From a virus: DNA of 64,000 bases. Below, one piece after another: positions 1-64,000 of this stretch (the first letter of the stretch is position 1; the number at the start of each line of letters is the position of its first letter). The stretch lies in the IMG/VR virus record IMGVR_UViG_3300019132_000038. The stretch is one strand, 5' to 3'. The translations under genes were made by a program, and so were the position numbers. The notes under the pieces were generated by a model that did no database searches, was not told where the DNA came from, and saw only the letters and a program-made list of their open reading frames with translations.

Positions 1-83
1 TTTAAAGACACATTGATTTCTGGTGTATACTCATTTGAAGGAATACGTACTTCTACAGATCCTACATGAAATTTCATTTGCAT
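1..83 (-). CDS. hypothetical protein, 5' part only (runs off window start)
   Basis: ATG at 83 with AAGGGGG RBS; open frame MQMKFHVGSVEVRIP... to the window edge; not in ORF track. Confidence 0.6.
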   Translation of the reverse strand, partial: MQMKFHVGSVEVRIPSNEYTPEINVSL

Positions 84-110
84 TTTGATTTCCCCCTTAA
101 TGTAATTACT

Positions 111-134
111 TTTCACCAAATCCGCCGGAGGCGG
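111..134 (-). promoter_or_regulatory. GGA-triloop hairpin motif copy 1 (candidate phage RNAP promoter)
   Basis: TTTCACCAAAT-CCGCC-GGA-GGCGG on + strand, upstream of the minus-strand gene starting at 83. Confidence 0.55.
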
Positions 135-162
135 CTCCACTAACCAAAAGTTAGACGATCAT

Positions 163-264
163 TTACATAAAATAAAAAATCAGAAAGGTTAATATACCGG
201 AAAAACAAATCATTCCTATAATTTCTTCCCCTGAATACAATAAACCAGAATCTATATCTTTCAT
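163..264 (-). CDS. small hydrophobic membrane peptide (33 aa)
   Basis: GAGGTG RBS; MKDIDSGLLYSGEEIIGMICFSGILTFLIFYFM. Confidence 0.5.
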   Translation of the reverse strand: MKDIDSGLLYSGEEIIGMICFSGILTFLIFYFM

Positions 265-302
265 AATCACACCTCAAATTATCAAATTATCCTCTTATCA
301 AA

Positions 303-353
303 TTATCGAGAAAACCCTAATTATCGTTGAAATAACAGGGGTTTTCTCGATAA
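303..353 (-). terminator. long inverted repeat, probable terminator
   Basis: TTATCGAGAAAACCC (303-317) / GGGTTTTCTCGATAA (339-353), directly after the stop of 357..665. Confidence 0.5.
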
Positions 354-356
354 TAA

Positions 357-665
357 TTAGACTAATAATAATTCTAACTGTTTAAGTTCCTCATTAATTA
401 AACGGTGAATAAGTCGTAAAGTTGTTACCCTTTCTTCATCACCATCCAAGTTGTTAATATCTATATCAGAATAATAAAATGAGAATTCTTTAATATAACC
501 GATTATGCGCTGAGACTTTTCGGTTTGAGCCCAGTTATTTAATACCGGATAATCAATTTTCTTTAGTAGGTATAAATACTGAACAATATGAACAACCTCA
601 AAATGATCGCCAGACTCCAATTCATCTGGCAAATGCCTCATAGCTTCGCAAACCGCTAATTTCAT
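357..665 (-). CDS. hypothetical protein
   Basis: 102-aa ORF with AGGAGG RBS, co-oriented with neighbours. Confidence 0.7.
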   Translation of the reverse strand: MKLAVCEAMRHLPDELESGDHFEVVHIVQYLYLLKKIDYPVLNNWAQTEKSQRIIGYIKEFSFYYSDIDINNLDGDEERVTTLRLIHRLINEELKQLELLLV

Positions 666-679
666 ATAAACTCCTCCTT

Positions 680-901
680 CTACACAGCATGTTGTTGCAG
701 CTTCGCCATAATATCTGCTTCTAATGATTCACGATCATGAATGTAAGTAGTAAAAGCCTGTTGCAAATCTTTAGCAGATGGCTTCTGATGTAAAACAATC
801 TCTCTCATTGTGCCATTGTTATATTTAACACGAGCGATAATTGCAAAAGTATTATCTGGTTGACGCTGAATATAAAAACGAACTACTTTCATAGAAATCA
901 C
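680..901 (-). CDS. hypothetical protein
   Basis: 73-aa ORF, AGGAG RBS, overlaps the stop of the upstream gene. Confidence 0.7.
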   Translation of the reverse strand: MISMKVVRFYIQRQPDNTFAIIARVKYNNGTMREIVLHQKPSAKDLQQAFTTYIHDRESLEADIMAKLQQHAV

Positions 902-1230
902 TCCTTTGGTTTAGCAATTGGAATTAAGAGAATTTGTCCCTCACGGATTTGAGAAGAATCTTCAATACGATTGACTTTTTTAGTCAGTGTCACAAAATGA
1001 CGGGTATCCCATCCCCAAGGGACAAATGTATTCATATCTTGTACAACAGTAAAAAGAGTATCGCCCTTTTGCATGCGATACTCTATATACTCAATCTGAT
1101 AATCATTCATTTGTTCTATATGGAATACCAACATAAATACCATTAAAATCGATAAGAAAAAGAGACTGATGTTTTTCCATTTCAGTCTCTTACAAAATGA
1201 TTTTTTTCTACGTATAGTGCTTAGATTCAT
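898..1230 (-). CDS. TM-LysM protein, YneA-like
   Basis: Basic N-terminus, one TM helix, then LysM pattern (MQKGDTL...IREGQILLIP); same architecture as Bacillus YneA. Confidence 0.7.
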   Translation of the reverse strand: MNLSTIRRKKSFCKRLKWKNISLFFLSILMVFMLVFHIEQMNDYQIEYIEYRMQKGDTLFTVVQDMNTFVPWGWDTRHFVTLTKKVNRIEDSSQIREGQILLIPIAKPKE

Positions 1231-1242
1231 GTTATCCTTCCT

Positions 1243-1266
1243 TTCCACGAAATTTGCCGGAGGCTA
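1243..1266 (-). promoter_or_regulatory. GGA-triloop hairpin motif copy 2
   Basis: TTCCACGAAATTT-GCC-GGA-GGC between genes, ~20 nt upstream of ATG 1230. Confidence 0.45.
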
Positions 1267-1779
1267 TTACGTTAATGCAACTTCATACAAATCTTTTTTA
1301 CCTTTCAAGAGATATTCTGCTGAAGAATGAATAGCCACTAAACGATGTGGCTGATCACATGTAGTTTGGTTTTGCAGATGCACTTTATAAGACAAAACAC
1401 GTTCACTGTCCGTAAGGACAGCATAAATTTGTTGCCATAAATCTACATGTTGTGGAGGCTCTCCTTTCGTAGTGAGCCATCCTTGACGAACCCAGTTGTA
1501 CATATGTTTATTTAGACCGGTACTGACTTGTACAACAGATGTATAAATATGTACAAACACAGGTTTTTCTTTCTTCAATTGCAAGAGTCCATGTAAAATA
1601 GCCTGAAGCGTCATACGAGTTGGTGTCGTTCCTTTCGCATAACCACCAATGGTCTTTGTATAATGCTGACCTTGAATGCAGCAATGAAGATGAGAACACC
1701 AGCCACCGTTTCCTTCTTGGTCTGTTGTGCCGGCTACCCAAAGATTCACTTTTAATTTATCAAACTGAGCTTTACTCAT
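1267..1779 (-). CDS. RNase HI-like protein, catalytic acids absent
   Basis: Aligns by eye to RNase HI (GNGGW, TTPTRMTL, NWVRQGWLT, HVDLWQQI); probable start ATG 1779 with GAAGGAG RBS. Confidence 0.75.
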   Translation of the reverse strand: MSKAQFDKLKVNLWVAGTTDQEGNGGWCSHLHCCIQGQHYTKTIGGYAKGTTPTRMTLQAILHGLLQLKKEKPVFVHIYTSVVQVSTGLNKHMYNWVRQGWLTTKGEPPQHVDLWQQIYAVLTDSERVLSYKVHLQNQTTCDQPHRLVAIHSSAEYLLKGKKDLYEVALT

Positions 1780-1846
1780 AGATTTCACTCCTTCATTTGA
1801 ATAACAAAAAAAGCCCACACCAGAAGATGTGGACTTTATTTATGAT

Positions 1847-2122
1847 TCAAATTTTTTCATCAATGAATTTATGAATATTGCGCAAACCGTTTTGACCATA
1901 AAGAATACGAATCTTCTTATAATCTACATGACGTGGAGCGGTTTTCTTGTTATGTATTGGAATCCCACGACGATGACAATTCTTTTCAATCACATTAAGA
2001 AGGATTTTTGTGCGCTCGTATTGACCTTGATTGTAAGTACATTGAGCTTGATGAAGAATATGAAGTAAATCATCTGGCAAGAAAGATACTCGCAAACGAA
2101 ATAAACGATCAGATAAATTCAT
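1847..2122 (-). CDS. hypothetical protein
   Basis: 91-aa ORF with AGGAGGAG RBS. Confidence 0.7.
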   Translation of the reverse strand: MNLSDRLFRLRVSFLPDDLLHILHQAQCTYNQGQYERTKILLNVIEKNCHRRGIPIHNKKTAPRHVDYKKIRILYGQNGLRNIHKFIDEKI

Positions 2123-2147
2123 TTCTTACTCTCCTCCTTAGACAAAA

Positions 2148-2180
2148 TAAAAAAAGCCATCCTAAAAAGGACGGCTTTCT
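2148..2180 (-). terminator. intrinsic terminator
   Basis: AAAGCCATCCT/AGGACGGCTTT stem followed by a U-tract on the minus strand. Confidence 0.6.
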
Positions 2181-2186
2181 TAATGC

Positions 2187-2732
2187 CTATATATAAAACG
2201 TATGAATATAACGATTAAAACGTTTGGCGTACTCAATACAGTTGGCAGTTCCGCCAGGTGTTCCATCCCAAAATGCGATCACACCTTGAACAGAATCTAC
2301 CATATATTCATTTCGAATTTGCAGTTTGTAATTGCTATGTACGCCAACAGGTGTATGGATATCTCGCATGTACAATGGTGTCTTATCCACATACGTCACC
2401 AAGTCTGCTAACTCTAACATACGAGAATACCAATACAAAATTTCTGGATTTCTCCATATTTTTGGTTGCTCTTTATACGGTACAGCAACAATATTCTTAA
2501 TATGAGGATAACGTTTCTTGAGTTGCTGTACCGTAAAAAAAGCAATTTGATCAAAGCCAATCGCTCCGCCAGACATAAATTTTGTTGCTCCCTGTTGAAT
2601 TTTTTCTTCTAAAATAGGAAGCAACAAATTTCTCACAGTATACACTCCTTCATTCTTCCAGGGATCATTCCAATCAAACCCTGGAATTTTATTAGGGCGA
2701 TGACCTGTGAAACACCAAGCATCTACAGACAT
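2187..2732 (-). CDS. DUF1273/YspA SLOG-family protein
   Basis: CFTGHRP, SGGAIGFDQ, RNEYMVD, WDGTPGGT motifs; start ATG 2732 with AGGAGG RBS. Confidence 0.85.
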   Translation of the reverse strand: MSVDAWCFTGHRPNKIPGFDWNDPWKNEGVYTVRNLLLPILEEKIQQGATKFMSGGAIGFDQIAFFTVQQLKKRYPHIKNIVAVPYKEQPKIWRNPEILYWYSRMLELADLVTYVDKTPLYMRDIHTPVGVHSNYKLQIRNEYMVDSVQGVIAFWDGTPGGTANCIEYAKRFNRYIHTFYI

Positions 2733-2756
2733 GCAAAATCCTCCTTGAGAGAATAT

Positions 2757-2780
2757 TTTCACCGAACCCGCCGGAGGCGG
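2757..2780 (-). promoter_or_regulatory. GGA-triloop hairpin motif copy 3
   Basis: TTTCACCGAAC-CCGCC-GGA-GGCGG, ~30 nt upstream of ATG 2732. Confidence 0.55.
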
Positions 2781-2789
2781 TCCCACTGG

Positions 2790-2945
2790 CTAAAAGCTAG
2801 TGGGAATTTCAATAAATGATTGAAGATAATTATCACAGCCGGATTCGCAATACTTGCAATTTGGACATTCCACTGTAAAATCATCATGTAAATCTACATT
2901 TATGTGGAATTCCGTTTCGCATTCAGGACATCTAAGATACAACAT
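2790..2945 (-). CDS. small zinc-ribbon protein
   Basis: CPEC...CPNC pairs; probable ATG at 2945. Confidence 0.65.
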   Translation of the reverse strand: MLYLRCPECETEFHINVDLHDDFTVECPNCKYCESGCDNYLQSFIEIPTSF

Positions 2946-2988
2946 ATTATTCAAAATCCTCCATATACTCAAGAATATAAACCACTCC

Positions 2989-3219
2989 TTATTTCATCCT
3001 CAATAAAGCTGTATAAGCATCACTAAAACGCTTATATTTTTCTTTACTATAATCATCTTCATGGATAGCATACCAAGTTTGACTTTCTTGGTGATAACAC
3101 AATCTGCCAATATAGTAATACCCACAACGAGAACGAAGAACCAATAACTCACTTATTTGACCATCAAGTAAACGATTCTCCATTGTTGGAACAGAAGGAA
3201 TTAAACCCATACTATCCAC
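2989..3219 (-). CDS. hypothetical protein
   Basis: 76-aa ORF; downstream gene has AGGAG RBS at the junction. Confidence 0.65.
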   Translation of the reverse strand: MDSMGLIPSVPTMENRLLDGQISELLVLRSRCGYYYIGRLCYHQESQTWYAIHEDDYSKEKYKRFSDAYTALLRMK

Positions 3220-3251
3220 CCTTTCTAATATAATAAATTACAAAAAAATTT

Positions 3252-3275
3252 TTTCACCAAATTCGCCGGAGGCGA
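3252..3275 (-). promoter_or_regulatory. GGA-triloop hairpin motif copy 4
   Basis: TTTCACCAAAT-TCGCC-GGA-GGCGA, upstream of 2989..3219. Confidence 0.55.
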
Positions 3276-3753
3276 TAGCCTTTTTTTACTTTCTAAATAA
3301 AGAACACCTTGTTCGATAAAAAATAAAAAAATACGAACACTTTGTGACAATTTTGTGAACTTTTTTGAACAAGGTAGAATTTCCCCAAGTTTTGGCGGTA
3401 TATAAAGAAAGTGAACACCTTTCTTAGAAAGCAAGGGGTTGCTGTCAAAGTTATCTGACAACTGTCACAATTTTGGAATTCTATACCAGAAATTAAAATA
3501 AGGGTATTCCAAAATAGCACACTTTCAGATACATAGTACACATTCTTTTGGTGGCTTTGCGAAGCACACCAACAAGTACACCAACCGATTTCTAGAAAGG
3601 CATACCCAAAACCAAGCTAATGGGGCTGGAAGACAGCGGGGACGTATGCCCTTTTCGAAAGGACCACCCTAACGGCAAATTTTTAGGAAACATTGGGGGA
3701 TTGCTACGCATATCATCATGCATATCATATTCTCCGCCGCCCGCCGATAGGGG

Positions 3754-3777
3754 TTCCAACAAATCTGCCGGAGGCGA
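3754..3777 (-). promoter_or_regulatory. GGA-triloop hairpin motif copy 5
   Basis: TTCCAACAAATCT-GCC-GGA-GGCGA. Confidence 0.4.
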
Positions 3778-4162
3778 TTGGTCGGTGCTATGTAAACCAC
3801 GATTAGTCGGTGCTACGTAAAAGAACCAAAACTCGCCCTCCATCTCTGTGGCTCGATAGAGCCAAGAGTGATCTTGCCGAAGGCTAACAATAAAACAAGA
3901 TAAGATGAAGCGTACAAAGGTGTTATCCATCCTCATTCTCATTCCCTCCAGAAGTCAGTATTGTCAGGGTGTAACCTTATACTTCAAGCCTATAGATAGG
4001 ACAAGTCACTATCCACTAGCTCCATCCACATAAGACACCCGACACCAAAGATGGTACGAGGGAAGAGCATTCAGATGGTCATGATGAACGCTTCCATAGG
4101 GTGATTGTGCTCCACTGACACGCTCACCCCAAAAAGCGCATCAGTTTCATCGCACAAAAACA

Positions 4163-4363
4163 TTAGTCAGTAATAAATGCGACAGAAACTGCATCAGCAT
4201 TCTGAATGTCCTCCCAAGATATATTTGGTCGGACTTCAGAACACAACACAATTTCAACTACAAATACTGACATGGCTCCTCGATCCGACCAGTCCAAAAT
4301 CAAATGAACTGGCCAAATCAAAGAAGCAAATGCCAGTTCACAAATTATTTTCATGATGAACAC
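4163..4363 (-). CDS. hypothetical protein
   Basis: 66-aa ORF; GAGGTG RBS-like sequence upstream of ATG at 4354. Confidence 0.45.
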   Translation of the reverse strand: MFIMKIICELAFASLIWPVHLILDWSDRGAMSVFVVEIVLCSEVRPNISWEDIQNADAVSVAFITD

Positions 4364-4732
4364 CTCAACTGATTAATTTGTGAACCGTTATTTAACTAGA
4401 GTGGCCGTCCTCTAGTGGAGTGGTTCTTCTCCATTCCTATTCGCCTATCCCCAAATAGGAAATCCCCCTGTTAGGGCAGGTCGCATACTATGCACAGCTT
4501 GTTTTTCTCGCTATCGTGCATATTTAGCCAGGGATATTTTCAGCCTGTTAAATAGCTACTAGGACACTCTTATGCCATTCCCTAAGAACCTTGCCTAAGC
4601 AATGAATACAGGGAATAGAGAGGAATCCGCTCGCAAAAATAAAACACATCACCTCCTTTCTGATGTGAACCACACCAATCAAAACAAGAAACACCTCTTG
4701 CACTCATTGCTAGGGTTCAAGCCATTCTTAAT

Positions 4733-4770
4733 AAAAAAAAGAAAAAAGAGGAGGGCAAAACGCCCTCCTA
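4733..4770 (-). terminator. intrinsic terminator after RNAP gene
   Basis: AGGAGGGC/GCCCTCCT stem plus long U-tract on the minus strand. Confidence 0.75.
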
Positions 4771-4771
4771 T

Positions 4772-7700
4772 TCATGAATAGCGAGTAACTGATTCCAAAT
4801 AGAACGTCAATGACTTCTTATTGACTTGAAAATCCTTTACTTTTGCAACAAATCTAGTTGCACCAGTAAAGAAAGTAACATACTCTGGATAAATCGAAGC
4901 TACACGTTGCTTCTTGACATACACTTCATGACGAAGATTGCCAAGTTCATCAGCTTGAACCATAACTGCAATATGATTAGCCCAATTTTGAATCATATTA
5001 GCAACCATCTCTGGCGTATAACCCGGAGTAAAGTTACCAATGTTCACTTTCGTAACCTCAAGTTGATCAAAACGAGTTACTTGAGGTTCTTTTAATTTTA
5101 AGTGTTCTGTTCCAGACACCTTACGTAAAGCTGCAACAAATTGATGTTTAGCTACAACCCAAGGGAAACTTAACCCACGAGCAGGCTCATCCACCGTTGC
5201 GCCACGCTTCGAAGCTGAAACAGAATAAGTCATCTGATAAGCAACCAAGCCAATATAAGCTGGATCAAATTGTTCTGAAAGAGCCATAAACTCTGCTTGA
5301 CACTTTTCAGTAATAAAGTTGAGCGAATCATCTAGATCACGCTTCAACTGATTAATATATTGTTCTTTGGCATAATCACTTGCAAAAGAAATAAACTCAA
5401 GTTGAGACATTTCGGTATCAAACTTACGATACGCATTCGAAATAGCCGTATTGTACATAGATTTAATCATGCGTACATTACTTAAAACGGCCATTTGTTC
5501 CACATGAGACTGTGGCACTTCAACCACAGTGGAAATCGCACTGAGAAGATTATTCTCTGCATATTCACTTCTCAACTTCTTAATATCAGCAATAAATTCT
5601 TGTTCTTCCCATTTCAACATATATTCATGAACACGAGAAAGAACAGAATCATTCTGAATACCATTTGACTTCCCTTTTAAATGAGCGAACCAAGATGGAC
5701 TTGCCCAAACATAACGACGTAATTTCTTATTGTACGTTGCAACTTCTGCTGGTGGATTTTCAATGAAAGAAAGTTCTTCTTTCAATGCTTCTTCATATGC
5801 ACCACCATGTTTTGCACGGTCAATTTCCCAAGACTGAACCCATGCAAGTAAATCAATAAGTTCTTGGAGTTCATTCACTCTCTTAATAATCGCTTTTGCT
5901 GCTGACATACTGCCAGCTTCATAATGAGAACGACCCTTATACCACAAAGCACGAACCGCATCAGCAAGTTTCGTAGCATAATCCGTTAACTCACCAATAC
6001 GGTTTGGCTTTAACGTTTCTGCTACATACTCTAAAGATATTTCATACATCTTTAACTGTAACTCACGAGTATATTGACTCTTTGTAAAAGTAAATTTATA
6101 CTTAGACATATCCACTGTACCCTTAAATGGGCAACCATTGTCGAAGAGAATCTGCCCATTCTCTTCCCAATAGTGGATATCTAAGAAAGCAGGAGCAGAT
6201 TTGCATGCTTCTTCAACCGCTGTGACCAATTCTGGTTGAGTCATGCACAGTGATGTATCACCATCACAATCTGCTCCACCTTGAGAAATAGTATTAAAGT
6301 CATGGCACGACATAATAATCATGCCATCAAAAGCATCTTTCTTCATATAGCGTGAATAAGCACGTGCTTCAAGAACACGAGATTGCCCCATAGTCATCTG
6401 CGGATTACGAGCAACAGCTAGTTTGCCAACATACACCACATGACCATCTTTCTCTAACATAAAGCACGTACCAGGTTTAATTCCTTTATTCGGATTCACA
6501 AAAAGTTTTCCATTTTTACGAATCTCTTGATCCGTGCCACGCAACTTATACGCATCTAAAATCGCATACGGATCCATAATGATAAAACGATAATTCGCTT
6601 CAACCGGAATTAAACCCGATTTCCACTCTTTAATCAACTCTTGTAATAAAGAAAGAGCCTTTTCTTTCAAGAAAACATCTTGGTAAGAGTTCGGCGCATA
6701 ATGTAAATAAAACGACAACAAAGAAACAAGAGTAGAATCTAACAATTCATCTTGTTCCTCTTCTGAATACTCTTCAAGTTGCAACAAACGATCATGCCCT
6801 AAATACTCCTTCATCAATTCTACATCATGAAGTAACAATTTTGCACGATCCAAATGAGGTTTTAAAAGTTTAATCATAGTATCGGCACTCAATTTCATAC
6901 CATGTATAAATTGATACGGTAAACTCACATATCTCTTTTTAAAGCGCATTGGTGCTCCAAAAAGAGCCACACGGAACTGCAATTGAATATCTTCAATTAC
7001 ATCTTCCAACGTATCTGTAGAAGCTTTGAATGAAGACATTGGAATCACAATATCTTCTTCAAAATACTTCTCTAAATCTGGAATATACACAGCATTGCCT
7101 TTTACAAAACCGTTAAACAAACGAACAACACCATTCTGAAAATGACGGCCAAACTCCGCTTCCGCTAAAGTCTTAATACGATTATTGAAATACATTTGAC
7201 CATCACCGGCTACTTGTTCAATAGGATGATCAGCCGCATCAAACACACGACTTTTCTTTGTATCTTTGCCAAAAGCTTTAAACTTACCTTGTGATACTTC
7301 TGAATAAACATCTTCGACAATACGAAGAGATACATTTCCGCCGAGAATAGAAATATCACCATTCTCGTGACGTACTACTTCTTTTCCAAAACGAATAAAG
7401 TTCGACTTAACACTATTCGAAAGCGTTAAGCCAAAACGTTTCATAGCTTTGACATAATCTAATTCATAAACAATCTCACCATTTTTATCTTGGCCCTTCA
7501 CCTTCGCAAAGGCTAAAGGATTCATACCAAGAATATTCAATACATCCACAGGATGAATAATATGCTCTGCCACACCAACTACTTGGACTTGACGTTCTTG
7601 AGAAGGAGAACGCAAAGCATAACGAACCATACGTTCTACACCTTCATAATCAATATAACTCATTCCTAATCGAATAATATTCATCGCCTTTGTAATATCC

Positions 7701-8251
7701 TCTTCTTTTAACGGTTTTAAATCAATGAAGAAAACGTGAGGCAATACATATGCATACACCTCACGTTCTATAACTTCACCATCAACTATCTTTCTAACTG
7801 TCACCATACGTGGACCATCAAAAATAAATGGAGACAACATCTCTGCTGCATAAGAACCAGAAATCTCTTTATATCCTGATTTCTTATCTTCACCAACGAA
7901 GAAAGAATCAGAATAATTGCGAGTAGAAATATAACGACCATCAACAAATTCGATCGTATCTAAGTCTGCTTGTGCTACAATAACACGAATATTCTTGATA
8001 CGACGAAGTTTCTTAGGAATTGGATGAGATTCCAAGAACTTCTTAAATACATGAGCTTGTTGTGGTGCAACACCTGCCAACTCTACAGGATTCTCTAATA
8101 CCTCCACTACATTTGCACCACTCGCAACCGCTTCCACAACTTTAGAAAAGTTTTTCGTACCAATTGCCGTTAAAGGCGAAAAAGAAGCCAAGCGTTCAAC
8201 CACTTGGCTCACAGACTGAATAGGATTTAATACATTTTTCACATTGTTCAT
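4772..8251 (-). CDS. single-subunit two-barrel RNA polymerase, YonO / cellular RdRP-like
   Basis: 1159 aa; motifs RLFNGFVKG, VARNPQM and catalytic QGGADCDGD (DxDGD) in the order found in the QDE-1/RdRP-YonO family. Confidence 0.85.
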   Translation of the reverse strand: MNNVKNVLNPIQSVSQVVERLASFSPLTAIGTKNFSKVVEAVASGANVVEVLENPVELAGVAPQQAHVFKKFLESHPIPKKLRRIKNIRVIVAQADLDTIEFVDGRYISTRNYSDSFFVGEDKKSGYKEISGSYAAEMLSPFIFDGPRMVTVRKIVDGEVIEREVYAYVLPHVFFIDLKPLKEEDITKAMNIIRLGMSYIDYEGVERMVRYALRSPSQERQVQVVGVAEHIIHPVDVLNILGMNPLAFAKVKGQDKNGEIVYELDYVKAMKRFGLTLSNSVKSNFIRFGKEVVRHENGDISILGGNVSLRIVEDVYSEVSQGKFKAFGKDTKKSRVFDAADHPIEQVAGDGQMYFNNRIKTLAEAEFGRHFQNGVVRLFNGFVKGNAVYIPDLEKYFEEDIVIPMSSFKASTDTLEDVIEDIQLQFRVALFGAPMRFKKRYVSLPYQFIHGMKLSADTMIKLLKPHLDRAKLLLHDVELMKEYLGHDRLLQLEEYSEEEQDELLDSTLVSLLSFYLHYAPNSYQDVFLKEKALSLLQELIKEWKSGLIPVEANYRFIIMDPYAILDAYKLRGTDQEIRKNGKLFVNPNKGIKPGTCFMLEKDGHVVYVGKLAVARNPQMTMGQSRVLEARAYSRYMKKDAFDGMIIMSCHDFNTISQGGADCDGDTSLCMTQPELVTAVEEACKSAPAFLDIHYWEENGQILFDNGCPFKGTVDMSKYKFTFTKSQYTRELQLKMYEISLEYVAETLKPNRIGELTDYATKLADAVRALWYKGRSHYEAGSMSAAKAIIKRVNELQELIDLLAWVQSWEIDRAKHGGAYEEALKEELSFIENPPAEVATYNKKLRRYVWASPSWFAHLKGKSNGIQNDSVLSRVHEYMLKWEEQEFIADIKKLRSEYAENNLLSAISTVVEVPQSHVEQMAVLSNVRMIKSMYNTAISNAYRKFDTEMSQLEFISFASDYAKEQYINQLKRDLDDSLNFITEKCQAEFMALSEQFDPAYIGLVAYQMTYSVSASKRGATVDEPARGLSFPWVVAKHQFVAALRKVSGTEHLKLKEPQVTRFDQLEVTKVNIGNFTPGYTPEMVANMIQNWANHIAVMVQADELGNLRHEVYVKKQRVASIYPEYVTFFTGATRFVAKVKDFQVNKKSLTFYLESVTRYS

Positions 8252-8393
8252 AATGATTTCCTCCTGTTTTTATTTACTTATTAAAGAATCCTAAACCCAC
8301 CCAACCACCCGCTTGCTGTCATAAGGCGCAAGTCAACCGGACATAAAAAATAAAAACTAAAAACATAAAAAATAAATAATAAAAAATAAAAGA

Positions 8394-8918
8394 TTAAAAG
8401 ATAAAAAACTGTTGAGAGACATAATTCGCTACATTAAACAATTCATAGCGAACAGGATACTTCGTTATGCATCTTCCCTTCTTCCAAGCTTCTAATTCTA
8501 AACGCATTCTCACTTCCTTTGTCATAGATTCGGCCGAAGAATAAGAACGAATCCCCTCTGTTAATGCATGACCAACCTCATGAGACATAACAACATCCAC
8601 AAACTGTAGAACCGTCATGTGATTTAAAGAGGCAGTTAGTTTTGTAGTTTCTAAGTCAGCCAACCAATAAATAATATGGTGGGCAGGAGCATAAACAGCT
8701 ACAGCACCACTTGGCACTAAAACAGTACGTGGTGAGCCATATATAAACTTCACATCACTACCACTACGTCTAATTACATCAAAACATAAAGATTTAATAT
8801 CATCCTCTGTTACCTCCTTTACATAATTTAAGCAAGTATGAACACCAATAGATAACATATTCGCCACAAAAACACCCTTAAACATTTTTCTGATCATATA
8901 ACCCCTCCTCATACACAC
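8394..8918 (-). CDS. zincin metallopeptidase-like protein (ImmA/IrrE-like)
   Basis: SHEVGH (HExxH) with downstream LELEAW. Confidence 0.55.
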   Translation of the reverse strand: MCMRRGYMIRKMFKGVFVANMLSIGVHTCLNYVKEVTEDDIKSLCFDVIRRSGSDVKFIYGSPRTVLVPSGAVAVYAPAHHIIYWLADLETTKLTASLNHMTVLQFVDVVMSHEVGHALTEGIRSYSSAESMTKEVRMRLELEAWKKGRCITKYPVRYELFNVANYVSQQFFIF

Positions 8919-9177
8919 TAAAGATAAAACGGTTTAACACATTACCTACAAGAACAAATAGATTCCCTTTTGAAAGTTTGTAAGTTGATAAATCGTTAGA
9001 ATAAAAAAGTATTTTATAACCTTTCTTTACTAAAGAAGAAATCAACTCATACTTTATTTCTTCTCCAACTTCATCTAATAAAACCTGATCTAAACACAAT
9101 CCTACAAAAAGCTCCATATCTAGTTCACCCATCGCTGCCTTATCCTTCGCTTCCTGTAATGTTACGGATATACACAT
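8878..9177 (-). CDS. hypothetical protein
   Basis: 99-aa ORF with RBS-like purine tract. Confidence 0.65.
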   Translation of the reverse strand: MCISVTLQEAKDKAAMGELDMELFVGLCLDQVLLDEVGEEIKYELISSLVKKGYKILFYSNDLSTYKLSKGNLFVLVGNVLNRFIFSVYEEGLYDQKNV

Positions 9178-9659
9178 ATTACCTTTCCCCTTTCCCTATG
9201 TTTATAAATATAAGAAAGCAAAGTGAGGGAGTGGGAACGTGCTAACTCCCCCTCTAGGCATCCACATCAGCGCAAAGTAAACTGAGCAAAATTACCCCAA
9301 GTTTACAGAAAAATAAAAAGGCTTCTTTGGCACAAGGTACACCGCCAAAGCATTCCTTTTCTTTAGTGAGAAGCTGAGAAAGTAATCAATATCATAGTTT
9401 GATTATCCTTAACAGCTACAACAGAATAGAGTTTACAACCTTTTTTATCGTGTCCTCTAAATACGCTATAAATATAACCTTTCATTTCGCAGAACCCTAA
9501 GTATTCTCCTTGTTTTTTAATAGTCTCAAATGTCATATCTAAATACCTCCTAAATTATTCGTTTTTTATTCGATAAGTGTTTGATTCCCCTCTAGGGGGG
9601 AGAAGTATATATTCTAAATAAACACGGACGTTTTCATTAAAATAAAAAGGAAATGTTCG

Positions 9660-10080
9660 TCAATAGACATACCTCCTTTGTTTTTCCTGTGTATATCCCC
9701 CACAGGCAGGGTTGGCTTTGATTGAAGCATTCCACCTGCTTCTGCGTGTTGTGCATCACGCCTACCGGTACGTGGGGTGTCCACTAACCACATCCATGGC
9801 AATACCGGTAATTAAGATGATCTAGGTTTTCCTACGACCTTCGACCTTTATACACTTACCTGTGTATCGGCACTCCTAACGGTGCCTTTGCCTAACGGTA
9901 GGGTGAGCTAGGCTGCAACCCATTTGTGCCACGCCCACAAATGGCCCTGTCGGGTTGGGAAGTTGCCTTATCACCCTCCTGCACCTCTTCCTGCGGTGCA
10001 GTCGGGCTTGTCACTCCACTTAGAGACCCCTTTGCATACCCCCTAAGCTTCGTGACAAGGGCTATCACAGCCTAGCTCAC
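9660..10080 (-). ncRNA. candidate structured non-coding RNA
   Basis: GC-rich; 13-bp inverted repeat GTGAGCTAGGCTG (9903-9915) / CAGCCTAGCTCAC (10068-10080) enclosing and flanked by several hairpins. Confidence 0.35.
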
Positions 10081-10715
10081 TAGGCCACGATAATGGAATA
10101 AGGAAGCACAAATCCAAAAGCTGTAACAAAGATGCCAAGATAAGAAAGACCTAAAAGAACAAACGGAAAGATAGCGACTGTAACAAGAGAAGTAGTAGCC
10201 GCTACAACAAGCTGCTTCACACTTGGTTTCTTCTTTTTCTTCTTTGCTAATAAGTAAGAAACGGCTAAAGCAGCCAGAGAAATACCAGCACCTACTGCTA
10301 CCGCAGAAACAGTAGAAGCTGTGACTGCACCGGCTACAAGAACAGAACCGGAAGCAAAAGCAATGGTATCACCCTGAGATACAAAGAAATCCTTCAATTT
10401 CTTAGCAGCACGTTTAATTAAAGACCAAAGACTAGTAGATGACTCCTTTACTGCTTGTTTAAAGCCCTTTTCCTTTGCCTTATTAAGAGCTTCTTTAGCT
10501 TTCTCCTTTGCAACCTTTGTTGCCTTACCTGCTTTCTCTTTCACATTTTTCATAACCATTTCCCCTTTCTTGCTAATTGTGTTTACAGTAGATTGATGGT
10601 TTTGGTGTTTAGAACAATAAAAAGCACCAGGTATCAATACTGGTGTGTCACATAAAGCGCATGTCACCCCCTTATTCTCCTTCTCATTTCCTACTTGGAT
10701 GATGTTGTTTTGCAT
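10080..10715 (-). CDS. membrane protein with N-terminal CxxC...CxxH
   Basis: CALC...CSKH, Lys-rich linker, several hydrophobic helices; probable ATG at 10715 after AAGGAGG. Confidence 0.7.
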   Translation of the reverse strand: MQNNIIQVGNEKENKGVTCALCDTPVLIPGAFYCSKHQNHQSTVNTISKKGEMVMKNVKEKAGKATKVAKEKAKEALNKAKEKGFKQAVKESSTSLWSLIKRAAKKLKDFFVSQGDTIAFASGSVLVAGAVTASTVSAVAVGAGISLAALAVSYLLAKKKKKKPSVKQLVVAATTSLVTVAIFPFVLLGLSYLGIFVTAFGFVLPYSIIVA

Positions 10716-10982
10716 AATCCATTCCTCCTTTAGATTTTTAAAAATGTGTTGGTGGTGATGGTTGCTTGCGCCTCCGCTAATGCGGCAACCCCACGCCATT
10801 CAGCAGCCACGCCCTGCTCGGAGTGGGTGGGGCGACGAACGCCATCAGAGGCGCACAACCAACAACCACGTATCCCTCGCAATTTTTTTTTAAAATTTTT
10901 CCCTATATAGGCGTTTCCCTAAGTTTGTGGGCCTGCCTCAAAATTTTTTTATCCAATTTTCTGCCTATTTAGTGTTTCCCTA

Positions 10983-11012
10983 TGTTATAATAGTTTCATG
11001 TAATGCATTACA
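10983..11012 (+). promoter_or_regulatory. extended -10 promoter with palindromic operator
   Basis: TGTTATAAT (10983-10991) followed by the perfect palindrome TGTAATGCATTACA (10999-11012). Confidence 0.65.
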
Positions 11013-11024
11013 ATAAAGGGAGAG

Positions 11025-11294
11025 ATGATTATGGCGGCAGAAACTATGGTTCAACGAATACTCAGAATGATTAATGAGGAATTGAAGTTCCTGTATGAAG
11101 AGATGAGGGATCTTGATCGTAGGTATATTGAATGTCAGAAGAAAGTACGTGAACTCAAAAAGACAAAGGAATTAATCGAAAAAGAACTGATGGGACAGAC
11201 AAACACCCAAGCAATCGACAAGCCAACACCTCCCCCGATCCGCAGTATTACAGAAGAAATCAACTTCACAACAACTTACCCAAGCAATGAATAG
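11025..11294 (+). CDS. hypothetical coiled-coil protein
   Basis: 89-aa ORF with RBS. Confidence 0.7.
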   Translation: MIMAAETMVQRILRMINEELKFLYEEMRDLDRRYIECQKKVRELKKTKELIEKELMGQTNTQAIDKPTPPPIRSITEEINFTTTYPSNE

Positions 11295-11313
11295 AAAAGG
11301 AGGATAACCTTTC

Positions 11314-11652
11314 ATGTCTGAAACAAAAAAGCATTTATTGTATGAAAAAGTACTTCCAATTGTAAACGAGTGTGAGTTTTTGCAATTAAAGCCAGAAGAT
11401 GTTGCGGTAGTTGCTGTCATTAGAGAGTTCGTGAAATCATATCAAAGCGAACAATACCTGCAGCGGGAGATTAAAAAGCTAAATCAAAGAAAGCAAAAAA
11501 TGGAGATAGAGGTTCTTGAAGAACTAGAAAACCAACAAGAACTATTAATGGTTTTAGAGAAAATCTCAAATCCTGAGCAACTAAAACGATTAAGGAAGCA
11601 GGCCGAGGAATTTCGGGTTATTAGTGAAAATAAAGAGGAAAAGGAGAAGTAG
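11314..11652 (+). CDS. hypothetical protein
   Basis: 112-aa ORF, AAGGAGG RBS. Confidence 0.75.
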   Translation: MSETKKHLLYEKVLPIVNECEFLQLKPEDVAVVAVIREFVKSYQSEQYLQREIKKLNQRKQKMEIEVLEELENQQELLMVLEKISNPEQLKRLRKQAEEFRVISENKEEKEK

Positions 11653-11654
11653 GT

Positions 11655-12026
11655 ATGAGTGCAGTATATGCAAATGAACAGATAGCAACACCACTAGATA
11701 TGTGGAGTGCTATCTCTCATCGATATTCGGATTTTACAGAGGAAAAGGTAATTGAAGAATGTCGCATATGTTTAGATATTCAAGAAGGTCAAGAGTCGTT
11801 TGTAGAGTTATCTTACTACGAACTAACAAATCCAGAAGTGATTTATGACGAGGAGCCAAAAATCAAACGATTCCGCTTACAACCTCATGAGGTCCAGGAA
11901 ATGTTTAGAGAAATAAAAGAAATTATAGAGTTGCCATCTTGTGTATATAAGTTGTATACGGAGTTAAATTCTCATCGAATACCTGTCTTCCGAATCGAAA
12001 TGACTCCTATTCTCAAAAGTGTATAG
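11655..12026 (+). CDS. hypothetical protein
   Basis: 123-aa ORF, AAGGAG RBS. Confidence 0.75.
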   Translation: MSAVYANEQIATPLDMWSAISHRYSDFTEEKVIEECRICLDIQEGQESFVELSYYELTNPEVIYDEEPKIKRFRLQPHEVQEMFREIKEIIELPSCVYKLYTELNSHRIPVFRIEMTPILKSV

Positions 12027-12265
12027 TTCATTGATTTAAACAAACTTGAGGAACAACCTTAGTAAAACATAGGGAAAAACCTTACGAAAAAATTTTCGGT
12101 CGGGCTTCGCCCAATTATTAGGGTTTGGGCATTAAGGGGGAGAATCAATGACCTATTTTGCAATACACCGCAGAATGCTCATTGAACGGTTTATTCGAGC
12201 GGAATTGTACTCTCGTATCAATCGGGAAATCTTGATGAAATGCCAAAAGAAGGGGAGTAGACAAA

Positions 12266-12928
12266 GTGGAACTCATAGCACAGTATATCGAAATTGATGA
12301 ACCCAGAAGAGTAGATTTGCGGTTTTTAGATGTTCCTCCGATGTGGAGAGCCTTTCATGAAAGTACAGAACATAAAATCAGTATATTTGCAGGAAGGCAA
12401 ATGGGGAAAACATATAACTTAGCTTTACGGGCTGTTCGCTCTATGTATGATTGTGTCGTGTATGTGCGTGATCATTATATGGTAAAGAGTATGGCCAACT
12501 TGATTGCTGATCTCAGTCCAGAATCTCCTGTCATAAGGATGTGTTCGAATTATGCTAGTGTTATATTGGGTACCGGGAGACACATTGACATTTATGCCTT
12601 TTCTGCACCTAACATCCGTGGAAAACGATTTATGATGAAAGAAGTTTTGATAGATGAGTTCGATTGCGAAAGGTTTGAAATATTGTTAGAAAGAGTAAAG
12701 TTTGAGCTCGATCGTGCGATACATGTAGTATGTGTAGGAACTCCAAGTATAAGTCCTGACACACCGGGAAAACGATGGTTTAAGGAATCAGGAACAAAAT
12801 ATTATATTGATATGATTCATGTTCCAGAAGATATGGAGCAATGGGCACATGTATATGAATATCGTCCGAGTGCTCTCCAGAATGTTATTGATCGTCTTCC
12901 ACCATTAGAGTATGATTATTCTTTTTAA
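12266..12928 (+). CDS. stand-alone terminase-like ATPase domain protein
   Basis: AGRQMGKT (Walker A), IRG, VLIDEFD (Walker B), VVCVGTP (motif III); only 220 aa, no nuclease domain. Confidence 0.7.
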   Translation: MELIAQYIEIDEPRRVDLRFLDVPPMWRAFHESTEHKISIFAGRQMGKTYNLALRAVRSMYDCVVYVRDHYMVKSMANLIADLSPESPVIRMCSNYASVILGTGRHIDIYAFSAPNIRGKRFMMKEVLIDEFDCERFEILLERVKFELDRAIHVVCVGTPSISPDTPGKRWFKESGTKYYIDMIHVPEDMEQWAHVYEYRPSALQNVIDRLPPLEYDYSF

Positions 12929-12945
12929 TTTTTTCTATAAAACTA

Positions 12946-12974
12946 TTGAAATGCATTACAAGAAATAGTATATT
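12946..12974 (+). promoter_or_regulatory. sigmaA-type promoter overlapped by operator copy
   Basis: TTGAAA-17-TATATT; TGAAATGCATTACA at 12947-12960. Confidence 0.5.
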
Positions 12975-13320
12975 ATAGATGGGTGGTTTATTCCGATTAC
13001 GGCACATGGATATGTGCTTCTCCTCTCCCAATTGTCTGGCGGTTATCGCCGTTTCCGGAGGGCCCACTCATCAACCACATCCTCTTTAATTATATATTTT
13101 TGGAGTGGGCCTACTTAAATCTGATACATGGGTAGATCATGAATTGTAGCGGTAAGACACTCCTGCTTAGGAGACACCAGACAGGTGGCAAACATCATAC
13201 ATGAAAGGCTTTTCTTGTTTGAGCCTTATCAAGCAAGTGGTGAGCCATTTGAAATAACCCTTTCATATTTATAGCCATGAAGGAACACACTCCAGTAACC
13301 CACGGGTCTGGAGTCCCCAT

Positions 13321-13395
13321 TGCCTAGTAGCTCAGTGGTAGAGCAATCGGCTGTTAACCGATCGGTCGCAGGTTCGAATCCTGCCTAGGCAGCCA
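13321..13395 (+). tRNA. trnN: tRNA-Asn (GTT)
   Basis: Acceptor stem TGCCTAG/CTAGGCA, D-arm with GGTAGAGC, anticodon arm ATCGG-CTGTTAA-CCGAT, GGTTCGAATCC T-arm, encoded CCA. Confidence 0.95.
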
Positions 13396-14340
13396 ACCTC
13401 TATTCTAAAAGATTGAAATAAATTATACAGTGGCTGAATAATGGATTGGCAGTCCATAAGGCAGTCATGATGCCTGGGATGAGAAACAGTTGTCTGAGAT
13501 GGCAGAGATCATCCTTTGAGACTTGATGAAGTCGAATGGTATGTAGGTGTTCCATTTATATAAGAAGCTTAATGCACTCTAGCTGGCCGGCGTGATAGGG
13601 GAGGATAAAGAGTGGTTAATACGTAATCCCACGCCCCAACGGTAAAGCGTTATCGTGGTTGATGTGTTGAAAGGCACTATAAGGCACGCTAGAGGTGCTG
13701 TCGCATAAAACCACGAACTCGATGGACTAGTATACAGTATGTGACATTTGAATCTAATCCACGCCATGTGACAGTTATGGGTAATCAATCCCATCCAAGA
13801 TAACGAGGTAATGTGGAGTAGGAGTAGCTAACCTACAAGAGCATTATTCTCCTTGGTGGCAGAAAGAAGTGCTTATATAAATGGTTGGAGGTGGAATCCT
13901 CCTTGTATAATTTATTTGAGTCTTTTAGTAAGAGGCTCAAGTGTTTTGATACTATGGGTTGTAAAGCCCACCACCTTTCTTTTTTGTATATAAGTCAACA
14001 ACTCCTTTCGACATGGCAGGATTTTTTCCTCATTATTAAGGTATTATGAGTGAGGTTTTTGCCTGCCACACCATATTAATAGTTACACCAATTTAGGTGT
14101 TAACTATAGATTCATACCTTGTACGACGCATTAATAATACCTCCGGGGCATATAAGAGGGAGATTTTTACTGTTGGTCTGCACAGGTTTTTGCTCCCCGC
14201 CCTAAAGGGCATTCGAGGTTTTTATGACATCTCCTTTTTCCCTTGAGTGCCTTTTAGGGTGTGGGGTATATGCTCAATCCCAACTGCCCACCTCTAGGTA
14301 TTGTTGTGTCTTACGAGTAACTTGTGCCAATTTGAATGGG

Positions 14341-14378
14341 AAAAAGCACTAGAACGTGTATAGATTCTAGTGCTTTTT
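14341..14378. terminator. bidirectional terminator-like hairpin
   Basis: AAAAAGCACTAGAA/TTCTAGTGCTTTTT, flanked by A and T tracts. Confidence 0.7.
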
Positions 14379-14467
14379 CTTTTTTTATTTTTTAGATTTA
14401 TTAATTTTATATTTTAATAATTTATTTTTTAAGTTTTTATTTTTTCTTGTAATGCTCGTCTATAGTA

Positions 14468-14496
14468 TTGAAAACCTAGGGAAACTGTGGTAATAT
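14468..14496 (+). promoter_or_regulatory. sigmaA-type promoter of the partition operon
   Basis: TTGAAA-17-TAATAT with TG extension. Confidence 0.55.
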
Positions 14497-14505
14497 TATC
14501 ATCAG

Positions 14506-14541
14506 TTAGACATATTAGACAAATTAGACAGGATAGACAAA
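14506..14541 (+). repeat. four 9-bp direct repeats, parC-like centromere/operator
   Basis: TTAGACATA TTAGACAAA TTAGACAGG ATAGACAAA between promoter and RBS of the actin-like gene. Confidence 0.65.
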
Positions 14542-14558
14542 AAATGGAGGTATGATAA

Positions 14559-15746
14559 ATGATGCAAACTGAATATCGTGCTAAGCCAGGAAAAGCTTCC
14601 AAGAAGCAAGTAGAATCGATGCCTTTGTTGGTATCTATTGATGTAGGTTTTGGTGAATTGAAACGGTTATCCAATATCTTTCCGCACCCAGTAGCGATTC
14701 CAAGTGCAGTGGTTCCTGGGGCAAAACCAGCATCTAGTCGTTTATTTGAGCTTCAAACGATTGATGATGATAGTTTGATTGTCACAACAGAAGATGGAAC
14801 ATTCTTTGTTGGAAAGCAAGCCATGCATGTGCCAACAAGCGGAAGTAAGCGTACACAGGTGCGTGATCGTGCAAATGACATGATGAGTCGTGTACTATTC
14901 CAAACAGGCATTGCGTTAAGTGTTCCACATGAAGATGGAGAGTACAAGGTATTTGTTGTAACAGGGCTACCAAATGATGATTACGATTTATCCGTGAAAA
15001 AGAATCTAGAAGAATTCTTGCATCGCTCTTTTGTTGTGCAATTCCATCTTAGTGAAACACGCACGATTACAAAAACCATTCATGTGGTTGGAGTTGAAAT
15101 TTTACGTCAGCCGGAAGGTTCGGTGACTTATAATCAGTTTGATTTTGATGTAGAACGCTTCCTAGTTCCAAGTCCAAATGCTCGTCGCACATTAGGTATT
15201 ATTGATTTTGGTCATTTTACGACAGATTACGCTTTATTCCGTGATGGTATTTTGATTGAAGATGCAACCATCAATGGGTCTGCTGTAGGAGTGACGGAGG
15301 TTTATAATAAGCTGCGTCGTCGTCTTATTGTAAAATTTGATGAAATGGGATATGAATACCGTCCAACGGATGAAGATTTGGATATGGCGGTGCGTACGCA
15401 TAAGATTCATTATATGAATCAGGAGTTTGATGTATCTAAGGAAGTCCAAGAAAGTGCTAAAGAAGTGGCAGCCATTATTGCAAAAGAAGTATTGGATGCA
15501 TGGGGGAACGAGACAAATCGATTGGAATCTATTATCGTTTCCGGTGGCGGCTCTCACGTCTTTTCGAATTACTTGTTAGAGGAGTTTAAGATTCGTAAAA
15601 AACAAGGTTTCCATGTGATTGATGCACCACAATTTAGTAATGTCATTGGATTCTATATGTACGGTTGCATTGCGTTATCTGATGAATATTCATCTGAAGC
15701 ACTCTTTAGTGAATATATTAATCCAGTATTTGTGGAGGCTTTATAA
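14559..15746 (+). CDS. ParM/StbA-family actin-like ATPase
   Basis: SIDVGFGELK, QPEG, IIDFGHFTTD, VSGGGS actin-fold motifs. Confidence 0.9.
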   Translation: MMQTEYRAKPGKASKKQVESMPLLVSIDVGFGELKRLSNIFPHPVAIPSAVVPGAKPASSRLFELQTIDDDSLIVTTEDGTFFVGKQAMHVPTSGSKRTQVRDRANDMMSRVLFQTGIALSVPHEDGEYKVFVVTGLPNDDYDLSVKKNLEEFLHRSFVVQFHLSETRTITKTIHVVGVEILRQPEGSVTYNQFDFDVERFLVPSPNARRTLGIIDFGHFTTDYALFRDGILIEDATINGSAVGVTEVYNKLRRRLIVKFDEMGYEYRPTDEDLDMAVRTHKIHYMNQEFDVSKEVQESAKEVAAIIAKEVLDAWGNETNRLESIIVSGGGSHVFSNYLLEEFKIRKKQGFHVIDAPQFSNVIGFYMYGCIALSDEYSSEALFSEYINPVFVEAL

Positions 15747-15934
15747 TGGCAAAGGATAGATTATACGCTCGAATTCGGGAAGACGACGTAATCATTCGAG
15801 AGCATTTTGCCAATATTAAGCCGAGTGACCATCCATATGAAATTAGAAGATTATTAGAAAAAGCGATACTGATTGAAAGAAAAGAGAAGGAAATACTTGA
15901 AAAAGTGGAAATTCGCATAGGGCAGGACTCATAA
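15746..15934 (+). CDS. ParR-like small DNA-binding adaptor (RHH-like)
   Basis: 62 aa, TAATG-coupled to the actin gene; N-terminal beta-strand (RLYARIR) then helices. Confidence 0.55.
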   Translation: MAKDRLYARIREDDVIIREHFANIKPSDHPYEIRRLLEKAILIERKEKEILEKVEIRIGQDS

Positions 15935-15951
15935 TCGGGTCCTGCCTTTTT
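15921..15951 (+). terminator. intrinsic terminator
   Basis: GGCAGGACTC/GGGTCCTGCC plus TTTTT. Confidence 0.75.
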
Positions 15952-16102
15952 GTATGAGCGGACACCCAATTACAGAAAAAATTCAAGACCTAGTAAAATA
16001 ATGGTTAAGGAGATACTGCACCACCTCATATAGCACCGATGGGGATTAGGAGGATTGAGATGGGTATCTCCTTTTTGTGTACACAAAAGGGAGGAACAAA
16101 CG

Positions 16103-16852
16103 ATGAGTAAAACAGGACCAAAAACGGAGGCAGGATTGCAAGCTGTTTCAGAACACGCCCGTAATCTGGATCACTCTGCATGGACTCAAAATCCAGAAGC
16201 CGTTCAAGCTATTGAGATAGCTAAACGATTACGCCAAACCAAACATGGCATGTATGCTGCGGTGCCGATTATTTGTAAAGCGGAAGCTTGCCCGTATGCA
16301 GAAGCATGTGAATTGCAGCAAATGGGGCTTGCTCCATACGGAGAAAAATGTCCAATGGAGATTGCGGCTATTGAGGATTTATTTCAGCGATATTGTCATG
16401 ATATGAAAATTGATCCGACAGACCCCGCTCAACAAGTAGACGCTATTATGGTCAAAGAAGTCGTAGACTTAGATATTGCCATGCTTCGATGTGATAAAAA
16501 AATTGCCATTAGTGCAGATTATATTATTGAGAACGTAGTCGGAGTTAACGAGGATGGAGAGGCCATTACTCGTCAAGAATTGCATCCGTTAACAGAGTAT
16601 AAAGAAAAGCTACGAGCCCAAAAGTATAAAACATTGAGTTTATTGAACTCTACACGAAAAGATAAACAAGGTTCTAAAGTGCATGTGGTTCTTGACCCAT
16701 CCGAACGAGCAGCTCAATTGATTAAATTGAAAGAGGACATGAAGCTGATTGAACAACAAGAGGAAGATGCGGAAAAAGCGTATTATGAAAAAATGCGTCG
16801 TTTACAAAAGACTGTGATTGATGTCGAACCGATTATCGAAGATGCGGAATAA
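16103..16852 (+). CDS. probable terminase small subunit / Cys-cluster DNA-binding protein
   Basis: TKHGMYA motif, CxxxxCP..C..CP cluster, first gene of the morphogenesis operon; ATG 16103 with GGAGG RBS. Confidence 0.45.
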   Translation: MSKTGPKTEAGLQAVSEHARNLDHSAWTQNPEAVQAIEIAKRLRQTKHGMYAAVPIICKAEACPYAEACELQQMGLAPYGEKCPMEIAAIEDLFQRYCHDMKIDPTDPAQQVDAIMVKEVVDLDIAMLRCDKKIAISADYIIENVVGVNEDGEAITRQELHPLTEYKEKLRAQKYKTLSLLNSTRKDKQGSKVHVVLDPSERAAQLIKLKEDMKLIEQQEEDAEKAYYEKMRRLQKTVIDVEPIIEDAE

Positions 16853-16866
16853 AAAGGAGGGATAGT

Positions 16867-17358
16867 ATGAGACAGGCATTTAGAAACGCCTTTTATCGTT
16901 CAGTCTTGAATCGGGCGACTCCCTATCAAAAAACCGACTTAAAAGAAAATGCGAAAGAGCTAAAAACGCACTTCAGAGAAATAGGAGAAACCGTCCGAAA
17001 TCATGTCAGAGATAATTATAACCCCAAAGATCCTTTCTTTATGAAAGATCCTCAAGGACGCAACATTAATAACTTATGGACCGGATACAAGCTCGGTGGA
17101 AAAGGAAATTTACTAGCTGCAGGAAGCATCTTAGGTGGAGGTACAATTATCGCCACCAATCCACGTCATTATCAATCTTTGTATAATCAAGCATATTACA
17201 TTCCAGCCATGAGCGAAGAATTGGATGTAGAATCATTGCCTTCTACACGAGCGGATGGAGTAGGATATCAAGCAGCAATAGGAAACAATCCTATGTTAAC
17301 TACATCAGGTGATTTGGTGTTTGCGATGCACAAAACTCGTCATACCGGTCAATTTTAA
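16867..17358 (+). CDS. hypothetical protein with Gly-rich hydrophobic segment
   Basis: 163 aa, AAGGAGG RBS. Confidence 0.75.
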   Translation: MRQAFRNAFYRSVLNRATPYQKTDLKENAKELKTHFREIGETVRNHVRDNYNPKDPFFMKDPQGRNINNLWTGYKLGGKGNLLAAGSILGGGTIIATNPRHYQSLYNQAYYIPAMSEELDVESLPSTRADGVGYQAAIGNNPMLTTSGDLVFAMHKTRHTGQF

Positions 17359-17371
17359 AGGAGGTGTATAA

Positions 17372-17812
17372 ATGGCAGGAGTTCAGCAATCACCTAACAA
17401 TGCCGAAGGCCGTATTCATGAATTAAATAAAAAGGGGATTCGATTAGGTGGCGGTCTATTAAACTACGGTTTTATTGGTTTGGATACGGCTTTGCGAATG
17501 AAGGAAGGAGAATCCGCTCCTGTGGCAGTAGGGAAAGCTCTCTTAACCAATGCAGCTTTATCATTGCTTCCGGGTGGTTTACCGGCTGCACTAGGAGTTA
17601 TGGCTGTTGCCTCTGCTCCGGAATTGATGAATCAACTGGACCAAGCTGCCGGAGCTATAAATGCAAAGAAACGTCAATTTGGTGGGAACTTTCAAGAATC
17701 GGAATCTCAATTACGGATGATGCAACAGGGGTTATCTCGCATGCAAAATGCTCGGATGCATGCCGTTCGAAAAATGGCCAATCATGCAAGAGGAGCACAA
17801 AAGGTGTATTAG
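17372..17812 (+). CDS. hypothetical protein with Gly/Ala-rich hydrophobic helices
   Basis: 146 aa, AGGAGG RBS. Confidence 0.75.
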   Translation: MAGVQQSPNNAEGRIHELNKKGIRLGGGLLNYGFIGLDTALRMKEGESAPVAVGKALLTNAALSLLPGGLPAALGVMAVASAPELMNQLDQAAGAINAKKRQFGGNFQESESQLRMMQQGLSRMQNARMHAVRKMANHARGAQKVY

Positions 17813-17830
17813 AAGGAGAGGTGAAAAGAA

Positions 17831-18439
17831 ATGGCAGTTGCAAGCAATGAGCCTTATCAGCGAGTGTCACGAGATAATGGTGTCTTTGATGGAATGTTTA
17901 TTGGCATGGCGGTTGCAGCAGGTGGAGCTAGTGCAGGTGTCTTTGGTGCTCGTATGAATTATAACGGCATTGATAAATCTGTGCAAGCAGCACAAGGCCG
18001 AATTAATGCAGGGCTAGAGGCACTTAGTAGTCGGGAGCAAAAGGCATTAGAACGATATGATAATAAGATTGATCGCATCATTAACCGAGAGCGCACAGCA
18101 GGTGTGACCGGTAATGTAAATTCTCGTTTAGAGAGACGTAATCAAAAGAAATTAATGAACAATCCAAATATAGTAAATTTATATAATAAGTATTTTGTAG
18201 AGAAGCCTCTTAATCGATTAGAAAGAAATCATCAAAAGACAATGGAACGAATTCGAACGGATTTTAATCGACTGGTTGAACAAAATGCTCATTTTGAAGA
18301 TCCTTCATATATCAATAATCAAAAAGCCAATCATATTTATCGCAAGCATATGGGCGGTTGGAAGAATGCCGCTATTATTGGAGCGAGTGCTGTGATTGGT
18401 GGTGGTATTGGCATGATTACAGACGCATTGATGGAATAA
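17831..18439 (+). CDS. Gly-zipper paralog 1 (SNxPxQR N-terminus)
   Basis: MAVASNEPYQRV; two Gly-rich hydrophobic segments. Confidence 0.75.
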   Translation: MAVASNEPYQRVSRDNGVFDGMFIGMAVAAGGASAGVFGARMNYNGIDKSVQAAQGRINAGLEALSSREQKALERYDNKIDRIINRERTAGVTGNVNSRLERRNQKKLMNNPNIVNLYNKYFVEKPLNRLERNHQKTMERIRTDFNRLVEQNAHFEDPSYINNQKANHIYRKHMGGWKNAAIIGASAVIGGGIGMITDALME

Positions 18440-18454
18440 TTTAAAGAGGGGTGA

Positions 18455-18862
18455 ATGACAGTGTTAGCAAGTAACCAACCATATCAACGAGTAGATGATG
18501 GAGTTGGCGCAGGTCTTGTCACAGGAGCCATTCTTGGTAAGATGGCTCACGGAGCTGTAGGAATGGGACTTGGATATAAAGCTATTCAAGCATCTGGAGG
18601 GATTGATGCGCTTACTGAAAGAACAACAAGGGATATGGAGCGTTTTCAAAGGATGACCAAAACTCCAAAACAACAAATGTTTGCAGGAATAAGGGTGGCA
18701 GATAGAGCAGCAAGAAAAGCTATTGATAGCATGGATGACGGGCTTCTTAAAAATGTTGCAAGAACCGGATATGGAAGTACGAAACGTGCCATGATTTCCG
18801 GCGGTCTTAGTGTTTTAGCCGGAAGTATACTGGGAGCTAGTATTGATGCGATGAATGATTAA
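18455..18862 (+). CDS. Gly-zipper paralog 2
   Basis: MTVLASNQPYQRV; two Gly-rich hydrophobic segments. Confidence 0.75.
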   Translation: MTVLASNQPYQRVDDGVGAGLVTGAILGKMAHGAVGMGLGYKAIQASGGIDALTERTTRDMERFQRMTKTPKQQMFAGIRVADRAARKAIDSMDDGLLKNVARTGYGSTKRAMISGGLSVLAGSILGASIDAMND

Positions 18863-18875
18863 GGAGGGATCATAT

Positions 18876-19298
18876 ATGCCATTAGATAGTAATCGTCCAG
18901 TGCAAAGAGTAAATAATGGTGGAGATGGTATTTGGGATGGTGCTGGATGGGGGATAGTTGCTGGCACAGGAGCAACAGCCCTTGCTTATGGTGCCTCTGT
19001 TCACGGAGCTAAGCATCTCCGAGATTTGAATACTACGTTAACAGGCGTGAGACAAGGCAAATTGTATGAGAAGAATGCTCGATGGGCGGCATTTGGAAAA
19101 CGCCATTATTCAGAAGCAGCATTACAAACCAAAGCTCTCAAAATGGAGCAACGAGCGGCACGAATGAATTCTATGTTAGGAAATGTACAAAAAGCTGGTG
19201 ATTTTGCATTCGGTTCGTCCAAGCGAGCTATCATTTCAGGGGCTACAGGATTGCTAGGTGGTATGATAGCAGGAACTATTACAGACTCCATGAATTAG
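18876..19298 (+). CDS. Gly-zipper paralog 3
   Basis: ATG 18876 after AAGGAGG; MPLDSNRPVQRV. Confidence 0.75.
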   Translation: MPLDSNRPVQRVNNGGDGIWDGAGWGIVAGTGATALAYGASVHGAKHLRDLNTTLTGVRQGKLYEKNARWAAFGKRHYSEAALQTKALKMEQRAARMNSMLGNVQKAGDFAFGSSKRAIISGATGLLGGMIAGTITDSMN

Positions 19299-19310
19299 TG
19301 GGTGATTTGG

Positions 19311-19715
19311 ATGTTAGTTTCTAATCAACCAATTCAACGTATTCATGCCCAAGAGGATAGTAATAGTACCTTGTACCGGAATATAGGGGTTCATGTAGGA
19401 TTAGGTGTTGCTATGCAAGCTGGACAAGAAATGACTCTTCAAACCTTATATCGAAGCACCAAAAATCCCAAATTAAAAGAAAGTCTCCGAACGGCTTTAT
19501 ATGTGGATTCAAACATTCAAGAGTCAGGTATCGTGAATCCCATTACAGGTACGAATTATTACGCCAAAATGAAAGAGGGAAAATTGAAAAATCTTATCGG
19601 GAAAATTCCTGTGTATGGTCAAAGTACATTCAAAGGCCGTGCATTAGGTTATGGAATGGCAGTTGGAGGAGGAATACTGTCAGGAATATTACAGACCCAA
19701 ATTACTAAGCAATAA
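19311..19715 (+). CDS. Gly-zipper paralog 4
   Basis: MLVSNQPIQRI; two Gly-rich hydrophobic segments. Confidence 0.7.
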   Translation: MLVSNQPIQRIHAQEDSNSTLYRNIGVHVGLGVAMQAGQEMTLQTLYRSTKNPKLKESLRTALYVDSNIQESGIVNPITGTNYYAKMKEGKLKNLIGKIPVYGQSTFKGRALGYGMAVGGGILSGILQTQITKQ

Positions 19716-19726
19716 CGGGTGACAGT

Positions 19727-20695
19727 ATGAGTGTACAAGCCATTGAACTAACAGAAAGACAAATGGACGAATTAGAATCGGAGATTCGAACGGATCCGGT
19801 AAAATGGGCATACTGGAAACTCAAAGATCCAAAAGGAAGACCGTGGAAAGCCCGTTGGTACCAAAAGAAAATCATTGACGGTATTATGAAAGGTGATCGT
19901 CGAATTGCCGCTCGTATGGGACGACGGGTAGGAAAAACAGAAACCATGGTTGTCTTTTGTTTATGGTATGCCTTTCATCATAAAAATGCTCGCTTGCTAA
20001 TTGTTGCTCCGTATGAGCATCAAGTCCGATTAATATTCATGCGATTATCAGAATTGGTGCGAGATAGTGATGAACTGCATCATTCTGTAACCATTACCAA
20101 AAATCCGTTTATTGCTTCTTTTGGAAATGGTTCTAAGATTATGGGGTTTACAGCAGGGGCCAACTCTGGTACACAAGCGGGTGCGAGCTTGCGTGGTCAG
20201 CGTGCCGATTGGATTTTTATGGACGAAGTCGATTACATGAGCCGTGAAGCGATTGACGCTACCATTGCAATTTCTTATGAAGACCCAAAACGAATTGGAA
20301 TTTGGGTATCTTCTACACCTACCGGAAAGCGAGATTTCTTCTATGAAGTTTGTACAAATCCTGATACGGGATACAAGGCTTATCATTTCCCATCTCATGT
20401 AAACCCGGATTTTGATGAACGCATGGAAGGCGAGCTTCGTGCAACGATGACCGTACAAGGTTATATTCACGAAGTTGAAGCGGAGTTTGGAGAAGAAACC
20501 ATCGGAGTATTTAGCAAATCAGCGGTAGAGCGAGCAAAATCGCAATATCTTTACAGTTATCGAGAATTAAACGTGTGGGAGAAGGAACAGTACAAAAAAC
20601 AGGGCTACAACATAGATGACATTATCTTCTTCCCGGAGTATACTAAAAGAAATCCAGCCCCTCCTGCGATTCGGGTTGTAGGGGTAGACTGGGAT
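19727..20695 (+). CDS. terL: terminase large subunit, exon 1
   Basis: GRRVGKT Walker A, LRG, FMDE Walker B, VSSTP, VGVDWD; 323 codons ending at a U splice site. Confidence 0.9.
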
Positions 20696-21163
20696 AAAAA
20701 CGCAGCTTGCTAAGTAAATGGGTGGTATGATGCTCATATGCTAAGATTCCACTCAAAAGAGAATCTCATTAAGCTATATGAGTACATGTATGAAAATCAG
20801 ACAGTATGCTTACCAAGAAAGTTAGAAAAATATCATGAAGCATTAGCAAGATGCAATTATTGTCCCCTTCAGGAGTAATCCTGTCGATATAAACCGGGTG
20901 AATTGCTGGAATCCCCTTAGAGCCAATTTGACCACAACGTAAGGATGAAATAAGCCTAAACGTGACGGTTTGAAAACAAATTGGATTGGGTAATCAGCAG
21001 CCAAGCTCCGAACAGGAGAAGGTTCAACGACTATCTCGTAAGAGAGTAGGGTTCAAGTGAACTCGAAGTGCCCGGCCCCTTTTACAAGAGGGTGATGATA
21101 TAGTCTGAGCTTACATGAAAGTGTAAGAGGGTTGTCGGAAACGGGCAATCCGTAACACAACTG
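20696..21163 (+). mobile_element. group I intron 1 (468 nt) in terL
   Basis: GAATTGCTGGAA, AATCAGCAGCCAAG, GGTTCAACGACTA, GATATAGTCT core elements; IGS GTCCC (20862-66) pairs with exon GGGAT; terminal G; splicing restores DWD|KYAEAT. Confidence 0.9.
20714..20878 (+). pseudogene. LAGLIDADG endonuclease C-terminal remnant in intron 1
   Basis: After an in-frame TAA reads ...LRFHSKENLIKLYEYMYENQTVCLPRKLEKY, resembling the C-termini of the two intact intron HEGs (LYVNANVYLERKY; IYKDATVFLTRKK). Confidence 0.55.
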
Positions 21164-21346
21164 AAATATGCAGAAGCTACTCAAATTATTGTTACAGAAT
21201 TTGATGAGTTATTAAAGAAATTCCGAGTAGCAAAGAGATATGAGATTCCTCGTGGAGATTTTACGTACGACAATGCCGTACAAAAATTAATTGAAATCAA
21301 TGAAATTTGGAATCCAAAATTCTATTACATTGATGCGGGGCATGGT
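21164..21346 (+). CDS. terL: terminase large subunit, exon 2 (61 codons)
   Basis: KYAEATQIIV...YYIDAGHG open frame between two introns; not in ORF track. Confidence 0.85.
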
Positions 21347-22468
21347 AATGTAGCATAATTTGTTTTCACCCTGTATAATCAAATTATTAACAAAAAAGGG
21401 TGAGAGATTATGTTTCCTGAATGGTATCAAGAAGCAGAAAGATTATATGTAGATGAAAAGCTTTCTTATACAAAGATTGGACAAATACTTGGTGTTGGAA
21501 GAAAAACAGTAAGCCACTATTTGCGAAAAGGTGGACATGAATCGAATTTAAAATTTTATCCTAATGTAGACCACAGCAAGTATAGAAAGTATCAAATTGA
21601 CGAATCAGTTTTTGAAACCATAGATACAGAAGAAAAAGCATACTGGCTTGGAATGTTATATGCTGATGGCAATGTGTCTGATCGTTCAAATGATATAGAA
21701 GTCACTTTACAAGCAGAAGATTATAATCATCTGTTAAAGTTAAGGGATTTCTTTAAAACTGATAAACCCGTCTACAAAAAGGATAAAAAGAAATACGATA
21801 AAACCTATGAAGGTTACAGGCTTATTATTTGTAGTAAGAAAATCAAACAAGATTTGATTCGATTAGGTTGTTTACCTAGAAAATCACATATACTTCAATT
21901 TCCTACAACAGAACAAGTCCCAGAACATTTGATGTCTCACTTTGTGAGAGGATATTTCGATGGCGATGGTTGTATTACATTTGCTAATAAAGGAGTTACA
22001 TTAGTCATTGAGTTATTAGGGACAGAAGATTTTCTTACTCAATATTTAATTTGGTCTGAAAGAAATCATCATCGCATTCATGATTTTAAACATTCGAAGG
22101 AAACCAAAAGAGTCCAACACTTTGGTGAAGAAGCTAGATTTATATTAAATCGCTTATATGTAAATGCCAATGTGTATCTTGAAAGGAAATATAATCTTTA
22201 TAAAAATTATGCATTGCCGTCTAATGGGGAAACTCATTAGAGTATCAGAGCGGAATGAAGCGGGAAAGCTGAGATGCTAACCCGAACCGAAGGCTAGGCA
22301 AATCCTAGTCAGGGGCAGAGCATAGGAGCTGACCGGTAACAGGAATAACGCTCCCACGAGGCCGCTCCACCCAAACCGTCAAGGTCGGTGGGTGAAAAGG
22401 TATGCCGAGCTTGCGGGAAATGAACCGTAAGAAGTAGAGGATAAAAAGCCTTTACGATAACAATACTG
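21347..22468 (+). mobile_element. group I intron 2 (1122 nt) in terL, with homing endonuclease
   Basis: Core GAATGAAGCGGGAA / CCCGAACCGAAG / GCAGAGCATA / AAGGTATGCC; U at 5' site, terminal G; splicing restores DAGHG|EYQIEML. Confidence 0.8.
21410..22240 (+). CDS. LAGLIDADG homing endonuclease with N-terminal HTH
   Basis: AYWLGMLYADG and HFVRGYFDGDG motifs. Confidence 0.9.
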   Translation: MFPEWYQEAERLYVDEKLSYTKIGQILGVGRKTVSHYLRKGGHESNLKFYPNVDHSKYRKYQIDESVFETIDTEEKAYWLGMLYADGNVSDRSNDIEVTLQAEDYNHLLKLRDFFKTDKPVYKKDKKKYDKTYEGYRLIICSKKIKQDLIRLGCLPRKSHILQFPTTEQVPEHLMSHFVRGYFDGDGCITFANKGVTLVIELLGTEDFLTQYLIWSERNHHRIHDFKHSKETKRVQHFGEEARFILNRLYVNANVYLERKYNLYKNYALPSNGETH

Positions 22469-23086
22469 GAGTATCAAATTGAAATGCTTCGAAAATATGG
22501 ACGAGATAATCCAGAAAGCGGCATGCTTCAAAAGGTGAAACGAATCCATTTCTCTGAGAAAATTGAAATTCGTGATCCTGGTACAAGAGAAATTGACAAA
22601 AAAGATGTCAAAAACTTTATGGTTAATCAAACTAGTATTCTTCTTGAACGGGATCAATTGGTGTTATCACCGTTTGACGATATGGTGTGGAAGCAAATGA
22701 TGGATTATCAAGTTGTTCGAATTTCTCAAAATGGTAAGCCAATTTATACATCGGAAAATGAGCATGCATTAGATGCGCTCATGTTAACGATTTTAGGATT
22801 TACAATTGAGTTTCCGAACATCACAAAAATTCTTGAAGAAATCAAAGTAGCACGAAAGGTGTTACCATTTCAAAATAAAATTCAAGAATCTCTTCAGGAA
22901 AAAGTGTTTGGCGGAGAACGGGATGTTTATCAACCTATTAAATCAAAACCGGAAAGAGAAGAGAAAGATAATCCTCGTTGGCACTGGCAAAAGGTTGCTT
23001 TAGGGTATTCAAAAAGAAAAGTTACCGCTAATCCGTGGGGACGGGGGCAAGCAAAAGGAATAGGTTTGTCACGGTCTAAGTTTTAA
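22469..23086 (+). CDS. terL: terminase large subunit, exon 3
   Basis: EYQIEMLRKYG...EHALDAL nuclease C-terminus; in frame with track ORF 22484. Confidence 0.85.
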   Translation, partial: EYQIEMLRKYGRDNPESGMLQKVKRIHFSEKIEIRDPGTREIDKKDVKNFMVNQTSILLERDQLVLSPFDDMVWKQMMDYQVVRISQNGKPIYTSENEHALDALMLTILGFTIEFPNITKILEEIKVARKVLPFQNKIQESLQEKVFGGERDVYQPIKSKPEREEKDNPRWHWQKVALGYSKRKVTANPWGRGQAKGIGLSRSKF

Positions 23087-23324
23087 AAATGGATAAAAAT
23101 ATTTTTTATTTTTTATGAAAATCGGAAAGAAAAAATAATTTCATAAAAACTTTGGGAATGCCGGAAGTAATGCGTTGTCCCTGTTGCAACCTTTCACGTT
23201 GTAAACAGGTGGAAGGCATAAATACCCCCTGTATCCTTTTTTCTTTGGCTTGGCTCATCTTTCATCTCTTTCCCTTGCCCCTGCGGAAACGCAGGGGTTA
23301 CATATTGTTTAGGGAGGTATAGTA

Positions 23325-24596
23325 ATGTCAGAATCATTTGATCAGTTATACGGAAAAAAAGGAATTGATACGTCGTATGAGCGTGAAACATTTACATATC
23401 GTCCAACATGGAAATATGAAAAGAAAGATCTAGACCAACTATTAAGAGAAGAAATCAAGCAATCCATTGAACGGGCACGCACGTTTACCATTGCCCAAAA
23501 CCTTTTAGAATATGATGAGCTAATTGCTGATATCGGACAAATGTTACGAGATTTAGAATCTCGAAATCCAAAAGAAAAAATAGAGAAACTTAAAGAACAC
23601 TTATCTCAAAAAGATTACCGAGCCCTTTTTGCATTTGAACGAGAACATAGTAGCTATCAGGATACGGGTGATTACGAATTATATTCACTGCTTTTTCATA
23701 TGAAAGAATCTCTTCAGGTTCGACGGGATTTTATAGATCGGCATTTTCGTACACAAATTACCCATGAAACTGAAATTAAAAAAATTGAAGAAGCAGAAAG
23801 AAAATCCATTGAAGAGTGGGAATATCTTGAGGCAAAGGTAATGGAAGGATATGCCCTGTTAGCTCAACAAGATGAAGACGAAATTCACCCAGCAGATGAT
23901 ACGTCTTTATTTATCAATACGCATGAGTTGAATTACGAAATATTAGAAGACTGGGAAAAACAAAAACGTAATCGAGAATTGTTGCACACATCTTTGGCAG
24001 ATAGTTCCTATGTGCATCGAAATCGTTATTTTATGTTTTTAGAAATTGTAGAAAAAGCCAAAATCCTCGTTTATTACCCAACACAGTTAATCGATAAAAA
24101 TCTCAAAGAATTCATTTTAAGCTTAGGTGATTTGTCAGATTTTTCATCCCCAAAAACTCATTTGATTTTACAGTTTCGAAAAATTCGAGAACGTCATGAT
24201 TCCTTGAAAGGGAAAATGATGACGATTGATGATGAAAAAGAGACATTTGCTTCTGAGAAACATTATCTGTACCAACAAATTGAAACAAAAACGATTGAGC
24301 CTTTAAAGCAATGGTTACATGAACAGCAAGAGAATATTAGTGGAGCTTTAGATTTATTCTCGCAATATATGGTATCTTCCATGAAGGAAACTCGCCAGTC
24401 TTATGAGCAAATCCTAGCAGATTTATTGAATTTTTATAAATCAGAAGCTCACTATTATGAACAACAAATTTACTTTTTAAGAAAAAAAGAAGAAATCCGC
24501 AAATTTTACAGAATTCTTGAGGATTTAGAAGATGTAGAGAAAATTCATAAGGAATGGGTGGAAGAGTACCTCAAGGTGAACGGATATAGCGTGTGA
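23325..24596 (+). CDS. hypothetical helical protein
   Basis: 423-aa ORF, GGGAGG RBS, between terL and portal. Confidence 0.8.
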   Translation: MSESFDQLYGKKGIDTSYERETFTYRPTWKYEKKDLDQLLREEIKQSIERARTFTIAQNLLEYDELIADIGQMLRDLESRNPKEKIEKLKEHLSQKDYRALFAFEREHSSYQDTGDYELYSLLFHMKESLQVRRDFIDRHFRTQITHETEIKKIEEAERKSIEEWEYLEAKVMEGYALLAQQDEDEIHPADDTSLFINTHELNYEILEDWEKQKRNRELLHTSLADSSYVHRNRYFMFLEIVEKAKILVYYPTQLIDKNLKEFILSLGDLSDFSSPKTHLILQFRKIRERHDSLKGKMMTIDDEKETFASEKHYLYQQIETKTIEPLKQWLHEQQENISGALDLFSQYMVSSMKETRQSYEQILADLLNFYKSEAHYYEQQIYFLRKKEEIRKFYRILEDLEDVEKIHKEWVEEYLKVNGYSV

Positions 24597-24603
24597 GCGG
24601 GTG

Positions 24604-24632
24604 TGTAATGCATTACAAGAATCATGTATAAT
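24604..24632 (+). promoter_or_regulatory. palindromic operator plus -10 upstream of portal
   Basis: TGTAATGCATTACA (24604-24617), TATAAT (24627-24632). Confidence 0.55.
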
Positions 24633-24694
24633 AACTGTGAATTACATTATTTGACGAAAAACAGATAAACAAGAAGGAAAAGGGGGTTTCATTC

Positions 24695-26854
24695 TTGGCG
24701 AAACTCTGGAATCGGTTGATTAAGAATTTTACGCTCAAGAATGCTCCCTCTGGCGGTAAGTCTAGTGGTGGGGTAGGAGCAATTAATCGTGATCCTAAAG
24801 CCATGCAGGTAAAGCGAGTGGGTTATCAGTTATCCAATGGAGCTAGTGGTGGTGGTCGAGAGAACTTTGAAGGACCAGAAGCAGATTTTAATCTGATCGA
24901 TACCGCCATTAAAAGAGACTCCTATGTTATGCAAACGATGATGAAATATGGTGAGCTCATTTTTAAAAGTGGTTGGTATTTTAAAGGGAAGAATGAGCAA
25001 GCTTTGCAATATTTAAAGCTTCGTTTAGAAATGATGGCAGTAGCAACAGGAATACCAACGGAATCGTTATTCCAAGGTATTGCTGATGATATCGTACGTT
25101 ATGCCAATGCATTTCTTGTGAAAGCTAGAGCTAAAGGAGGAAAAGGATTACCTCCTGGGCTTTCAGCTATACCGATTCCTCCCGCAAGAGAACCAATCGC
25201 CGGCTATTTTCGGCTTCCTCCGCATACGATTACGATTGCGAGAGATCAAAACGGCAATATTCTGAAATATAGACAAGAAGTGCAAGGTGCGGAAAAGCCG
25301 ATTGATTTCCGACCGGAGGATATCATTCATATTACTGTTAACCAACCTGTAGGGCGACCATTTGGTGATCCGTGGATCGCTCCTGTGTTAGAAGATGTAA
25401 GGCTGCTGCGTAAAGTAGAAGAAAATGCAGCTCTCCTCTTGTATCGACATATCTTCCCACTTTTGGCTTACACAGTTGGTATTGATAAGCCGGGTTATGA
25501 AGCAACCGATGACGAACTTGAAGAACTTCGTAGTGTTATTGAGAATATACCGACAGATGGGGCGATTGTTCTTCCTGAGCGTCATAAAATCGAAGCAATC
25601 AAAATTGATACCATTGACGGAAAGCCATATTTAGAATATTTCGAACAGCGTGTATTTACGGGCTTAGGAATGAGTACGGTTGACATGGGTCGAGGTGATA
25701 CGGCTAACCGAAATACTGCTGATGCAATGGGTGGTATCAAAGCTGATCGAGTAAAGGGATGGCAAAAGGCTCTCCAAATTCAAATTGATAAATACATTGT
25801 AGATGAGATTCTGGTGGAAGGCGGATTTGATCCGCTAGTGAATCCTGAATTTGATGTTAATTTTGTGTTTGAGGAAATCGAACAAGAACGCAAAATCGCC
25901 AAAGAAAATCATGCCATATTGAAATGGAACTCTAACCTTGCAACATGGGAAGAAACCCGTGTGGAATTAGGTTATGATCCAGTTGCTGATGAAAGTCGAT
26001 TACATTATCAAATGATTGCAATGGCAACAGCAGAACATGCAAATCAATTAGCAATGCAGGCAACAACAGCAAAGGAAGTTGGCAATAAAAATGCACCAGA
26101 AAATCAAAATGGGAAGCGTTCAGGGCCTAAACGAAGTACAGAAGCTCTTGAAGAATCGGTTTTTAATCATTTGCCCGTTAAACAATATCAGAAATTGCAA
26201 GAATCACTTGCTATGTTTTACCGGGAATTAGAAGAAGATGCGATTCAAATCGTGCAGGCCTATGTAGAAAAGAAAGTCTTTCCGATGAAAGAGCCAAAAG
26301 AATGGCTATCTTCCTTTCATTTCAGCAAAGATAAAATGCTTCGAGTTATACAGCAAAGCACTCAATCCGCTTTGTCAGAGGGTGTTACAAAAGCACGAAG
26401 CGATATAGGACGTAACGATTATCCGGGAATAAATTCGAGAAAGGCATTGCAAGTTATTAGGCAATATGCTTCGGAGTCTTTAGAACAATTAGAGGCATTT
26501 TTAAAACAATCTTTATCAAAAAAACTGGAAAACTCTCAAAATACAGAGGATGCGTTATTAGCGATTAAAGGTATTTTTACTACAACTAAACATCGAATGA
26601 CGTTCTTGAGTAAAACATTATTAGCCAAATCTTACAATTTCGGTTATGCCTTAGCATTGATGAAGTACGGGGAAGAGCAAGTGAAACCTGTATATGAGGG
26701 TACTTGTTTAACCTGTCAAGAAAAAGCGTCGCAACTCATTTCACTTCAACAATTTTCATCACTTGATGAAATTGCTATATTCTATCGCATTCCACCATGG
26801 CATCCAAACTGTGAATGTCCTTTAGAAGTCGTTAAGGGAGGTGAAACAGAATGA
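24695..26854 (+). CDS. portal protein with C-terminal MuF/gp7-like extension
   Basis: Position after terL; portal-like segments (GNAF-like ANAFL, DIIHI, GRPFG.PW.APVL); C-terminal CLTC...WHPNCEC. Confidence 0.75.
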   Translation: MAKLWNRLIKNFTLKNAPSGGKSSGGVGAINRDPKAMQVKRVGYQLSNGASGGGRENFEGPEADFNLIDTAIKRDSYVMQTMMKYGELIFKSGWYFKGKNEQALQYLKLRLEMMAVATGIPTESLFQGIADDIVRYANAFLVKARAKGGKGLPPGLSAIPIPPAREPIAGYFRLPPHTITIARDQNGNILKYRQEVQGAEKPIDFRPEDIIHITVNQPVGRPFGDPWIAPVLEDVRLLRKVEENAALLLYRHIFPLLAYTVGIDKPGYEATDDELEELRSVIENIPTDGAIVLPERHKIEAIKIDTIDGKPYLEYFEQRVFTGLGMSTVDMGRGDTANRNTADAMGGIKADRVKGWQKALQIQIDKYIVDEILVEGGFDPLVNPEFDVNFVFEEIEQERKIAKENHAILKWNSNLATWEETRVELGYDPVADESRLHYQMIAMATAEHANQLAMQATTAKEVGNKNAPENQNGKRSGPKRSTEALEESVFNHLPVKQYQKLQESLAMFYRELEEDAIQIVQAYVEKKVFPMKEPKEWLSSFHFSKDKMLRVIQQSTQSALSEGVTKARSDIGRNDYPGINSRKALQVIRQYASESLEQLEAFLKQSLSKKLENSQNTEDALLAIKGIFTTTKHRMTFLSKTLLAKSYNFGYALALMKYGEEQVKPVYEGTCLTCQEKASQLISLQQFSSLDEIAIFYRIPPWHPNCECPLEVVKGGETE

Positions 26855-28191
26855 GGTATACATTGAAGGAACATCAAGAAAAAAAGTTGATTTCCGGTCA
26901 AGATTTAGTAGAAAGTATAGGGATTTTAGGAAAAATCAAACCGGATACAGTAACAAAGTTGACGGAATCTGCTAAAGGAAAGAAAAATCGAAAATTAATT
27001 GTTCAAATGGAAGCAATTCACGTAGGACGCACAGCTAACTATACGTTCTATACAGAAGAAGGATTGCGAGCGGGACTAGAATCCTGGACACACCCGTATA
27101 ATAAGCCAGTTTTAACACATCACAATGCCTATAGTGGTGAGCCAATTGGTCGTATTCTCCGAGCAGAATTTGCGGAGTCTACCTTATCGGGTCGAAAAGG
27201 TTTGATTTTTACATGTGAAATCACAGACCCGGATGCGATTGAGAAAATTCTAGATGGTCGCTATCAAACAGTATCCATTGGTGCGACGACAGATAAAGTG
27301 ACATGCAATATCTGTGGAACCGATCGCACAAAGGAATGGTGCGAGCATTGGCGTGGAGAAGAATACGAAGGTCAAACCTGTCATTTTATTATTGGTACCA
27401 CATATGGTCGAGAAGTATCGTATGTCAATGTTCCTGCTGACGAAAATGCAGGAAATATTTCGGTGACGATTGAGGATGAAGATGATAATGGTACCAAAGA
27501 ATCAGCCGTCCTTCAAATCTTCCAAATTGCCGAGGGCTTGATGCAAAACATCAACCTTCCGGATGTGAATTTGTATGAGAGTGCAAGTGATGATCTTAAA
27601 AAGTTAATTGATGGATTGCTAGATTTAGAAGAAGGGAGCGCACCAAAGATGGGTCAAGGAAATCAAACACCAGGTCAAACACCAATCAATGAGTCTGAAT
27701 TACAGACAAAATTAACAGAAGCTAATAATCGTATTTCTGCTTTAGAAACAGAGCTTCAAGAAACAAAAAATGCTTTGGCCAATATAACAATTGAAAAGTC
27801 CAAAGTCGATACATTACTTACAGAATCTCAAGCAGAAGTAGAACGGTTAACAAACGAAAATGCTGAGCTTGCGGCAAAAGCGCATCGAGCTTTGGCTGAA
27901 AAGGTAGTAGATATGAAACTATTCCTTCGTAAATCTGATGTCATTGGTATGACACGAGAGCAAGCTATTGAAGACCATATTCAGCGAACAGAAGAATCAT
28001 TAAACGACGCTGTAAAAGATCTACAGGCAGAAATGCAAAATACAAATGCGATGCGTGGAGTTGTGGTAAATCCAGGCTACGCAGGCGATGATAATAATCC
28101 AAATCAACCACAAGAACAACAAGAGTCAAAAATGACAGTGGATGAAGCTGTCAACATGTTTAAAGGCATGTTTGGCCGCAAAAGACGATAA
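26851..28191 (+). CDS. prohead protease / scaffold
   Basis: KPVLTHHN, YQTVSIG, CNIC..C.H, EVSYVNVPAD then coiled-coil scaffold-like C-terminus. Confidence 0.75.
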   Translation: MRYTLKEHQEKKLISGQDLVESIGILGKIKPDTVTKLTESAKGKKNRKLIVQMEAIHVGRTANYTFYTEEGLRAGLESWTHPYNKPVLTHHNAYSGEPIGRILRAEFAESTLSGRKGLIFTCEITDPDAIEKILDGRYQTVSIGATTDKVTCNICGTDRTKEWCEHWRGEEYEGQTCHFIIGTTYGREVSYVNVPADENAGNISVTIEDEDDNGTKESAVLQIFQIAEGLMQNINLPDVNLYESASDDLKKLIDGLLDLEEGSAPKMGQGNQTPGQTPINESELQTKLTEANNRISALETELQETKNALANITIEKSKVDTLLTESQAEVERLTNENAELAAKAHRALAEKVVDMKLFLRKSDVIGMTREQAIEDHIQRTEESLNDAVKDLQAEMQNTNAMRGVVVNPGYAGDDNNPNQPQEQQESKMTVDEAVNMFKGMFGRKRR

Positions 28192-28208
28192 GAAGGAGTG
28201 AAAATGAG

Positions 28209-29432
28209 ATGGCATTATTCAAAGGTATTACTGGCCCTTTAAGAGATACGCCAGACCAAAAATTTAGAACAAACACAAAACTACAAGCAGGTACACACGA
28301 CTCGCCAGGTGAGAAATTTTTAGTGGACCCACGTCTACCACGTTTATTCCGTTATCATTTTGGTGGCGATGGATGGGTAGTTATTCCAAAAGGTCGTGTT
28401 GTTGCTCCAGCAACTAATGGTGGCAAAAATGACGATGGACGTTTTGAAGACTTTGATTTAGGCGTGCCATACAATGCACTTACTCTTGCTAACGGTGGCG
28501 TTGATGTCACAGAAGTGGGACGTGATGGAAACGAATATGTGCGAACAGCTAACAAACCAATTGGTGTGGCATACGCTAACTTATACGAGCAATTCTTGGA
28601 TGGTTTTAATGGATTCCAGCCAACAGTTGAAAATGAAATCTATATTGAACTGCCTTACATTCCGAATAAATCAGATGCGTATGAAATTCACTGGGGTGCT
28701 TTCTATGATGTTGATCCAACACGCCCAGTTAAAGCTGGCGATTTTGTAATGCCAGATGAGTACGGATATGTAATTAAAGCAGACTTTGAGAAAATCCGTG
28801 AGCAAATCGAGAGTGCGACCACATTAGAAGAATTAAAGGCAGCATTAAAAGAAGAATCTCGTATGCGTGAGCAAGTCATTGGACAAGTATGGGCTGTTGA
28901 GACAAACCTTCCACCGCATGGTTGGTTAAAATGGGTTGGATGGTCGCAAGAAGATATGAAAGAGGATGAATGGAGACTCGCAACGGGTGCTCGTACAGAA
29001 GATATTGGAGCTCAAGACGGATTCCCTGGATATCCATATGAAAGAACATATCGCAATTGGGATGTACGCTCTAATAAATATTATCCACAAGGTATTCCGG
29101 GATTAACAAATGGCTCTAATATTGAAGTGCCTTTCACGAATGAAGTAATTGGTCAAATTCAGCCAGGCGCATCTGGTCGTCATGACTTCTTCTTGCTGCA
29201 TACTCCTGCAGTTGAAGGTACGGTAGAAATCTTTGTTGGTGGTCAAAAAATCACTCCAGACTATGTGGATGTCGTATCTGGTCGTGTGGTATTCAGTTAT
29301 GACAACACGAACGGTACAACTCCGCTAGATGTTACAGCAACATACAAAGCAACTGGACAAATTCCGGGTGTACCAACTGGTTGGGACTTCAAAGGTTCTA
29401 TCGGTGCTGTACGCATCCTGTTACAAAAGTAA
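28209..29432 (+). CDS. head decoration / structural protein
   Basis: Between protease and capsid gene; IPKGRVV, PIGVA motifs typical of such head proteins. Confidence 0.55.
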   Translation: MALFKGITGPLRDTPDQKFRTNTKLQAGTHDSPGEKFLVDPRLPRLFRYHFGGDGWVVIPKGRVVAPATNGGKNDDGRFEDFDLGVPYNALTLANGGVDVTEVGRDGNEYVRTANKPIGVAYANLYEQFLDGFNGFQPTVENEIYIELPYIPNKSDAYEIHWGAFYDVDPTRPVKAGDFVMPDEYGYVIKADFEKIREQIESATTLEELKAALKEESRMREQVIGQVWAVETNLPPHGWLKWVGWSQEDMKEDEWRLATGARTEDIGAQDGFPGYPYERTYRNWDVRSNKYYPQGIPGLTNGSNIEVPFTNEVIGQIQPGASGRHDFFLLHTPAVEGTVEIFVGGQKITPDYVDVVSGRVVFSYDNTNGTTPLDVTATYKATGQIPGVPTGWDFKGSIGAVRILLQK

Positions 29433-29450
29433 GAAGGGAGACAAAACAAG

Positions 29451-30536
29451 ATGAGATATATTAATGAACATGAGCTTTCTGAACAATCCCTTGACGTTCT
29501 AAGACGAATGAAACGTCAATTGGATTTAAGTGAAGACTGGACGCAGATTCCAAAATCTGAATTAGTAACAGTGAAAGAAGCATTAACTACACAAGATGCA
29601 TCGATTTTAATTCCTCGTGTAATTACAGGGCTTATGCGTGAAGCAGCAGAGCCTTATTACATCGGTTCTGATTTATTACAAAAAGTTCGTTTAACAGAAG
29701 GTCGCTCTATTGAGTTTCCATCTATCGGTGCAATGCGTGCGCATGACATCGGGGAATCTCAAAGCTACTTAGAAGAAACTGTAGACTTCCAACTTCACAG
29801 AACACAAGAAGTGAAGGTTGGTAAGTCAGGTATGGTTGTCCGTGTAACAGATGAGATGATCAATGACTCTCAATGGGATGTTATTGGTATCTTAGTTCGC
29901 AAAGCGGGGGAAGCGATGGCTCGCTTAAAAGAAGAAAAAATCTTCAATAACTTCTCTAAACACGGCCATATTGTCTTTGATAATGATATTCGCCAAAAGT
30001 ATCCAGAAGCAGGCACAACAGGTATGGATATTGAAGGCAACCTTAATAACACAATGTCTACAGAAGACATGATTGACCTGTTTATCGCTGTCATGGCAAA
30101 TGGATACAATCCAACAGATGTGCTCATGCATCCATTAACATGGTCTGTTTTCTTTAAAAATGACATTATGCAATCTTTAACACATGCTGCTTTAGGTGGT
30201 TCTCAAATCACAAACTTACAAATTACACCGGAGCAAGTGCAAGGACGTATTCCATTCTCTATTAATATTAACTTTACACCATTTGCGCCGTTTAACTACG
30301 AAACAAAGAAATTTGATATGTACGTAGTGGATCGCAATAATATCGGTATCTTACTAGAAAAAGAGCCACTCACAACAGAACAATTTGACGATCCAATGCG
30401 TGATATCCAAACGATTAAAGTAAAAGAACGTTACGGTATCGGAATCTTAAATGAGGGTAAAGCGGTAGCAACTGCTCGCAACTTAGCGTTCGAGAAGTCT
30501 TACCCGGCTCCGGATCGCATCAAGATTGTATCTTAA
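29451..30536 (+). CDS. major capsid protein (HK97-like)
   Basis: 361 aa; KSGMVVRVTDEMINDSQWD, ERYGIGILN; followed by a terminator. Confidence 0.8.
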   Translation: MRYINEHELSEQSLDVLRRMKRQLDLSEDWTQIPKSELVTVKEALTTQDASILIPRVITGLMREAAEPYYIGSDLLQKVRLTEGRSIEFPSIGAMRAHDIGESQSYLEETVDFQLHRTQEVKVGKSGMVVRVTDEMINDSQWDVIGILVRKAGEAMARLKEEKIFNNFSKHGHIVFDNDIRQKYPEAGTTGMDIEGNLNNTMSTEDMIDLFIAVMANGYNPTDVLMHPLTWSVFFKNDIMQSLTHAALGGSQITNLQITPEQVQGRIPFSININFTPFAPFNYETKKFDMYVVDRNNIGILLEKEPLTTEQFDDPMRDIQTIKVKERYGIGILNEGKAVATARNLAFEKSYPAPDRIKIVS

Positions 30537-30554
30537 TAGTTTATTAGAAACGCT

Positions 30555-30590
30555 AAAAGCGGGGGAATGAAGTTTCGTTCGCCCGCTTTT
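30555..30590 (+). terminator. intrinsic terminator after capsid gene
   Basis: AAAAGCGGG...CCCGCTTTT. Confidence 0.7.
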
Positions 30591-30616
30591 GTATTAAATC
30601 ATAAGGAGGAAATAGT

Positions 30617-31162
30617 ATGCCTGAATTAACATTAGGTTTGGCACCAGGAAAGGTAAGTTATTACGATAAGCATACAAATTTGTATTTGACGTTAGAAAAG
30701 CCAGTACAAAAATTTGTATATCAAGATTATCGTCAATTAGAAGGAATTGCTCATGCATTATTAGCTTCAGTTCCCGCTCTTGTGCTGTATGAAGGAACAT
30801 TGCCACAAGAAGCTATTGATACATGGAAGGCTAAATATAATAAAATTTTCTATTCTCCGAAAACACGCAATATTGTTGAAAACGGTAAAGTGATTGGTAC
30901 AGTTCCATATGCGGATCCGGTTCGTAATAGTATGGATTACATAGGTCGTCCAATTACATCTAATCGTGCTTTTGACCGTGCTGATGAAGCTTCTAATAAT
31001 GTATCAACAATGGCTGCAGAAGAAGCAGAAGAAGTAAAGGTGCTATCAGACGTTGTTGAGGAAGTGAAGGAAACAGAGCAACTAGAAAATGAGGAAACAA
31101 TAGCAGAAGAAAAGAAAACGACTTCACGCAAAAGAGGCGCAAGCAGCAAATCTGAAAAGTAA
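30617..31162 (+). CDS. hypothetical virion protein
   Basis: 181 aa, AAGGAGG RBS, acidic then basic tail. Confidence 0.75.
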   Translation: MPELTLGLAPGKVSYYDKHTNLYLTLEKPVQKFVYQDYRQLEGIAHALLASVPALVLYEGTLPQEAIDTWKAKYNKIFYSPKTRNIVENGKVIGTVPYADPVRNSMDYIGRPITSNRAFDRADEASNNVSTMAAEEAEEVKVLSDVVEEVKETEQLENEETIAEEKKTTSRKRGASSKSEK

Positions 31163-31185
31163 ATTAGGGAAAGGCGGTAGGGGTC

Positions 31186-33300
31186 ATGCCACTGGAATCG
31201 CAGTTTTCTGTGCAAGTCACACAGCCTTACCTAAATAATACATTCCCAATTAGATCTAAAGAGCCACATGATGATCGAATTTTTAAACACATCACATTTC
31301 CCGATAACCATGATTCTCTTACACTTCGTTTACGCACCATTAATCGAAACTATATCACAGAATCTAGTGTGTTACAAAAACAAATTCGCACCAATATTTC
31401 ATCTAGTGATTTAGAGAAGGATATTTTTCGAGTTAAAGCCGTGCTGTCTCAATCAGACCACGGCATCCTTGAATCACATTGGGTGACACAAAAAGAGATA
31501 AACGCCCTTTCCGTGTCTACACATAATCAATATCGAATTCGAGGAATTTCCCGTGAAAATTGGAAAAGTGATTGGGTTTATTCAGAATTAAGAGATGCTG
31601 AGAACGATTTAATTATTTATAACATGCTCTATGATATTCTCGATCTCCTGATGAGTGTTCATGATGATCAAATCGATTATGTAATGGATTATATTGTTCG
31701 TGACACATTCTTGCAGATCATCAAAGAGAATATCCCTCAATTTTCCACTAGTCTAGAGCAGGAGGAATTATTAGAGGCAAATATAGAGGAAATCGTTTCT
31801 TTCTTGGCTTCACATTTGCAAAATCATCCTAAAGAACAGATGGTTACTGAACTAGGAGAAGCATTTCTTATTTTATCACGAGAGTTAAAAAAAGAGTTCC
31901 AAGAAAGTGTAATGGCATCACCCCTAGAGTTTTCTGATCTATATCGCTCATACCGATTACTCGAGCAATATCAGCACAAGAAGAATGATGCCCTGTACCT
32001 TCTTGTAGACATCTTTCTTGAAGACCGGTTAGAAAAAATTCTTCAAAATGCCGATATTGAAGTATTATTGCAAAACCAAGAAGAAATGGGCATTTATTTG
32101 AATGGCAAGTATGATTTTAATATTAAAAACGAGTTAATCACATCTATGTACCATGCATCGCCTAACGAGAACTTTGTAACAAGTCTGAATGATGCAGTAC
32201 AATTGTTATCAGAACCTATCGTGTACGAACATCTAGTGTATCAAAAGGATGAGTCAGTAGAGAAATTCATGCGTTTAGCACTTCGAGAGCTTTATGCACC
32301 TTTTGCCGCTATCGATATTCGATTGGCTGAACTTGAGCACGCTTTGGAAGACGCATATGGCTTGGATATAATTGGCAATGTCATTGAATATGCAACTAAG
32401 ATAGATGACTATGAGCTTCGAAATTTGCTCTTAAACGATATAATCAGTTCTGTTATCCAAGGAGACTTGGATATGAAGAAAGATTATGAAATATGGATTT
32501 TGGACCATATGTTGAATTTATTCAAAGATTCAAGAAAAGCTTTATTAATAGAATATCGTTTTCCAGAATTTTTTGAAGTCATCATGGATATTGGTGAATC
32601 ATTTCGGCATACTTATCGAACCACACTAGAACAAACGCATGAATCCATGACAAACGAGATAACGGAATCATCTCGAATACATGCGACTGCTTGGGGTTCT
32701 TTATTAAAGGAATCTTATACAATAGCCTTGCAATCTACACATCAACTTGCAAAAGTAAAAGACATCAAAGATTATCATGAAAATACTCATATAGGACTTC
32801 TTGACTATGCTGAAATGTATTGCAAGTGGTTAAAAAAGCAGATAGACGAAAGCTTTATAGCCATGATACGAAATCATGTCAAACATCATCTTACGGATAT
32901 TGAACAAGATATTCAGGAAGATCTGTTGTCGAATCCGTTGGATATAGCATGGTTGCACGTTATTCAAACGCATTTTTCTATCCACGATGAGTCTTTAATA
33001 TCGCTGAGGGGTTCTGTTGATCAAGAAGTAATCATCTCCAATTGGGAGCAAGATGAGTATAAGTCCATTCTTCCGAAAGAAGTGTATCACAACTTGTTTA
33101 AACACCATCTTCGAGATCCAAATAAATACCGAATCTTAGAGAAAAAACAAACAGAATTATCTCATGAATTGCGTGATGTGTTTAAAATGGATGGAACAGA
33201 TATTGTGCAATATGCATTAGGAGATATAACAAAAGATTGGCCTTTAGGAGTCTTTAGACTGGGTACGAATACATTAAAAGGTGAGGTGTCAAATTTATGA
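31186..33300 (+). CDS. hypothetical protein (structural module)
   Basis: 704-aa ORF. Confidence 0.75.
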   Translation: MPLESQFSVQVTQPYLNNTFPIRSKEPHDDRIFKHITFPDNHDSLTLRLRTINRNYITESSVLQKQIRTNISSSDLEKDIFRVKAVLSQSDHGILESHWVTQKEINALSVSTHNQYRIRGISRENWKSDWVYSELRDAENDLIIYNMLYDILDLLMSVHDDQIDYVMDYIVRDTFLQIIKENIPQFSTSLEQEELLEANIEEIVSFLASHLQNHPKEQMVTELGEAFLILSRELKKEFQESVMASPLEFSDLYRSYRLLEQYQHKKNDALYLLVDIFLEDRLEKILQNADIEVLLQNQEEMGIYLNGKYDFNIKNELITSMYHASPNENFVTSLNDAVQLLSEPIVYEHLVYQKDESVEKFMRLALRELYAPFAAIDIRLAELEHALEDAYGLDIIGNVIEYATKIDDYELRNLLLNDIISSVIQGDLDMKKDYEIWILDHMLNLFKDSRKALLIEYRFPEFFEVIMDIGESFRHTYRTTLEQTHESMTNEITESSRIHATAWGSLLKESYTIALQSTHQLAKVKDIKDYHENTHIGLLDYAEMYCKWLKKQIDESFIAMIRNHVKHHLTDIEQDIQEDLLSNPLDIAWLHVIQTHFSIHDESLISLRGSVDQEVIISNWEQDEYKSILPKEVYHNLFKHHLRDPNKYRILEKKQTELSHELRDVFKMDGTDIVQYALGDITKDWPLGVFRLGTNTLKGEVSNL

Positions 33301-35438
33301 ATTTAAATGTTATTAATAAGCTTTTATCTGTTTTCCCAGAAGGAGAAAAGAAAGAATCCCTACGTCAAAAACTTCATGCGTTGACCATGAAATCTAAGAA
33401 GCGAGGTGGAGATGGATTGCAAGATACATTTGAACTTCAACCAAAAGGTCACATTAAAATCGAAGCGATTGATGAACACGGAAATGTTGTTGGCGTTTTA
33501 GCTGATCAATCCAATCTAGTTGTTCATGGAGCAGAAGAAATTCTCTTACGTGCATTCTCAGGTGATCCTAGCCGTATTCTTTACAAAAATCGTGTGGTGA
33601 AAGCTGCAAATGGTATAACACCAAAAATCTATATTTCCGAAAGCAAATTGAGTGGATCTCCAATTGTAAGTAATGGAAAAGTGATTCATTCGCCAAACGT
33701 TCTATGGGAAGTAGTTGATGATAGTTTATTTGATGTGTCTTACGGATATATTCCGAATACCGTTTATATTAAAGAAGAAGCATCTACAGAACCTGGAAAA
33801 CGAGCATTTACGATTTCAAATGCACCTGATGTTAATCGTGTTCCTATGAGTGCAGAAATTTATTCAACTTATACAAATTTATTCATTGGAATCGGAGAAG
33901 GAAAGAATTATTCTGTTCCATTAACGGATTCACGCTTACAGTTTTCGGAAGAATTCACTGTAACAGAGAATCGAGCAGAAGCTACTCAAGAAGGAGCAAG
34001 TTTAGAAGTAACGGCAAAAATAAGTAATTTTAAAGTGGAGTTAGAAAAATCTAATACAGGTGCACAAGTCGATGTCTACGTGAATGGACTTCTCCGTGAA
34101 ACGATTGAAACATTTGATAGTGAATTATCTGAGCCAGATGTATTCGTGTATGAATTAGAAGGACTCGACCATGAAACGGAGACAACCATCCGTTTGGTTC
34201 ATTCGGGTTCTGATTCTGCTGTTACAACTCCGGTCATGGCAATTACGGGATTTTACTTTGATGCATTGGATAAAAAGATGAATGGCCTTATTAAAGAGTT
34301 TAAAAACTTTGAAACAGAATTTCATACACCAACATCTTTTAATACAACCCCAATGGCTCCGTATACCATCCAACTGCCATATTTCCCATTAAAACAAGGG
34401 ACTATTCAAGTGCAGTATGAGGGGACACAATTTACAGAGGTATCCGATGCGACTCAATTAACTGATACATCATTTGCTGTAGATTATTTACATGGAACAT
34501 TAATATTTAATCGTGCGTTAACAGGGGTTATGGTCACATATGCCATTACCGGTGAAATTTATGACGCTGAATTAGTTTCTACGATGACTGCAGGGACAGT
34601 GGCAGTGCCGACTCAGCAGGAAAAAACAGTAACGGGTGGAGCTGTAAATGGAGTTAAGGATGGGAGTAACCGAGTATTTACACTAGGACGCACCAATATC
34701 AAATCGAATACGGTTGTTGTATATAAGAATAACAATCCTTTACAAGTAGGACCAACAGGAGATATCGAATCTATTGATTATCAAACAGGAACCATTGTAT
34801 TCCATAATGGTAAACAACCTATTTCAAGTGACGCACTAAAAGCAGACTACGTGTACTTTGAAACTGTCACCGTCAATGTGGCTGTTAATAAGTATCAAAC
34901 CGCTCATGTAATTAAAGAAGGCACTGTTCGCATCCTTGATCAAAACGGCAATGAGTTACAAAGTGTGAATAATGCTGCTGACTTTGGAAATGGAAAGTTT
35001 ATGGTAGATGCCACTAATAAAAAATTGATTCATATTGCCGCAAAAAACGCCCAAGGAGAAAACATTACGAAAGTAGAAGTCATCTATAAGTCAGATGAAA
35101 AACCAGGTGTTCCAACCCATTATACTCGTGCAGTTATTGAAAAACCAAAAACAGCTAACGAATACCCATGGTTTGAGTTAGATAAGGGTGCTGTTAAATT
35201 TGTAGCAGAATTTCCAGAATTAAAGCCGGTTCATAATATTACAATCCGAGAAATGGGATTATTTGATGGACCACGTGTAGAAGACAATATTGAAGGGTTC
35301 CGCAATTATCCTGTTAAAGCCTTTTCACTTGTTCGAGTGGGTGAAGCTCGTAAAGAATCCAGTACGGGAATTCGTGTAACGTGGACTATTACACTCTTAA
35401 ACTCAGATGGTCAACCATTCCAAGGCGGTAGAAACTAA
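33297..35438 (+). CDS. tail/baseplate fiber-related protein, paralog A
   Basis: KGHIKIE..NLVV N-terminus, VKFVAEFP..IREMGLFD..TGIRVTW C-terminus. Confidence 0.6.
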   Translation: MNLNVINKLLSVFPEGEKKESLRQKLHALTMKSKKRGGDGLQDTFELQPKGHIKIEAIDEHGNVVGVLADQSNLVVHGAEEILLRAFSGDPSRILYKNRVVKAANGITPKIYISESKLSGSPIVSNGKVIHSPNVLWEVVDDSLFDVSYGYIPNTVYIKEEASTEPGKRAFTISNAPDVNRVPMSAEIYSTYTNLFIGIGEGKNYSVPLTDSRLQFSEEFTVTENRAEATQEGASLEVTAKISNFKVELEKSNTGAQVDVYVNGLLRETIETFDSELSEPDVFVYELEGLDHETETTIRLVHSGSDSAVTTPVMAITGFYFDALDKKMNGLIKEFKNFETEFHTPTSFNTTPMAPYTIQLPYFPLKQGTIQVQYEGTQFTEVSDATQLTDTSFAVDYLHGTLIFNRALTGVMVTYAITGEIYDAELVSTMTAGTVAVPTQQEKTVTGGAVNGVKDGSNRVFTLGRTNIKSNTVVVYKNNNPLQVGPTGDIESIDYQTGTIVFHNGKQPISSDALKADYVYFETVTVNVAVNKYQTAHVIKEGTVRILDQNGNELQSVNNAADFGNGKFMVDATNKKLIHIAAKNAQGENITKVEVIYKSDEKPGVPTHYTRAVIEKPKTANEYPWFELDKGAVKFVAEFPELKPVHNITIREMGLFDGPRVEDNIEGFRNYPVKAFSLVRVGEARKESSTGIRVTWTITLLNSDGQPFQGGRN

Positions 35439-35458
35439 TTTAAAGAGGTGAAAGAGGT

Positions 35459-37255
35459 ATGTTGAAAGATGTTTCATCAATGAATCCGAAAGGTCATGTG
35501 AAATTAGAATTATACAATGATGAAGGCGTGTTTTATACAAAAGAAAAGAAAAACTTAGTTGTTCAATCTGCTAATGAGATTGTAGCTCATATGATGGCTG
35601 ATCCAGCGAAAGTACTTCGGATTAATCAAGTGGATAAGGGCGATTCTGCCCTTACCGCTAATTCCAATTCCCTTTATCCGTTTTCTTTAACGGTGCAACA
35701 CGAGGTAAAAGGGCGATTAGAGAACAACTGGGGAACAACCAATACCAAAACAGAATTTCAGTTAGAAGAATTGAAAGGTATTACAAGCTTAGATGCTGTC
35801 ACAGTAGGAGACACTCAACTGGTGATTAATGAAGATGTTTTTGTAGTAGATGCAGAGGCTGGAAAAATTCAATTTGCACAAGCACCGACGGATAATGTGG
35901 TGATTCGATTTCACAAAGTTAAAAATCCGTATATGAAAATGATTGTGGGAACAGAAACGGTTACAGTAAATGGTGTTCCTTGGAAGCGTGCAACTGTTGC
36001 TAATAATGCCCAGAAAAAATACCAAGTGGACTATCGAACAGGAGAAATTTTATTCCAATCTCCGGTAAGTAATGTAGAAGTAAAATATGATTACCATATG
36101 AATTATTGCTTAGGATTTATGGCTTTAGGTGGAAAGCCAAATAGTTCCCACCCAAATTATCAGCCGGTAGAGTTTGGTCATTCCAACCGTTTGGATACAT
36201 TTATGAAAAACGAACTGCCAGGTTCTCGTATGCCGATTATGTATCCAGCTTCTGTGTCTAATGGAGCAACCGAATTAGAACCGGCAATTCCGACTCAGCC
36301 AATTGCGTCTGTACAGAAAACAGCAACCGTTACTATTATAGACACTGGTGACGGTACAACGAAGCAATTGGTTTATGATCTGCCAAATATACATGATAGT
36401 GGTTCGGGTGCAGCTGGACGTACGCTTCTAGAATTAGTGACAGTGAAAAACGTGACATTAAATAATGCAGATATTTTAGCTGGAACTAAAATCAAAACCA
36501 ATACCTTCTCTTCCGTTAAAATTGAGTTTGCTTCCTCTGATGTCAATATCGGTGATAGTGTACAAGTAATTTATCGACTCAAACTAGATAATCGTCATTT
36601 GACATATCAATTAGGTCAATCACCAGTAGTAAAGCTTATTAGTGTACGCCATATTGATGCCGTTGATAATACAAAGATTCGGGAATATAACATCGTTGAT
36701 AGTGGATTACGTCCAAATCAAGGGGATGTATGGATTTCTAATCCGAATACAGGGCATATCACGTTCAGTGAAAATCCAACGGGTGGACCACAAGTGCACA
36801 CACCAGGTCAATTGCAAGTGGAATATATGGTGAATTCGGGTACGGTAGTGAAATTTGTAGCAGACTTCCCTAAAGGAGTACCTGCACCGGTGCTTGAAGA
36901 TACGACGAAAGTTGTCAATGTTGTATCTGGACAAACAACGATTACATTGGATTATCCGATTGCTAAGAATGAACAAGGTGTATTTATCGAACCAGAAGTG
37001 ATTATTAATGGAACTAAGCTATCGTCTAGTGATTACACAATTTCAGTGGATGGAAAGTCTATTACTCCAAATAGCTTGAGCGCAGGGCAAACTGTAACCG
37101 TGAAACACAAATATGAGAAAACAACTCATGACATTTATCAGGTTGCCATGTTTGATGATAAAGTGGGCGGAAAAATGTTCAATATTTCCGGCATTGGGCC
37201 TGTAACCAAAGATAAGAATACAGGAATGCGTGTAACATGGTCCGTCACGTTCTAA
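35459..37255 (+). CDS. tail/baseplate fiber-related protein, paralog B
   Basis: KGHVKLE..NLVV N-terminus, VKFVADFP..TGMRVTW C-terminus. Confidence 0.6.
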   Translation: MLKDVSSMNPKGHVKLELYNDEGVFYTKEKKNLVVQSANEIVAHMMADPAKVLRINQVDKGDSALTANSNSLYPFSLTVQHEVKGRLENNWGTTNTKTEFQLEELKGITSLDAVTVGDTQLVINEDVFVVDAEAGKIQFAQAPTDNVVIRFHKVKNPYMKMIVGTETVTVNGVPWKRATVANNAQKKYQVDYRTGEILFQSPVSNVEVKYDYHMNYCLGFMALGGKPNSSHPNYQPVEFGHSNRLDTFMKNELPGSRMPIMYPASVSNGATELEPAIPTQPIASVQKTATVTIIDTGDGTTKQLVYDLPNIHDSGSGAAGRTLLELVTVKNVTLNNADILAGTKIKTNTFSSVKIEFASSDVNIGDSVQVIYRLKLDNRHLTYQLGQSPVVKLISVRHIDAVDNTKIREYNIVDSGLRPNQGDVWISNPNTGHITFSENPTGGPQVHTPGQLQVEYMVNSGTVVKFVADFPKGVPAPVLEDTTKVVNVVSGQTTITLDYPIAKNEQGVFIEPEVIINGTKLSSSDYTISVDGKSITPNSLSAGQTVTVKHKYEKTTHDIYQVAMFDDKVGGKMFNISGIGPVTKDKNTGMRVTWSVTF

Positions 37256-37265
37256 TAAGGAGGTC

Positions 37266-37796
37266 ATGTTTATGACAACTCCCCTTTATTCTGCAGACTA
37301 TATGAAACGAATTGCCTTTTTAGATGGACAAATTCTTCATGATTTCCATTTAAATATTATGCAAAAAAACATCGCCGAGGCGATTAAAGCAAAAACGACA
37401 CGAGAAAAATATGATTTTTATCTTCTCGTGTCCCCTTACAATATGTACTTTCATGAACCGTTTATCAATACAAGTGAACGTGATCCGGCTAGTACTGCAC
37501 AGTTAAATTCATTAAGTTTTTCTATTAATTCCGGATCATGGGAAACAACACTACTAGAGCTTCCTAAGGCAACAAATGAAATTTACTTAATTTCTAACTT
37601 TGAAGATTATCCATCAAAAGGGGCAACAGTGCATTTTTACTACAGAACTGCTATCGGGAATCAATGGATTCCCATCCAGCCAGATCGCCCAATTTATTTA
37701 TCGGTTCCTAGCCGATATTTTCAAATCAAAGTAGAGTGTTTATATACAGGTACTATTCGTCCGGTCGTTTATGATTTTGCTTTTATGTGGAAATAG
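37266..37796 (+). CDS. hypothetical virion protein
   Basis: 176-aa ORF, AGGAGG RBS. Confidence 0.7.
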   Translation: MFMTTPLYSADYMKRIAFLDGQILHDFHLNIMQKNIAEAIKAKTTREKYDFYLLVSPYNMYFHEPFINTSERDPASTAQLNSLSFSINSGSWETTLLELPKATNEIYLISNFEDYPSKGATVHFYYRTAIGNQWIPIQPDRPIYLSVPSRYFQIKVECLYTGTIRPVVYDFAFMWK

Positions 37797-37808
37797 GAGG
37801 GATAATCA

Positions 37809-38135
37809 ATGGCATATGTGCGCCAACATCCTGATTATCCAAGATTCCGGATGAAAGTCGGGTCGATGCCTGACTTCTCCGGTTCTAGATATGCAGATCA
37901 GGAGATTCCAATGGGTACAATGAATGGGGTGAATCGGGTTTTTAGGCTTGCTCACCTGCCTATTCGATTGAGTGAACGCATTTATAAAGATGGAATGATG
38001 ATGGCCCGTGCTTCGAATCAAGCCATCACAGATGGAGATTATTATATAGACTATGAAACTGGTGAGATTATCTTTTCCGTAAATCAAACACCTCAGCCTA
38101 AATCAGTGATTCGAGTAAGTTACAAATATATGTGA
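37809..38135 (+). CDS. hypothetical virion protein
   Basis: 108 aa; shares GxxNGxNRVF.L and Y.IDY.TG.I.F patterns with 33297 and 35459. Confidence 0.7.
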   Translation: MAYVRQHPDYPRFRMKVGSMPDFSGSRYADQEIPMGTMNGVNRVFRLAHLPIRLSERIYKDGMMMARASNQAITDGDYYIDYETGEIIFSVNQTPQPKSVIRVSYKYM

Positions 38136-38151
38136 AAGTGATGTGGAGTCG

Positions 38152-39114
38152 ATGAATGTAATTTATAAAACTATTCCACGACACACAGAGGAAAATATAC
38201 CTCTTGATCAGATTATTGAAATTTATTTCATGATTGATATTCATAAACATTCTTTGCGACAAGAGAATATTATTTTGTTTAATATCACAGAGCAAATTGT
38301 AGAGCCCATTTCATTTGAATATCAAAGACGAATTTTAAAGATTCGGCCTACACAAAAATTAAAACCGAACAATCACTATCAGCTTCAGATTGTAGGAGGA
38401 GAATCAGGGATTAAAGATATTACAGGGCGTATAATGGCTCAAACCTATGAAGTTGAGTTTTATACCAAGGATATAGAGAATATTAAGCCGCCAATACTCT
38501 TTTCTCCTACCGATGTCTCAGTGATTCGTGAGCCAGCAACCTTCCGATTTCAACCTATTGAAAAAGCGCATTATTACGAATTACAAATCTCTAAGAGTAA
38601 TACATTTCATAATTTAGTGTGGCCAACGAACGGGGAAAAAATCTATCAGGCTTCTGAATTGTCTGTAACGCCTAATATGTCTTACGAGACGGGAACCTAC
38701 TATGCTCGAATCCGGTCTGTTGATGAAAATGGAATAGCTAGTTCATGGTCTTCGGTTATTCAATTTTATTATGATGGTGCTCCGATTATTCAAGAGCCAG
38801 AAGATATTGTTATAGCATCTAAAGAGGAAGATATTCCTTCCAAAGATACTGGCGTTTCCCAGCGTCAAGTTATTTTAAAACCTATGACTCAATTACAATC
38901 CAAGCCAAGTCAATTATCTGCACTGCAAAAGGTGTTTTCAGCTGAAATGACAAACACATTTGCAAATCTCTATGTAAAATCTGTAACCCCAAAAGATAAA
39001 TCCGTAAATAATGCTTTAGCAAATGCTAAACAAATTGTCATTGAGTTTACAGAGAATATCGATCCACAAACGATAAATCATACTACATGTTACGTTTTAG
39101 CAGAACGCAATTAA
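38152..39114 (+). CDS. Ig-like domain virion protein
   Basis: P..EE.IPLDQIIEIYF, LKPNNHYQLQI, I.IEFTENIDP patterns of bacterial Ig-like/FnIII repeats. Confidence 0.55.
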   Translation: MNVIYKTIPRHTEENIPLDQIIEIYFMIDIHKHSLRQENIILFNITEQIVEPISFEYQRRILKIRPTQKLKPNNHYQLQIVGGESGIKDITGRIMAQTYEVEFYTKDIENIKPPILFSPTDVSVIREPATFRFQPIEKAHYYELQISKSNTFHNLVWPTNGEKIYQASELSVTPNMSYETGTYYARIRSVDENGIASSWSSVIQFYYDGAPIIQEPEDIVIASKEEDIPSKDTGVSQRQVILKPMTQLQSKPSQLSALQKVFSAEMTNTFANLYVKSVTPKDKSVNNALANAKQIVIEFTENIDPQTINHTTCYVLAERN

Positions 39115-39136
39115 CTGGGAAAGGGTAGTGAGAAGG

Positions 39137-39442
39137 ATGGCTGAGATCATTAAACCAAAGACAACAGGGGAAGAAGTATTGGTCAAAATTGTAAACCAAA
39201 TGGTCTTTGTTCGTAATGAGACACCTATCCTCGACCCAAATGGTGATGGTAGAACGTTTACGACCAATTACGAATATGTTCCCCATACGCTATGTGTAAC
39301 TCTCAATGGATTAAGACAGCGAGAAGGTATTGATTATGATTATGAAGAATTGGGCGGAAACCGGTTTCGATTCACTCATAGCATCGAGGAAGAGGATAGT
39401 GTGATCGTTGATTATATCCGAGTCATGAGTATTCTAGGGTAA
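39137..39442 (+). CDS. hypothetical virion protein
   Basis: NETP..DGRTFTT..V.LNGLRQ..G.DY.E pattern. Confidence 0.65.
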   Translation: MAEIIKPKTTGEEVLVKIVNQMVFVRNETPILDPNGDGRTFTTNYEYVPHTLCVTLNGLRQREGIDYDYEELGGNRFRFTHSIEEEDSVIVDYIRVMSILG

Positions 39443-39498
39443 CTCCCTATAATGCTCACCACACTATTCGAAACATCATAAGGAGAGTGACTTCATTT

Positions 39499-41265
39499 AT
39501 GGCAATTTCACGTATTAGAGGAGAACAAATACGTCCGGGTGTGTTAGTGAATCAACACATCGCAGACAATGCAGGTATTCATGAGAGCAAGTTGGATATC
39601 AATTGGTTATCTCACTATGCTCAAGCCCTTGAAACAAAGAAAGTAATTGACTTTGTTCAAGTAGGCAATAAAGTGGTAGGCGGTTTATCGTCTTATAACC
39701 TTTCTACGCAAGGGATTCTTGCTGGAAATGCACCAAAGGCAACATCTGTCAGTACAGATGAAGGGGTTATTATTGATGCTCCTTATAACAAAGTCATTAT
39801 TCGTGACTCTGTAACGGGAGATTCGATTCTTGATGTATCAGGTAATGAAGTATATGGTCGCATGGTGCATGATGGTGTAGATTTTATTGTCATGTTCTAT
39901 ACGAGCAATGATGAAACTGAAACACCTTTCACAATGCCAGAAAACCAAGAAATCGATTTCCAATACATGGAGCGTTTTAATCTACGCACAGTATCGGAAT
40001 TGTTTGCTGCTAATGAAAAATTTGTAGCAGGGGCTGCAGATATTACAGCATTCCAAAACATCCATCAATTAGCAAAAGATATTTATGGTGCTGGCTACAC
40101 ATTAGATCGTGATGGTCAGGGCAATTTATCAGTGTCTCTTGTAGATCAAATCGCTAATGAAGTGCAAGAGCGTCAACAAGCAATTCAAGATTTCCGCAAT
40201 GATTTGCTTGCACAAGCAACAGCCGGAAAGGGAGCCAACCTCATTGGTATTGAAGATGCAGGAAATCGCTTCCTTGGAGGGACAGTGGAAGCTGTTTTAG
40301 CAGAAATTAAAGATGCATTAGATGAATTAAAAAATGACCTTGCTTCTACAGCATTAGGAAAAGGCGCAAGCATGATTGGTCTTCATGATGCAGCTGGCAA
40401 GTTTAACGCTTCCGATGTAGAAGGGGCATTAGCAGAATTAGCGGATCGTGCTTCTAGCTTAGAGCAGGGTTCTAACTTAGAAGTAGATAATGCGAAATCT
40501 CGTGATGCGGCATCTGCCAATGGCTATTTTGCTCAAAAAACATTTGCTAGTTTAGAAAATCGCCTAGTAGAAATCGAAACCGTAGTCGATAGCGAAGTGA
40601 AAGGTCATGGAGACCGTTTAGACGCAATTGAGGCAGAAATTCAAGCAGCTCGTAATGGGCAAGTATCTTTAGATGCTCGTTTGGATGCTATGCAAGCAGA
40701 AATTGATGCAGAAGAAGATGCACGAGCACAAGGCGACCAAGAGATTCGAGATGACTTTGCATCTACAGACGCTGGAAAAGGTGCAAGCCTTATTGGGGTG
40801 CATGATGCTAACGGCAAGCTCACAGCCATAAATGTAGAAGGTGCATTAATTGAACTTGCAGACCGTTCGACTGCTGTTGAAGGTCGTGCGACAAATCTTG
40901 AAAATGAAGTGCAAGCAGCTCGTGGTTCAGCATCTTCTTTAGATGTTCGTTTAGATCGTGCATTAAATGAAGATGGTACGTTAAAAGCAGGTCGTGATAT
41001 TCATAAGCATTACCGTGCCCGTTATCAAGCAACAGGCGGCGAATCCCAAGTTACATTGGATCAATTTAATAAAACTGACTTGCCAAATTTCCAAGTGGGC
41101 GATGATAGCTTAGAAGTTTACATTAATGGTCAATTGCAAGAAGTAGGTTTGAACTATCTTGAAGGAGCTGACGGACGTACAATCATTTTTGATATCGGTG
41201 ATGGCACAGTCTTGCAATCAACAGATATTGTTCAAATCAAATACTATGTCAATAACCCTGAGTAA
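39499..41265 (+). CDS. fiber-like virion protein with internal repeats
   Basis: Three GKGA..IG..DA...VE..L.E repeats plus coiled coil; ATG 39499. Confidence 0.65.
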   Translation: MAISRIRGEQIRPGVLVNQHIADNAGIHESKLDINWLSHYAQALETKKVIDFVQVGNKVVGGLSSYNLSTQGILAGNAPKATSVSTDEGVIIDAPYNKVIIRDSVTGDSILDVSGNEVYGRMVHDGVDFIVMFYTSNDETETPFTMPENQEIDFQYMERFNLRTVSELFAANEKFVAGAADITAFQNIHQLAKDIYGAGYTLDRDGQGNLSVSLVDQIANEVQERQQAIQDFRNDLLAQATAGKGANLIGIEDAGNRFLGGTVEAVLAEIKDALDELKNDLASTALGKGASMIGLHDAAGKFNASDVEGALAELADRASSLEQGSNLEVDNAKSRDAASANGYFAQKTFASLENRLVEIETVVDSEVKGHGDRLDAIEAEIQAARNGQVSLDARLDAMQAEIDAEEDARAQGDQEIRDDFASTDAGKGASLIGVHDANGKLTAINVEGALIELADRSTAVEGRATNLENEVQAARGSASSLDVRLDRALNEDGTLKAGRDIHKHYRARYQATGGESQVTLDQFNKTDLPNFQVGDDSLEVYINGQLQEVGLNYLEGADGRTIIFDIGDGTVLQSTDIVQIKYYVNNPE

Positions 41266-41309
41266 TCAATTCAATATCCTCCTTCCATTACCGGAGGAGG
41301 ATATGTTTT

Positions 41310-42482
41310 TTGAAAGAGGGTGTCACGATGAATTATATTGGAGAATTTCAAAAAGATTCAACGATTTTACTAGAATTATTAACTAAAGATGAAAAAAATC
41401 AACCAATTGTTACGGATTTTCCACCTACAGCATTGATTGAGCATTATGACCGAAATGGATTACAGGAGGTAGATAATGTTACACTGGAAACAATGGGAGA
41501 TGGTTCTAGGCATATCAAGCTATATCACATCCCTATCGACTGGAAATATGGTGATTATTTAATCACGTATAAAGCTCAAATTGAGGGAGTTGAATATACT
41601 ACTCAAGAACGTTTTTATATTTCTAAAACAGAGAAGTTAGTAGAAGAAAATAACCAAATCGGTTATGAAATTATGAATCTTATGACCTCTCATAGTTTTC
41701 CGGTCGATACAAAACCCGAAGAAGAGCCTGTTACAAGTGCGGATGGTTATATTATGCCACCGGATTTTCAAATCCCAAGCAATATTCAAGTGGTAGATAA
41801 TCGAATTATTATCACGATTAATGAAAATATTAAGTTTAACCACACATATCGGGTGGTTTTAGATAAAGAGATTCGTTCTACAAGTGGGGCTCGATTAGGG
41901 GAAACCAAAACGATTACATTTACCTCAGCATATAAGCCTTTGTTGGCAACACCATTAGAAGTGCAATCCGTATTAAGAAGTCTTTACAAATATTTTACTC
42001 CGCATGATATTTACTCAGCCATTCGTGATGCAGGACAAAAAGCCATGCAATTATTAGGCCAAATTCCTGATCCTAATAATAGCCGTTATCGAGATATGCG
42101 AGAACGTGATGAAGCCTATTTTGCTACTACCAAGTATGTGCTGCATGAAGCGGCTCGAATCCTTATGACAGGCCTTATGGTTCGCATTTTAAATGGAACG
42201 GCGAGTGATGAAGAAGGATTAGGATTAATGACAGAAACAGGCGGTTCCATTACATTAGGGGATTTCTCTATTTCTAATAAATCATCCTCTTCCAGTGGTA
42301 TGGGAAATGGAGAAAATGAAGAAACTCCTTTGCAAAAATTGCAGGCTATGATAGTTGAAAACGATAGGGATTTGAAATTCTGGCAAGATGCTATGATGGG
42401 TCGTAATCGAAGAGGATATGCTAGACCATTGTCAGGATCCTATAGAAGCGGAGCGGGATCGCCGGAAGGACGTGACTTCTAA
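41310..42482 (+). CDS. head-tail adaptor/neck-like protein
   Basis: 390 aa; C-terminal TPLEV..V, SITLGDFSIS pattern of neck proteins. Confidence 0.45.
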   Translation: MKEGVTMNYIGEFQKDSTILLELLTKDEKNQPIVTDFPPTALIEHYDRNGLQEVDNVTLETMGDGSRHIKLYHIPIDWKYGDYLITYKAQIEGVEYTTQERFYISKTEKLVEENNQIGYEIMNLMTSHSFPVDTKPEEEPVTSADGYIMPPDFQIPSNIQVVDNRIIITINENIKFNHTYRVVLDKEIRSTSGARLGETKTITFTSAYKPLLATPLEVQSVLRSLYKYFTPHDIYSAIRDAGQKAMQLLGQIPDPNNSRYRDMRERDEAYFATTKYVLHEAARILMTGLMVRILNGTASDEEGLGLMTETGGSITLGDFSISNKSSSSSGMGNGENEETPLQKLQAMIVENDRDLKFWQDAMMGRNRRGYARPLSGSYRSGAGSPEGRDF

Positions 42483-42967
42483 TGATTGATATTCGCAAAG
42501 AAATCGCCAAACTGTTTGACCAATATGCTCACAATATTGTTTATATCCGTCGAGATGAGCGATTTCGATGTGAGTGCTATGTGGAGCGAAGTGGCGAGCC
42601 ACTCCCTCATTGTTTTAAATGCTTTGGAACGGGGCATATTGTTCAAATTGAGCGAGTGCGAGCCCGAAGAAAAATTGCCACAGTTCCTGAAACTTTGATT
42701 GGTGTTAATCAAATGCATCCAGCAGGAACCTTAGCTCCCAAATCCTATATATATTACTTTGAACACAATATTCACCCCAAAGTCAATGACTTGATCCTTG
42801 AGGTAATATGGGATGTTAAAGGTATACCACGATATATTAAAGAAAAGCACTTAATTAGCACCATTGAACCTAAACTTGGATATAAAGGTCGAGTGGAGTT
42901 TTATCAAGTATACTGTCGCTACGACCAGAAGGGAGTTAATGATGACAAAGCCCTCACCAAGTATTGA
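42482..42967 (+). CDS. head closure/neck-like protein
   Basis: CEC...HCFKCFGTG zinc motif, position in neck region. Confidence 0.45.
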   Translation: MIDIRKEIAKLFDQYAHNIVYIRRDERFRCECYVERSGEPLPHCFKCFGTGHIVQIERVRARRKIATVPETLIGVNQMHPAGTLAPKSYIYYFEHNIHPKVNDLILEVIWDVKGIPRYIKEKHLISTIEPKLGYKGRVEFYQVYCRYDQKGVNDDKALTKY

Positions 42968-43991
42968 ATATTTACAACATCCCCATATGTATTTAGAGCG
43001 TGAAGTAGCAATTGGAAAACGGTTGTTGATTCTCGCTGAGTCAGAAAATGGAGATTACTATAACCCTACATTGGTTTATAGCAAGGAAATGGCCATCGAC
43101 TTTTTTGGAGGCGGTGCATTAGTACAAGCCTACGAGGATGCAAGTACTTATCAAAAAGGATTACACGCTTATTTAATGCGTATTGAACCATATGGATATG
43201 AAACGGCGTTTGCTGTTTTAGAATCATTTGATTTTGACCTTTTATTCTTAAAAGATGTGCATTTCAACAAAAACAATGAAGTTATTCATCAATTTCTGGA
43301 GTTTGCTAGAGTAAAAGAAGAAAAAGGGAATTTAGTTCATGGAATTACCACATTATCTTCTGGTTTGCGCTATCAGGATCTTACTTCCTTGTTTCCGCTG
43401 ATTCAATCTTTAACAGAGGAAAGAGGAGATGAAACAATTGAAAGAGGAAAGTATCTTTCTTTAGTTGTTCATCAGATGGAATTTCAAGATGCCGGGGCAG
43501 TCTACGCTGGACTATTGACCTCTATTGAACCAGAAGTAAGTCCTATTAATAAAACCATTCCTAATGTATCGCTTTCTTTTGAATTTAGCAAGCCAGAAAT
43601 CCATCAACTTCGTTCTGTAGGAATTGTATGTTTTCATCAAACATTCAAGAAAGGTATTACATGTACATCTTCGAGTTGTGCTGTAAGTACAGAAGGAAGT
43701 GTACATAAGCATATATCAAATTTTCGTATTGCTCAGCATTTGATTAATCAAGTATCTAATGAGCTTCATCCTTTAATCGGAATGCCAAATGTGCTCCATC
43801 AATCTCACAATGTTGAAGGTATTGTAGAGTCAATCTGCATGGAACACATTGAGTTAAAGCGAATTAGAGACTTCGGTTATTCCGTAGGAGTGGATGAGTT
43901 ATATGGCTTGATTGATGTACAAATTGAATTGGTGCCGATTTTCTCGGTGCACAGTATGACTACACATAGTCGTGTGAGAATCTTTAAATAG
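42939..43991 (+). CDS. short tail-sheath paralog
   Basis: N- and C-terminal segments resemble those of 44765..47689 (LLILAESENG/FFGGG/YLMRI; HISNFRI..LIG..IELVPIF). Confidence 0.6.
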   Translation: MMTKPSPSIEYLQHPHMYLEREVAIGKRLLILAESENGDYYNPTLVYSKEMAIDFFGGGALVQAYEDASTYQKGLHAYLMRIEPYGYETAFAVLESFDFDLLFLKDVHFNKNNEVIHQFLEFARVKEEKGNLVHGITTLSSGLRYQDLTSLFPLIQSLTEERGDETIERGKYLSLVVHQMEFQDAGAVYAGLLTSIEPEVSPINKTIPNVSLSFEFSKPEIHQLRSVGIVCFHQTFKKGITCTSSSCAVSTEGSVHKHISNFRIAQHLINQVSNELHPLIGMPNVLHQSHNVEGIVESICMEHIELKRIRDFGYSVGVDELYGLIDVQIELVPIFSVHSMTTHSRVRIFK

Positions 43992-44011
43992 CAAAGGGAG
44001 AAGTAAGCGTA

Positions 44012-44746
44012 ATGAGTCGAGTCCATAGAGGTTTTAATCACACCATGAATCCAAATCCTTATTTTTATATTAAACACTCACAAGAAATGCCTTCTGAATT
44101 GAAGCAAGAGTTAGAGGGAACTGTACATCCAAGTTTAGATGCTCGACCTATCAGAGATAATCGAGCTCCTTTGTTGGATGCCTATATCGACAATCGCTTA
44201 CGTTCTGATAAACCCATCACCTTTTTAGATTTCATCGATGATTTGCGACGCTTGTGGGAAGCGGCCGGAAAAGCAGGAAAGTTTGTTCGTCAATCACCTC
44301 TTAAAGAAGATGCAGAATTTCCGACTATTACGTATCGCATTTTGCGAAGAGAAATCAATAAAGAGTTTAAAGATATTAAACCTCGTTATCGTACGACCAT
44401 TCGTCATCCTTATTTAGAAGAGGAATACATCGAATTGTATGGTCAAATTTTTGACGTATGGGTGGAATTCTGTATTTATACCCTTAGTGCAGAAGAAGCT
44501 GACGAGCTAGTGATGGAATTAGAAGAATTTTTGCAAACTTATGCAGGATTTTTCAAGCAAAAGGGTGTGCAAGAGATTCTTTTCCACGCACAAGGAGAAG
44601 ATGAGGTACTTGAGGAGCAAAGAATCCATATATCCAAACGCAAGCTTCTTTACACAATGCGATTCGAAAAAATCATCGTCAGATTTCTTAATGAAATTGA
44701 ACAAATTGCTGTTCAAGCCAACCTTCGACATGAAGGAGAAATTTAA
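44012..44746 (+). CDS. tail completion/terminator-like protein
   Basis: FPTITYRIL..FDVWVEFCIYT..EADEL pattern immediately before sheath. Confidence 0.5.
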   Translation: MSRVHRGFNHTMNPNPYFYIKHSQEMPSELKQELEGTVHPSLDARPIRDNRAPLLDAYIDNRLRSDKPITFLDFIDDLRRLWEAAGKAGKFVRQSPLKEDAEFPTITYRILRREINKEFKDIKPRYRTTIRHPYLEEEYIELYGQIFDVWVEFCIYTLSAEEADELVMELEEFLQTYAGFFKQKGVQEILFHAQGEDEVLEEQRIHISKRKLLYTMRFEKIIVRFLNEIEQIAVQANLRHEGEI

Positions 44747-44764
44747 CAAGAGGAGGATTCCTAG

Positions 44765-47689
44765 ATGGTACAGTTTGAACAATATGAAAACCTGCCAGGT
44801 GTTAAAGTTTCTTATGAAGATGGCAACCTCCACACAGGAAATCAAGTAGAACAAGCATCTACTCAATCGATTCTGATTATTGGAACTGCTATCGATGGTC
44901 CTGTTGGAGAACCGGTGTCTGTAAACGCTATTGGTGGTCCAAAAGTCGCTGAGCAAATGTTTGGCGGTTTATTGGAACGCAGAAAAGTTGTAGAGAATGG
45001 AGAAGAAAAAACAATTAAAGTGCCACATCAGGGAACATTAATCCGTGCAATGTGGGAGGCCATTCGTGCTGGAAATGAAGATGTACGTTTATTGCGTGTA
45101 TCTGGTCGAGCAGCCAAAACAGAATTACCTGCAAAAGATCCAAATAGTGAAGTTGTACAACCATTAGCAGATGCAATGGGCAATAACTTAATTCCGGGAA
45201 ATATCCCATTTCAAAAAGCATTGGGATTAACTTCGACTTTGCGCTTAGTAAAGATCGAAAAAATTGAAGAATTTGCAGGCACAGATACAACTGTTGCACC
45301 ACTTCGCACATTCCCGGATTCAACAGGTTATGAGTCTGTGGATCCAACACCGGGTTCTGAAACTGTTTATTTCCGTAAGGATACATTCCGCCCGAAAAAC
45401 ACCATTAAAATTACGTATAAAGCAAAACAGCGTAATTACACAGAAGTGACCCGAAATGAAGATGGAGTAAATAATTCATCTACTAAAGGGGTATTAACAC
45501 AAGATCCAACGATGACAAACTATTTCGCTGCAGAAGTTGGAAACTGGTCAGATGATCCAATGCACCAAGTAAACGTGTATGTAGTGGATTCTCAAGGAAA
45601 CGTTCATACAATTCCAATGGTTAATTCATCTGGCGAACGCTTGTGGCGTATCGGTAAGGGAGATCCGACAGTAACCGATGAATTACGTGATGTCATTACA
45701 GCTGAAGAATTCAAGCAAGGTGGCATTCGTTTTACATCAGCTTATCAGGCAGAAGTAGCTAATGGCTTATATCCTGCATTAAATTCTGGTATTCGGGTTC
45801 TTGCAGATTACTTCTATTACAACGATGTAGAAGTGGTTGGTTCCGTGACACAACTTGTGCCAGGCGCAGAGAAAGTGACTTTCTTGAAATTTATGCCTGA
45901 TTCTGGAACCCTTGAAGTGTATTACGAGAGAAATGGATTTAAGAGTGTACTTGTAGAAGGGACAGACTATACACTCGTATTTCCAAATGATTCACAAGGA
46001 AAAGTAGAAGTTCGCATTCAGGCAGGTGCAGGCCCTGTTGGTGCCAAACTATTCGCTCACTATAAAACAGGTGAAAATAACACACAAGGAGCTAAATTGA
46101 TTGTTAATGCTCTATATGCGGGTAAATTGTACGGTGGTATTGAAGATGTAAAAGATCCGTCTACTCTATACGGGGTTAAAGTGGTCGTTGAGTATGAGGT
46201 AAATGAAAACGGCACATTAGATATGGAGAACCGTGTAATCCGCTTTATTAAGCCAGTCGATAAAAAGACAACATCTAATGATAATGAATTACGGTTCCGT
46301 ACAAAAGAATTGAAAGGCATTCGAACACTTCGTGAGTTTGCTAACTATGTAAACGGTCTTCCTCAAAATAATATTGTTCACTTAGAAGTTCCATTAAATG
46401 CAGGGGATGTTCCGCTTACAGGATTGCTTGTTACGGATTATACAGTAAGCCCAATTGATGGTAGATATGATTATCGACCAATTAATCTTGGTGAAAAGTA
46501 TGATGAGGAAACTATGTCATTCCGCTTGTTTGTAGATGACAGTAAACAAGACAATGACCCAGATCGCTTTCCGTGGTTAGGTACAGATGGTTTCTTTGAT
46601 CCTAGCAACTTGTTAGATATGAAGAAGCTGTATGAAGCTCTCGGCGGTAAATATCAATTAGTAGAAGGAACGCTAGATGAATATGAGTTAGTTGAGCAAG
46701 GTATTTACTCTAAACTTGAAAACTATGCCGTTGACATCATTGTTCTTGAAGGCGTATATGCCAATACTGCGATTGGAGATATTGCCGAAGATGGGTCAAT
46801 CGTAGTTTCTCAAAATAAAAACTTTGCTACACAGCTTGCTCAGCACTGTGCCATGGTCACAGCAAAAACATGGGAAACTATCGGTGTCATTGGAACTGCT
46901 CCAGCTCCATTTACGGGACTTCGTGAAGTTCAAGAATACATTGATTTACTGACAAAAGGTGTAGGATTGAACGAAGAAGCTGAACAATTCTACCTCAGTC
47001 GTGGAATCAATCCTAAGTATCAGAACTTCCATTACATGTACAACCTTGCAACACATGAGCAAATTTTCAATGATGAAGGCGATCCTATTGATATTGGCCG
47101 TTACATTAACGTTGTATATGGTCCGGAGGCTGGATTAGCTCATGAGAAGCTTGGAACTTATGTCGTAACTGGTTCTATGATTTATGCAACTCTTATCTCC
47201 CAATTAAATGCTGAAGTTTCAACAACGAATAAACCAGTGCCAGTACTTGGTTTGCGTTATCACTTGTCTGAGGCACAGCACAATCAATTAGCAGGTGGAC
47301 GGTATGTAACTTTTGAGGGCAAATTAAATCTCAATGGTACTCGAACAGTAGTTGTGAAAGACGGTGTAACAGCTGCTGCTCCAAATAGTGATTATCAGCG
47401 TCTATCTACGGTTCGTATTGTTCATGCAACTGTTCAATTAATCCGTAAGAAAGCCGACCGTTTCATTGGTCTACCAAACGGTATTGCTCAACGAAATGCA
47501 TTAGCTACTGAGATTCAAGCAGGACTCGATCGATTAAAAGAATTGGGTGTTCTCCAAAACTTTAAATTCTCTATTTTCTCTTCTTCACGTGACCGTGTAC
47601 TTGGTAACGCCTTTATTACATTAGAGCTAGTACCTGCCTTTGAAACTCGCAAAATTTACACAAGCGTTGCACTGAGAGCAAGTTTATAA
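44765..47689 (+). CDS. contractile tail sheath protein
   Basis: 974 aa; LPGVKVSYED, IIGTAIDGP, RLSTVRIV, ITLELVPAFE. Confidence 0.85.
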   Translation: MVQFEQYENLPGVKVSYEDGNLHTGNQVEQASTQSILIIGTAIDGPVGEPVSVNAIGGPKVAEQMFGGLLERRKVVENGEEKTIKVPHQGTLIRAMWEAIRAGNEDVRLLRVSGRAAKTELPAKDPNSEVVQPLADAMGNNLIPGNIPFQKALGLTSTLRLVKIEKIEEFAGTDTTVAPLRTFPDSTGYESVDPTPGSETVYFRKDTFRPKNTIKITYKAKQRNYTEVTRNEDGVNNSSTKGVLTQDPTMTNYFAAEVGNWSDDPMHQVNVYVVDSQGNVHTIPMVNSSGERLWRIGKGDPTVTDELRDVITAEEFKQGGIRFTSAYQAEVANGLYPALNSGIRVLADYFYYNDVEVVGSVTQLVPGAEKVTFLKFMPDSGTLEVYYERNGFKSVLVEGTDYTLVFPNDSQGKVEVRIQAGAGPVGAKLFAHYKTGENNTQGAKLIVNALYAGKLYGGIEDVKDPSTLYGVKVVVEYEVNENGTLDMENRVIRFIKPVDKKTTSNDNELRFRTKELKGIRTLREFANYVNGLPQNNIVHLEVPLNAGDVPLTGLLVTDYTVSPIDGRYDYRPINLGEKYDEETMSFRLFVDDSKQDNDPDRFPWLGTDGFFDPSNLLDMKKLYEALGGKYQLVEGTLDEYELVEQGIYSKLENYAVDIIVLEGVYANTAIGDIAEDGSIVVSQNKNFATQLAQHCAMVTAKTWETIGVIGTAPAPFTGLREVQEYIDLLTKGVGLNEEAEQFYLSRGINPKYQNFHYMYNLATHEQIFNDEGDPIDIGRYINVVYGPEAGLAHEKLGTYVVTGSMIYATLISQLNAEVSTTNKPVPVLGLRYHLSEAQHNQLAGGRYVTFEGKLNLNGTRTVVVKDGVTAAAPNSDYQRLSTVRIVHATVQLIRKKADRFIGLPNGIAQRNALATEIQAGLDRLKELGVLQNFKFSIFSSSRDRVLGNAFITLELVPAFETRKIYTSVALRASL

Positions 47690-47762
47690 GAATTGATTCG
47701 TGGGGAAGGCCTTCCTTCCTCACTTAATTAGAAATAATTTTATAAAGAGGTGAACAAGCACT

Positions 47763-48533
47763 ATGTTCAACGTTGAAGAATATACTCGCACATTTACGAG
47801 CTTCTCTGGTGCTGATATTGTAGCAACATTCAATGGTCGTGTGATTGGTGAACTCCAAGCAATTTCCTATTCTGTTGCTCGTGAAGTTGCTCCAGTATAC
47901 ACAATGGGTAGCCCAGATCCACGTTCATTCTCTCGAGGTAAGCGTGGTATTTCCGGTTCTCTTGTTTTTGTTCAATTTGACCGTGATGCCTTGCTGGAAG
48001 AAATGAAAAAACAATATGAAGGAGCTCCAGGGGCATTGCGTTTCCAACAATATATTACCAATGTTAGTGGTACTAATATTGGCAGCCGAACAGGAAGAGC
48101 AGGATTAGAGGATCAAATCCTAAGTGGATTAAAAGCTGTTTCAGCTACAGGCGGAAATTCCTACGGAATTAGTACATGGGACGAGCAAATGACACGTTTA
48201 GGATATGCTCGTACAGCAGGAAACGCACAACAAGGATTTAATGAGGACAATCTAGTGGATTTCTTCGTTCCAGAATATGCTGATCAGTTAATGCCTTTCA
48301 ATATTTCTATCAGTATGGCCAATGAATATGGTCAGCGAGCAGGTATGGAAATTTACGGGGTTCAATTGCTAAATGAAGCATCCGGATTTTCTGTTGACGA
48401 TGTGGTAACAGCTAAAGCTTATACATTTGTGGCTCGTAAAATTAAAGGAATCCAGCCAAAAGCAAACCTTCGTCAAGAAGGTGGCGCATCAGCCAATACC
48501 GCTATTGGCGATACATGGAATCCAGTCTTATAA
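47763..48533 (+). CDS. tail tube protein
   Basis: SFSGADIVATF..GELQAISYSV.RE..PVYTMG..RGKRGISGSL; follows sheath. Confidence 0.8.
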   Translation: MFNVEEYTRTFTSFSGADIVATFNGRVIGELQAISYSVAREVAPVYTMGSPDPRSFSRGKRGISGSLVFVQFDRDALLEEMKKQYEGAPGALRFQQYITNVSGTNIGSRTGRAGLEDQILSGLKAVSATGGNSYGISTWDEQMTRLGYARTAGNAQQGFNEDNLVDFFVPEYADQLMPFNISISMANEYGQRAGMEIYGVQLLNEASGFSVDDVVTAKAYTFVARKIKGIQPKANLRQEGGASANTAIGDTWNPVL

Positions 48534-48553
48534 GGATATTAATATATTCCATA

Positions 48554-48585
48554 ATAGGACAGCACTTGTGGCTGTCCTATTTTTC
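48554..48585 (+). terminator. intrinsic terminator
   Basis: ATAGGACAGC/GCTGTCCTAT plus T tract. Confidence 0.75.
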
Positions 48586-48602
48586 AATAAGGAGGAAAAG
48601 AG

Positions 48603-49121
48603 ATGTTCGAGCGTTATCAAAAAACGATTACTTCTTATTCCGGTACAGATATGGTCTGCAGCATTAATGTTCCTGGTAAGGGTCCTATTATCTTTGGAGA
48701 GTTATCTCAAATTTCATATTCCGTGTATCGAGAAAAAGTACCGGTGCGAGCATTAGGAAGGGTATCAATGAAAGGATACACAAGGGGGATGCGCACTATT
48801 ACAGGGATTTTATCTTTTACAGTATTTGATGAATCCATTGTTTATCGCTGTATGGAAGAAATTCGTCAAGCAGGATATCGCATGTTAATGGATGAAATGC
48901 CTTTGTTTGATGTCACGATTTCCATGGCCAATGAATTTGGTGCTCGTTCCAAAATGAGTATTTACGGTATTTCTACCTATACCGAGGGAATGGTTATGAG
49001 TGTCGATGACATTGTTACGCATAATGCGTATGAATTTTATGCTTTAGATATTGACCCTATTCAACGAACCAATGAAGAAAAACCACCACATTATCCAAGA
49101 GGGGGAGGAATCGTTATATGA
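48603..49121 (+). CDS. tail tube paralog
   Basis: SYSGTD..GELSQISYSVYREK.PV..RG.RTITG; PLFDVTISMANEFG. Confidence 0.75.
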   Translation: MFERYQKTITSYSGTDMVCSINVPGKGPIIFGELSQISYSVYREKVPVRALGRVSMKGYTRGMRTITGILSFTVFDESIVYRCMEEIRQAGYRMLMDEMPLFDVTISMANEFGARSKMSIYGISTYTEGMVMSVDDIVTHNAYEFYALDIDPIQRTNEEKPPHYPRGGGIVI

Positions 49122-49990
49122 CAACAAATCGAGTAATTTTAACCAAGAAAAACTTCTTTCAAGGAAATAAAATTCCGTCTATGCGAGATGCTTATCCAAG
49201 GAAAGATAATCGAGTGGAATACCAAATTTATCACTCGGATTATTTCTCAAGTGCCGATGTGAAATTGTATTTTGGAGATATCTGGGTAGATGATGCAGTA
49301 AGTATTAGTTTTCAAGTATCTGAAGAAGTCATGCCGATTTATGGTTATCATTCTTATACGTATGATGCGATTGCCCGAGGACGAAGACTGGTGCAAGGTC
49401 AATTTGCTATTAACTTTACTTCTGCGGGTTATCTTCATCAAGTTATTGAAAATGCTCATGCGATTTTCTATGCTTTGGAAGAAGGAAAGAAAAAAGGCTT
49501 GATTCAACCCCAGTATTATCAAAATATGAAGCTAAATGAAATTCTGATGAAGTTAGGGAAAGAGTCATTTGATCAAATTGCAGATGAATATGAAAAAGCC
49601 ATTTGGGGTGTTCAGGAAGATAATGACCAATATTTAAGTTATGCAGACCGTCCTTTCTTCCGTCAAAATCAACTTGGTTTTGATATTCGTATCCAATACG
49701 GGGCTATAGCGGAATCCACTGGTTATGTGAATGGTCGATTCTATCAATCAACCAAAGCGGAAAAGCCTAATTCTACAGTTGATGTCATTAATGGAGTGCA
49801 GCTGAATGGCATGAGTAAACAAATTGCTACATCTGATCAAGGAGCTCCGATTTTGGAGTATTATTCGTTTATTGCTCGTGATATTAATGGGGTTTCCTTT
49901 GCCCATCTAAATCGAAAGCGAAGTCAAATTCAGCAAGTGAATGACATTCCTACCGTATATCGTAAGATGCAATATGGACCGATCGTATAA
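49118..49990 (+). CDS. tube-like / tube initiator protein
   Basis: YFSSADV..PIYGY.SY..ARGRRLVQGQF; third tube-fold-like gene. Confidence 0.6.
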   Translation: MTTNRVILTKKNFFQGNKIPSMRDAYPRKDNRVEYQIYHSDYFSSADVKLYFGDIWVDDAVSISFQVSEEVMPIYGYHSYTYDAIARGRRLVQGQFAINFTSAGYLHQVIENAHAIFYALEEGKKKGLIQPQYYQNMKLNEILMKLGKESFDQIADEYEKAIWGVQEDNDQYLSYADRPFFRQNQLGFDIRIQYGAIAESTGYVNGRFYQSTKAEKPNSTVDVINGVQLNGMSKQIATSDQGAPILEYYSFIARDINGVSFAHLNRKRSQIQQVNDIPTVYRKMQYGPIV

Positions 49991-50020
49991 AAATGGCTTT
50001 CTCTTATTTGAAAAAGAGAT

Positions 50021-50045
50021 TATAATATTATTGTAAAGCATTACA
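50021..50045 (+). promoter_or_regulatory. -10 box plus operator copy
   Basis: TATAAT (50021-26), TGTAAAGCATTACA (50032-45). Confidence 0.5.
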
Positions 50046-50061
50046 AGAAAGGGGAAAGAAA

Positions 50062-50610
50062 ATGAGCAAAAGGTCAAAGCAAAAGCCACAAAATCAGGAT
50101 GAAATCCTTCAGGCATTTGAAAATGCCAAAGAAGAACAATTAGATTTGCTTGAAGGTTTTTATAATCATGAAGATACTGAGATACAGGGCCATCATGAGG
50201 AAGTCATAGAAGAAACACAAGAAGAACAAGAGGAAACTTATTATATTGGAGCCGATGGAACTCGTTATACAGAAGAAGAATGGAATGCTCCGGTTGTTCG
50301 AAATGGTCCTACCCGACGAGAAGTAGAGGGTTGGAAAGAACGTTACGGACACGTATATTTCACTCCATTTGAAGGGGAAGTGTTTGTATGGCGTACACTT
50401 CAACGACCAGAATATCGTGAAATTATCCGTGATACTACACTAACAGCCCTCGATCGAGAAGAATTGTTTACAGAAAAATGCGTTCTTTATCCGTATGATT
50501 TTTCACTAGAAAAAATCAAAAAATCTAGAGCTGGAATTGCTAGCTTATTATCAGAAATGATTATGGATAAATCGGGATTCGTAGCACAAAGTGCTCCGAT
50601 CAAACTCTAG
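50062..50610 (+). CDS. tail assembly chaperone-like protein 1
   Basis: WKERYG.VY..VFVWRTL.R.EY pattern; position after tube genes. Confidence 0.55.
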   Translation: MSKRSKQKPQNQDEILQAFENAKEEQLDLLEGFYNHEDTEIQGHHEEVIEETQEEQEETYYIGADGTRYTEEEWNAPVVRNGPTRREVEGWKERYGHVYFTPFEGEVFVWRTLQRPEYREIIRDTTLTALDREELFTEKCVLYPYDFSLEKIKKSRAGIASLLSEMIMDKSGFVAQSAPIKL

Positions 50611-50653
50611 CAGGACACTTCGTTCTGCTTCATTTTTTATAGGGGCGATTATC

Positions 50654-51382
50654 ATGATAGGAATTGATGATATTCTGAAGTGGAAGCATATGTATGGTGA
50701 AATTTATCAAATGCAAATTCTAGATCAGCATTTCATTTTTCGTCCAGTCGGCCGAGAAGAATATAAACAGATTATTTTATATGATCTCGAGTTAGGAGAA
50801 TTTCAAGAGGCGATTTGCCAGAAAGCAACCATTTATCCAGAAGACTATGACTACAGTAAAGGAATTGCTGGGATTGCCGAAGTTCTTTGTGACGCAATTT
50901 TAGATGCATCAGGTCTACACATAGGACAAGCCAAAGAACTTCTCGAACAATTTCGATTAGAAATGATGAATTATGATTATCAGGTTGATTGCCTAATCCA
51001 TGAAGCGTTTCCGGAATACACTTTAGAAGAAATCTCAACATGGCCTGTGCGGAAAACCATGTATTATTTATCACGAGCAGAATGGATATTAACTCATCTA
51101 AAAGGAGTCCGACTTCAAACCATTGATGAAACAATGCTACAAGAACAACAAATTCATCCGTCACCAGATTCGCCACCTGTCCAACCGCCAATATCGAAAA
51201 CTGTACCGTCTGCCTCACCACAAGAAGCTTCTTCTCATCAGATCCAAAGTGAAGAAGAAGTTTTGGCTATGTTAGCCCAAACAGGTGCGAAAATCGCCCG
51301 TCCTTCCACAAATATGGATGATGTAAAGCCGGAACTTACTTGGTTTAGTTATATTGATGAGCTTAAAGGGGAATTTGATTAA
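50654..51382 (+). CDS. tail assembly chaperone-like protein 2 (paralog)
   Basis: WKHMYG.IY..FIFRPVGREEY; own RBS before ATG 50654. Confidence 0.55.
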   Translation: MIGIDDILKWKHMYGEIYQMQILDQHFIFRPVGREEYKQIILYDLELGEFQEAICQKATIYPEDYDYSKGIAGIAEVLCDAILDASGLHIGQAKELLEQFRLEMMNYDYQVDCLIHEAFPEYTLEEISTWPVRKTMYYLSRAEWILTHLKGVRLQTIDETMLQEQQIHPSPDSPPVQPPISKTVPSASPQEASSHQIQSEEEVLAMLAQTGAKIARPSTNMDDVKPELTWFSYIDELKGEFD

Positions 51383-51555
51383 TGTTTCCATTTTGGCAAT
51401 GTATTCAGACCATTCGATTCGACCCACGAGTGAATCGGTCTTACGGAGATGGACAATGGTGCATTCAAGAATGTTGGGCTATTTATTTTCGTAGACGTAT
51501 CGAATTGTTAGAGTTAGACAAGGAGGAGTTCTCTCATGGAAGAAGTACGATTTGA
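51382..51555 (+). CDS. small hypothetical protein (57 aa)
   Basis: TAATG overlap with the previous stop and overlap with the next start; not in ORF track. Confidence 0.4.
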   Translation: MFPFWQCIQTIRFDPRVNRSYGDGQWCIQECWAIYFRRRIELLELDKEEFSHGRSTI

Positions 51556-54500
51556 AGAATATATGGGACGAGAAAGGCAAACCACTCGCTTTTTCCATGA
51601 TGAGAAGGAGCGGGAACAATTGCCTTTAATTGCAGAAGTGGGAATAGGTCTTGCAGCAGTTGCCGGACTCCTTGCAGCTGGGCATCGAACTGGTGTCATT
51701 CGTCGTATTGCTCAGTTTCTCGATATAGAAGCCAAAGCTACCGTTCGAGCGGTTCGGGAAACAATGGATCAGCAGGGAAGTTGGTTTCGGGGAACTGATA
51801 AACTAACCGCTAGACGGATGAAAATATTAAAAGAAAGTTTTATCAATCGGAGAAAAGAAATCCTTCAGGATCTTAAAAAAGGCTCCAAAGATATCCTCTT
51901 AAAAAGAGAAATGGATATGGAGCGGTATTTGAATCAACGCAGACAACTCATTGGAAAAATTCGAAATATGGGACAATACGAAGGGGAAGTACCTTATCAT
52001 ATTCAAGAAGGATTTCGTTTCGCAGCAGTAATGGATGATATTCGTCAGAACTCTCAATTGCCTACCGAGGCGATTCAAGAATTAGAAAAAGCATTAGCAA
52101 AAGGGCGTAATGGAATCCTTGATTATGGGTCAGATGATCAATTGCGTTTACTGTTGCAAAAACATGGAAAAGGCCTCAATACAGATGAGGTTTGGAAAGC
52201 ATTAAAGACAGCTAGAGAGAAATACCGGGGCAAAGATTTTATTGCTGAAAATCCAGATGCTCGCCGACTCGTAGAAGGAATGCAAGAAAAATTAAGAGAG
52301 TTTACAGCCCTTCAAATGCAAAATATTACGAAAAAAGATCATCTACTTAAACAAATGCGAATTGGACATAAGCAAGCTACTGTCGGCGATATTTTGCGTT
52401 TAGAAGAAGCTGGTAAAATTCGAATGAATGCCGATTTAAAAGCACAAATTCAAGAAGTCTTGCGTTATAACAAGGATTTCAAAAAAGCAATTTTTGATGA
52501 GAATCTCTATATTTCTACTAAAAATGATGAACTAATAGATTATAAGGTATTTAGTGATATCCGAAGGAGAACAGCAGAATGGTGGGCTAATACAATCCCT
52601 GGTGGTCTGTTGCACTTGCGGGATATCTTAAATGTAAAAACCGCCCGAGAACAAGCAAGTTTTCGTATTTTTGAAAGAGGAACCATTCAAGCTTCTTTGA
52701 ATGCCCATCGAGGATTTGAAATTACTGAACCTCTAAATGAAGAAGTTATCTTTGTGAATGGTAAATTTGTAAAGCTCTTTGACTATGATGCAATTAATAA
52801 TAATGCTCCCTTAGAAATCTTGAATCCAAAGCGAGACATGTTCCTAACATCTTCTCAGTTTGGTTCAATGGGAAAAATGCATCGTCATATGTCAGGACTT
52901 ATGACAGATAACGAATCTCCTCGGAATATTATATCTTCTTTCTTTGATATCGGACGACAAGATAAAGATAGTGTCTTTATCCAAGGTGTGAGTGTCTTTA
53001 CGAAGTTTTTTAAAGACGATTGGGAACGAAATAAAATGAAATCATTCATTAAATACGGGATTAATACCCCAGAGGATTTTTTTGAATTGAACACATATTT
53101 CCGATTGAATACAAAAGGGTTTAGTGCACGGTTATTAAATAATTTAAGAGGACACTTGCCTCGATCTATAGAGGAATTTATTGAAAGGGAAAACGTTAAT
53201 TTTTCAAGACAGGAAGATATCTTAAAACTATTTAGTCATATCGGTGAGAAGGAAATCAAGCGAAAGGGTAGCCCTTATACGGAGCTTGTCACATTGTATC
53301 GACAATATCGTCGCAATCCAGATGCCGTATTAAATCGAAAAACGCCTGTTGGAGAAAGTAATCCGATTTTAGGGCACCATACTCATATTCAGACTGGATA
53401 TGATGTGATTCATCAGCAAACCAGCTTATATCTCTTGCAAGAAATGTTGATGGCTCGGCCGGGAAAAGGGATTTATATAGACCTTGCCAATCAGTTTCGA
53501 AGAGAACTGCAAGGATTGTATTACGACGGTAAAATTTTTAAAGATGAGTTACAAAAAGCAGAAGAACTATTAAATTACAGTATGTTTCGTTCTCAAGGGT
53601 TTGATTTTTTCGAGAATCGAAATGCAGCTTTAAATCGTGTTAGTTACTTATTCCAACATAATGAAGAATTCCAGGATGCAATGAGAAAAATGGTTCGGCG
53701 CACTAACCCAATGTGGGAACGCTTCTCGGAAATTCGTCCAATTAACCAAGTGGAAGATGAATATGTAGCTATTAGTAAATCAAATATAGGAGGCATTTTT
53801 AATCGTATTATCGGATTAAATTCAAGTCTTAAAGAGCGAGCACAAGCAGCAGGAGAATTGTTCCGTCAATGGAGTCCATTTACAGGACGACGCAATATGG
53901 AAGATGTCACTCCATTTACCCTGTTTGGTGTGTATTATCCAGTATATCGCTTACAAGATGCACTCGGTAATGCAGGATTAGGATTTTCCGATCAATCAAT
54001 GGGAAATACCTTCCAAATGTTTTCTGCTCTTATGTGGAAGCGAATTTTCCCGGTGTATGGTACCGTAGAAGGCATAAAGTATATGGATTGGAAAATGGAT
54101 CAATGGACAGGAGAAGGTCTTGATGAGCGATGGGAAAACTATAAAGCACAATATCGTTTAGAGAAAGCATTGGAGCGAACACCGGAAGAAATCTATCAAC
54201 TTAAACGGGAGCGAATGCTTCGACCAGGTATTGAACATTGGGAAGCTATGCCGGATGTTCACATTCCGGGAATCGGCCCTGTTGGAGCAGGAGATTTCTT
54301 AAATTTATTGTTTGCTCCGTTGATGGGTTATGCTCCTCTTCGAGAAGAAGATATGATGACTTACGATGAAACTCTCCATGATTTGTATTACGGAACGGAA
54401 GAAATCCGAAAATCCCGTTGGTGGCTCTTTGGTTCCAAGTCAGCATATCGTGGAGATCGGATTATTGAATTTGCTCCAAATTCGTTCCGTTTAGCACATA

Positions 54501-55717
54501 GCGATTATGAATGGACAAATACAAATGCAACCGGAGAAGAATACTGGAGTCATCATTTATTACCGACACTCGAAAATCCATTAGGAGGATTATCTTATCT
54601 TTTCGGACTTCGTGACCCATATTGGTGGGAGCGAAAACATTACTATGATCGTCCGTATTTATTAACAGGCGAATTGTTCAACCCGAACACGATGGTGTTA
54701 GGAGATATCGGCAATGCAACAATCGGACGACTCATTAAACCAGTGCAGGAAATGCATCCGGAATATTGGAGTGATCCAATCCTTATTTATGAAAATGAAA
54801 CACAGTATTTAGGGGATCGGCCAACAGAACCGGTTCGAACTCGAATTTCTCCCGGAGGTCGAATTGAACATGATGTTCTTGCCACTCCTGCACAGTATGG
54901 AGTAACAGAGGGGATTCAGAAAATCGAAGTCGTAGATGAGGATGGAGAAGAAATCAGAGTAATGAATCCTGAAATTCTAACAAGAGGATCAAACGCAAGA
55001 TATGTGATGACTCTTGAACTGGACGATGAAGGAAAAACAACAGGAGGATATGTGGCCACTGATTTGGAAGCCAATGAAAGTATTTATGTCCCTGCTAATA
55101 TTGCACAAGAATTGACACTGGAAGAAGCATTCCGATATGCCGAAACAGAAAACCCACAGGGAACTCAAGTCAAAGCGGTGACGATTTCTACTCATAATCC
55201 AAGCTATCAAACATTAGTTAGCACTCAGCCACGAGCCATGATGGATGAAGAATTTGCCTATCATCAAGACATTTTGTATCGAAAAATGGTGAACATTCAA
55301 GATCCACGAGATGGATCATGGAGATTGAGAGAAGGTTTTGAAAACTGGACAGAACCATTAGGTGTGTATAAATGGATTTTAGGAGACGAGTTGATTGGAT
55401 ACGACCCATATAAAGGTCAATCGGTTATTCAGCGAGCCGATGTAGCCTACAATGCATCCAATCGTTTCTGGGAATCCGAATTAGGTTCTCTTGGTTCTCA
55501 GTTGTCTGAGATTGGTCGTCGTTTTATTCGGCGGGATAGCTCACAATTAGAGAAATATAATCCTATTCGGAACACTATGCCAGACTGGTTGCCAGGAGAT
55601 AACTATTTTATTAATTTCCAAGTAGGAGATCCATACTCAAAGATTCCAAATGGAGAACGACGTTTACCGGGAGAGGCATATGAAGCTTTGCATGAACTTC
55701 ATCCAGATGAGACTGGT
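51536..55717 (+). CDS. giant virion protein (tape-measure position), exon 1
   Basis: 1394 codons to the U splice site; follows tail chaperones; spliced product ~2008 aa. Confidence 0.75.
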
Positions 55718-56923
55718 AAAATATTTGCCTGTCTATAAACATGGCACGAATTGCTGGAAACCCCTTAGAGCCTTGCGAGCTACAACGGAACCGGTAACGG
55801 TAAACGTGAATGCTTGAAAATCGCAAGGATTGGGCAATCAGCAGCCAAGCATCTCTGGAAACGGAGATGAAGGTTCAGAGACTATCGAAAGCTCCTACTA
55901 TATCTCACCCTGACGAAACATGATATAATGGAGCAAGTAGAGTTATTTTACAGTGATGTAAAATAACGGCGTGCCATTAATTGCAAGGAGGATGTGTATA
56001 ATGAAGTCATTGCATCAAAATAAAGAATGGTTAGAAGAACAGTATTCAAAGTATGGGACATCAACAATAGCAAAAATGGTCGGAAGAAATGATAAAACAA
56101 TACAATATTGGTTGAAAAAGTTTAATATACCAATGCGAACAAGAAGTGAATCAATGAAAATAACCGAAAATCGCATTCATACTGTTGATGTCGATTATTT
56201 TAAAGAAATTGATACGGAAGAGAAAGCATACTTTTTAGGTTTTCTTATGGCTGATGCGAATTTATCAATCAGAACTGATAATAAACATGTAGAAACAAAA
56301 AGCATAGATTTGACCATTCATAAAAGTGATGTTGAAATATTGATCAAATTAAAAAATGCAATTAAATGTAGCAATGAAATTAAACCAAAAGGAAACAATA
56401 TGAGATTAGCAATATATAATACACACTTTGCTGATAACTTGATTCATTGGGGTATTGCTGCAAATAAAACAGGGCATGAAGTTTTTCCAAATATATCCGA
56501 ACATTTAAAGCACCATTTTTTAAGAGGATACTTTGATGGTGATGGATGTATTACTTGGAGTAAAAACGGGAGACTTCGAGGTAAAGTTCATTTTGTTAGC
56601 GGATATGAAATGATGAAAGGTATTAAAGATTTTATTGAGAGCAAAGGTGTACAGTATACAGATAAATCATTGCATCCTAAAAAGGGAGCAAATGCTTTTG
56701 AATTAGAAACAGCTACATTGCCAAATATAGCAAGAATATATGACATAATCTATAAAGATGCTACTGTTTTTTTAACCAGAAAGAAAAAACATTTTGATGC
56801 ATTTATGGAGCAATATATTAATTCTCCTATTGCAATTAAAAGATATAGTCCGACCTTATACCGAAAGGTATAAGAGGCAAGCAGAAATGACTTGCCCCTC
56901 CTTTATTGGAGAGTAACAATGTG
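55718..56923 (+). mobile_element. group I intron 3 (1206 nt) with homing endonuclease
   Basis: GAATTGCTGGAA, AATCAGCAGCCAAG, GGTTCAGAGACTA, AAGATATAGTCC; IGS GCCTGTC (55727-33) vs exon GACTGGT; terminal G; splicing gives PDETG|KYGAFDK. Confidence 0.9.
56001..56873 (+). CDS. LAGLIDADG homing endonuclease
   Basis: AYFLGFLMADA and HFLRGYFDGDG; AAGGAGG RBS before ATG 56001; lies between the R and S elements (P8 loop) and reads through S. Confidence 0.9.
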   Translation: MKSLHQNKEWLEEQYSKYGTSTIAKMVGRNDKTIQYWLKKFNIPMRTRSESMKITENRIHTVDVDYFKEIDTEEKAYFLGFLMADANLSIRTDNKHVETKSIDLTIHKSDVEILIKLKNAIKCSNEIKPKGNNMRLAIYNTHFADNLIHWGIAANKTGHEVFPNISEHLKHHFLRGYFDGDGCITWSKNGRLRGKVHFVSGYEMMKGIKDFIESKGVQYTDKSLHPKKGANAFELETATLPNIARIYDIIYKDATVFLTRKKKHFDAFMEQYINSPIAIKRYSPTLYRKV

Positions 56924-58768
56924 AAATACGGAGCTTTTGATAAATTTAAAATTTTGGCAGATGTGGCTCCGTGGAGTGATGAATATAAATTCTGGAGTCA
57001 ATATCTCCTAGATAACTTAGAAGATCCGGAATTGCGACAAGAAGCAGCCGAAATCCGCAGACAAGTCTCCATGCGGAAACAAAAATATGATTTTCAACCA
57101 TACCGATTTAAAGGACAAAATCTCGTATATGAAGAAGTAACTGTAAAAAAGTTTTTAGATGATTACACGTTTTTAACTGAAGAATTCGGAGATCAGCCAA
57201 TCCGAATTGCCGGAGTAGAATATCGCAAAAAAGCATCAGGAGTACTGCAAAATTACTTCCAAGAAGGAGACAAAGTGGTTATTGGAGTTGCCGCTGATCC
57301 AACGCAACGAATTGCTAATGACACTTACGGAACGATGCGAGCCGTTATTTTTAATGAATTAGGAAATATCAATCAAGATATTATTCGTCGTGGTCGCATG
57401 GTCGAAAACCTGAATGATTTCTCTCCTGCGGGCGTGCATGCTCGTTTTACTCCGGAGGAAATTCGAAGAGGGGCACGATGGGAAACAGTAGCTCATGCAA
57501 GTACACCATTGAATACCAAGTTCTTGCAAGTGCGAACCGCTTTAGAGGAATACGAACGAGATCAGATTTATGGAAAAGACTGGGCAACATGGGAAAACTT
57601 CATGCTAAGTGACTATGTTATCCCAACCTTGCAAGGATTAGGACGTTTTGATAGTCCATTGTGGTCCATGGCAGCAGGAGCCGTAACCGGACTTGTTCTT
57701 GGTCGCTTCTTTTTACGAGGAGGCCGACCAACCAAAATTGCTGCAATATTAGGAGGATTGTATGGTTTAGGCTCTAATTTCTTCTTTAAATACTATGAAA
57801 ATAAGCATGGTGAAGCGTGGATTCCAGAGCGTCGAAGAATTGAACATGAAATCAATGAGTATTTCGATATCTTAAAATACCTCAAATACGAGGGACTCTA
57901 TCAAAAAGCAAGAGAAGAAATTGCTCATGCCACGGGATATGATATTGAAGATTTGGCTCAATTGATTCAAAACCAAAAAGAATTAAACAAGCAACGAAAA
58001 GAGGAACTGGAGGCAGAAAAGAAACGGCTTTATATTGAGCAGCCAAAAGGATGGGAAAAGCGCAGAGAAGAGATCAATCAAGAACTAGAAACAATTTCTT
58101 TAGATTGGGAAAATCTCTATTTGCCAGAAGCCTTCTTGCAAGCATTACAGTATCGACAAGAGCGTGATACCACATTATATGCGATAGATCCATATGGTGA
58201 TCGTTTGCAAGTCATGAGAGCTTTTCCGTACAAAGACAAATGGTTCTTTAATGCGTTTGTTGAAGCGAATCAAGAAGAACGAGAACGTATTTTGGAACTA
58301 GTTCCTGAAAACCAACGCCGGATTTATAAGGCTATTTGGGGAATGGGGCTTGAACCTCAAAAGCCTCTAGAGTATTACATGCAAAAATACCGAATCCCTG
58401 ATTGGACTTGGGAAGGCTGGCGACCGGAATATAATTTGGAAGACATTAAAGTCAAAGTAGTTCAAGAATATGGATTAGATTTGTCTGATTTCAATTTCTG
58501 GGAGGATGATGTAGAAGCCTCTCAATACGTTCCAGACTTGCATCCAGATGGAAATGAGTTTAAAGGTGAACCGGCTTCCAACTTTACTGGCTTTCAAGCA
58601 TTGCGACAAAATCTGATTCATATTCTACAAGGATATGGCTTGCAAGATGTTCGTGTTACCGTATATCCATCCACTGGCTCTGAAACCAATGTTCATTTCA
58701 CCTATACTGAAGACCGAAGTGAAGAGATTGAAGAACATCTCCGCAAGTATGGAAGCCGATATGTGTAA
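56924..58768 (+). CDS. giant virion protein, exon 2 (contains SNase-like segment)
   Basis: In frame with track ORF 56906; junction restores the reading frame. Confidence 0.75.
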   Translation, partial: KYGAFDKFKILADVAPWSDEYKFWSQYLLDNLEDPELRQEAAEIRRQVSMRKQKYDFQPYRFKGQNLVYEEVTVKKFLDDYTFLTEEFGDQPIRIAGVEYRKKASGVLQNYFQEGDKVVIGVAADPTQRIANDTYGTMRAVIFNELGNINQDIIRRGRMVENLNDFSPAGVHARFTPEEIRRGARWETVAHASTPLNTKFLQVRTALEEYERDQIYGKDWATWENFMLSDYVIPTLQGLGRFDSPLWSMAAGAVTGLVLGRFFLRGGRPTKIAAILGGLYGLGSNFFFKYYENKHGEAWIPERRRIEHEINEYFDILKYLKYEGLYQKAREEIAHATGYDIEDLAQLIQNQKELNKQRKEELEAEKKRLYIEQPKGWEKRREEINQELETISLDWENLYLPEAFLQALQYRQERDTTLYAIDPYGDRLQVMRAFPYKDKWFFNAFVEANQEERERILELVPENQRRIYKAIWGMGLEPQKPLEYYMQKYRIPDWTWEGWRPEYNLEDIKVKVVQEYGLDLSDFNFWEDDVEASQYVPDLHPDGNEFKGEPASNFTGFQALRQNLIHILQGYGLQDVRVTVYPSTGSETNVHFTYTEDRSEEIEEHLRKYGSRYV

Positions 58769-58783
58769 AAGGGAGTGGATTAC

Positions 58784-61700
58784 ATGAATGAACCATGGAA
58801 CCAAACACCAGAAGATATCCGAGTGAATATTGTATTACCTAAATCAAAAGATTTAAAAGTCGTTGCCGTTTCCGATCCGGTCTATTATCAAGACCGGACG
58901 GATCCCGAATATGAAAAACGAATTACTCGTCATATTGATTTTCTGAATCGGCAATCGGCAATTTTAGAACGGGATAAAAACTCGTTGGCTCTTGAAATGC
59001 AAGAACTCATGCGTAAAAAAGAGACGATAATTTATGATGGACAACGAGTATATCGCTTGTTTCATTCCTTAAATCAACGACACAATCAACAAACTTTAGA
59101 GCTATTTGAAGAGTTTTATCGTAGCCTAAAAAATAATCAAAATCATTATATTTTTGATATCGAAACATTTGGAGATGTTCATGATCGACAAAAACCATAC
59201 AGCATTTCCGAGATTTCAATTAATGAATTTGACCGACAAGGCAATTTGGTTCGCAAAGGCTATAACACCGTTTTGCGACAAGATCAAAAAACAGTAGATT
59301 ATTTGCAGCAACTTATTGATGATATTCGAAAAGACAAATATGCTTACAATCGTTTAGAAGATTGGGAAAAACGGAGTCTAGTGGATTTAATGCGTTATGC
59401 AAGCTATATGAGTGAGTATGATGAACATGCGTTTTCTCATAACCTTAAAACTCAAGAAATCCAACATCATTCCATTATTAAATCGGTGTTTGACCACCAA
59501 GACCAAGTGCATCATGGAAAGGTATTACGTAATATTGACCAATATCTTTTGTATATGCAATCAGGACTTGATTATCTAAAAAAACATGGTACACCAGTGC
59601 AAACAGCATTAAAACAGATCGAAAAATTATTTCAAGAGAATGCGGATCGTTTTTTCCTTACTTATAACGGGTTAGTCTTTGACTGGCCAGTGTTAAAAGC
59701 TTTTGCAGAAAAACATGGGGTCACTTTGTCATCTATTAAACATCTTGACTACTTAAATGCCATTCGAACCGTATTTTCGGACTCTGATGTATTAAAACGA
59801 AGAATCAATCCAGATTTTCAGCGGAGTGCATACAGTAAAGATAAACTAGCTGCTATGCGTCAAGCATTAAATTTAGAAACACAAGATGAAGCGCACAACG
59901 CACAAATTGATACACATGACACAGCAAAAGTGATAGCTGCTACCTATGAACATCTTCATCAAGAAATCCAAAATTCGAAATTTCCGATTCGAGAAGGATT
60001 CAACTATCATCCTACGTATTTAACATGGAATGATGAGCCTCTTCGTCACGGACAAAAACTATTTGCCATTGGAGGAGCAATGGCCGTACAAGATGGAGAC
60101 GAATCTTTCCGAGTGACCTTAGATGAAAATGGAAAATGGGTGCCTGTCACTAATGATTTCAATAAAACCGTCATTAATAGTAAAACCTTCTATGAATTTG
60201 CTGGTATGCAGAAATTAGAAGAAGGACAGCTGGCATTTCGATTTTTTGATCCAGACCGAAATGAATATGCCTATATTGTTCGTAGCGGAGAACATGCATT
60301 TCAGGAACTGCAAGACTTTGTACAAAGTCGTTTTTACAATTGGGATGGATTAGACCCTCAATATCAACGAGATATCTTGCACGCTGCTGAAGCAGACCGA
60401 GCCCGTCGTCGTTATCAGCGTTTCTTTAGTATGGATGGAGCCGGCAAAGGATTGGCAATTATAGATGGGGAAATCGTCGAAAAAGGGACAGCAGGTTTTT
60501 CTGGCTTAAAACGAATGATTGCCAATGCCGAAATCATGAAAACTCATTTAGAAAGTAAAGGAGCCCAGTATCGTGCCAAAGTAGAAGAACTCATAGCACA
60601 AGGAATGAGTCGAAATCAAGCCAAAAGAGAAGCACGAAAAATACGGGCACATCAATTGCCAAATCACCTAGATTTTGAAAGTTTATGGGATGAAAGTCGG
60701 CAGAAATACGTTATTAATGAAGCAGAAAGAAAGCAATTCTTTAAAATGTATAAGCGTTTAATCGATGAACTTCCATATCTAAAAGAGGTAGTAGAAACCA
60801 TTGATCAAGAATTTGCAGAAGAAATTCAACAAGCAGCTGCTATCAAAGATAACCGAAAACGACGCAGGGCTCTTATGGAGATTAATCAAAAACGAGATCA
60901 AGCCCTTATGAATTACTATCGATACATGACAGATGCCGTGGGAGAACCTGAACAAGAAAGGACATTAAAAGAATTTGAAAATCGGCGTTTGGCTTTTTAT
61001 GACCCGGAAGTAGACGATTATCGCACCTTGGATTTTACCACTGTCAAAAGTGCAAGAGATAGTTTATATCAATATGCTCGACGTGGCACAAAAGAAAGCC
61101 GTAATCAGCAAAAAGTGATGAAAGAGCGGTTAGATTTCCTTTTTCGTAATTTACAAACTCAGCATATCATTACTCCAGGTCAATACTCTTATTACTCCGA
61201 TGTATTATGGAACACCGATTCGGTATGGCATGCAGCAGGAGAGATTGCTATCAATATGAGACAACGAAATAACGGAAAATATGAAACTACCTTAACAGAG
61301 CCATCCATGATTCAAAATCAAAATATTCAGCAGCTTACCAAAGAACAAAATCGACAGTTTATTCAAAGAGCTATCGAGGACACTCGTAATGCTCAATTGA
61401 TTATCAATATGGACTCAGCAACAGGTAAGAAACTGATATTAGGTGAAGAAATAAGAAAAACATTAGAGATTTTGGATCAACAGCGTTTCTCACGACTAGA
61501 ACCAAAAAACTATGAAGCATTAGAAGAATTGATTGCAAGTATTCGTAAAACTGATCGTACGAAACAAATTGCATTAGTAATGGATACTCATTCTAATGAT
61601 GGATTAATGAAAGCCTATGTCTATAACGGAAAAGATAGTATAACAGTTCGCAATCAATTAGCTCGAGGAACAACTCCTACACAAGCGTTAGAAATCGTCA

Positions 61701-64000
61701 TGCCTTTGATTAATCAGGCCGGCACACATAAAGTAGGAGGCTTGGTATTAAATGCACATAATATAGCTGTTCGAGAAGGAAAAAATATCGAGTTAATTTC
61801 AAGTGCCCAACATATTGCACGAGGATATGCTGATAGAATGGGATCTATTATGAAGGTATTCAATGAAGGAGATATAGAATGGGCCAATACACTCGCACGA
61901 CGTACTCTTCGTAATCAAATTGAAAGCATGTCAGGAATCCAGAGAAATATGGAATTCGGAGAAAACGACACATATGTATGGGCGCAAAATCAGTCCGACA
62001 TGTTAAAACAAGCACACGTCAAGCTAGGTAATGCTATGGTAGAAGATTTGTTTTACAACGGCTTTGAAGGTGTGCGACTAACAGAAAAAGATTTCTACGA
62101 TCCGGATGATGTGTTTATAGATGACGGACATGGAAACCGAATCTTGCGCAAGGGTGTAACTTTAGAAGATGTAAAAATGGAAACCAGCCACAAGATGCTG
62201 ATGCTCATGCCTAAATGGGCAGAGGAACGGTTAAAGATTCCTTTATTTACATCTTCTGTGAAAGCTGAGCACGTATCCAAAGCGATTTTATCAATGGAGG
62301 ACATTCGCCAACTGATTCCTTATGGTACATTTTACAATCACGGCCGTGATAACGCTGTACAATATATGAATGCTTATCTAATTAACTCTCAAACAGAAGA
62401 ACGTTTAAGAAATATTAAAGGAGTCAGTCGGGATAGTTTATTGAAAACTCCTCGCCAACTAGAATATGAGTCTATTCAGCCTAACAAAGTCAGCATGAAT
62501 ATGAGAATTGCTTATATGACGCAAGATGAACTACGTAAACGTGTAGAACAAATGATAAAAGATTCAAGAGGGCAACAACTTCTTTCCGAATTAGGATTTT
62601 TAGATGAGACAGGAAAACTTCAGTATGAAAAACTACCACGACTGTATGAGCAGCAGGGCATTATTGCTAAAGATTTAATGGATGCGTTAGAAGTCAATAA
62701 TGAAAAGCGATATGACAAAGGAAAACGATTTGAATTAGAAAAAGGGTTGCAAATAGGTAGCACTATTCAACCAGGTCAGTTATTAGGATACCGAATCCAT
62801 GATAATGGATACCGAGAAGCTATACGTTATGAAGGCACCAAAGTAGCCCAGCTTATTGATGGTGTGGAAGAAGGACGAGATTTAATTGTACGTTGGCAAA
62901 CCCAACCATTTAAATTTATGCTTGACGGCGAAAAAATGACCGATTCCCCCGTAGATCGTCGATTTATTGAATATCTTACTGGTCGAAATGACATTGTAGG
63001 GATTATTAACCCAGATGTGGCGAAACACCACGACTTTGGAATGTTAATGTCGGGGGAAGCTAGATTGCTAGCTGAAGAAATTAAAAAACTAAGCCCATCC
63101 AAACAAAAAACCGCTAGAAAAATTATTGAAAATGGTGGTATTGGGCTCAAGTGGAATCAAGAAATGGGCGGGTTCATTGATCATAGTTTTGATTTGCAAA
63201 TTGCTCGGGAACAATTTGATAAAGTATTTGAGCAACTCAACAAAGCCAAAATTCGTATTTCTCCAATAACTCCAACAGGATTGCGTATGGGTATTTTAGA
63301 AGGCCGTATGTCCAAAGTAGCCAATTATAGTAAAGTGATCGACCACAACGGAAGGCAAGTGATTGGCTATGAAGAAGGATATAATGCTGAAACTGGCGAA
63401 TACGAAGTTCGTAAAGTATATGCAGATGGCAGAGATGGAGTACAATGGGGACACCGAGAGATGGGGGTACTAAAGAGCTATGGGTTAGAGAAAACCTATC
63501 AACATGTTCATCAAATTATGTTGGAACAAGCTCAGCAAACTCATCGTCTCCAAGAAACTAGAGCCGTTGCTGAATCATTGCGATATCTGACACATGAGGA
63601 TCGTATTCAAACAGAGGCATTGAACATAGAAGACTTTGACTCTCTTCCAGAAATGTATCGTAGTGAGAATACGTACAAAGGAACGATTTTTGATCGTGAA
63701 AAAGTAAAAAGTTTAGTAAGCCAGTATAAAAATCATAATGCCATGAATGAGCATGGTTTCTGGCTAGAATTGCCTTCAGTAAAACGTCCTGATGGTAAGC
63801 TCGATAAAGTTACGATCCGCATGGACGAGACAGGGACATTAAAAGAAATTGATAAAATCTTTATTCCATTTACGAAACTGGAAGGGGCACATGGCGATAT
63901 CCATTTGCGGGATTTGCAAAAACAAATTGCTCGTATTTATGAAAAAGCGGAAGAAGTGCAACGAGCAACCAGTCTTCAAGATGCACGAATGGCCCATCAA
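58784..64000 (+). CDS. giant DEDDh exonuclease / RNA polymerase beta-beta'-like fusion protein, 5' part
   Basis: GGGAG RBS and ATG 58784; no stop in the segments I translated, and its absence from the track fits a frame with no stop codon in the window; FDIET / YNGLVFD / AHNAQID exonuclease motifs, then ordered beta-like motifs incl. GVQWGHREMGVLKSYG. Confidence 0.75.
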   Translation, partial: MNEPWNQTPEDIRVNIVLPKSKDLKVVAVSDPVYYQDRTDPEYEKRITRHIDFLNRQSAILERDKNSLALEMQELMRKKETIIYDGQRVYRLFHSLNQRHNQQTLELFEEFYRSLKNNQNHYIFDIETFGDVHDRQKPYSISEISINEFDRQGNLVRKGYNTVLRQDQKTVDYLQQLIDDIRKDKYAYNRLEDWEKRSLVDLMRYASYMSEYDEHAFSHNLKTQEIQHHSIIKSVFDHQDQVHHGKVLRNIDQYLLYMQSGLDYLKKHGTPVQTALKQIEKLFQENADRFFLTYNGLVFDWPVLKAFAEKHGVTLSSIKHLDYLNAIRTVFSDSDVLKRRINPDFQRSAYSKDKLAAMRQALNLETQDEAHNAQIDTHDTAKVIAATYEHLHQEIQNSKFPIREGFNYHPTYLTWNDEPLRHGQKLFAIGGAMAVQDGDESFRVTLDENGKWVPVTNDFNKTVINSKTFYEFAGMQKLEEGQLAFRFFDPDRNEYAYIVRSGEHAFQELQDFVQSRFYNWDGLDPQYQRDILHAAEADRARRRYQRFFSMDGAGKGLAIIDGEIVEKGTAGFSGLKRMIANAEIMKTHLESKGAQYRAKVEELIAQGMSRNQAKREARKIRAHQLPNHLDFESLWDESRQKYVINEAERKQFFKMYKRLIDELPYLKEVVETIDQEFAEEIQQAAAIKDNRKRRRALMEINQKRDQALMNYYRYMTDAVGEPEQERTLKEFENRRLAFYDPEVDDYRTLDFTTVKSARDSLYQYARRGTKESRNQQKVMKERLDFLFRNLQTQHIITPGQYSYYSDVLWNTDSVWHAAGEIAINMRQRNNGKYETTLTEPSMIQNQNIQQLTKEQNRQFIQRAIEDTRNAQLIINMDSATGKKLILGEEIRKTLEILDQQRFSRLEPKNYEALEELIASIRKTDRTKQIALVMDTHSNDGLMKAYVYNGKDSITVRNQLARGTTPTQALEIVMPLINQAGTHKVGGLVLNAHNIAVREGKNIELISSAQHIARGYADRMGSIMKVFNEGDIEWANTLARRTLRNQIESMSGIQRNMEFGENDTYVWAQNQSDMLKQAHVKLGNAMVEDLFYNGFEGVRLTEKDFYDPDDVFIDDGHGNRILRKGVTLEDVKMETSHKMLMLMPKWAEERLKIPLFTSSVKAEHVSKAILSMEDIRQLIPYGTFYNHGRDNAVQYMNAYLINSQTEERLRNIKGVSRDSLLKTPRQLEYESIQPNKVSMNMRIAYMTQDELRKRVEQMIKDSRGQQLLSELGFLDETGKLQYEKLPRLYEQQGIIAKDLMDALEVNNEKRYDKGKRFELEKGLQIGSTIQPGQLLGYRIHDNGYREAIRYEGTKVAQLIDGVEEGRDLIVRWQTQPFKFMLDGEKMTDSPVDRRFIEYLTGRNDIVGIINPDVAKHHDFGMLMSGEARLLAEEIKKLSPSKQKTARKIIENGGIGLKWNQEMGGFIDHSFDLQIAREQFDKVFEQLNKAKIRISPITPTGLRMGILEGRMSKVANYSKVIDHNGRQVIGYEEGYNAETGEYEVRKVYADGRDGVQWGHREMGVLKSYGLEKTYQHVHQIMLEQAQQTHRLQETRAVAESLRYLTHEDRIQTEALNIEDFDSLPEMYRSENTYKGTIFDREKVKSLVSQYKNHNAMNEHGFWLELPSVKRPDGKLDKVTIRMDETGTLKEIDKIFIPFTKLEGAHGDIHLRDLQKQIARIYEKAEEVQRATSLQDARMAHQ

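What the first reader, a model, noticed from the sequence alone, without database searches (positions are those of the whole stretch)
111..3777. Five C-GGA-G triloop hairpins with N4 virion-RNAP promoter geometry in the leftward gene arm
Seen: the motif TT(T/C)CA(C/A)(C/G)(A/G)AA-N2-3-GCC-GGA-GGC occurs at 111-134, 1243-1266, 2757-2780, 3252-3275 and 3754-3777. All copies share one orientation, and the triloop lies on the template (+) strand of the leftward genes. Four copies sit 20-50 nt upstream of a start codon. Stem changes co-vary (CCGCC/GGCGG vs TCGCC/GGCGA). In 4 of 5 copies a C lies 11 nt from the loop centre, after an A-rich spacer (117, 2763, 3258, 3760). Established: coliphage N4 vRNAP promoters are template-strand hairpins with a C-GDA-G loop near -11, an A-rich spacer and initiation opposite C. 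Inference: these are hairpin promoters for a virion-delivered RNAP. Both RNAPs here are two-barrel enzymes unrelated to the T7-like N4 enzyme, so this would be convergent.
Basis: partly seen in the sequence, partly recalled or inferred. Interest (0 to 1): 0.85.

Follow-up and report, generated by a model that had tools for sequence, protein, structure and literature searches.

The report
Candidate hairpin promoters in jumbo phage
A 216-kb Bacillus-type jumbo phage carries 15 copies of a small strand-specific DNA hairpin plus start box in front of its leftward (replication) genes; the element copies the hairpin promoters of coliphage N4 almost base for base, although this phage has only unrelated "two-barrel" RNA polymerases, so it may be the first promoter type found for such enzymes.

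Summary
GCCGGAGGC occurs 5 times in the window (0.06 expected). The generalised element, TTTCACCAAA-N-[5-bp stem]-GGA-[stem], occurs 15 times in the 215,870-bp genome. All copies lie on the + strand, all in the leftward arm, each 25-60 nt upstream of an SD and start codon. The stem covaries (15 double-sided changes; 0 of 500 shuffles reach this). Conservation covers 24 nt only, from the hairpin to GGTGAAAA. The geometry matches the N4 P2 promoter: C-GGA-G loop, 5-bp stem, A-rich 4-nt spacer, CC start.

Related phage-plasmids of Bacillus keep the design, often at orthologous positions, with lineage-specific stems and loops (ATCC, TACC/TGCC, TAAC on the sense strand) and the same GGTGA box. The copies are strand-exclusive in each.

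The genome has a YonO/RdRP-like RNAP (1159 aa) and a 2304-aa exonuclease-fused beta/beta'-like RNAP in the tail module. No T7-like enzyme was detected.

Best reading (0.55): these are template-strand hairpin promoters for a phage two-barrel RNAP. Which enzyme reads them is open. No transcript data exist. The main rival is an RNA-level intercistronic signal.

The parts
110..134 (+). Hairpin-plus-start-box element, copy 1. Template strand: TTTCACC-AAAT-CCGCC-GGA-GGCGG. Loop centre 128; candidate start opposite C117/C116 on the minus strand.
1242..1266 (+). Element copy 2, with a weak 3-bp stem (GCC-GGA-GGC). Loop centre 1260. It lies directly after the RNase H-like gene, the position where L005, L006, L027 and L030 carry their own hairpin variants.
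2756..2780 (+). Element copy 3 (CCGCC-GGA-GGCGG). Loop centre 2774. A strong 9-bp hairpin abuts it on the upstream side in the sense direction. It precedes a YpsA/SLOG-family gene.
3251..3275 (+). Element copy 4 (TCGCC-GGA-GGCGA). Loop centre 3269. A terminator-like hairpin with a T-run lies about 25 nt upstream in the sense direction.
3753..3777 (+). Element copy 5 (imperfect stem CTGCC-GGA-GGCGA). Loop centre 3771. It is the first copy downstream of the YonO-like RNAP gene, inside a roughly 1.5-kb stretch with no convincing ORF.
4772..8251 (-). YonO/RdRP-like single-chain two-barrel RNA polymerase, 1159 aa, with the motif GADCDGD. Its own canonical terminator lies at 4749-4769.
58775..64000 (+). 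5' part of a 2304-aa gene that runs to window position 65689. It encodes a DEDD-exonuclease-like N-terminus fused to a single-chain beta/beta'-like two-barrel RNAP (RYP...DSDGD at residue 1870). It lies in the tail module, next to a 2147-aa lysozyme-bearing tape-measure-like protein. It is the candidate virion RNAP.

Best explanation
The 24-nt elements are promoters of the N4 type. Under negative supercoiling, or on transiently single-stranded DNA, the template (+) strand extrudes a 5-bp hairpin capped by a C-GGA-G loop. A phage-encoded RNA polymerase binds this hairpin and uses the 4-nt A-rich spacer as a ruler. It then starts RNA about 11 nt from the loop centre, opposite the conserved CC, so transcripts begin GGUGAAA.

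I lean slightly (about 60:35) towards the conserved 2304-aa tail-module RNAP over the hypervariable YonO-like enzyme.

Shown: the motif, its strand and position bias, the stem covariation, the compact conserved block, conservation of the design in relatives, and the nature of the two polymerases.

Inferred: hairpin extrusion, transcription start, and the identity of the reading enzyme.
For: (1) All 15 copies lie on the template strand of the leftward arm and none elsewhere. CCTCCGG is the most enriched upstream 7-mer of leftward genes: 14 observed against 0.8 expected.

(2) Stem complementarity is kept while the sequence varies: 93% paired, 15 double-sided changes, 0 of 500 shuffles reach this. 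This excludes a dimeric dsDNA operator.

(3) Conservation runs only from the hairpin to 18 nt downstream. Nothing is conserved upstream of the hairpin. The footprint is that of a phage-RNAP promoter, about -16 to +8, and not that of a 5' stabiliser behind another promoter.

(4) The element matches N4 P2 base for base in CGGAG, in stem length, in the A-rich spacer and in the CC start. The C:G closing pair and the 5'G and 3'A of the loop are the bases N4 needs for hairpin extrusion (PMC4496689).

(5) Leader length to the SD varies from 5 to 40 nt. This argues against a translational operator.

(6) Canonical terminators in the same arm look quite different: 9-14-bp stems followed by T-runs. Several elements sit directly behind such hairpins, in a terminator-then-promoter order.

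(7) Relatives keep the design with other stems and loops plus a GGTGA box. The copies are always in the sense orientation and often at orthologous positions:
- L005/L006: GCCCT-TRCC-AGGGC
- L026/L027/L028: GCCCC-ATCC-GGGGC
- L030: CGCC-TCC-GGCG
- L007/L014/L016: 6-bp stem with a TAAC-type loop
. Complete Bacillus plasmids show 4:0 and 0:5 strand counts.

(8) Hairpin promoters with 3-4-nt loops and a G start are mapped experimentally in LUZ7 (PMC9163698).

(9) Two-barrel phage RNAPs of this kind prefer single-stranded templates, and their promoters are unknown (gp66; YonO).

(10) On which enzyme reads the element: the YonO-like protein is only 28-36% identical between phages that share nearly the same element, whereas the 2304-aa RNAP stays 57-70% identical.
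Against: - No 5'-end or any RNA data exist for this phage; it comes from a biocrust metagenome.
- A hairpin is symmetric, so the same covariation fits an RNA hairpin in intercistronic transcripts.
- The G.T versus A.C asymmetry test is uninformative: 2 against 2 among 170 pairs.
- Nearest-neighbour energies do not distinguish the two strands.
- N4's -8G is C here.
- The commonest loop in the Bacillus relatives, GGAT on the template strand, lacks the 3' A.
- Sites are spread over 77 kb and precede replication genes, unlike N4's three left-end promoters.
- The Alicyclobacillus relative has both RNAPs but no detectable equivalent motif.
- Virion packaging of the 2304-aa protein is inferred from gene position only.
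Confidence: 0.55

Rival explanations
1. RNA-level signal. The hairpin plus AUUUGGUGAAA acts in polycistronic leftward transcripts. It could be a site for a phage or host endoribonuclease, cutting in the AU-rich stretch and leaving a 3' protective hairpin upstream. Or it could be a binding site for a phage RNA-binding regulator.
For: - Every copy is in the sense orientation, between co-directional genes.
- The RNA hairpin is stable, with a centroid of -8.3 kcal/mol.
- Covariation fits RNA equally well.
- The wobble test does not exclude it.
- The sense loops UAAC and UGAC of the distant lineage resemble UNAC tetraloops (my own knowledge).
- A comparable earlier case in a crAss-like phage was judged more likely an RNA leader (earlier finding e1-5324464).
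Against: - The invariant core is the CGGAG DNA mini-hairpin of N4, read on the template strand. A UCC triloop has no known special RNA stability.
- Several copies lie directly behind terminator-type hairpins, so little read-through RNA would contain them.
- The distance to the SD varies.
- A 5-bp stem is too short for RNase III.
- The conserved G-rich box is just where an initiating GG would lie.
Confidence: 0.25
2. Polymerase-specific terminator or pause signal for a phage two-barrel RNAP, placed at gene ends. Such enzymes lack the flap domain, so they might need a dedicated signal.
For: - Copies lie 7-60 nt after the stop codon of the upstream gene.
- A short U stretch (AUUU) follows the hairpin.
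Against: - The element is not flagged as an intrinsic terminator on the sense strand, while classical terminators coexist in the same arm.
- The conserved GGTGAAAA box downstream of the hairpin is unexplained.
- Copy 5 follows no gene.
- In several cases it would stand in tandem with another terminator hairpin.
Confidence: 0.08
3. DNA-transaction signal other than a promoter: a single-strand initiation (primase) site, or a recombination or nicking site formed by the extruded hairpin.
For: - The hairpin is strand-specific and has a DNA-type GNA loop.
- A DnaG-like primase and an SSB are encoded in the same arm.
Against: - Every copy is tied to a gene start 25-60 nt away and shares that gene's orientation.
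- If replication diverges from the arm junction, the + strand would be the leading-strand template there, which is the wrong strand for priming signals (inference).
- There are no flanking repeats or associated recombinase genes.
Confidence: 0.05

Closest known systems
Coliphage N4 early promoters P1-P3, read by the virion RNAP gp50 (PMC4496689, PMC13492108)
   Same: - Template-strand hairpin with a 5-bp stem.
- C-GGA-G loop centred 11 nt from a C start.
- A-rich 4-nt spacer.
- CC at +1 and +2, giving a GG start.
- Conserved block of about -17 to just past +1.
- Variable stem bases kept complementary.
   Different: - N4's reader is a giant T7-like single-subunit RNAP; here only two-barrel enzymes are present.
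- Position -8 is C, not G.
- There are 15 sites over 77 kb in front of replication genes, rather than 3 at the first-injected end.
- The host is Gram-positive and the virus is a 216-kb myovirus-type phage-plasmid.
Pseudomonas phage LUZ7 early and middle hairpin promoters (ONT-cappable-seq, PMC9163698)
   Same: - Hairpins with stems of at least 4-6 bp and 3-4-nt loops lie 13-15 nt upstream of a G start.
- A second, middle class uses GC-rich hairpins. This resembles the 4-nt-loop and 6-bp-stem variants in the relatives found here.
   Different: - LUZ7's polymerases are T7-like (vRNAP and RNAPII, with Drc).
- Its starts are mapped experimentally; here they are only predicted.
SPbeta YonO and crAss-like phage phi14:2 gp66 (two-barrel single-chain phage RNAPs; PMC5467207, bioRxiv 2020.03.07.982082)
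   Same: - Same enzyme superfamily as the 1159-aa protein (PF05183).
- gp66 transcribes single-stranded but not double-stranded DNA.
- In SPbeta the YonO promoter lies just downstream of the polymerase gene, in a long non-coding stretch, as the first element does here.
   Different: - No promoter motif is defined for either enzyme; gp66 early transcripts showed no common motif.
- YonO transcribes late structural genes, whereas the elements here precede replication genes.
Thermus phage P23-45 tape-measure-fused virion RNAP plus non-virion RNAP (PMC10770324)
   Same: - Two two-barrel RNAPs in one phage.
- One of them lies in the tail module beside or fused to the tape measure.
- Each enzyme has its own promoter class.
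   Different: [quoted passage not shown]
- There the vRNAP transcribes the nvRNAP gene. Here the YonO-like gene has no hairpin element upstream.
Bacillus phage AR9 non-virion RNAP promoters (template-strand recognition; PMC7598289, own knowledge)
   Same: A phage two-barrel RNAP that reads the template strand of its promoter.
   Different: - The AR9 enzyme is multisubunit.
- It recognises a short uracil-containing linear motif, not a hairpin.

Membership tests
N4-type hairpin promoter (Schitoviridae vRNAP) | Hairpin on the template strand with a 5-7-bp stem and a 3-nt loop, stem complementarity selected | tested here: met
   13 of 15 copies have a 4-5-bp perfect stem and a GGA loop. 93% of cells are paired and 0 of 500 shuffles reach this.
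N4-type hairpin promoter (Schitoviridae vRNAP) | C:G loop-closing pair with a 5'G and 3'A in the loop (sheared G:A) and G at the loop centre (-11) | tested here: met
   CGGAG is invariant in 15 of 15 copies, identical to N4 P2 (PMC4496689). Among relatives, the GGAA, GGTA and GGCA loops fit; GGAT lacks the 3' A.
N4-type hairpin promoter (Schitoviridae vRNAP) | A-tract ruler and start opposite C, 11 nt from the loop centre | tested here: inconclusive
   The spacer is AAAT or AAAC, with AA invariant. C lies at the predicted +1 in 10 of 15 copies and at +2 in 13 of 15. The actual start site is not mapped.
N4-type hairpin promoter (Schitoviridae vRNAP) | -8G contact base | tested here: not met
   Position -8 is an invariant C.
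N4-type hairpin promoter (Schitoviridae vRNAP) | Read by a giant T7-like virion RNAP (gp50 homologue) | tested here: not met
   PF00940 gives no hit in six frames of the genome. The large proteins tested (the 2304-, 1854- and 1159-aa ORFs against the PDB, which holds N4 mini-vRNAP; all giant ORFs against PHROGs) give no vRNAP-type hit. The giant tail-module protein folds as a beta/beta'-type RNAP.
N4-type hairpin promoter (Schitoviridae vRNAP) | Activity depends on negative supercoiling and SSB | not testable with these tools
   Needs in vitro or in vivo assays. The phage does encode its own SSB, behind one of the elements.
Two-barrel RNA polymerase (the 2304-aa protein) | Two double-psi beta-barrels with a DxDGD metal site; fold like RNAP beta and beta' | tested here: met
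   RYP...DSDGD at residue 1870 is invariant in 22 homologues. The AF2 model has pLDDT 82.8. Foldseek matches chains B and A of Pol I/III, archaeal, vaccinia and bacterial RNAP at E of about 1e-7 and probability 1.00.
YonO/RdRP-like RNAP (the 1159-aa protein) | Match to PF05183 above the gathering score; GADxDGD motif | tested here: met
   34.8 bits against a 23.8-bit cut-off. D661, D663, G664 and D665 are invariant. It is the only hit in the genome.
Intrinsic (rho-independent) terminator | GC-rich stem of at least 5 bp followed by a run of U on the transcript | tested here: not met
   The terminator scan flags none of the five elements on the sense (-) strand, but does find classical terminators at 4749-4769, 2150-2181 and 1810-1837.

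The most novel reading that the evidence does not exclude
A family of roughly 200-260-kb Bacillus and Paenibacillus phage-plasmids uses N4-style template-strand DNA-hairpin promoters that are read by a single-chain two-barrel RNA polymerase. If so, hairpin-promoter recognition arose independently in two unrelated polymerase superfamilies. It would also supply the first defined promoter for YonO/gp66/QDE-1-type or fused virion two-barrel RNAPs, in hosts that can be cultured.
Probability: 0.45. Interest if true: 0.88.

Novelty: new variant of a known kind. Interest (0 to 1): 0.74.

Why it matters
How single-chain two-barrel phage polymerases find their genes is an open question. These enzymes include YonO, crAss gp66 and their relatives, which are kin of the eukaryotic RNAi polymerases. 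YonO's promoter is undefined, and gp66 early transcripts share no motif although the enzyme transcribes only single-stranded DNA.

A compact, covarying hairpin element shared by a whole family that includes cultured Bacillus plasmids (pSCDB14 and others) gives a concrete template. It can be tested with oligonucleotides, hairpin mutants and cappable-seq.

If confirmed, it would show convergent use of extruded DNA hairpins as promoters by T7-like and two-barrel enzymes. It would also provide orthogonal promoter-polymerase pairs for Gram-positive hosts.

Tried and rejected
- **Wobble asymmetry (G.T on the template strand versus on the RNA sense strand).** Only 4 informative pairs out of 170, split 2:2; within this genome the split is 3:1. 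Inconclusive.
- **DNA and RNA nearest-neighbour folding of both strands.** The energies are the same, because the parameters carry no GNA-loop bonus.
- **Exact-pattern scan of IMG/VR with the motif.** Three isolated, apparently chance hits.
- **RNA-seq.** Only four DNA runs from one biocrust study hold the sequence, and none is RNA.
- **Rfam, at gathering and E-value thresholds.** Nothing at the elements or in the non-coding stretches.
- **Alicyclobacillus shizuokensis 198-kb relative.** It has both RNAPs, but I found no enriched hairpin or box in the homologous arm.
- **SPbeta P_yonO.** I could not convert the published start (B. subtilis 168 position 2225998) into phage coordinates. The primer-extension primers bracket L020 10330-10573, which holds a repeated TCATTTATGA(A/G)GGT box but no clear adjacent hairpin. 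Kept as a lead only.
- **Dimeric-operator reading of the inverted repeat.** Rejected, because the arms vary while staying complementary.
- **A 5' stabiliser behind an upstream promoter.** Rejected, because nothing upstream of the hairpin is conserved.

Full report
**Observation.** The window is positions 9417-73416 of a complete 215,870-bp virus record with direct terminal repeats and 37% G+C. It was assembled from a biocrust metagenome. GCCGGAGGC occurs five times in the window, all on the + strand, at 124, 1256, 2770, 3265 and 3767. Shuffles give 0.06 copies.

A position matrix and a hairpin scan of the whole genome find a sixth exact copy and nine variants with CCC-GGA-GGG stems. That makes 15 elements of the form TTTCACCAAA-N2-3-[5-bp stem]-GGA-[stem]. 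Hairpins with a C-GGA-G loop and a stem of at least 4 bp number 14 on the + strand and none on the - strand.

**Position.** The genome has a rightward arm (about 20.4-158.8 kb; structural and other genes) and a leftward arm (158.9 kb, through the ends, to 20.2 kb). All 15 elements lie in the leftward arm, on its template strand, 25-60 nt upstream of an SD and start codon. CCTCCGG is the most enriched 7-mer upstream of leftward genes: 14 observed against 0.8 expected.

The genes directly behind the elements include a sliding clamp, a DnaG-type primase, an AAA ATPase, an SSB, a PIF1/RecD-type helicase and a YpsA/SLOG protein, along with small unknown proteins. Eight of the 15 cluster in the 9 kb downstream of the YonO-like polymerase gene.

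**Structure.** On the 15-site alignment the five stem pairs are 93% paired, against 74% in column shuffles. There are 15 double-sided changes, and 0 of 500 shuffles reach the observed score. Slid partners drop to 43-69%. The two pairs next to the loop are invariant C:G; the outer three vary (GC/CG/UA/AU). The arms change while staying complementary, so a dimeric dsDNA operator is excluded and a single-stranded fold (DNA or RNA) is selected.

Information content is confined to 24 nt, from the outer stem pair to 18 nt downstream of the loop centre in the sense direction. Nothing upstream of the hairpin is conserved.

**Comparison with N4.** The published P2 template oligonucleotide reads 5'-...CAGCC-AAAA-GAAGC-GGA-GCTTC (PMC13492108). 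The element here reads 5'-TCACC-AAAT-CCGCC-GGA-GGCGG. The two share:
- the CGGAG core (-9 to -13);
- a 5-bp stem;
- a 4-nt A-rich spacer;
- CC at +1 and +2.

According to the N4 review (PMC4496689), the C:G closing pair and the 5'G and 3'A of the loop allow extrusion at physiological superhelicity through a sheared G:A pair. The same review says -11G is stacked on W129, and the A-tract acts as a ruler without base contacts. The one clear difference in the element is C instead of G at -8. In LUZ7, mapped early and middle hairpin promoters have 3-4-nt loops 13-15 nt upstream of a G start (PMC9163698).

**Relatives.** The design recurs in relatives with other sequences:

| Locus | Source | Sense-strand element |
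|---|---|---|
| L005/L006 | Logan contigs; YonO-like 63% identical | GCCCT-TACC/TGCC-AGGGC + ATTTT-GGTGAAA, stems covarying (GCCAC/GTGGC, GCACT/AGTGC) |
| L026 | Logan contig | GCCCC-ATCC-GGGGC + ATTTA-GGTGAA, plus one TCC-loop copy |
| L027 | Bacillus sp. | CCCCC-ATCC-GGGGG |
| L028 | B. licheniformis | GCCCC-ATCC-GGGGC |
| L030 | Logan contig | CGCC-TCC-GGCG + AATGTA-GGTGAAA |
| L007/L014/L016 | distant metagenomic relatives | 6-bp stem, TAAC/TGAC/TATC loop + ATTCAT-GGTGAAAA |

In every locus the copies are in the sense orientation. The element sits at the same place (after the RNase H-like gene, before a small membrane-protein gene) in this phage and in L005, L006, L027 and L030, each with its own stem and loop. 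In two complete Bacillus plasmids the strand counts are 4:0 and 0:5, with 0 for the reversed control pattern. The Alicyclobacillus relative has both polymerases, but I found no equivalent motif.

**The polymerases.** The 1159-aa leftward gene matches PF05183 and keeps GADCDGD. The 2304-aa gene in the tail module has a DEDD-exonuclease-like N-terminus and an RYP...DSDGD segment. An AlphaFold2 model of residues 950-2060, built on 22 homologues, has pLDDT 82.8 and pTM 0.75. Its best Foldseek matches are the second-largest and largest subunits of Pol I/III, archaeal, vaccinia, ASFV and bacterial RNAPs, at E of about 1e-7 and probability 1.00.

No T7-like enzyme was found. PF00940 gives nothing in six frames, and the tested large proteins give no N4 vRNAP-type hit in the PDB or in PHROGs. 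Packaging of the large one is inferred only from its position next to a 2147-aa lysozyme-bearing tape-measure-like protein.

**Which enzyme?** The YonO-like protein is only 28-36% identical between phages that share nearly the same element (this phage against L030, L027 and L028). Their RNase H-like proteins are 72-83% identical. The 2304-aa protein stays 57-70% identical across the group.

Two points argue the other way. As in SPbeta, the first element lies just downstream of the YonO-like gene, after a terminator and a long non-coding stretch. And the elements precede replication genes, which in other phages are usually middle genes.

**Rivals.** An RNA-level signal (a processing or regulator site in intercistronic RNA) cannot be excluded. 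The hairpin is symmetric, the wobble test gave 2:2, and the energies do not differ between strands. Five points speak against it:
- the invariant core is the DNA mini-hairpin of N4, read on the template strand;
- several copies stand directly behind terminator-type hairpins;
- the distance to the SD varies;
- the conserved G-rich box lies where initiation would occur;
- nothing upstream of the hairpin is conserved.

A terminator reading fails the scan that finds the classical terminators of the same arm. A priming or recombination signal does not explain the tie to gene starts.

**Literature.** I found no paper describing hairpin promoters for two-barrel phage RNAPs or describing this phage-plasmid family's transcription. 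The gp66 study states that its early transcripts have no common motif and that gp66 transcribes only single-stranded DNA. The YonO study leaves its promoter open. [quoted passage not shown]

**Verdict.** I put 0.55 on a hairpin promoter for a phage two-barrel RNAP and 0.25 on an RNA-level signal, with the remainder on the minor rivals. It is a new variant of a known kind (N4-type hairpin promoters) in an unrelated polymerase context, and it can be tested directly in cultured Bacillus carriers.

Noticed in passing
window 10978-11011 (genome 20394-20427), and about 14 further sites upstream of rightward genes, e.g. genome 59454, 97287, 123354, 140902, 149129: A second upstream motif class marks the rightward arm. 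It is an extended -10-like TGnTATAAT followed 2-15 nt later by the palindrome GTAATGCATTAC. GTAATGC is found in 14 upstream regions against 1.7 expected. It looks like sigma-A-type promoters with an operator or a 5' hairpin. A few copies also occur in the leftward arm and in the Alicyclobacillus relative.
   Followed up: partly
window 3300-4770 (minus sense): About 1.5 kb with no convincing ORF lies between the terminator of the YonO-like gene and the gene cluster. It contains hairpin element 5 and repeated AAAATTGTGACA/TGTCA words. L005 and L006 have a similar gap of about 1 kb. SPbeta has a 1.7-kb non-coding gap (with a reported ncRNA) downstream of yonO-yonN, which holds the YonO start site.
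   Followed up: partly
window 9560-10080 (minus sense): A GC-rich, apparently highly structured non-coding stretch of about 500 nt in an AT-rich genome. No Rfam match at E<=1.
   Followed up: partly
window 10760-10870 (minus sense); L005 about 7620-7720; L006 about 7550-7650; L007 about 8360-8450: A conserved GC-rich leader (GTTCGxxGCCCCACCC...) lies upstream of the first leftward gene at the arm junction. It is shared by relatives whose polymerases are only about 31% identical.
   Followed up: no
genome 158943-159050 (outside the window, at the other arm junction): GGTGAAAA is repeated four times on the + strand at spacings of 30-40 nt. These are iteron-like repeats at the boundary between the rightward and leftward arms.
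   Followed up: no
window 4772-8251 versus L026-L030: The YonO-like polymerase is hypervariable. It is 28-36% identical between phage-plasmids whose neighbouring RNase H-like proteins are 72-83% identical, and it comes in length classes of 1159-1180 aa and 1250-1284 aa. This suggests repeated replacement or very fast evolution.
   Followed up: partly
window 51536-58768: Three ORFs (1400, 300 and 620 aa) occupy the place where relatives (L023, L024) have a single ORF of about 2000 aa just upstream of the 2300-aa RNAP gene. The gene may be split or interrupted here.
   Followed up: no
window 20843-21127 and 13321-13392: A group I intron (Rfam RF00028, 86.9 bits) and one tRNA gene in the rightward arm.
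   Followed up: no
L020 (SPbeta NC_001884) 10430-10640, minus strand: The box TCATTTATGA(A/G)GGT occurs twice. One copy lies inside the interval bracketed by the published P_yonO primer-extension primers. It faintly resembles the TTCAT..(G/A)TGA box of the distant lineage (L007/L014/L016).
   Followed up: partly
plasmid records NZ_CP014843.1, NZ_CP021670.1, NZ_CP035189.1, NZ_AP025341.1, NZ_CP114067.1, NZ_CP097261.1, NZ_CP118109.1: The phage belongs to a family deposited as 200-260-kb 'plasmids' of B. licheniformis, B. paralicheniformis, B. halotolerans, B. thuringiensis and Paenibacillus. With the ParM-like gene near the arm junction, these look like jumbo phage-plasmids. L028 and L029 also carry a PemK-type toxin gene in the hairpin region.
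   Followed up: partly

Follow-up and report, generated by a model that had tools for sequence, protein, structure and literature searches.

A predicted exonuclease-fused RNA polymerase, a YonO-like RNA polymerase and hairpin promoter-like motifs in a jumbo myovirus of a plasmid-resident family

Gene content of the window and the probable plasmid lifestyle

The window, that is, the whole 64,000-nt stretch of IMGVR_UViG_3300019132_000038 analyzed here, is the left third of the 215.9-kb genome of a jumbo myovirus, whose sequence is present in four runs, all of biocrust metagenome DNA. Its rightward arm carries the following features.

10999-11012 (no strand given): operator palindrome TGTAATGCATTACA after TGTTATAAT, first rightward-arm promoter
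12947-12960 (no strand given): operator copy with 1 mismatch
13321-13395, plus strand: tRNA-Asn
14506-14539, plus strand: parC-like iterons, 4 x T(T/A)AGACA spaced at 9 bp, downstream of the promoter and ahead of the parM ribosome-binding site
14559-15746, plus strand: ParM/Alp7A-like actin ATPase (ALP_N 1.9e-20, MreB-like_C 1.2e-15, phrog_691 partition protein 5e-49)
15746-15934, plus strand: candidate ParR-like adaptor, 62 aa, translationally coupled, kept in 5 relatives
16867-19715, plus strand: six small Gly-rich hydrophobic proteins, with an N-terminal SNxPxQR peptide in 4 of the 6
19727-23086, plus strand: large terminase, interrupted by a group I intron (20843-21127; endonuclease ORF 21410-22240)
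24604-24617 (no strand given): operator, portal-operon promoter
24695-26854, plus strand: portal protein
29451-30536, plus strand: major capsid protein
44765-47689, plus strand: tail sheath
50032-50045 (no strand given): operator, promoter of the tail-chaperone/tape-measure/giant-RNAP operon
51536-55738, plus strand: tape-measure-position protein, 1400 aa, homologue of 0305phi8-36 gp145 (29% identity)

The ParMRC cassette named in the preliminary description is present in the form of a promoter, four TTAGACA iterons, the actin-like ATPase and the coupled 62-aa ORF, which matched no family and is a candidate for the adaptor; parC-like iterons are found in five relatives, with lineage-specific sequence. 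The small Gly-rich proteins, which had been put forward as ejected proteins, gave no informative family match; their genes exist and the SNxPxQR type recurs in relatives, and ejection is a candidate role. Two stretches regarded as structured non-coding had no Rfam family, and the remaining giant ORFs encode Ig/PA14 fibre-type proteins.

The phage-plasmid lifestyle fits because a homologue of the giant RNA polymerase (RNAP) described below is carried by 10 PLSDB plasmids of 140-260 kb. The relatives are 200-260-kb plasmids of Bacillus and Paenibacillus sharing core genes with the phage, and the YonO-like gene and ParM are also encoded on all four of the full-size plasmids checked (205-260 kb). 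Neither an integrase (PF00589 search, no match) nor, in a search of the phage genome, a sigma factor was found, and a megablast search with 20 kb of the window against phage records matched tRNA-sized fragments only. At the family level, a complete virion module, maintenance genes and an extrachromosomal replicon thus occur together without an integrase, in keeping with the ParMRC-bearing phage-plasmid proposed earlier; the plasmid state of IMGVR_UViG_3300019132_000038 itself, a metagenome assembly, we infer from its membership in this family. The phage would accordingly be temperate, and its family resident in Bacillaceae and Paenibacillaceae as low-copy, ParMRC-partitioned plasmids, as part of an overall explanation that we consider to have an even chance of being right. 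Since relatives are carried by cultured strains of B. licheniformis, B. thuringiensis and Paenibacillus, the system is open to experiment.

Two phage-encoded RNA polymerases of different kinds

The phage encodes two RNAPs of different kinds, one on the leftward arm and the other in the tail module.

4772-8251, minus strand: YonO-like single-chain two-barrel RNAP, 1159 aa, monocistronic
4730-4771, minus strand: intrinsic terminator, GGAGGGC-GTTTT-GCCCTCC then a T-run, directly 3' of the YonO-like gene, as read from the sequence
58775-64000, plus strand: giant 2304-aa protein (ORF 58775/58784-65689), the last 1.7 kb of whose ORF lie outside the window; consists of a DEDDh exonuclease (aa ~100-400), a beta-like region (aa ~960-1590), a beta'-like region with RYP...NADSDGD (aa 1832-1874) and a hydrophobic C-terminus

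The YonO-like RNAP that had been noticed on the minus-strand arm is corroborated by a match to Pfam RdRP PF05183 (E 1e-8, 34.8 bits against a cut-off of 23.8) and by its R-x-P and DxDGD motifs (RNP at 615, then GADCDGD). Upstream of its gene in this genome lies neither a hairpin motif nor an operator, and tblastn with the protein found no match among 50,697 phage records.

The giant protein, labeled merely 'hypothetical' or 'RNase H-like' in public records, found no RNAP match in Pfam, PHROGs or sequence-level PDB searches, and its identity as an RNAP therefore rests on motifs and fold. As in beta'-type barrels, RYP (1832-1834) is followed by NADSDGD (1868-1874), the latter encoded ~380 nt past the window end; R1832, P1834, D1870, D1872, D1874, K1387, N1193 and Q1196 do not vary among 25 homologues, whose identity goes down to 18%. 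Candidates for the two basic residues that a beta-type barrel supplies are found within the segment FKFMLDGEK, where K1387 is invariant and K1380 nearly so, and the region aligns structurally, at the region level, with Rpb2/beta. The AF2 model (pLDDT 87, pTM 0.83) was matched by Foldseek to at least 500 structures (E <= 0.001), the best 50 of which are all Rpb1/beta' or Rpb2/beta, with probability 1.0. VIA versus Rpb2/beta gave Z 15-17.6 over 420-470 residues, the phage RNAPs of phiKZ and AR9 included, and was best to Rpb2 (Z 17.6, rmsd 4.3 A, 422 residues aligned). [quoted passage not shown]

The N-terminal domain contains all of the DEDDh motifs (Exo I DxE, Exo II NxxxFD and Exo III HxxxxD), with D128, E130, N298, F302, D303, H374 and D379 invariant in 21 homologues, and its profile matches TREX2 and the exonuclease domains of family-B DNA polymerases. 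The giant protein is conserved in ~40 sequence clusters, in which the catalytic residues of both domains are invariant; the copy on pG9842_140 is truncated and without the catalytic motif. The combination of a predicted proofreading-type exonuclease with beta and beta' modules in one chain is a previously unreported RNAP architecture. Among 50,697 phage records, tblastn with the giant-RNAP core matched none, and a pattern scan of IMG/VR with the protein found nothing either.

The giant-RNAP gene is located between the tape-measure-position gene and the gene for a lysozyme-bearing hub protein, and the surrounding gene order is conserved in pSCDB14 of B. licheniformis SCDB14. Its positional counterpart in phage 0305phi8-36, gp146, was found in virions by mass spectrometry and has no detectable similarity to the giant RNAP; as candidate homologues, 0305phi8-36 gp145-147 were rejected, there being no similarity and no DxDGD motif. 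The position of its gene suggests that the giant RNAP is probably packaged in the virion. The putative virion RNAP of the preliminary description is thus upheld as regards its RNAP fold and motifs and its location in the tail module, while the label 'virion' is an interpretation. No phage-specific promoter motif for the giant RNAP was found, and the T-rich TTTTTATTTTTT tracts, considered for this role, were rejected because the motif is not consistent.

Hairpin motifs, operators and the polymerases that may read them

The motifs on the leftward arm within the window, together with the genes beside them, are as follows.

111-134, minus strand: hairpin promoter-like motif, CCGCC-TCC-GGCGG + ATTTGGTGAAAA, ahead of an ORF of 73 aa
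1243-1266, minus strand: hairpin motif with imperfect stem, 7 nt past the upstream stop codon; the next ATG follows 30 nt later
1267-1818, minus strand: RNase H-like protein (Pfam RNase_H E 1.8e-6)
2187-2786, minus strand: YpsA/SLOG-family protein, putatively driven by the hairpin motif at 2757-2780
2757-2780, minus strand: hairpin motif
3252-3275, minus strand: hairpin motif
3754-3777, minus strand: hairpin motif with imperfect stem

The five places at which a template-strand hairpin had been noticed in the window are all confirmed as motif matches, against 0.00 expected by chance, and the genome contains 15 copies, all on the minus-strand arm and spread over 77 kb. In each, a stem of 5 co-varying base pairs carries the triloop 5'-GGA-3' (template strand), which is closed by C:G, and ATTTGGTGAAAA follows. 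Stem positions are paired in 94.6% of cells versus 66.8% in shuffles, and double-sided stem changes number 33 versus 9, the observed value being reached in none of 500 shuffles. Every relative has its own lineage-specific array with this architecture, in each case on the YonO arm, with template-strand loops across the genomes of GGA, GGAT, GTTA, GACA/GATA and GCGA. Sequence and covariation agree with the N4-type hairpin (short stem, G(G/A)A triloop closed by C:G), whereas the 15 copies along a 77-kb arm do not correspond to the few copies at the first-entering genome end that characterize this type. The most plausible reading of the hairpins is that they act as promoters formed by the template strand of the DNA. 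The genes behind them (clamp, primase, AAA ATPase, PIF1-like helicase and SSB) are of the middle/replication class, not the early class to which the hairpins had been assigned.

The operator TGTAATGCATTACA, a 14-bp palindrome, is located just downstream of TGnTATAAT -10 boxes, with 5 copies in the window versus 0.38 expected by chance and 31 genome-wide at extended -10 promoters, in agreement with the operator-controlled sigmaA promoters described previously. The six related elements (this genome and W01-W05) contain 24-38 copies each, and 0305phi8-36 only 1. The operator-bearing host-type promoters (~30) head operons of both arms, the portal and tail operons included. It is difficult to reconcile these 31 operator-bearing promoters, spread over both arms and the virion operons, with the 'host-independent' programme that had been envisaged; judging from the promoter sequences, the phage still leans heavily on the host polymerase.

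Which phage polymerase reads the hairpins may be judged from 0305phi8-36, a distant relative (sheath 33% identity) that likewise has a monocistronic YonO-like RNAP gene on the non-structural arm and a strand-specific motif array, and for which 14 '21-bp promoter candidates' were published alongside orf99 (PMC2147016). Its array of ~19 analogous motifs consists of a co-varying hairpin, then TTTTGTA, with the loop TCGC instead of the TCC found here, and the YonO-like orf99 is its sole protein with an RNAP signature. This phage is lytic, has neither a giant RNAP nor a ParM match, and was not found as a plasmid. Because hairpins and a YonO-like gene occur there without the giant RNAP, the hairpins are more likely promoters of the YonO-like enzyme than of the virion enzyme. 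The three features (giant RNAP, YonO-like gene and hairpins) are found together throughout the clade, so that this assignment is derived from one distant outgroup. pG9842_140 lacks the YonO-like gene, but the whole arm is missing as well, making it uninformative for this purpose. The co-occurrence anticipated for related phages therefore holds in all four full-size relatives and breaks down in 0305phi8-36, where the linkage between giant RNAP and hairpins on which the reading of the hairpins by a virion RNAP had been staked is absent.

We propose a programme of three polymerases, namely host sigmaA RNAP, the YonO-like RNAP at the hairpins and the tail-borne giant RNAP, which seems to us about as likely to be correct as not. 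The host sigmaA RNAP would use the ~30 extended -10 promoters of both arms, with TGTAATGCATTACA at the start site, and a single element-encoded regulator probably binds TGTAATGCATTACA, silencing most operons in the plasmid state; candidates for it are a MerR-like protein of 93 aa, winged-helix proteins of 136 and 328 aa, and a RemA-like protein of 104 aa. The YonO-like RNAP, produced from its own monocistronic gene, would initiate at the 15 compact promoters of the leftward arm, probably ~11 nt past the hairpin loop, to drive replication and nucleotide genes; here the motif and its base pairing are observed, and the assignment is suggested by 0305phi8-36. The giant exonuclease-beta-beta' RNAP would be co-expressed with the tail genes and is probably tail-borne and injected to act on pre-early genes, a packaging and role suggested by its gene position.

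In the arrangement originally proposed, early genes would be transcribed from the hairpins by the injected giant RNAP and late virion genes, as in SPbeta, by the YonO-like enzyme, leaving only the plasmid state to host RNAP. The hairpin geometry and C-GGA-G loop do agree with those of the promoters that the N4 virion RNAP reads (PMC4496689), late genes are transcribed by SPbeta YonO (PMC5467207), and giant RNAP, YonO-like gene and hairpins stand together in 4 of 4 full-size relatives. However, 0305phi8-36 lacks the giant RNAP yet retains both the YonO-like gene and a hairpin array, the hairpins drive replication genes over 77 kb, and the virion operons have sigmaA-type promoters with operators, no phage-specific motif for a late-acting YonO-like enzyme having been found on the structural arm; we regard this arrangement as unlikely. 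Doubt about the injected enzyme can also be pressed further, in that the giant exonuclease-RNAP might be an intracellular enzyme, engaged for instance in priming or in maintaining the plasmid, or a structural component of the tail with a retained polymerase fold, as would suit the failure to find a cognate promoter in the genome, the fusion to a 3'-5' exonuclease, unprecedented for a transcriptase, and the truncated pG9842_140 copy lacking the catalytic motif. The invariance of the exonuclease and RNAP catalytic residues over ~40 clusters, the fixation of the gene in the tail module under a late-type promoter, and the precedent of P23-45 gp96 (PMC10770324) make this rather improbable.

The hairpin might alternatively act in RNA, whether by marking a 5'-UTR for processing or stabilization, by serving as a translational operator, or by signaling antitermination in transcripts of host RNAP. 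Many hairpins lie inside operons, 7-24 nt past a stop codon and with the next start codon 30-59 nt further on, in two genomes one hairpin lies directly 3' of a sigmaA promoter with operator, and covariation alone cannot separate DNA from RNA pairing. Nevertheless, the RNA loops (UCC, AUCC, UAAC, UGUC and UCGC) belong to no known stable class, whereas the loops on the template DNA are of the G...A type with a closing C:G pair, which is the N4 pattern (PMC4496689); the block of 10-12 conserved nt that stands at fixed distance and ends in TGA/TGTA is typical of a start region; and the motif shifts by lineage, like phage RNAP promoters. A role in RNA thus appears decidedly improbable.

Extending the proposed three-polymerase programme, YonO-type RNAPs as a class might read template-strand DNA hairpins with G...A loops, and a hitherto undescribed family of exonuclease-beta-beta' RNAPs of ~2300 aa might enter through the tail of temperate jumbo phage-plasmids and start infection, a generalization that we advance tentatively, as possible but short of probable. 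If it is true, YonO and the N4 virion RNAP, which are unrelated, would have converged on hairpin recognition, and the promoter of YonO, missing for so long, would be defined; the hairpin arrays in six genomes provide a concrete in vitro template for this question.

Comparison with known multi-polymerase systems

SPbeta YonO is, as here, a single-chain RdRP-like DNA-dependent RNAP, which reads one late operon and whose promoter sequence is stated as still undefined (PMC5467207); its published start is at position 2225998 of B. subtilis 168, and the published start-site primers for it had no match in the SPbetaL2 locus. The many scattered operator copies, here putatively for one repressor, recall the MrpR/SPBRE master-repressor system of SPbeta (PMC10516654). 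SPbeta differs in its chromosomal integration and in having no second RNAP. In lifestyle, the family is comparable to pBtic235 of B. thuringiensis israelensis, a circular jumbo prophage-plasmid that is likewise an extrachromosomal, jumbo, temperate phage of the B. cereus group (PMC9700832) and is inducible and plaque-forming (PMC9700832); it is not among the plasmid matches to the giant RNAP.

Coliphage N4, which has a three-RNAP programme (PMC4496689), shares with the present phage a template-strand hairpin of 5-bp stem and 5'-GGA-3' triloop closed by C:G, as well as a GC-rich heptamer centred on the loop, a T-rich spacer and then a G start, predicted for the present phage (PMC4496689). The N4 enzyme is T7-like, a type of which none was found here (no match in a PF00940 search whose positive control was also silent), and N4 has 3 promoters at one genome end versus 15 over 77 kb, at replication genes, in this genome.

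The closest system to the proposed programme is that of Thermus phage P23-45, which employs a tape-measure-fused virion RNAP (gp96), a non-virion RNAP (gp64) and host RNAP (PMC10770324). Both have a two-barrel RNAP domain within a giant protein of the tail module and, on the early arm, the gene for a further two-barrel RNAP that is single-chain and non-virion, and in both later genes depend on host RNAP, with phage-specific promoter motifs, for the present phage as predicted from sequence. In contrast to P23-45, the tail-module enzyme here is multisubunit beta-beta'-like (top fold matches Rpb1 and Rpb2), includes a DEDDh exonuclease and has an ORF of its own, which follows the tape-measure-position gene; its partner on the leftward arm belongs to the RdRP/YonO type and is not its paralogue; and the phage is a presumably temperate myovirus and plasmid. 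Packaging of the giant RNAP would mean that, in a temperate jumbo phage residing as a plasmid, host RNAP under operator control is joined by an injected RNAP and by a further RNAP of the phage. Multi-polymerase programmes have so far come from lytic phages (N4, phiKZ/AR9 and P23-45), and the present family would be a new setting for them.

A two-armed genome with a probable plasmid lifestyle

The window covers bases 9417-73416 of one virus record of 215,870 bp, which was assembled from biocrust metagenomes, is 100% complete (CheckV) and has ends that overlap by ~60 nt; no RNA runs holding its sequence were found. The genes lie on two arms diverging at about window position 10,800, a rightward arm of ~139 kb with the virion genes and others, and a leftward arm of ~77 kb, wrapping over the record ends, with the replication and nucleotide genes. 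The nearest named phages are related only distantly; against Bacillus phage 0305phi8-36 and Moorella phage MTATph1, the tail sheath shows 33% identity. Homologues of the giant protein (~2300 aa) form ~30-40 sequence clusters on contigs of 190-225 kb from Priestia, Bacillus, Paenibacillus and Virgibacillus, and occur on 10 PLSDB plasmids of 140-260 kb. Four full-size plasmids (W01-W04) have most core genes in common with the window's phage, and all four carry the YonO-like gene and ParM.

Neither a tyrosine integrase nor a sigma factor was found in the genome. The proposed ParMRC cassette proved real, with its promoter, four TTAGACA iterons, actin-like ATPase and coupled 62-aa ORF (a candidate adaptor) all found and kept in relatives, the iterons differing element by element. 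A phage-plasmid lifestyle, of the same general kind as that of the known jumbo prophage-plasmid pBtic235 (PMC9700832), is well supported for the family, and the metagenomic record itself would presumably share it. The 140-kb B. cereus plasmid pG9842_140 (NC_011774.1) is a reduced relative, in which the virion arm persists together with ParM and 24 operators; the giant-RNAP gene there (34720-40053) stops short of the catalytic motif, and the YonO-like gene, the hairpins and the entire replication/YonO arm are missing.

Further loci in the window are as follows.
1267-1818, RNase H-like protein (Pfam RNase_H, E 1.8e-6)
9660-10080 and 12980-13985, GC-rich structured non-coding stretches, with no Rfam family at gathering score except tRNA-Asn
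13321-13395, this tRNA-Asn, the sole Rfam-recognised element in those stretches
16867-19715, small Gly-rich proteins adjoining the terminase genes, without a family match
19727-23086, large terminase gene, split by an intron
20843-21127, group I intron (Rfam RF00028, 86.9 bits)
21410-22240, endonuclease ORF carried by this intron (phrog_4645)

The small Gly-rich proteins begin with the peptide SN(E/R/Q)P(Y/V/M)QRV, which recurs from Bacillus to Paenibacillus (W01:843-1628, W02:91440-91850, W03:42295-42642) and might serve for cleavage or targeting. Outside the window, the gene at genome position 145046 has on its 5' side an intron-like sequence, GGTCGGTGGGTGAA..., similar to that of the terminase gene. 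Immediately left of the window (L002:4993-6861, genome coordinates), a 622-aa SNF2-family helicase is encoded, among the most conserved genes outside the structural arm (77-80% identity in three Bacillus plasmids, 55-59% in two Paenibacillus plasmids). The gene occurs in pG9842_140 and 0305phi8-36 as well, and its product is a possible cofactor for transcription by the phage RNAPs.

The giant exonuclease-RNA polymerase protein

The giant ORF (start at 58775, GTG, or 58784, ATG; end at 65689) encodes 2304 aa, for which sequence searches of Pfam, PHROGs and PDB returned nothing except a weak RNase_H_2 match. It could nevertheless be identified, because motifs, predicted fold and an N-terminal exonuclease agree. 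The motif RYPTFH...NADSDGD occupies aa 1832-1874, its catalytic aspartates being encoded just past the window end; R1832, P1834, D1870, D1872, G1873 and D1874 are invariant in 25 homologues (down to 18% identity), and further invariant residues in the upstream half are K1163, N1193, Q1196, E1292, E1386, K1387 and T1389. For aa 960-2140, an AlphaFold model computed from the alignment of these homologues reached pLDDT 87 and pTM 0.83, and the best 50 of at least 500 Foldseek matches (E <= 0.001) were all Rpb1/beta' or Rpb2/beta, with probability 1.0. By VIA, model residues 1-630 matched Rpb2/beta with Z 15-17.6 over 420-470 residues, the beta-like RNAP subunits of phages phiKZ and AR9 being among the matches. 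The N-terminal profile matches family-B DNA polymerase exonuclease domains and TREX2, and the DEDDh set (D128, E130, N298, F302, D303, H374 and D379) is invariant in 21 homologues. The earlier proposal of an RNAP is thus borne out by motifs and predicted fold, with the exonuclease as a third line of evidence, and, at the level of the model, a new exonuclease-beta-beta' RNAP family in the tail module is structurally confirmed.

The gene lies 3' of a tail-chaperone pair and a 1400-aa protein in the tape-measure position, and 5' of a gene whose 2147-aa product has a lysozyme-like domain, followed by baseplate genes. Its positional counterpart in 0305phi8-36, gp146, is present in virions by mass spectrometry. 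As a homologue gp146 was rejected, having no detectable similarity and no DxDGD motif, for which reason we infer, rather than assert, that the giant protein is packaged.

Hairpin arrays and the polymerase likely to read them

The five hairpin copies originally described were recovered exactly (5 matches vs 0.00 expected by chance). With a relaxed stem, 15 copies of the consensus N3CC-TCC-GGN3'-(A/G)TTTGGTGAAAA are found, all on the leftward arm and oriented along transcription; in many, the hairpin starts 7-24 nt 3' of the preceding stop codon, and the loop lies 30-59 nt ahead of the following start codon. Pooling these with the 11 B. thuringiensis plasmid copies gave 94.6% paired stem cells vs 66.8% in shuffles, and double-sided changes numbered 33 vs 9 (0/500 shuffles reaching the observed value), the pairing collapsing on sliding one stem partner by 1-3 columns. 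Because the sites are paralogous, not orthologous, this sequence comparison is good evidence for selection on the pairing. The version differs from relative to relative but is in every case confined to one strand and to the arm with the YonO-like gene.

Hairpin versions by genome (W01-W04, plasmids fetched whole): genome; loop (coding strand); sequence after stem; copies
Window's phage; TCC; ATTTGGTGAAAA; 15
W01, B. licheniformis pSCDB14 (NZ_CP014843); ATCC; gTTnnnnTGA; at least 6
W02, B. thuringiensis plasmid (NZ_CP097261); TCC; aTGTnTnTGAA; 11
W03, P. urinalis plasmid (NZ_CP118109); TAAC; gGGGCTTTtTGA; 5
W04, P. rhizovicinus plasmid (NZ_CP048288); T(G/A)TC; cATTCnnTnTGA; 8
0305phi8-36; TCGC (in CGT-TCGC-ACG); tgTTtTGTA; ~19

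The YonO-like enzyme (4772-8251, minus strand; 1159 aa) scores above the curated threshold of Pfam RdRP PF05183 and contains the RNP...GADCDGD signature. Its gene is monocistronic, with a strong terminator immediately 3' of the stop codon, an arrangement equivalent to that described for orf99 of 0305phi8-36 (PMC2147016). The protein is 29-31% identical to its counterparts in the related plasmids, adjoining core genes being 60-80% identical, a rapid divergence that parallels the hairpin loops, which likewise differ by lineage. A block, TTTTTCTATACATTT(T)ATAxGxxxCCGTTTC, is kept 5' of the YonO-like gene in W01 (~10180-10230) and W02 (~102200-102260), where the polymerase gene may be regulated through it, and is absent from that position in the window's phage.

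The preliminary description had the injected giant RNAP read the hairpins as early promoters and the YonO-like enzyme transcribe the late genes. Its component inventory stands, enlarged, whereas its wiring of these components is right only in part. Within the clade, giant RNAP and hairpins are both inseparable from the YonO-like gene. Since this co-occurrence is complete, the outgroup 0305phi8-36 decides the assignment, pG9842_140 being uninformative because its whole arm is missing. The outgroup has both a hairpin array, very probably identical with the '21-bp promoter candidates' for which Hardies et al. tentatively proposed orf99 as the enzyme (PMC2147016), and the YonO-like orf99, and none of its other ORFs has a [RK]xP...DxDxD signature in plausible context. 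Moreover, the hairpins precede genes for the beta clamp, DnaG-type primase, AAA ATPase, PIF1-like helicase, SSB and SLOG protein; these form a middle or replication class distributed along 77 kb instead of a few genes clustered at one end. On both grounds we hold, with moderate confidence, that the hairpins would be read by the YonO-like enzyme, and reading by the giant RNAP appears rather unlikely.

What probability remains falls to hairpins acting in RNA, or to host RNAP with a factor. The template-strand loops (GGA, GGAT, GTTA, GACA/GATA and GCGA) all start with G and all but one end with A, the loop class to which the N4 early-promoter hairpin owes its unusual stability (PMC4496689), whereas the RNA-sense loops correspond to none of the known stable classes, so that a DNA-level element on the template strand, and thus a putative promoter, is favoured. 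For YonO itself, the promoter is stated to be undefined (PMC5467207), and no paper tying YonO to hairpin promoters was found in the literature searched; across six genomes, the predicted promoter arrays track the YonO-like enzyme. The phage SSB gene (L072:9261-10013; genome 207261-208013) lies immediately 3' of a hairpin motif. Because SSB activates hairpin promoters in N4, it is by analogy a candidate cofactor.

Host-type promoters and comparison with known systems

The operator TGTAATGCATTACA lies 0-7 nt 3' of TGnTATAAT boxes. Its association with host-type promoters is confirmed and extends from 5 copies in the window (0.38 expected by chance) to 31 genome-wide (<=2 mismatches) on both arms; among the operons whose promoters have it are those of the portal and of the tail-chaperone/tape-measure/giant-RNAP genes, as well as many later virion operons. 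In the five related plasmids, whose GC content ranges from 35 to 50%, each element has 24-38 copies, and lytic 0305phi8-36 has one. Most simply, a single global regulator of the plasmid state would bind this operator. RemA-like (L069:3865-4179), MerR-like (L072:6661-6942) and two winged-helix proteins (L072:5729-6139 and L071:3185-4171), coordinates following the families in this order, are conserved in every relative that has the operator; they are candidate operator-binding regulators. The operator pattern contradicts the 'host-independent' programme previously proposed, and leaves no sequence evidence for transcription of virion genes by the YonO-like enzyme.

The most valuable results are the predicted exonuclease-beta-beta' RNAP family in the tail module and the hairpin arrays that track the YonO-like enzyme. 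The closest programme is that of Thermus phage P23-45, whose tape measure carries a fused two-barrel RNAP. Once injected, this enzyme transcribes pre-early genes, including that of a second, non-virion two-barrel RNAP; the latter transcribes early and middle genes, and host RNAP the late genes (PMC10770324). The two-RNAP viruses listed in that paper include phiKZ-like Bacillus phages only (PMC10770324). In contrast to P23-45, the window's phage would be temperate with a plasmid lifestyle; its giant RNAP, whose predicted fold resembles the multisubunit enzymes, is fused to an exonuclease, is encoded by its own ORF instead of a tape-measure fusion, and is partnered by an unrelated, RdRP-type enzyme.

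Follow-up and report, generated by a model that had tools for sequence, protein, structure and literature searches.

A 64,000-nucleotide stretch of phage DNA (the window, G000:C1:9417-73416) ends inside an open reading frame that the first-pass annotation, made from the sequence without database searches, had read as a DEDDh exonuclease fused to a single-chain β-β′-like RNA polymerase, proposing a virion polymerase with a built-in 3′-5′ exonuclease. The locus raises the question of whether so large a protein is real, whether its two enzymes are what they seem, and at which point of an infection it would act. The viral record that contains the window is 215,870 bp long and represents a jumbo phage of Bacillus type from a biocrust metagenome.

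The gene and its reading frame

The frame is single and uninterrupted on the + strand from 58775 to 64000 (1742 aa in the ORF listing) and is still open at the 3′ end of the window. In the sequence beyond (L002), it extends for another 1,689 nt to a stop at L002:6913-6915 (G000:C1:75103-75105), closing after 2304 codons counted from the GTG at 58775. Judged from the sequence, the true start is almost certainly the ATG at 58784, because a GGGAG ribosome-binding site lies 8 nt upstream, the upstream gene ends with its TAA at 58766-58768, and the homologues begin at the residue matching this ATG; counted from there, the fusion product has 2301 aa. Residue numbers below are from GTG 58775, and ATG-based numbers are lower by 3. 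A 6.9-kb frame in DNA of 38% G+C that has 22 homologues over its full length (34-70% identity) is far beyond chance. Both the giant frame and the start coordinate proposed for it are therefore upheld, and neither a stop nor a frameshift, either of which would have refuted the reading, breaks the frame before its end at 2,301 aa. The quoted motifs are likewise all present at their positions in the translation: the three exonuclease motifs listed below, MPLINQAGTHKVGG, LIPY..GRDNAVQYMN, NMRIAYM..YEQQGII, IGSTIQPGQLLG, and KFMLDGEK, together with DIVGIINP, GVQWGHREMGVLKSYG, GFWLELP, and IFIP..DLQKQIARI.

Taken as a whole, the polypeptide is best explained as an exonuclease (residues ~104-400), a middle region of ~540 residues, a polymerase core (940-2110), and a C-terminal module of ~150 residues. 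The features of the gene are as follows.

58771-58775, +: GGGAG ribosome-binding site, 8 nt 5′ of ATG 58784 (sequence read)
58784-64000, +: window part of the exonuclease-RNA polymerase fusion gene (ORF, 22 full-length homologues, 91 representative clusters)
59084-59974, +: DEDDh 3′-5′ exonuclease domain, residues ~104-400 (profiles, AlphaFold model, conservation)
59153, +: Exo I FDIETFG, residues 127-133, with D128/E130 at 59156-59164
59660, +: Exo II TYNGLVFD, residues 296-303, with D303 at 59681-59683
59891, +: Exo III AHNAQID, residues 373-379, with H374..D379 at 59894-59911
59975-61591, +: middle region, residues ~401-939, charged and helix-like, no recognisable domain
61592-63544, +: predicted β/Rpb2-like half, residues 940-1590 (invariant columns, AlphaFold, VIA-align)
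62345-62362, +: GRDNxxQ (R1191, N1193, Q1196), β-like half
62648-62650, +: E1292 of YEQQ, β-like half
62912-62935, +: invariant lysines K1380 and K1387, β-like half
63452-63460, +: HRE, residues 1560-1562, β-like half
63545-64000, +: start of the β′/Rpb1-like half, residues 1591-1742 (profile matches, AlphaFold); the remainder is beyond the window on L002
Beyond the window: SSKG..SASG, residues 1762-1781, β′-like half
Beyond the window, L002 5494-5511: RYPTFH, residues 1832-1837, β′-like half
Beyond the window, L002 5602-5622: NADSDGD, residues 1868-1874, β′-like half
Beyond the window: bridge-helix-like helix of 30 residues, 1952-1981 (AlphaFold model)
Beyond the window: trigger-loop-like helix-loop-helix, residues 1986-2022, with conserved K2007/H2008 in the loop (model, alignment)

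An exonuclease joined to a polymerase core

The N-terminal domain is an exonuclease of the DEDDh/DnaQ fold (RNase T/DnaQ type) with intact catalytic residues, from which we infer its activity. Among 65 relatives, with gaps set aside, D128 and E130 are each kept in 59/59, D303 in 65/65, and H374 and D379 each in 61/62. A profile of the domain aligns with family-B polymerases at their Exo II motif (E 2.4e-5), and close members of the family match Pfam RNase_H_2 (18/18), DNA_pol_B_exo2 (13/18), and RNase_T (9/18); the fusion sequence alone gives a sub-threshold RNase_H_2 match and nothing else in Pfam. The AlphaFold model (pLDDT above 85 across most of the domain core) has an RNase H-like α/β fold, as the Foldseek and Pfam matches also indicate, and holds a helical insert of ~110 residues. 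A Foldseek search of this model against the PDB returned REXO2, the DnaQ domain, Orn, ExoI, ERI2, and TREX2 with probability 1.0, and with TM by target no higher than 0.70. Motifs, conservation, model, and Pfam thus agree with the DEDDh assignment, and we found in the literature no studied counterpart of such an exonuclease permanently fused to a two-barrel RNA polymerase. The first-pass annotation suggested that giant exonuclease-fused RNA polymerases had been noted computationally in Firmicutes elements but little studied.

Sequence and predicted structure support residues 940-2110 as a single-chain, β-then-β′ RNA polymerase core of the cellular type, although RNA synthesis itself is inferred. 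In an alignment of 55 core sequences (identity 16-72%), the only invariant columns are Q1196, K1380, K1387, T1389, R1832, P1834, D1870, D1872, D1874, and G1965, and seven of the family's invariant residues are among the eight reported as invariant throughout two-barrel polymerases (PMC2919709). These features include the Asp-x-Asp-x-Asp triad, the Arg-x-Pro corresponding to Rpb1 R446/P448, and the two lysines corresponding to Rpb2 K979/K987, the last spaced by 7 residues rather than the expected 8. When the 55-sequence profile was run against PDB sequences with hmmsearch, only largest subunits of RNA polymerases were returned (PhiKZ gp55, E 4.7e-7; Pol V, 7e-6; bacterial β′, 1.6e-5), in an alignment spanning KGKQGRFR..NRAPTLH..NADFDGD, in which RYPTFH lies against NRAPTLH and NADSDGD against NADFDGD. 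Neither single-sequence phmmer nor a profile built from 18 sequences for the polymerase part gave a match in the PDB; β′ was reached by the 55-sequence profile alone.

The AlphaFold model of residues 940-2110 has a pLDDT of 91.6 and a pTM of 0.88. Foldseek gave at least 500 PDB matches to it at E<=1e-3, the best 50 of which are all β′/Rpb1 or β/Rpb2, and the best cluster match in the AlphaFold DB is a 1052-aa single-chain 'DNA-directed RNA polymerase' covering query residues 14-1169 (E 1.8e-27). With VIA-align, model residues 1-651 match Rpb2/β chains (Z 15-17.6; 400-490 residues aligned), including those of the PhiKZ and AR9 phage polymerases. The first-pass annotation had proposed that motifs in bacterial RpoB order are followed by a β′-like part in the same chain, and on this AlphaFold, Foldseek, VIA-align, and the profile match to β′ concur; it had also named polymerase folds in a structure prediction as a check, and had looked for a DxDGD downstream of the window, which is indeed found there as NADSDGD (within QNADSDGDYSH, residues 1867-1877, L002 nt 5599-5631) with RYPTFH before it.

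Several details of the core remain less certain. Run against the PDB, a profile of the β-like half gave only chance hits and no match to solved β subunits; this half is assigned from its predicted structure and conserved residues. At the site of the β-side carboxylate (Rpb2 D837; E. coli β D814), the sequence is Y-E-Q-Q, with a near-invariant E1292 and Gln where Asp would be expected, and as far as can be told from the sequence the Mg-holding carboxylate is not clearly retained. In the model, helices resembling a bridge helix and a trigger loop are seen without residue-level equivalence to known elements. In cellular RNA polymerases, the residue before the Asp triad is Asn; it is Asn in this protein too (NADSDGD) but varies across the family, so a preference for NTPs or dNTPs cannot be read from the sequence.

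Little of the polypeptide is left outside the enzyme domains, only about 540 plus 190 residues. The middle region has no Pfam or PHROG match, and an Atlas feature search of it gave only unnamed clusters, with a recognition score of 1887 against the 2300 reached by most known families. The C-terminal module consists of a Gly/Ala-rich hydrophobic helix and then a small conserved domain, and aligns with the C-terminal module of gp146 of phage 0305phi8-36. Hydropathy reaches the membrane-helix threshold in no segment of the fusion protein, no peptidase family in Pfam matches it, and comparison with PHROGs assigned it to no family.

The tail slot, relatives, and precedents

The fusion gene occupies the "tape-measure" position of a tail module, after a homologue of the 0305phi8-36 virion protein gp145 and directly upstream of the baseplate hub. 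Its neighbors, and a second polymerase gene in the same phage, are as follows.

4772-8251, -: YonO/QDE-1-type single-chain RNA polymerase, 1159 aa, GADCDGD (Pfam PF05183 RdRP, E 1e-8, above cut-off)
51536-58768, +: gp145 homologue in two pieces, 51536-55738 and 56906-58768 (BLASTP E 8e-34 and 2e-112)
Between the two pieces: probable group I intron (Rfam Intron_gpI, E 2.6e-7, below the gathering score)
55971-56873: LAGLIDADG endonuclease gene within the probable intron (Pfam LAGLIDADG)

The order of gp145-like gene, fusion, and hub is kept in this phage, in two distant members known from metagenomes, and in vB_BauM_KLEB27-3, a Bacillus phage in culture. In 0305phi8-36 and MTATph1 the same slot is filled without a polymerase core, which shows that this tail architecture does not always include the polymerase. 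The 0305phi8-36 occupant, gp146 ('hypothetical tape measure protein', 2,537 aa), lies equivalently between gp145 and hub gp147, shares the C-terminal module, and has DEDDh-like motifs of its own in mid-protein, but it lacks the polymerase core (hhalign probability 1%), to which there is no profile match anywhere in the 0305phi8-36 genome. Mass spectrometry detected gp146 in virions (record note; PMC2147016). Homology between the fusion and gp146 outside the C-terminus was considered and rejected, there being no significant overall similarity.

The fusion family comprises about 90 sequence clusters at 50% identity, nearly all of 2,100-2,900 aa; none of them is annotated as a polymerase, and we found no paper describing the family. 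Relatives occur in assemblies of B. subtilis, B. licheniformis, B. velezensis, B. atrophaeus, Priestia megaterium, and the B. cereus group, on replicon-sized contigs of 190-225 kb in Bacillus isolate assemblies. A tblastn search with the whole fusion protein against 50,697 phage records gave nothing at 1e-5 and missed KLEB27-3, which was detected through its tail sheath and the profile; its gp034, labelled 'structural protein' in GenBank, is a family member (hhalign E 1.8e-47; also 1e-104). With relatives in Bacillus-group assemblies and a cultured phage, experiments in tractable hosts are possible.

The closest precedent is the tape-measure-fused virion RNA polymerase of Thermus phage P23-45, gp96, which has been shown in virions and transcribes the pre-early genes (Chaban et al. 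2024, PMC10770324). The two share a giant protein at the tape-measure position, a single-chain two-barrel polymerase with a DxDGD triad, and a second, separate polymerase gene in the same phage, although the non-virion partner in P23-45, gp64 (PMC10770324), is a paralogue and the partner here is of YonO type. In gp96 (5,002 aa), a flat, clamp-less N-terminal polymerase of the phage/plasmid single-subunit clade precedes a tape measure of ~3,900 aa with transmembrane and metallopeptidase domains, and there is no exonuclease; in the fusion, the exonuclease is N-terminal and the polymerase occupies the C-terminal half, a long tape measure bearing membrane and peptidase domains is lacking, the phage is contractile-tailed, and the best matches are multisubunit β and β′ rather than gp96. 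A survey of two-polymerase phages (PMC10770324) includes neither the motif variant of the fusion nor these phages.

The best matches are to PhiKZ, AR9, and cellular multisubunit enzymes (PhiKZ gp55, as above; PhiKZ and AR9 β-like subunits, Z 15.8), with which the fusion shares GRDNxxQ, NMRxAxM, KxxxxxxK, HRE, SSKG, RxPTxH, ADxDGD, and a bridge-helix-like helix. Unlike them, its core is one chain of ~1,170 residues, about half of β plus β′, with no α or ω partners, much reduced flap and clamp, and a connection to an exonuclease and a tail-slot C-terminal module. The virion RNA polymerases of crAss-like phage phi14:2 (gp66) and of N4 are described as giant, packaged, ejected, and starting transcription (PMC10770324; bioRxiv 10.1101/2020.03.07.982082); gp66 belongs to the other two-barrel clade, with QDE-1 and YonO, the N4 enzyme is T7-like, both are capsid-packaged podovirus proteins without an exonuclease, and neither is among the matches listed for the fusion. 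NCgl1702 of Corynebacterium glutamicum is a 2,169-aa β::β′ fusion of unknown function (Iyer et al. 2003, cited in PMC2919709 and PMC7824862), like our protein a giant prophage or mobile-element product of similar length with a fused β-β′ core; PMC2919709 and PMC7824862 report neither an exonuclease domain nor a tail-module context for it.

Probable delivery by the virion and possible roles of the exonuclease

We think it probable, without regarding it as settled, that the exonuclease and RNA polymerase core are delivered by the virion for early transcription. The fusion would be synthesised late, along with the tail proteins, and incorporated into the particle via its C-terminal module, ejected through the contractile tail at infection, and would then transcribe the earliest phage genes independently of the host polymerase, by analogy with the virion polymerases of P23-45 (gp96), crAss-like phages, and N4. 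Carriage by the virion is an indirect inference, with neither virion proteomics nor transcription data for this phage, and we found no RNA runs containing it; the inference is drawn because the conserved tail-module position fits, and it gains support from the C-terminal module common to gp146, which was detected in virions. The folded 130-kDa core cannot sit in the tail tube, and its site of packaging and its passage through the tail are unexplained.

That absence of direct virion evidence also leaves room for an active but unpackaged RNA polymerase, a product of the late tail operon working in the producing cell (on late genes, for example) or in a phage-plasmid state. A division of labor between two intracellular enzymes is conceivable given the YonO-type polymerase, and the replicon-sized contigs in isolate assemblies would suit such a state; yet an enzyme whose synthesis starts together with that of the tail proteins could not be there in time to express them, distant members strictly keep the slot between gp145-like gene and hub, the C-terminal module is common to a virion-detected protein, and KLEB27-3 gp034 is labelled structural, and we consider this reading unlikely. 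In archaeal PolD, a two-barrel enzyme synthesises DNA alongside a separate exonuclease, and the fusion could similarly act on DNA, making primers or DNA with proofreading and being delivered to start replicating or repairing the injected genome. DNA polymerases typically have a dedicated DEDDh exonuclease as a partner, the exonuclease profile best matches the proofreading domains of family-B enzymes, and the residue before the Asp triad is unconserved; nevertheless, the best sequence and structure matches are all transcription enzymes with no PolD chains among them, and the match to RNA polymerases extends to the SSKG..RxPTxH..ADxDGD block and the bridge-helix- and trigger-loop-like helices, which makes this reading quite improbable. 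We give still less credence to an essentially structural tail protein, tape measure or other, with enzyme-like domains as inactive relics: gp146 in the equivalent slot was assigned as a tape measure from its length (PMC2147016), and the middle region and C-terminal hydrophobic helix have no assigned function, but conservation is highest at the catalytic residues of the two enzymes, while identity elsewhere in the family has fallen to 16-20%, a signature of selection for catalysis, and with ~1,500 of the 2,301 residues in confidently predicted globular enzyme domains little is left for a ruler.

If the fusion is a virion-delivered polymerase, its exonuclease would most likely act on the polymerase's own substrates, by trimming RNA 3′ ends or processing incoming DNA, and nothing discriminates between the two. 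Only tentatively do we entertain that it works in cis, either in proofreading and backtrack rescue or in 3′-strand resection of the entering genome end, exposing single-stranded hairpin promoters. If true, the proofreading version, comparable to coronavirus ExoN, would be the first case of a DEDDh editor built into a DNA-dependent RNA polymerase. Under the resection version, 12 same-strand CCTCCGG-hairpin/TTTGGTGAAA motifs would mark hairpin promoters for the injected polymerase. KLEB27-3, which has only the fusion, carries 0 copies of the hairpin, and 0305phi8-36, with only a YonO-type polymerase, has 1 similar hairpin per terminal repeat, a comparison too weak to decide which polymerase the motifs belong to. 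Kinship between the fusion core and the YonO-like polymerase of the same phage was tested and rejected (hhalign probability 0.15%), and PF05183 has no match in the fusion protein.

To our knowledge, injected phage RNA polymerases have been studied experimentally in only three groups, N4-like, crAss-like, and Thermus P23-45, and the fusions, if delivered as proposed, would add a further, large family in phage or phage-plasmid genomes of ~200 kb. At ~1,170 residues, the predicted core would be among the smallest complete single-chain enzymes of the cellular β/β′ type, a size useful for questions of minimal polymerases and their evolution. These results are also relevant to the positional counterpart in 0305phi8-36, which carries the 'tape measure' label.

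Domain composition of the fusion protein

The viral record containing the window is 215,870 bp long with ends that match each other, and the window corresponds to its bases 9417-73416; the public runs in which it occurs are biocrust metagenomes only. A single frame spans 58775-64000 and is still open at the window's end in the ORF listing, terminating after 2304 codons on the fetched continuation, L002. The first-pass annotation started the gene at 58784, the same ATG that we infer from a GGGAG ribosome-binding site at 58771-58775 and from alignment of homologue N-termini, giving a 2301-aa product, and every motif it quoted is found where it was placed. We are highly confident in the proposed composition, an exonuclease fused to a single-chain beta-beta' RNA polymerase. 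Residue numbers below are counted from the GTG at 58775.

The exonuclease is of the DEDDh subtype, because Exo III reads H-x4-D; a helical insert of ~110 residues separates Exo I from Exo II. Residues D128, E130, D303, H374, and D379 are invariant in 18 close family members, and among the 65 members aligned they are kept in 59/59, 59/59, 65/65, 61/62, and 61/62 sequences, respectively. A profile of the domain aligns with archaeal family-B polymerases at their Exo II segment (E 2.4e-5), with weaker matches to RNase T, TREX2, and MrfB, and Pfam identifies RNase_H_2 in all 18 close members, DNA_pol_B_exo2 in 13, and RNase_T in nine. An AlphaFold model of residues 1-460 has a mean pLDDT of 74.6 (>85 across most of the domain core) and matches the structures of REXO2, a DnaQ domain, Orn, ExoI, ERI2, and TREX2.

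For the polymerase core (residues 940-2110), we aligned 55 sequences with identities to the window's protein down to 16%; Q1196, K1380, K1387, T1389, R1832, P1834, D1870, D1872, D1874, and G1965 are invariant. Ruprich-Robert and Thuriaux (PMC2919709) list eight residues common to all two-barrel polymerases: the Asp triad, the Arg and Pro of RxP, two second-barrel Lys, and one beta-side Asp. Seven of these are invariant in the family alignment, and at the eighth position, the beta-side Asp, the fusion has the motif YEQQ, with E1292 near-invariant. Searched against all PDB sequences, the 55-sequence profile hits RNA polymerases alone, and always the largest subunit (PhiKZ gp55, 4.7e-7; plant Pol V, 7e-6; bacterial beta' from 1.6e-5), and the alignment runs from a KGKQGRFR-like SSKG block through RYPTFH/NRAPTLH to ADSDGD/NADFDGD. 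The beta-like part alone gives no match in a sequence-profile search.

An AlphaFold model of the core (1,171 residues, from the 55-sequence alignment) has a pLDDT of 91.6 and a pTM of 0.88, and Foldseek returns at least 500 PDB matches at E<=1e-3; each of the best 50 is a beta'/Rpb1 or beta/Rpb2 chain. VIA-align superposes model residues 1-651 on Rpb2/beta, with 400-490 aligned residues, a Z of 15-17.6, and an rmsd of 4-5 A; the matches cover almost all of Rpb2. Among them are the beta-like subunits of the non-virion polymerases of PhiKZ and AR9 (Z 15.8). C-terminal to the Asp triad, the model shows a helix of 30 residues and a helix-loop-helix in which K2007/H2008 are conserved; in outline, these fit a bridge helix and trigger loop. 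Across AlphaFold DB clusters, the strongest hit is a single-chain 'DNA-directed RNA polymerase' of 1,052 aa (E 1.8e-27), which aligns with query residues 14-1169. The top BFVD match comes from a metagenome and is labelled 'minor tail protein' (Siphoviridae sp. ctnpt50; E 1.2e-23, TM 0.56); after it rank uncharacterised proteins from two phages, Acinetobacter jumbo phage vB_AbaM_ME3 and Microcystis phage MaMV-DC. All three sets have the entire single-chain polymerase fold in common with the core model. Such polymerases may be commoner than recognised, hidden among phage tail genes or unannotated genes.

Distribution of the family

A word-indexed search identified 22 full-length homologues with 34-70% identity, on contigs mostly of 190-225 kb; sources include assemblies of Priestia megaterium, B. 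licheniformis, B. atrophaeus, B. subtilis, B. velezensis, and the B. cereus group. They are annotated as 'hypothetical', 'ribonuclease H-like', or 'DNA polymerase III epsilon-like'. Close homologues (P0005-P0016) come from isolate assemblies of several Bacillus and Priestia species, where their contigs are the size of replicons, mostly 190-225 kb; this suggests that the phages carrying them persist as extrachromosomal phage-plasmids or pseudolysogens. Among 1.84 billion representative proteins, the profile of residues 940-2110 matches 91 clusters, nearly all 2,100-2,900 aa in length. Almost every member has (A/G)DxDGD near residue 1,800-2,200 and the N-terminal exonuclease is detectable in 65 long members, so the fusion is old and stable. 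Our literature search found no published description of this family or of any exonuclease-fused two-barrel RNA polymerase; NCgl1702 of C. glutamicum, a beta::beta' fusion of 2,169 aa, may be distantly related.

Tail-gene context and inferred virion delivery

The fusion gene lies in a late structural operon, 3' of the tail sheath and tube genes; its immediate upstream neighbour is a homologue of the 0305phi8-36 virion protein gp145, and its immediate downstream neighbour a hub protein gene.

Features around the fusion gene (window positions unless stated)
44765-47689: tail sheath (PHROG E 2e-263)
55708-56905: interruption of the gp145-like gene, with Rfam group I intron matches and a LAGLIDADG ORF
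55971-56873: LAGLIDADG endonuclease ORF, 300 aa, between the intron matches
58784 to beyond 64000, + strand: fusion gene
L002 6921-13364, just past the window: hub protein, 2147 aa (phrog_20474; lysozyme-like/SLT domain)

The gp145 homologue is in two pieces of 1400 aa (E 8e-34) and 620 aa (E 2e-112), probably split by a group I intron in which the LAGLIDADG ORF lies; both Rfam matches (E 2.6e-7 and 1e-3) are under the gathering score. KLEB27-3 has a comparable split (gp031, gp032 of 211 aa, and gp033), and gp145 residues ~1057-1291 of 0305phi8-36 are without a counterpart in the window's phage. The hub protein matches the PHROG 'endolysin' family phrog_20474 end to end (2046 bits); its lysozyme-like/SLT domain spans 1820-1934, and several of its segments are hydrophobic. 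The order of gp145-like gene, family member, and hub recurs in the cultured Bacillus phage vB_BauM_KLEB27-3, where the member is gp034 (2434 aa, labelled 'structural protein'), and in two distant ~200-kb metagenomic contigs.

In 0305phi8-36, gp145 and the gp147 hub flank gp146, which is annotated 'hypothetical tape measure protein' and which mass spectrometry found in virions (PMC2147016). Comparison with the core profile shows no polymerase core in gp146, and the sole part in common with the fusion family is a C-terminal module of ~150 residues, in which a hydrophobic helix rich in Gly and Ala precedes a small domain that ends in ...D(N/D)TxxLNRxW. Hardies et al. (PMC2147016) likewise reported that gp146 and its presumptive homologue in BtI1 and BwK1, two prophage-like elements of Bacillus, aligned over no more than the final 60 residues of gp146. 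The tape-measure assignment may merit re-examination. Read by eye, gp146 (L003, the 0305phi8-36 sequence, 33519-41132, ORF146) also has mid-protein DEDDh-like motifs, YLDIETTG ... NVADAD ... HLARAD.

We infer, with moderate confidence, that the fusion is delivered with the virion, because of its conserved tail-slot position, the common C-terminal module, the 'structural' label in KLEB27-3, and the timing of its synthesis: an enzyme first produced alongside tail proteins would be useful only to the next infection. The best precedent is gp96 of P23-45, a virion polymerase fused to a tape measure; the pre-early genes that it transcribes include one encoding a second polymerase (PMC10770324). Unlike gp96, the fusion includes an exonuclease, and its core is like multisubunit enzymes, not like the single-subunit clade of phages; it also leaves little sequence for a ruler, and its phage has a contractile tail.

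A second polymerase and candidate promoters

Features of the second polymerase and repeated motif
4772-8251, - strand: YonO/QDE-1-type second polymerase (PF05183, E 1e-8)
Window 111-3777; whole record (G000:C1) 8240-13190, 169098, 181127, and 208044-212964, - strand: hairpin-plus-box motif copies

The YonO-type polymerase is homologous in kind to 0305phi8-36 orf99; kinship between it and the fusion core was rejected at the profile level (probability 0.15%). The window's phage has both polymerase types and 0305phi8-36 the YonO type only, while KLEB27-3 appears to carry the fusion only; a PF05183 search of KLEB27-3 gave no match, and thus the two types are not strictly co-inherited.

The motif, (G/C)CC-TCC-GG(C/G) then TTTGGTGAAA, with a consensus also written CCTCCGG(N4)TT(N)G(N)TG(N)AA, has 12 copies at <=1 mismatch, all on the minus strand and none forward (reversed control, 0 and 1). 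It is a candidate phage-specific promoter class, a lead only and not assignable to either polymerase. Ten of the 12 copies fall within a single arc that runs from 208 kb, over the ends of the record, as far as 13.2 kb, a ~21-kb region of short leftward genes starting just downstream of the YonO-like gene, and the stem has compensatory changes from GCC/GGC to CCC/GGG.
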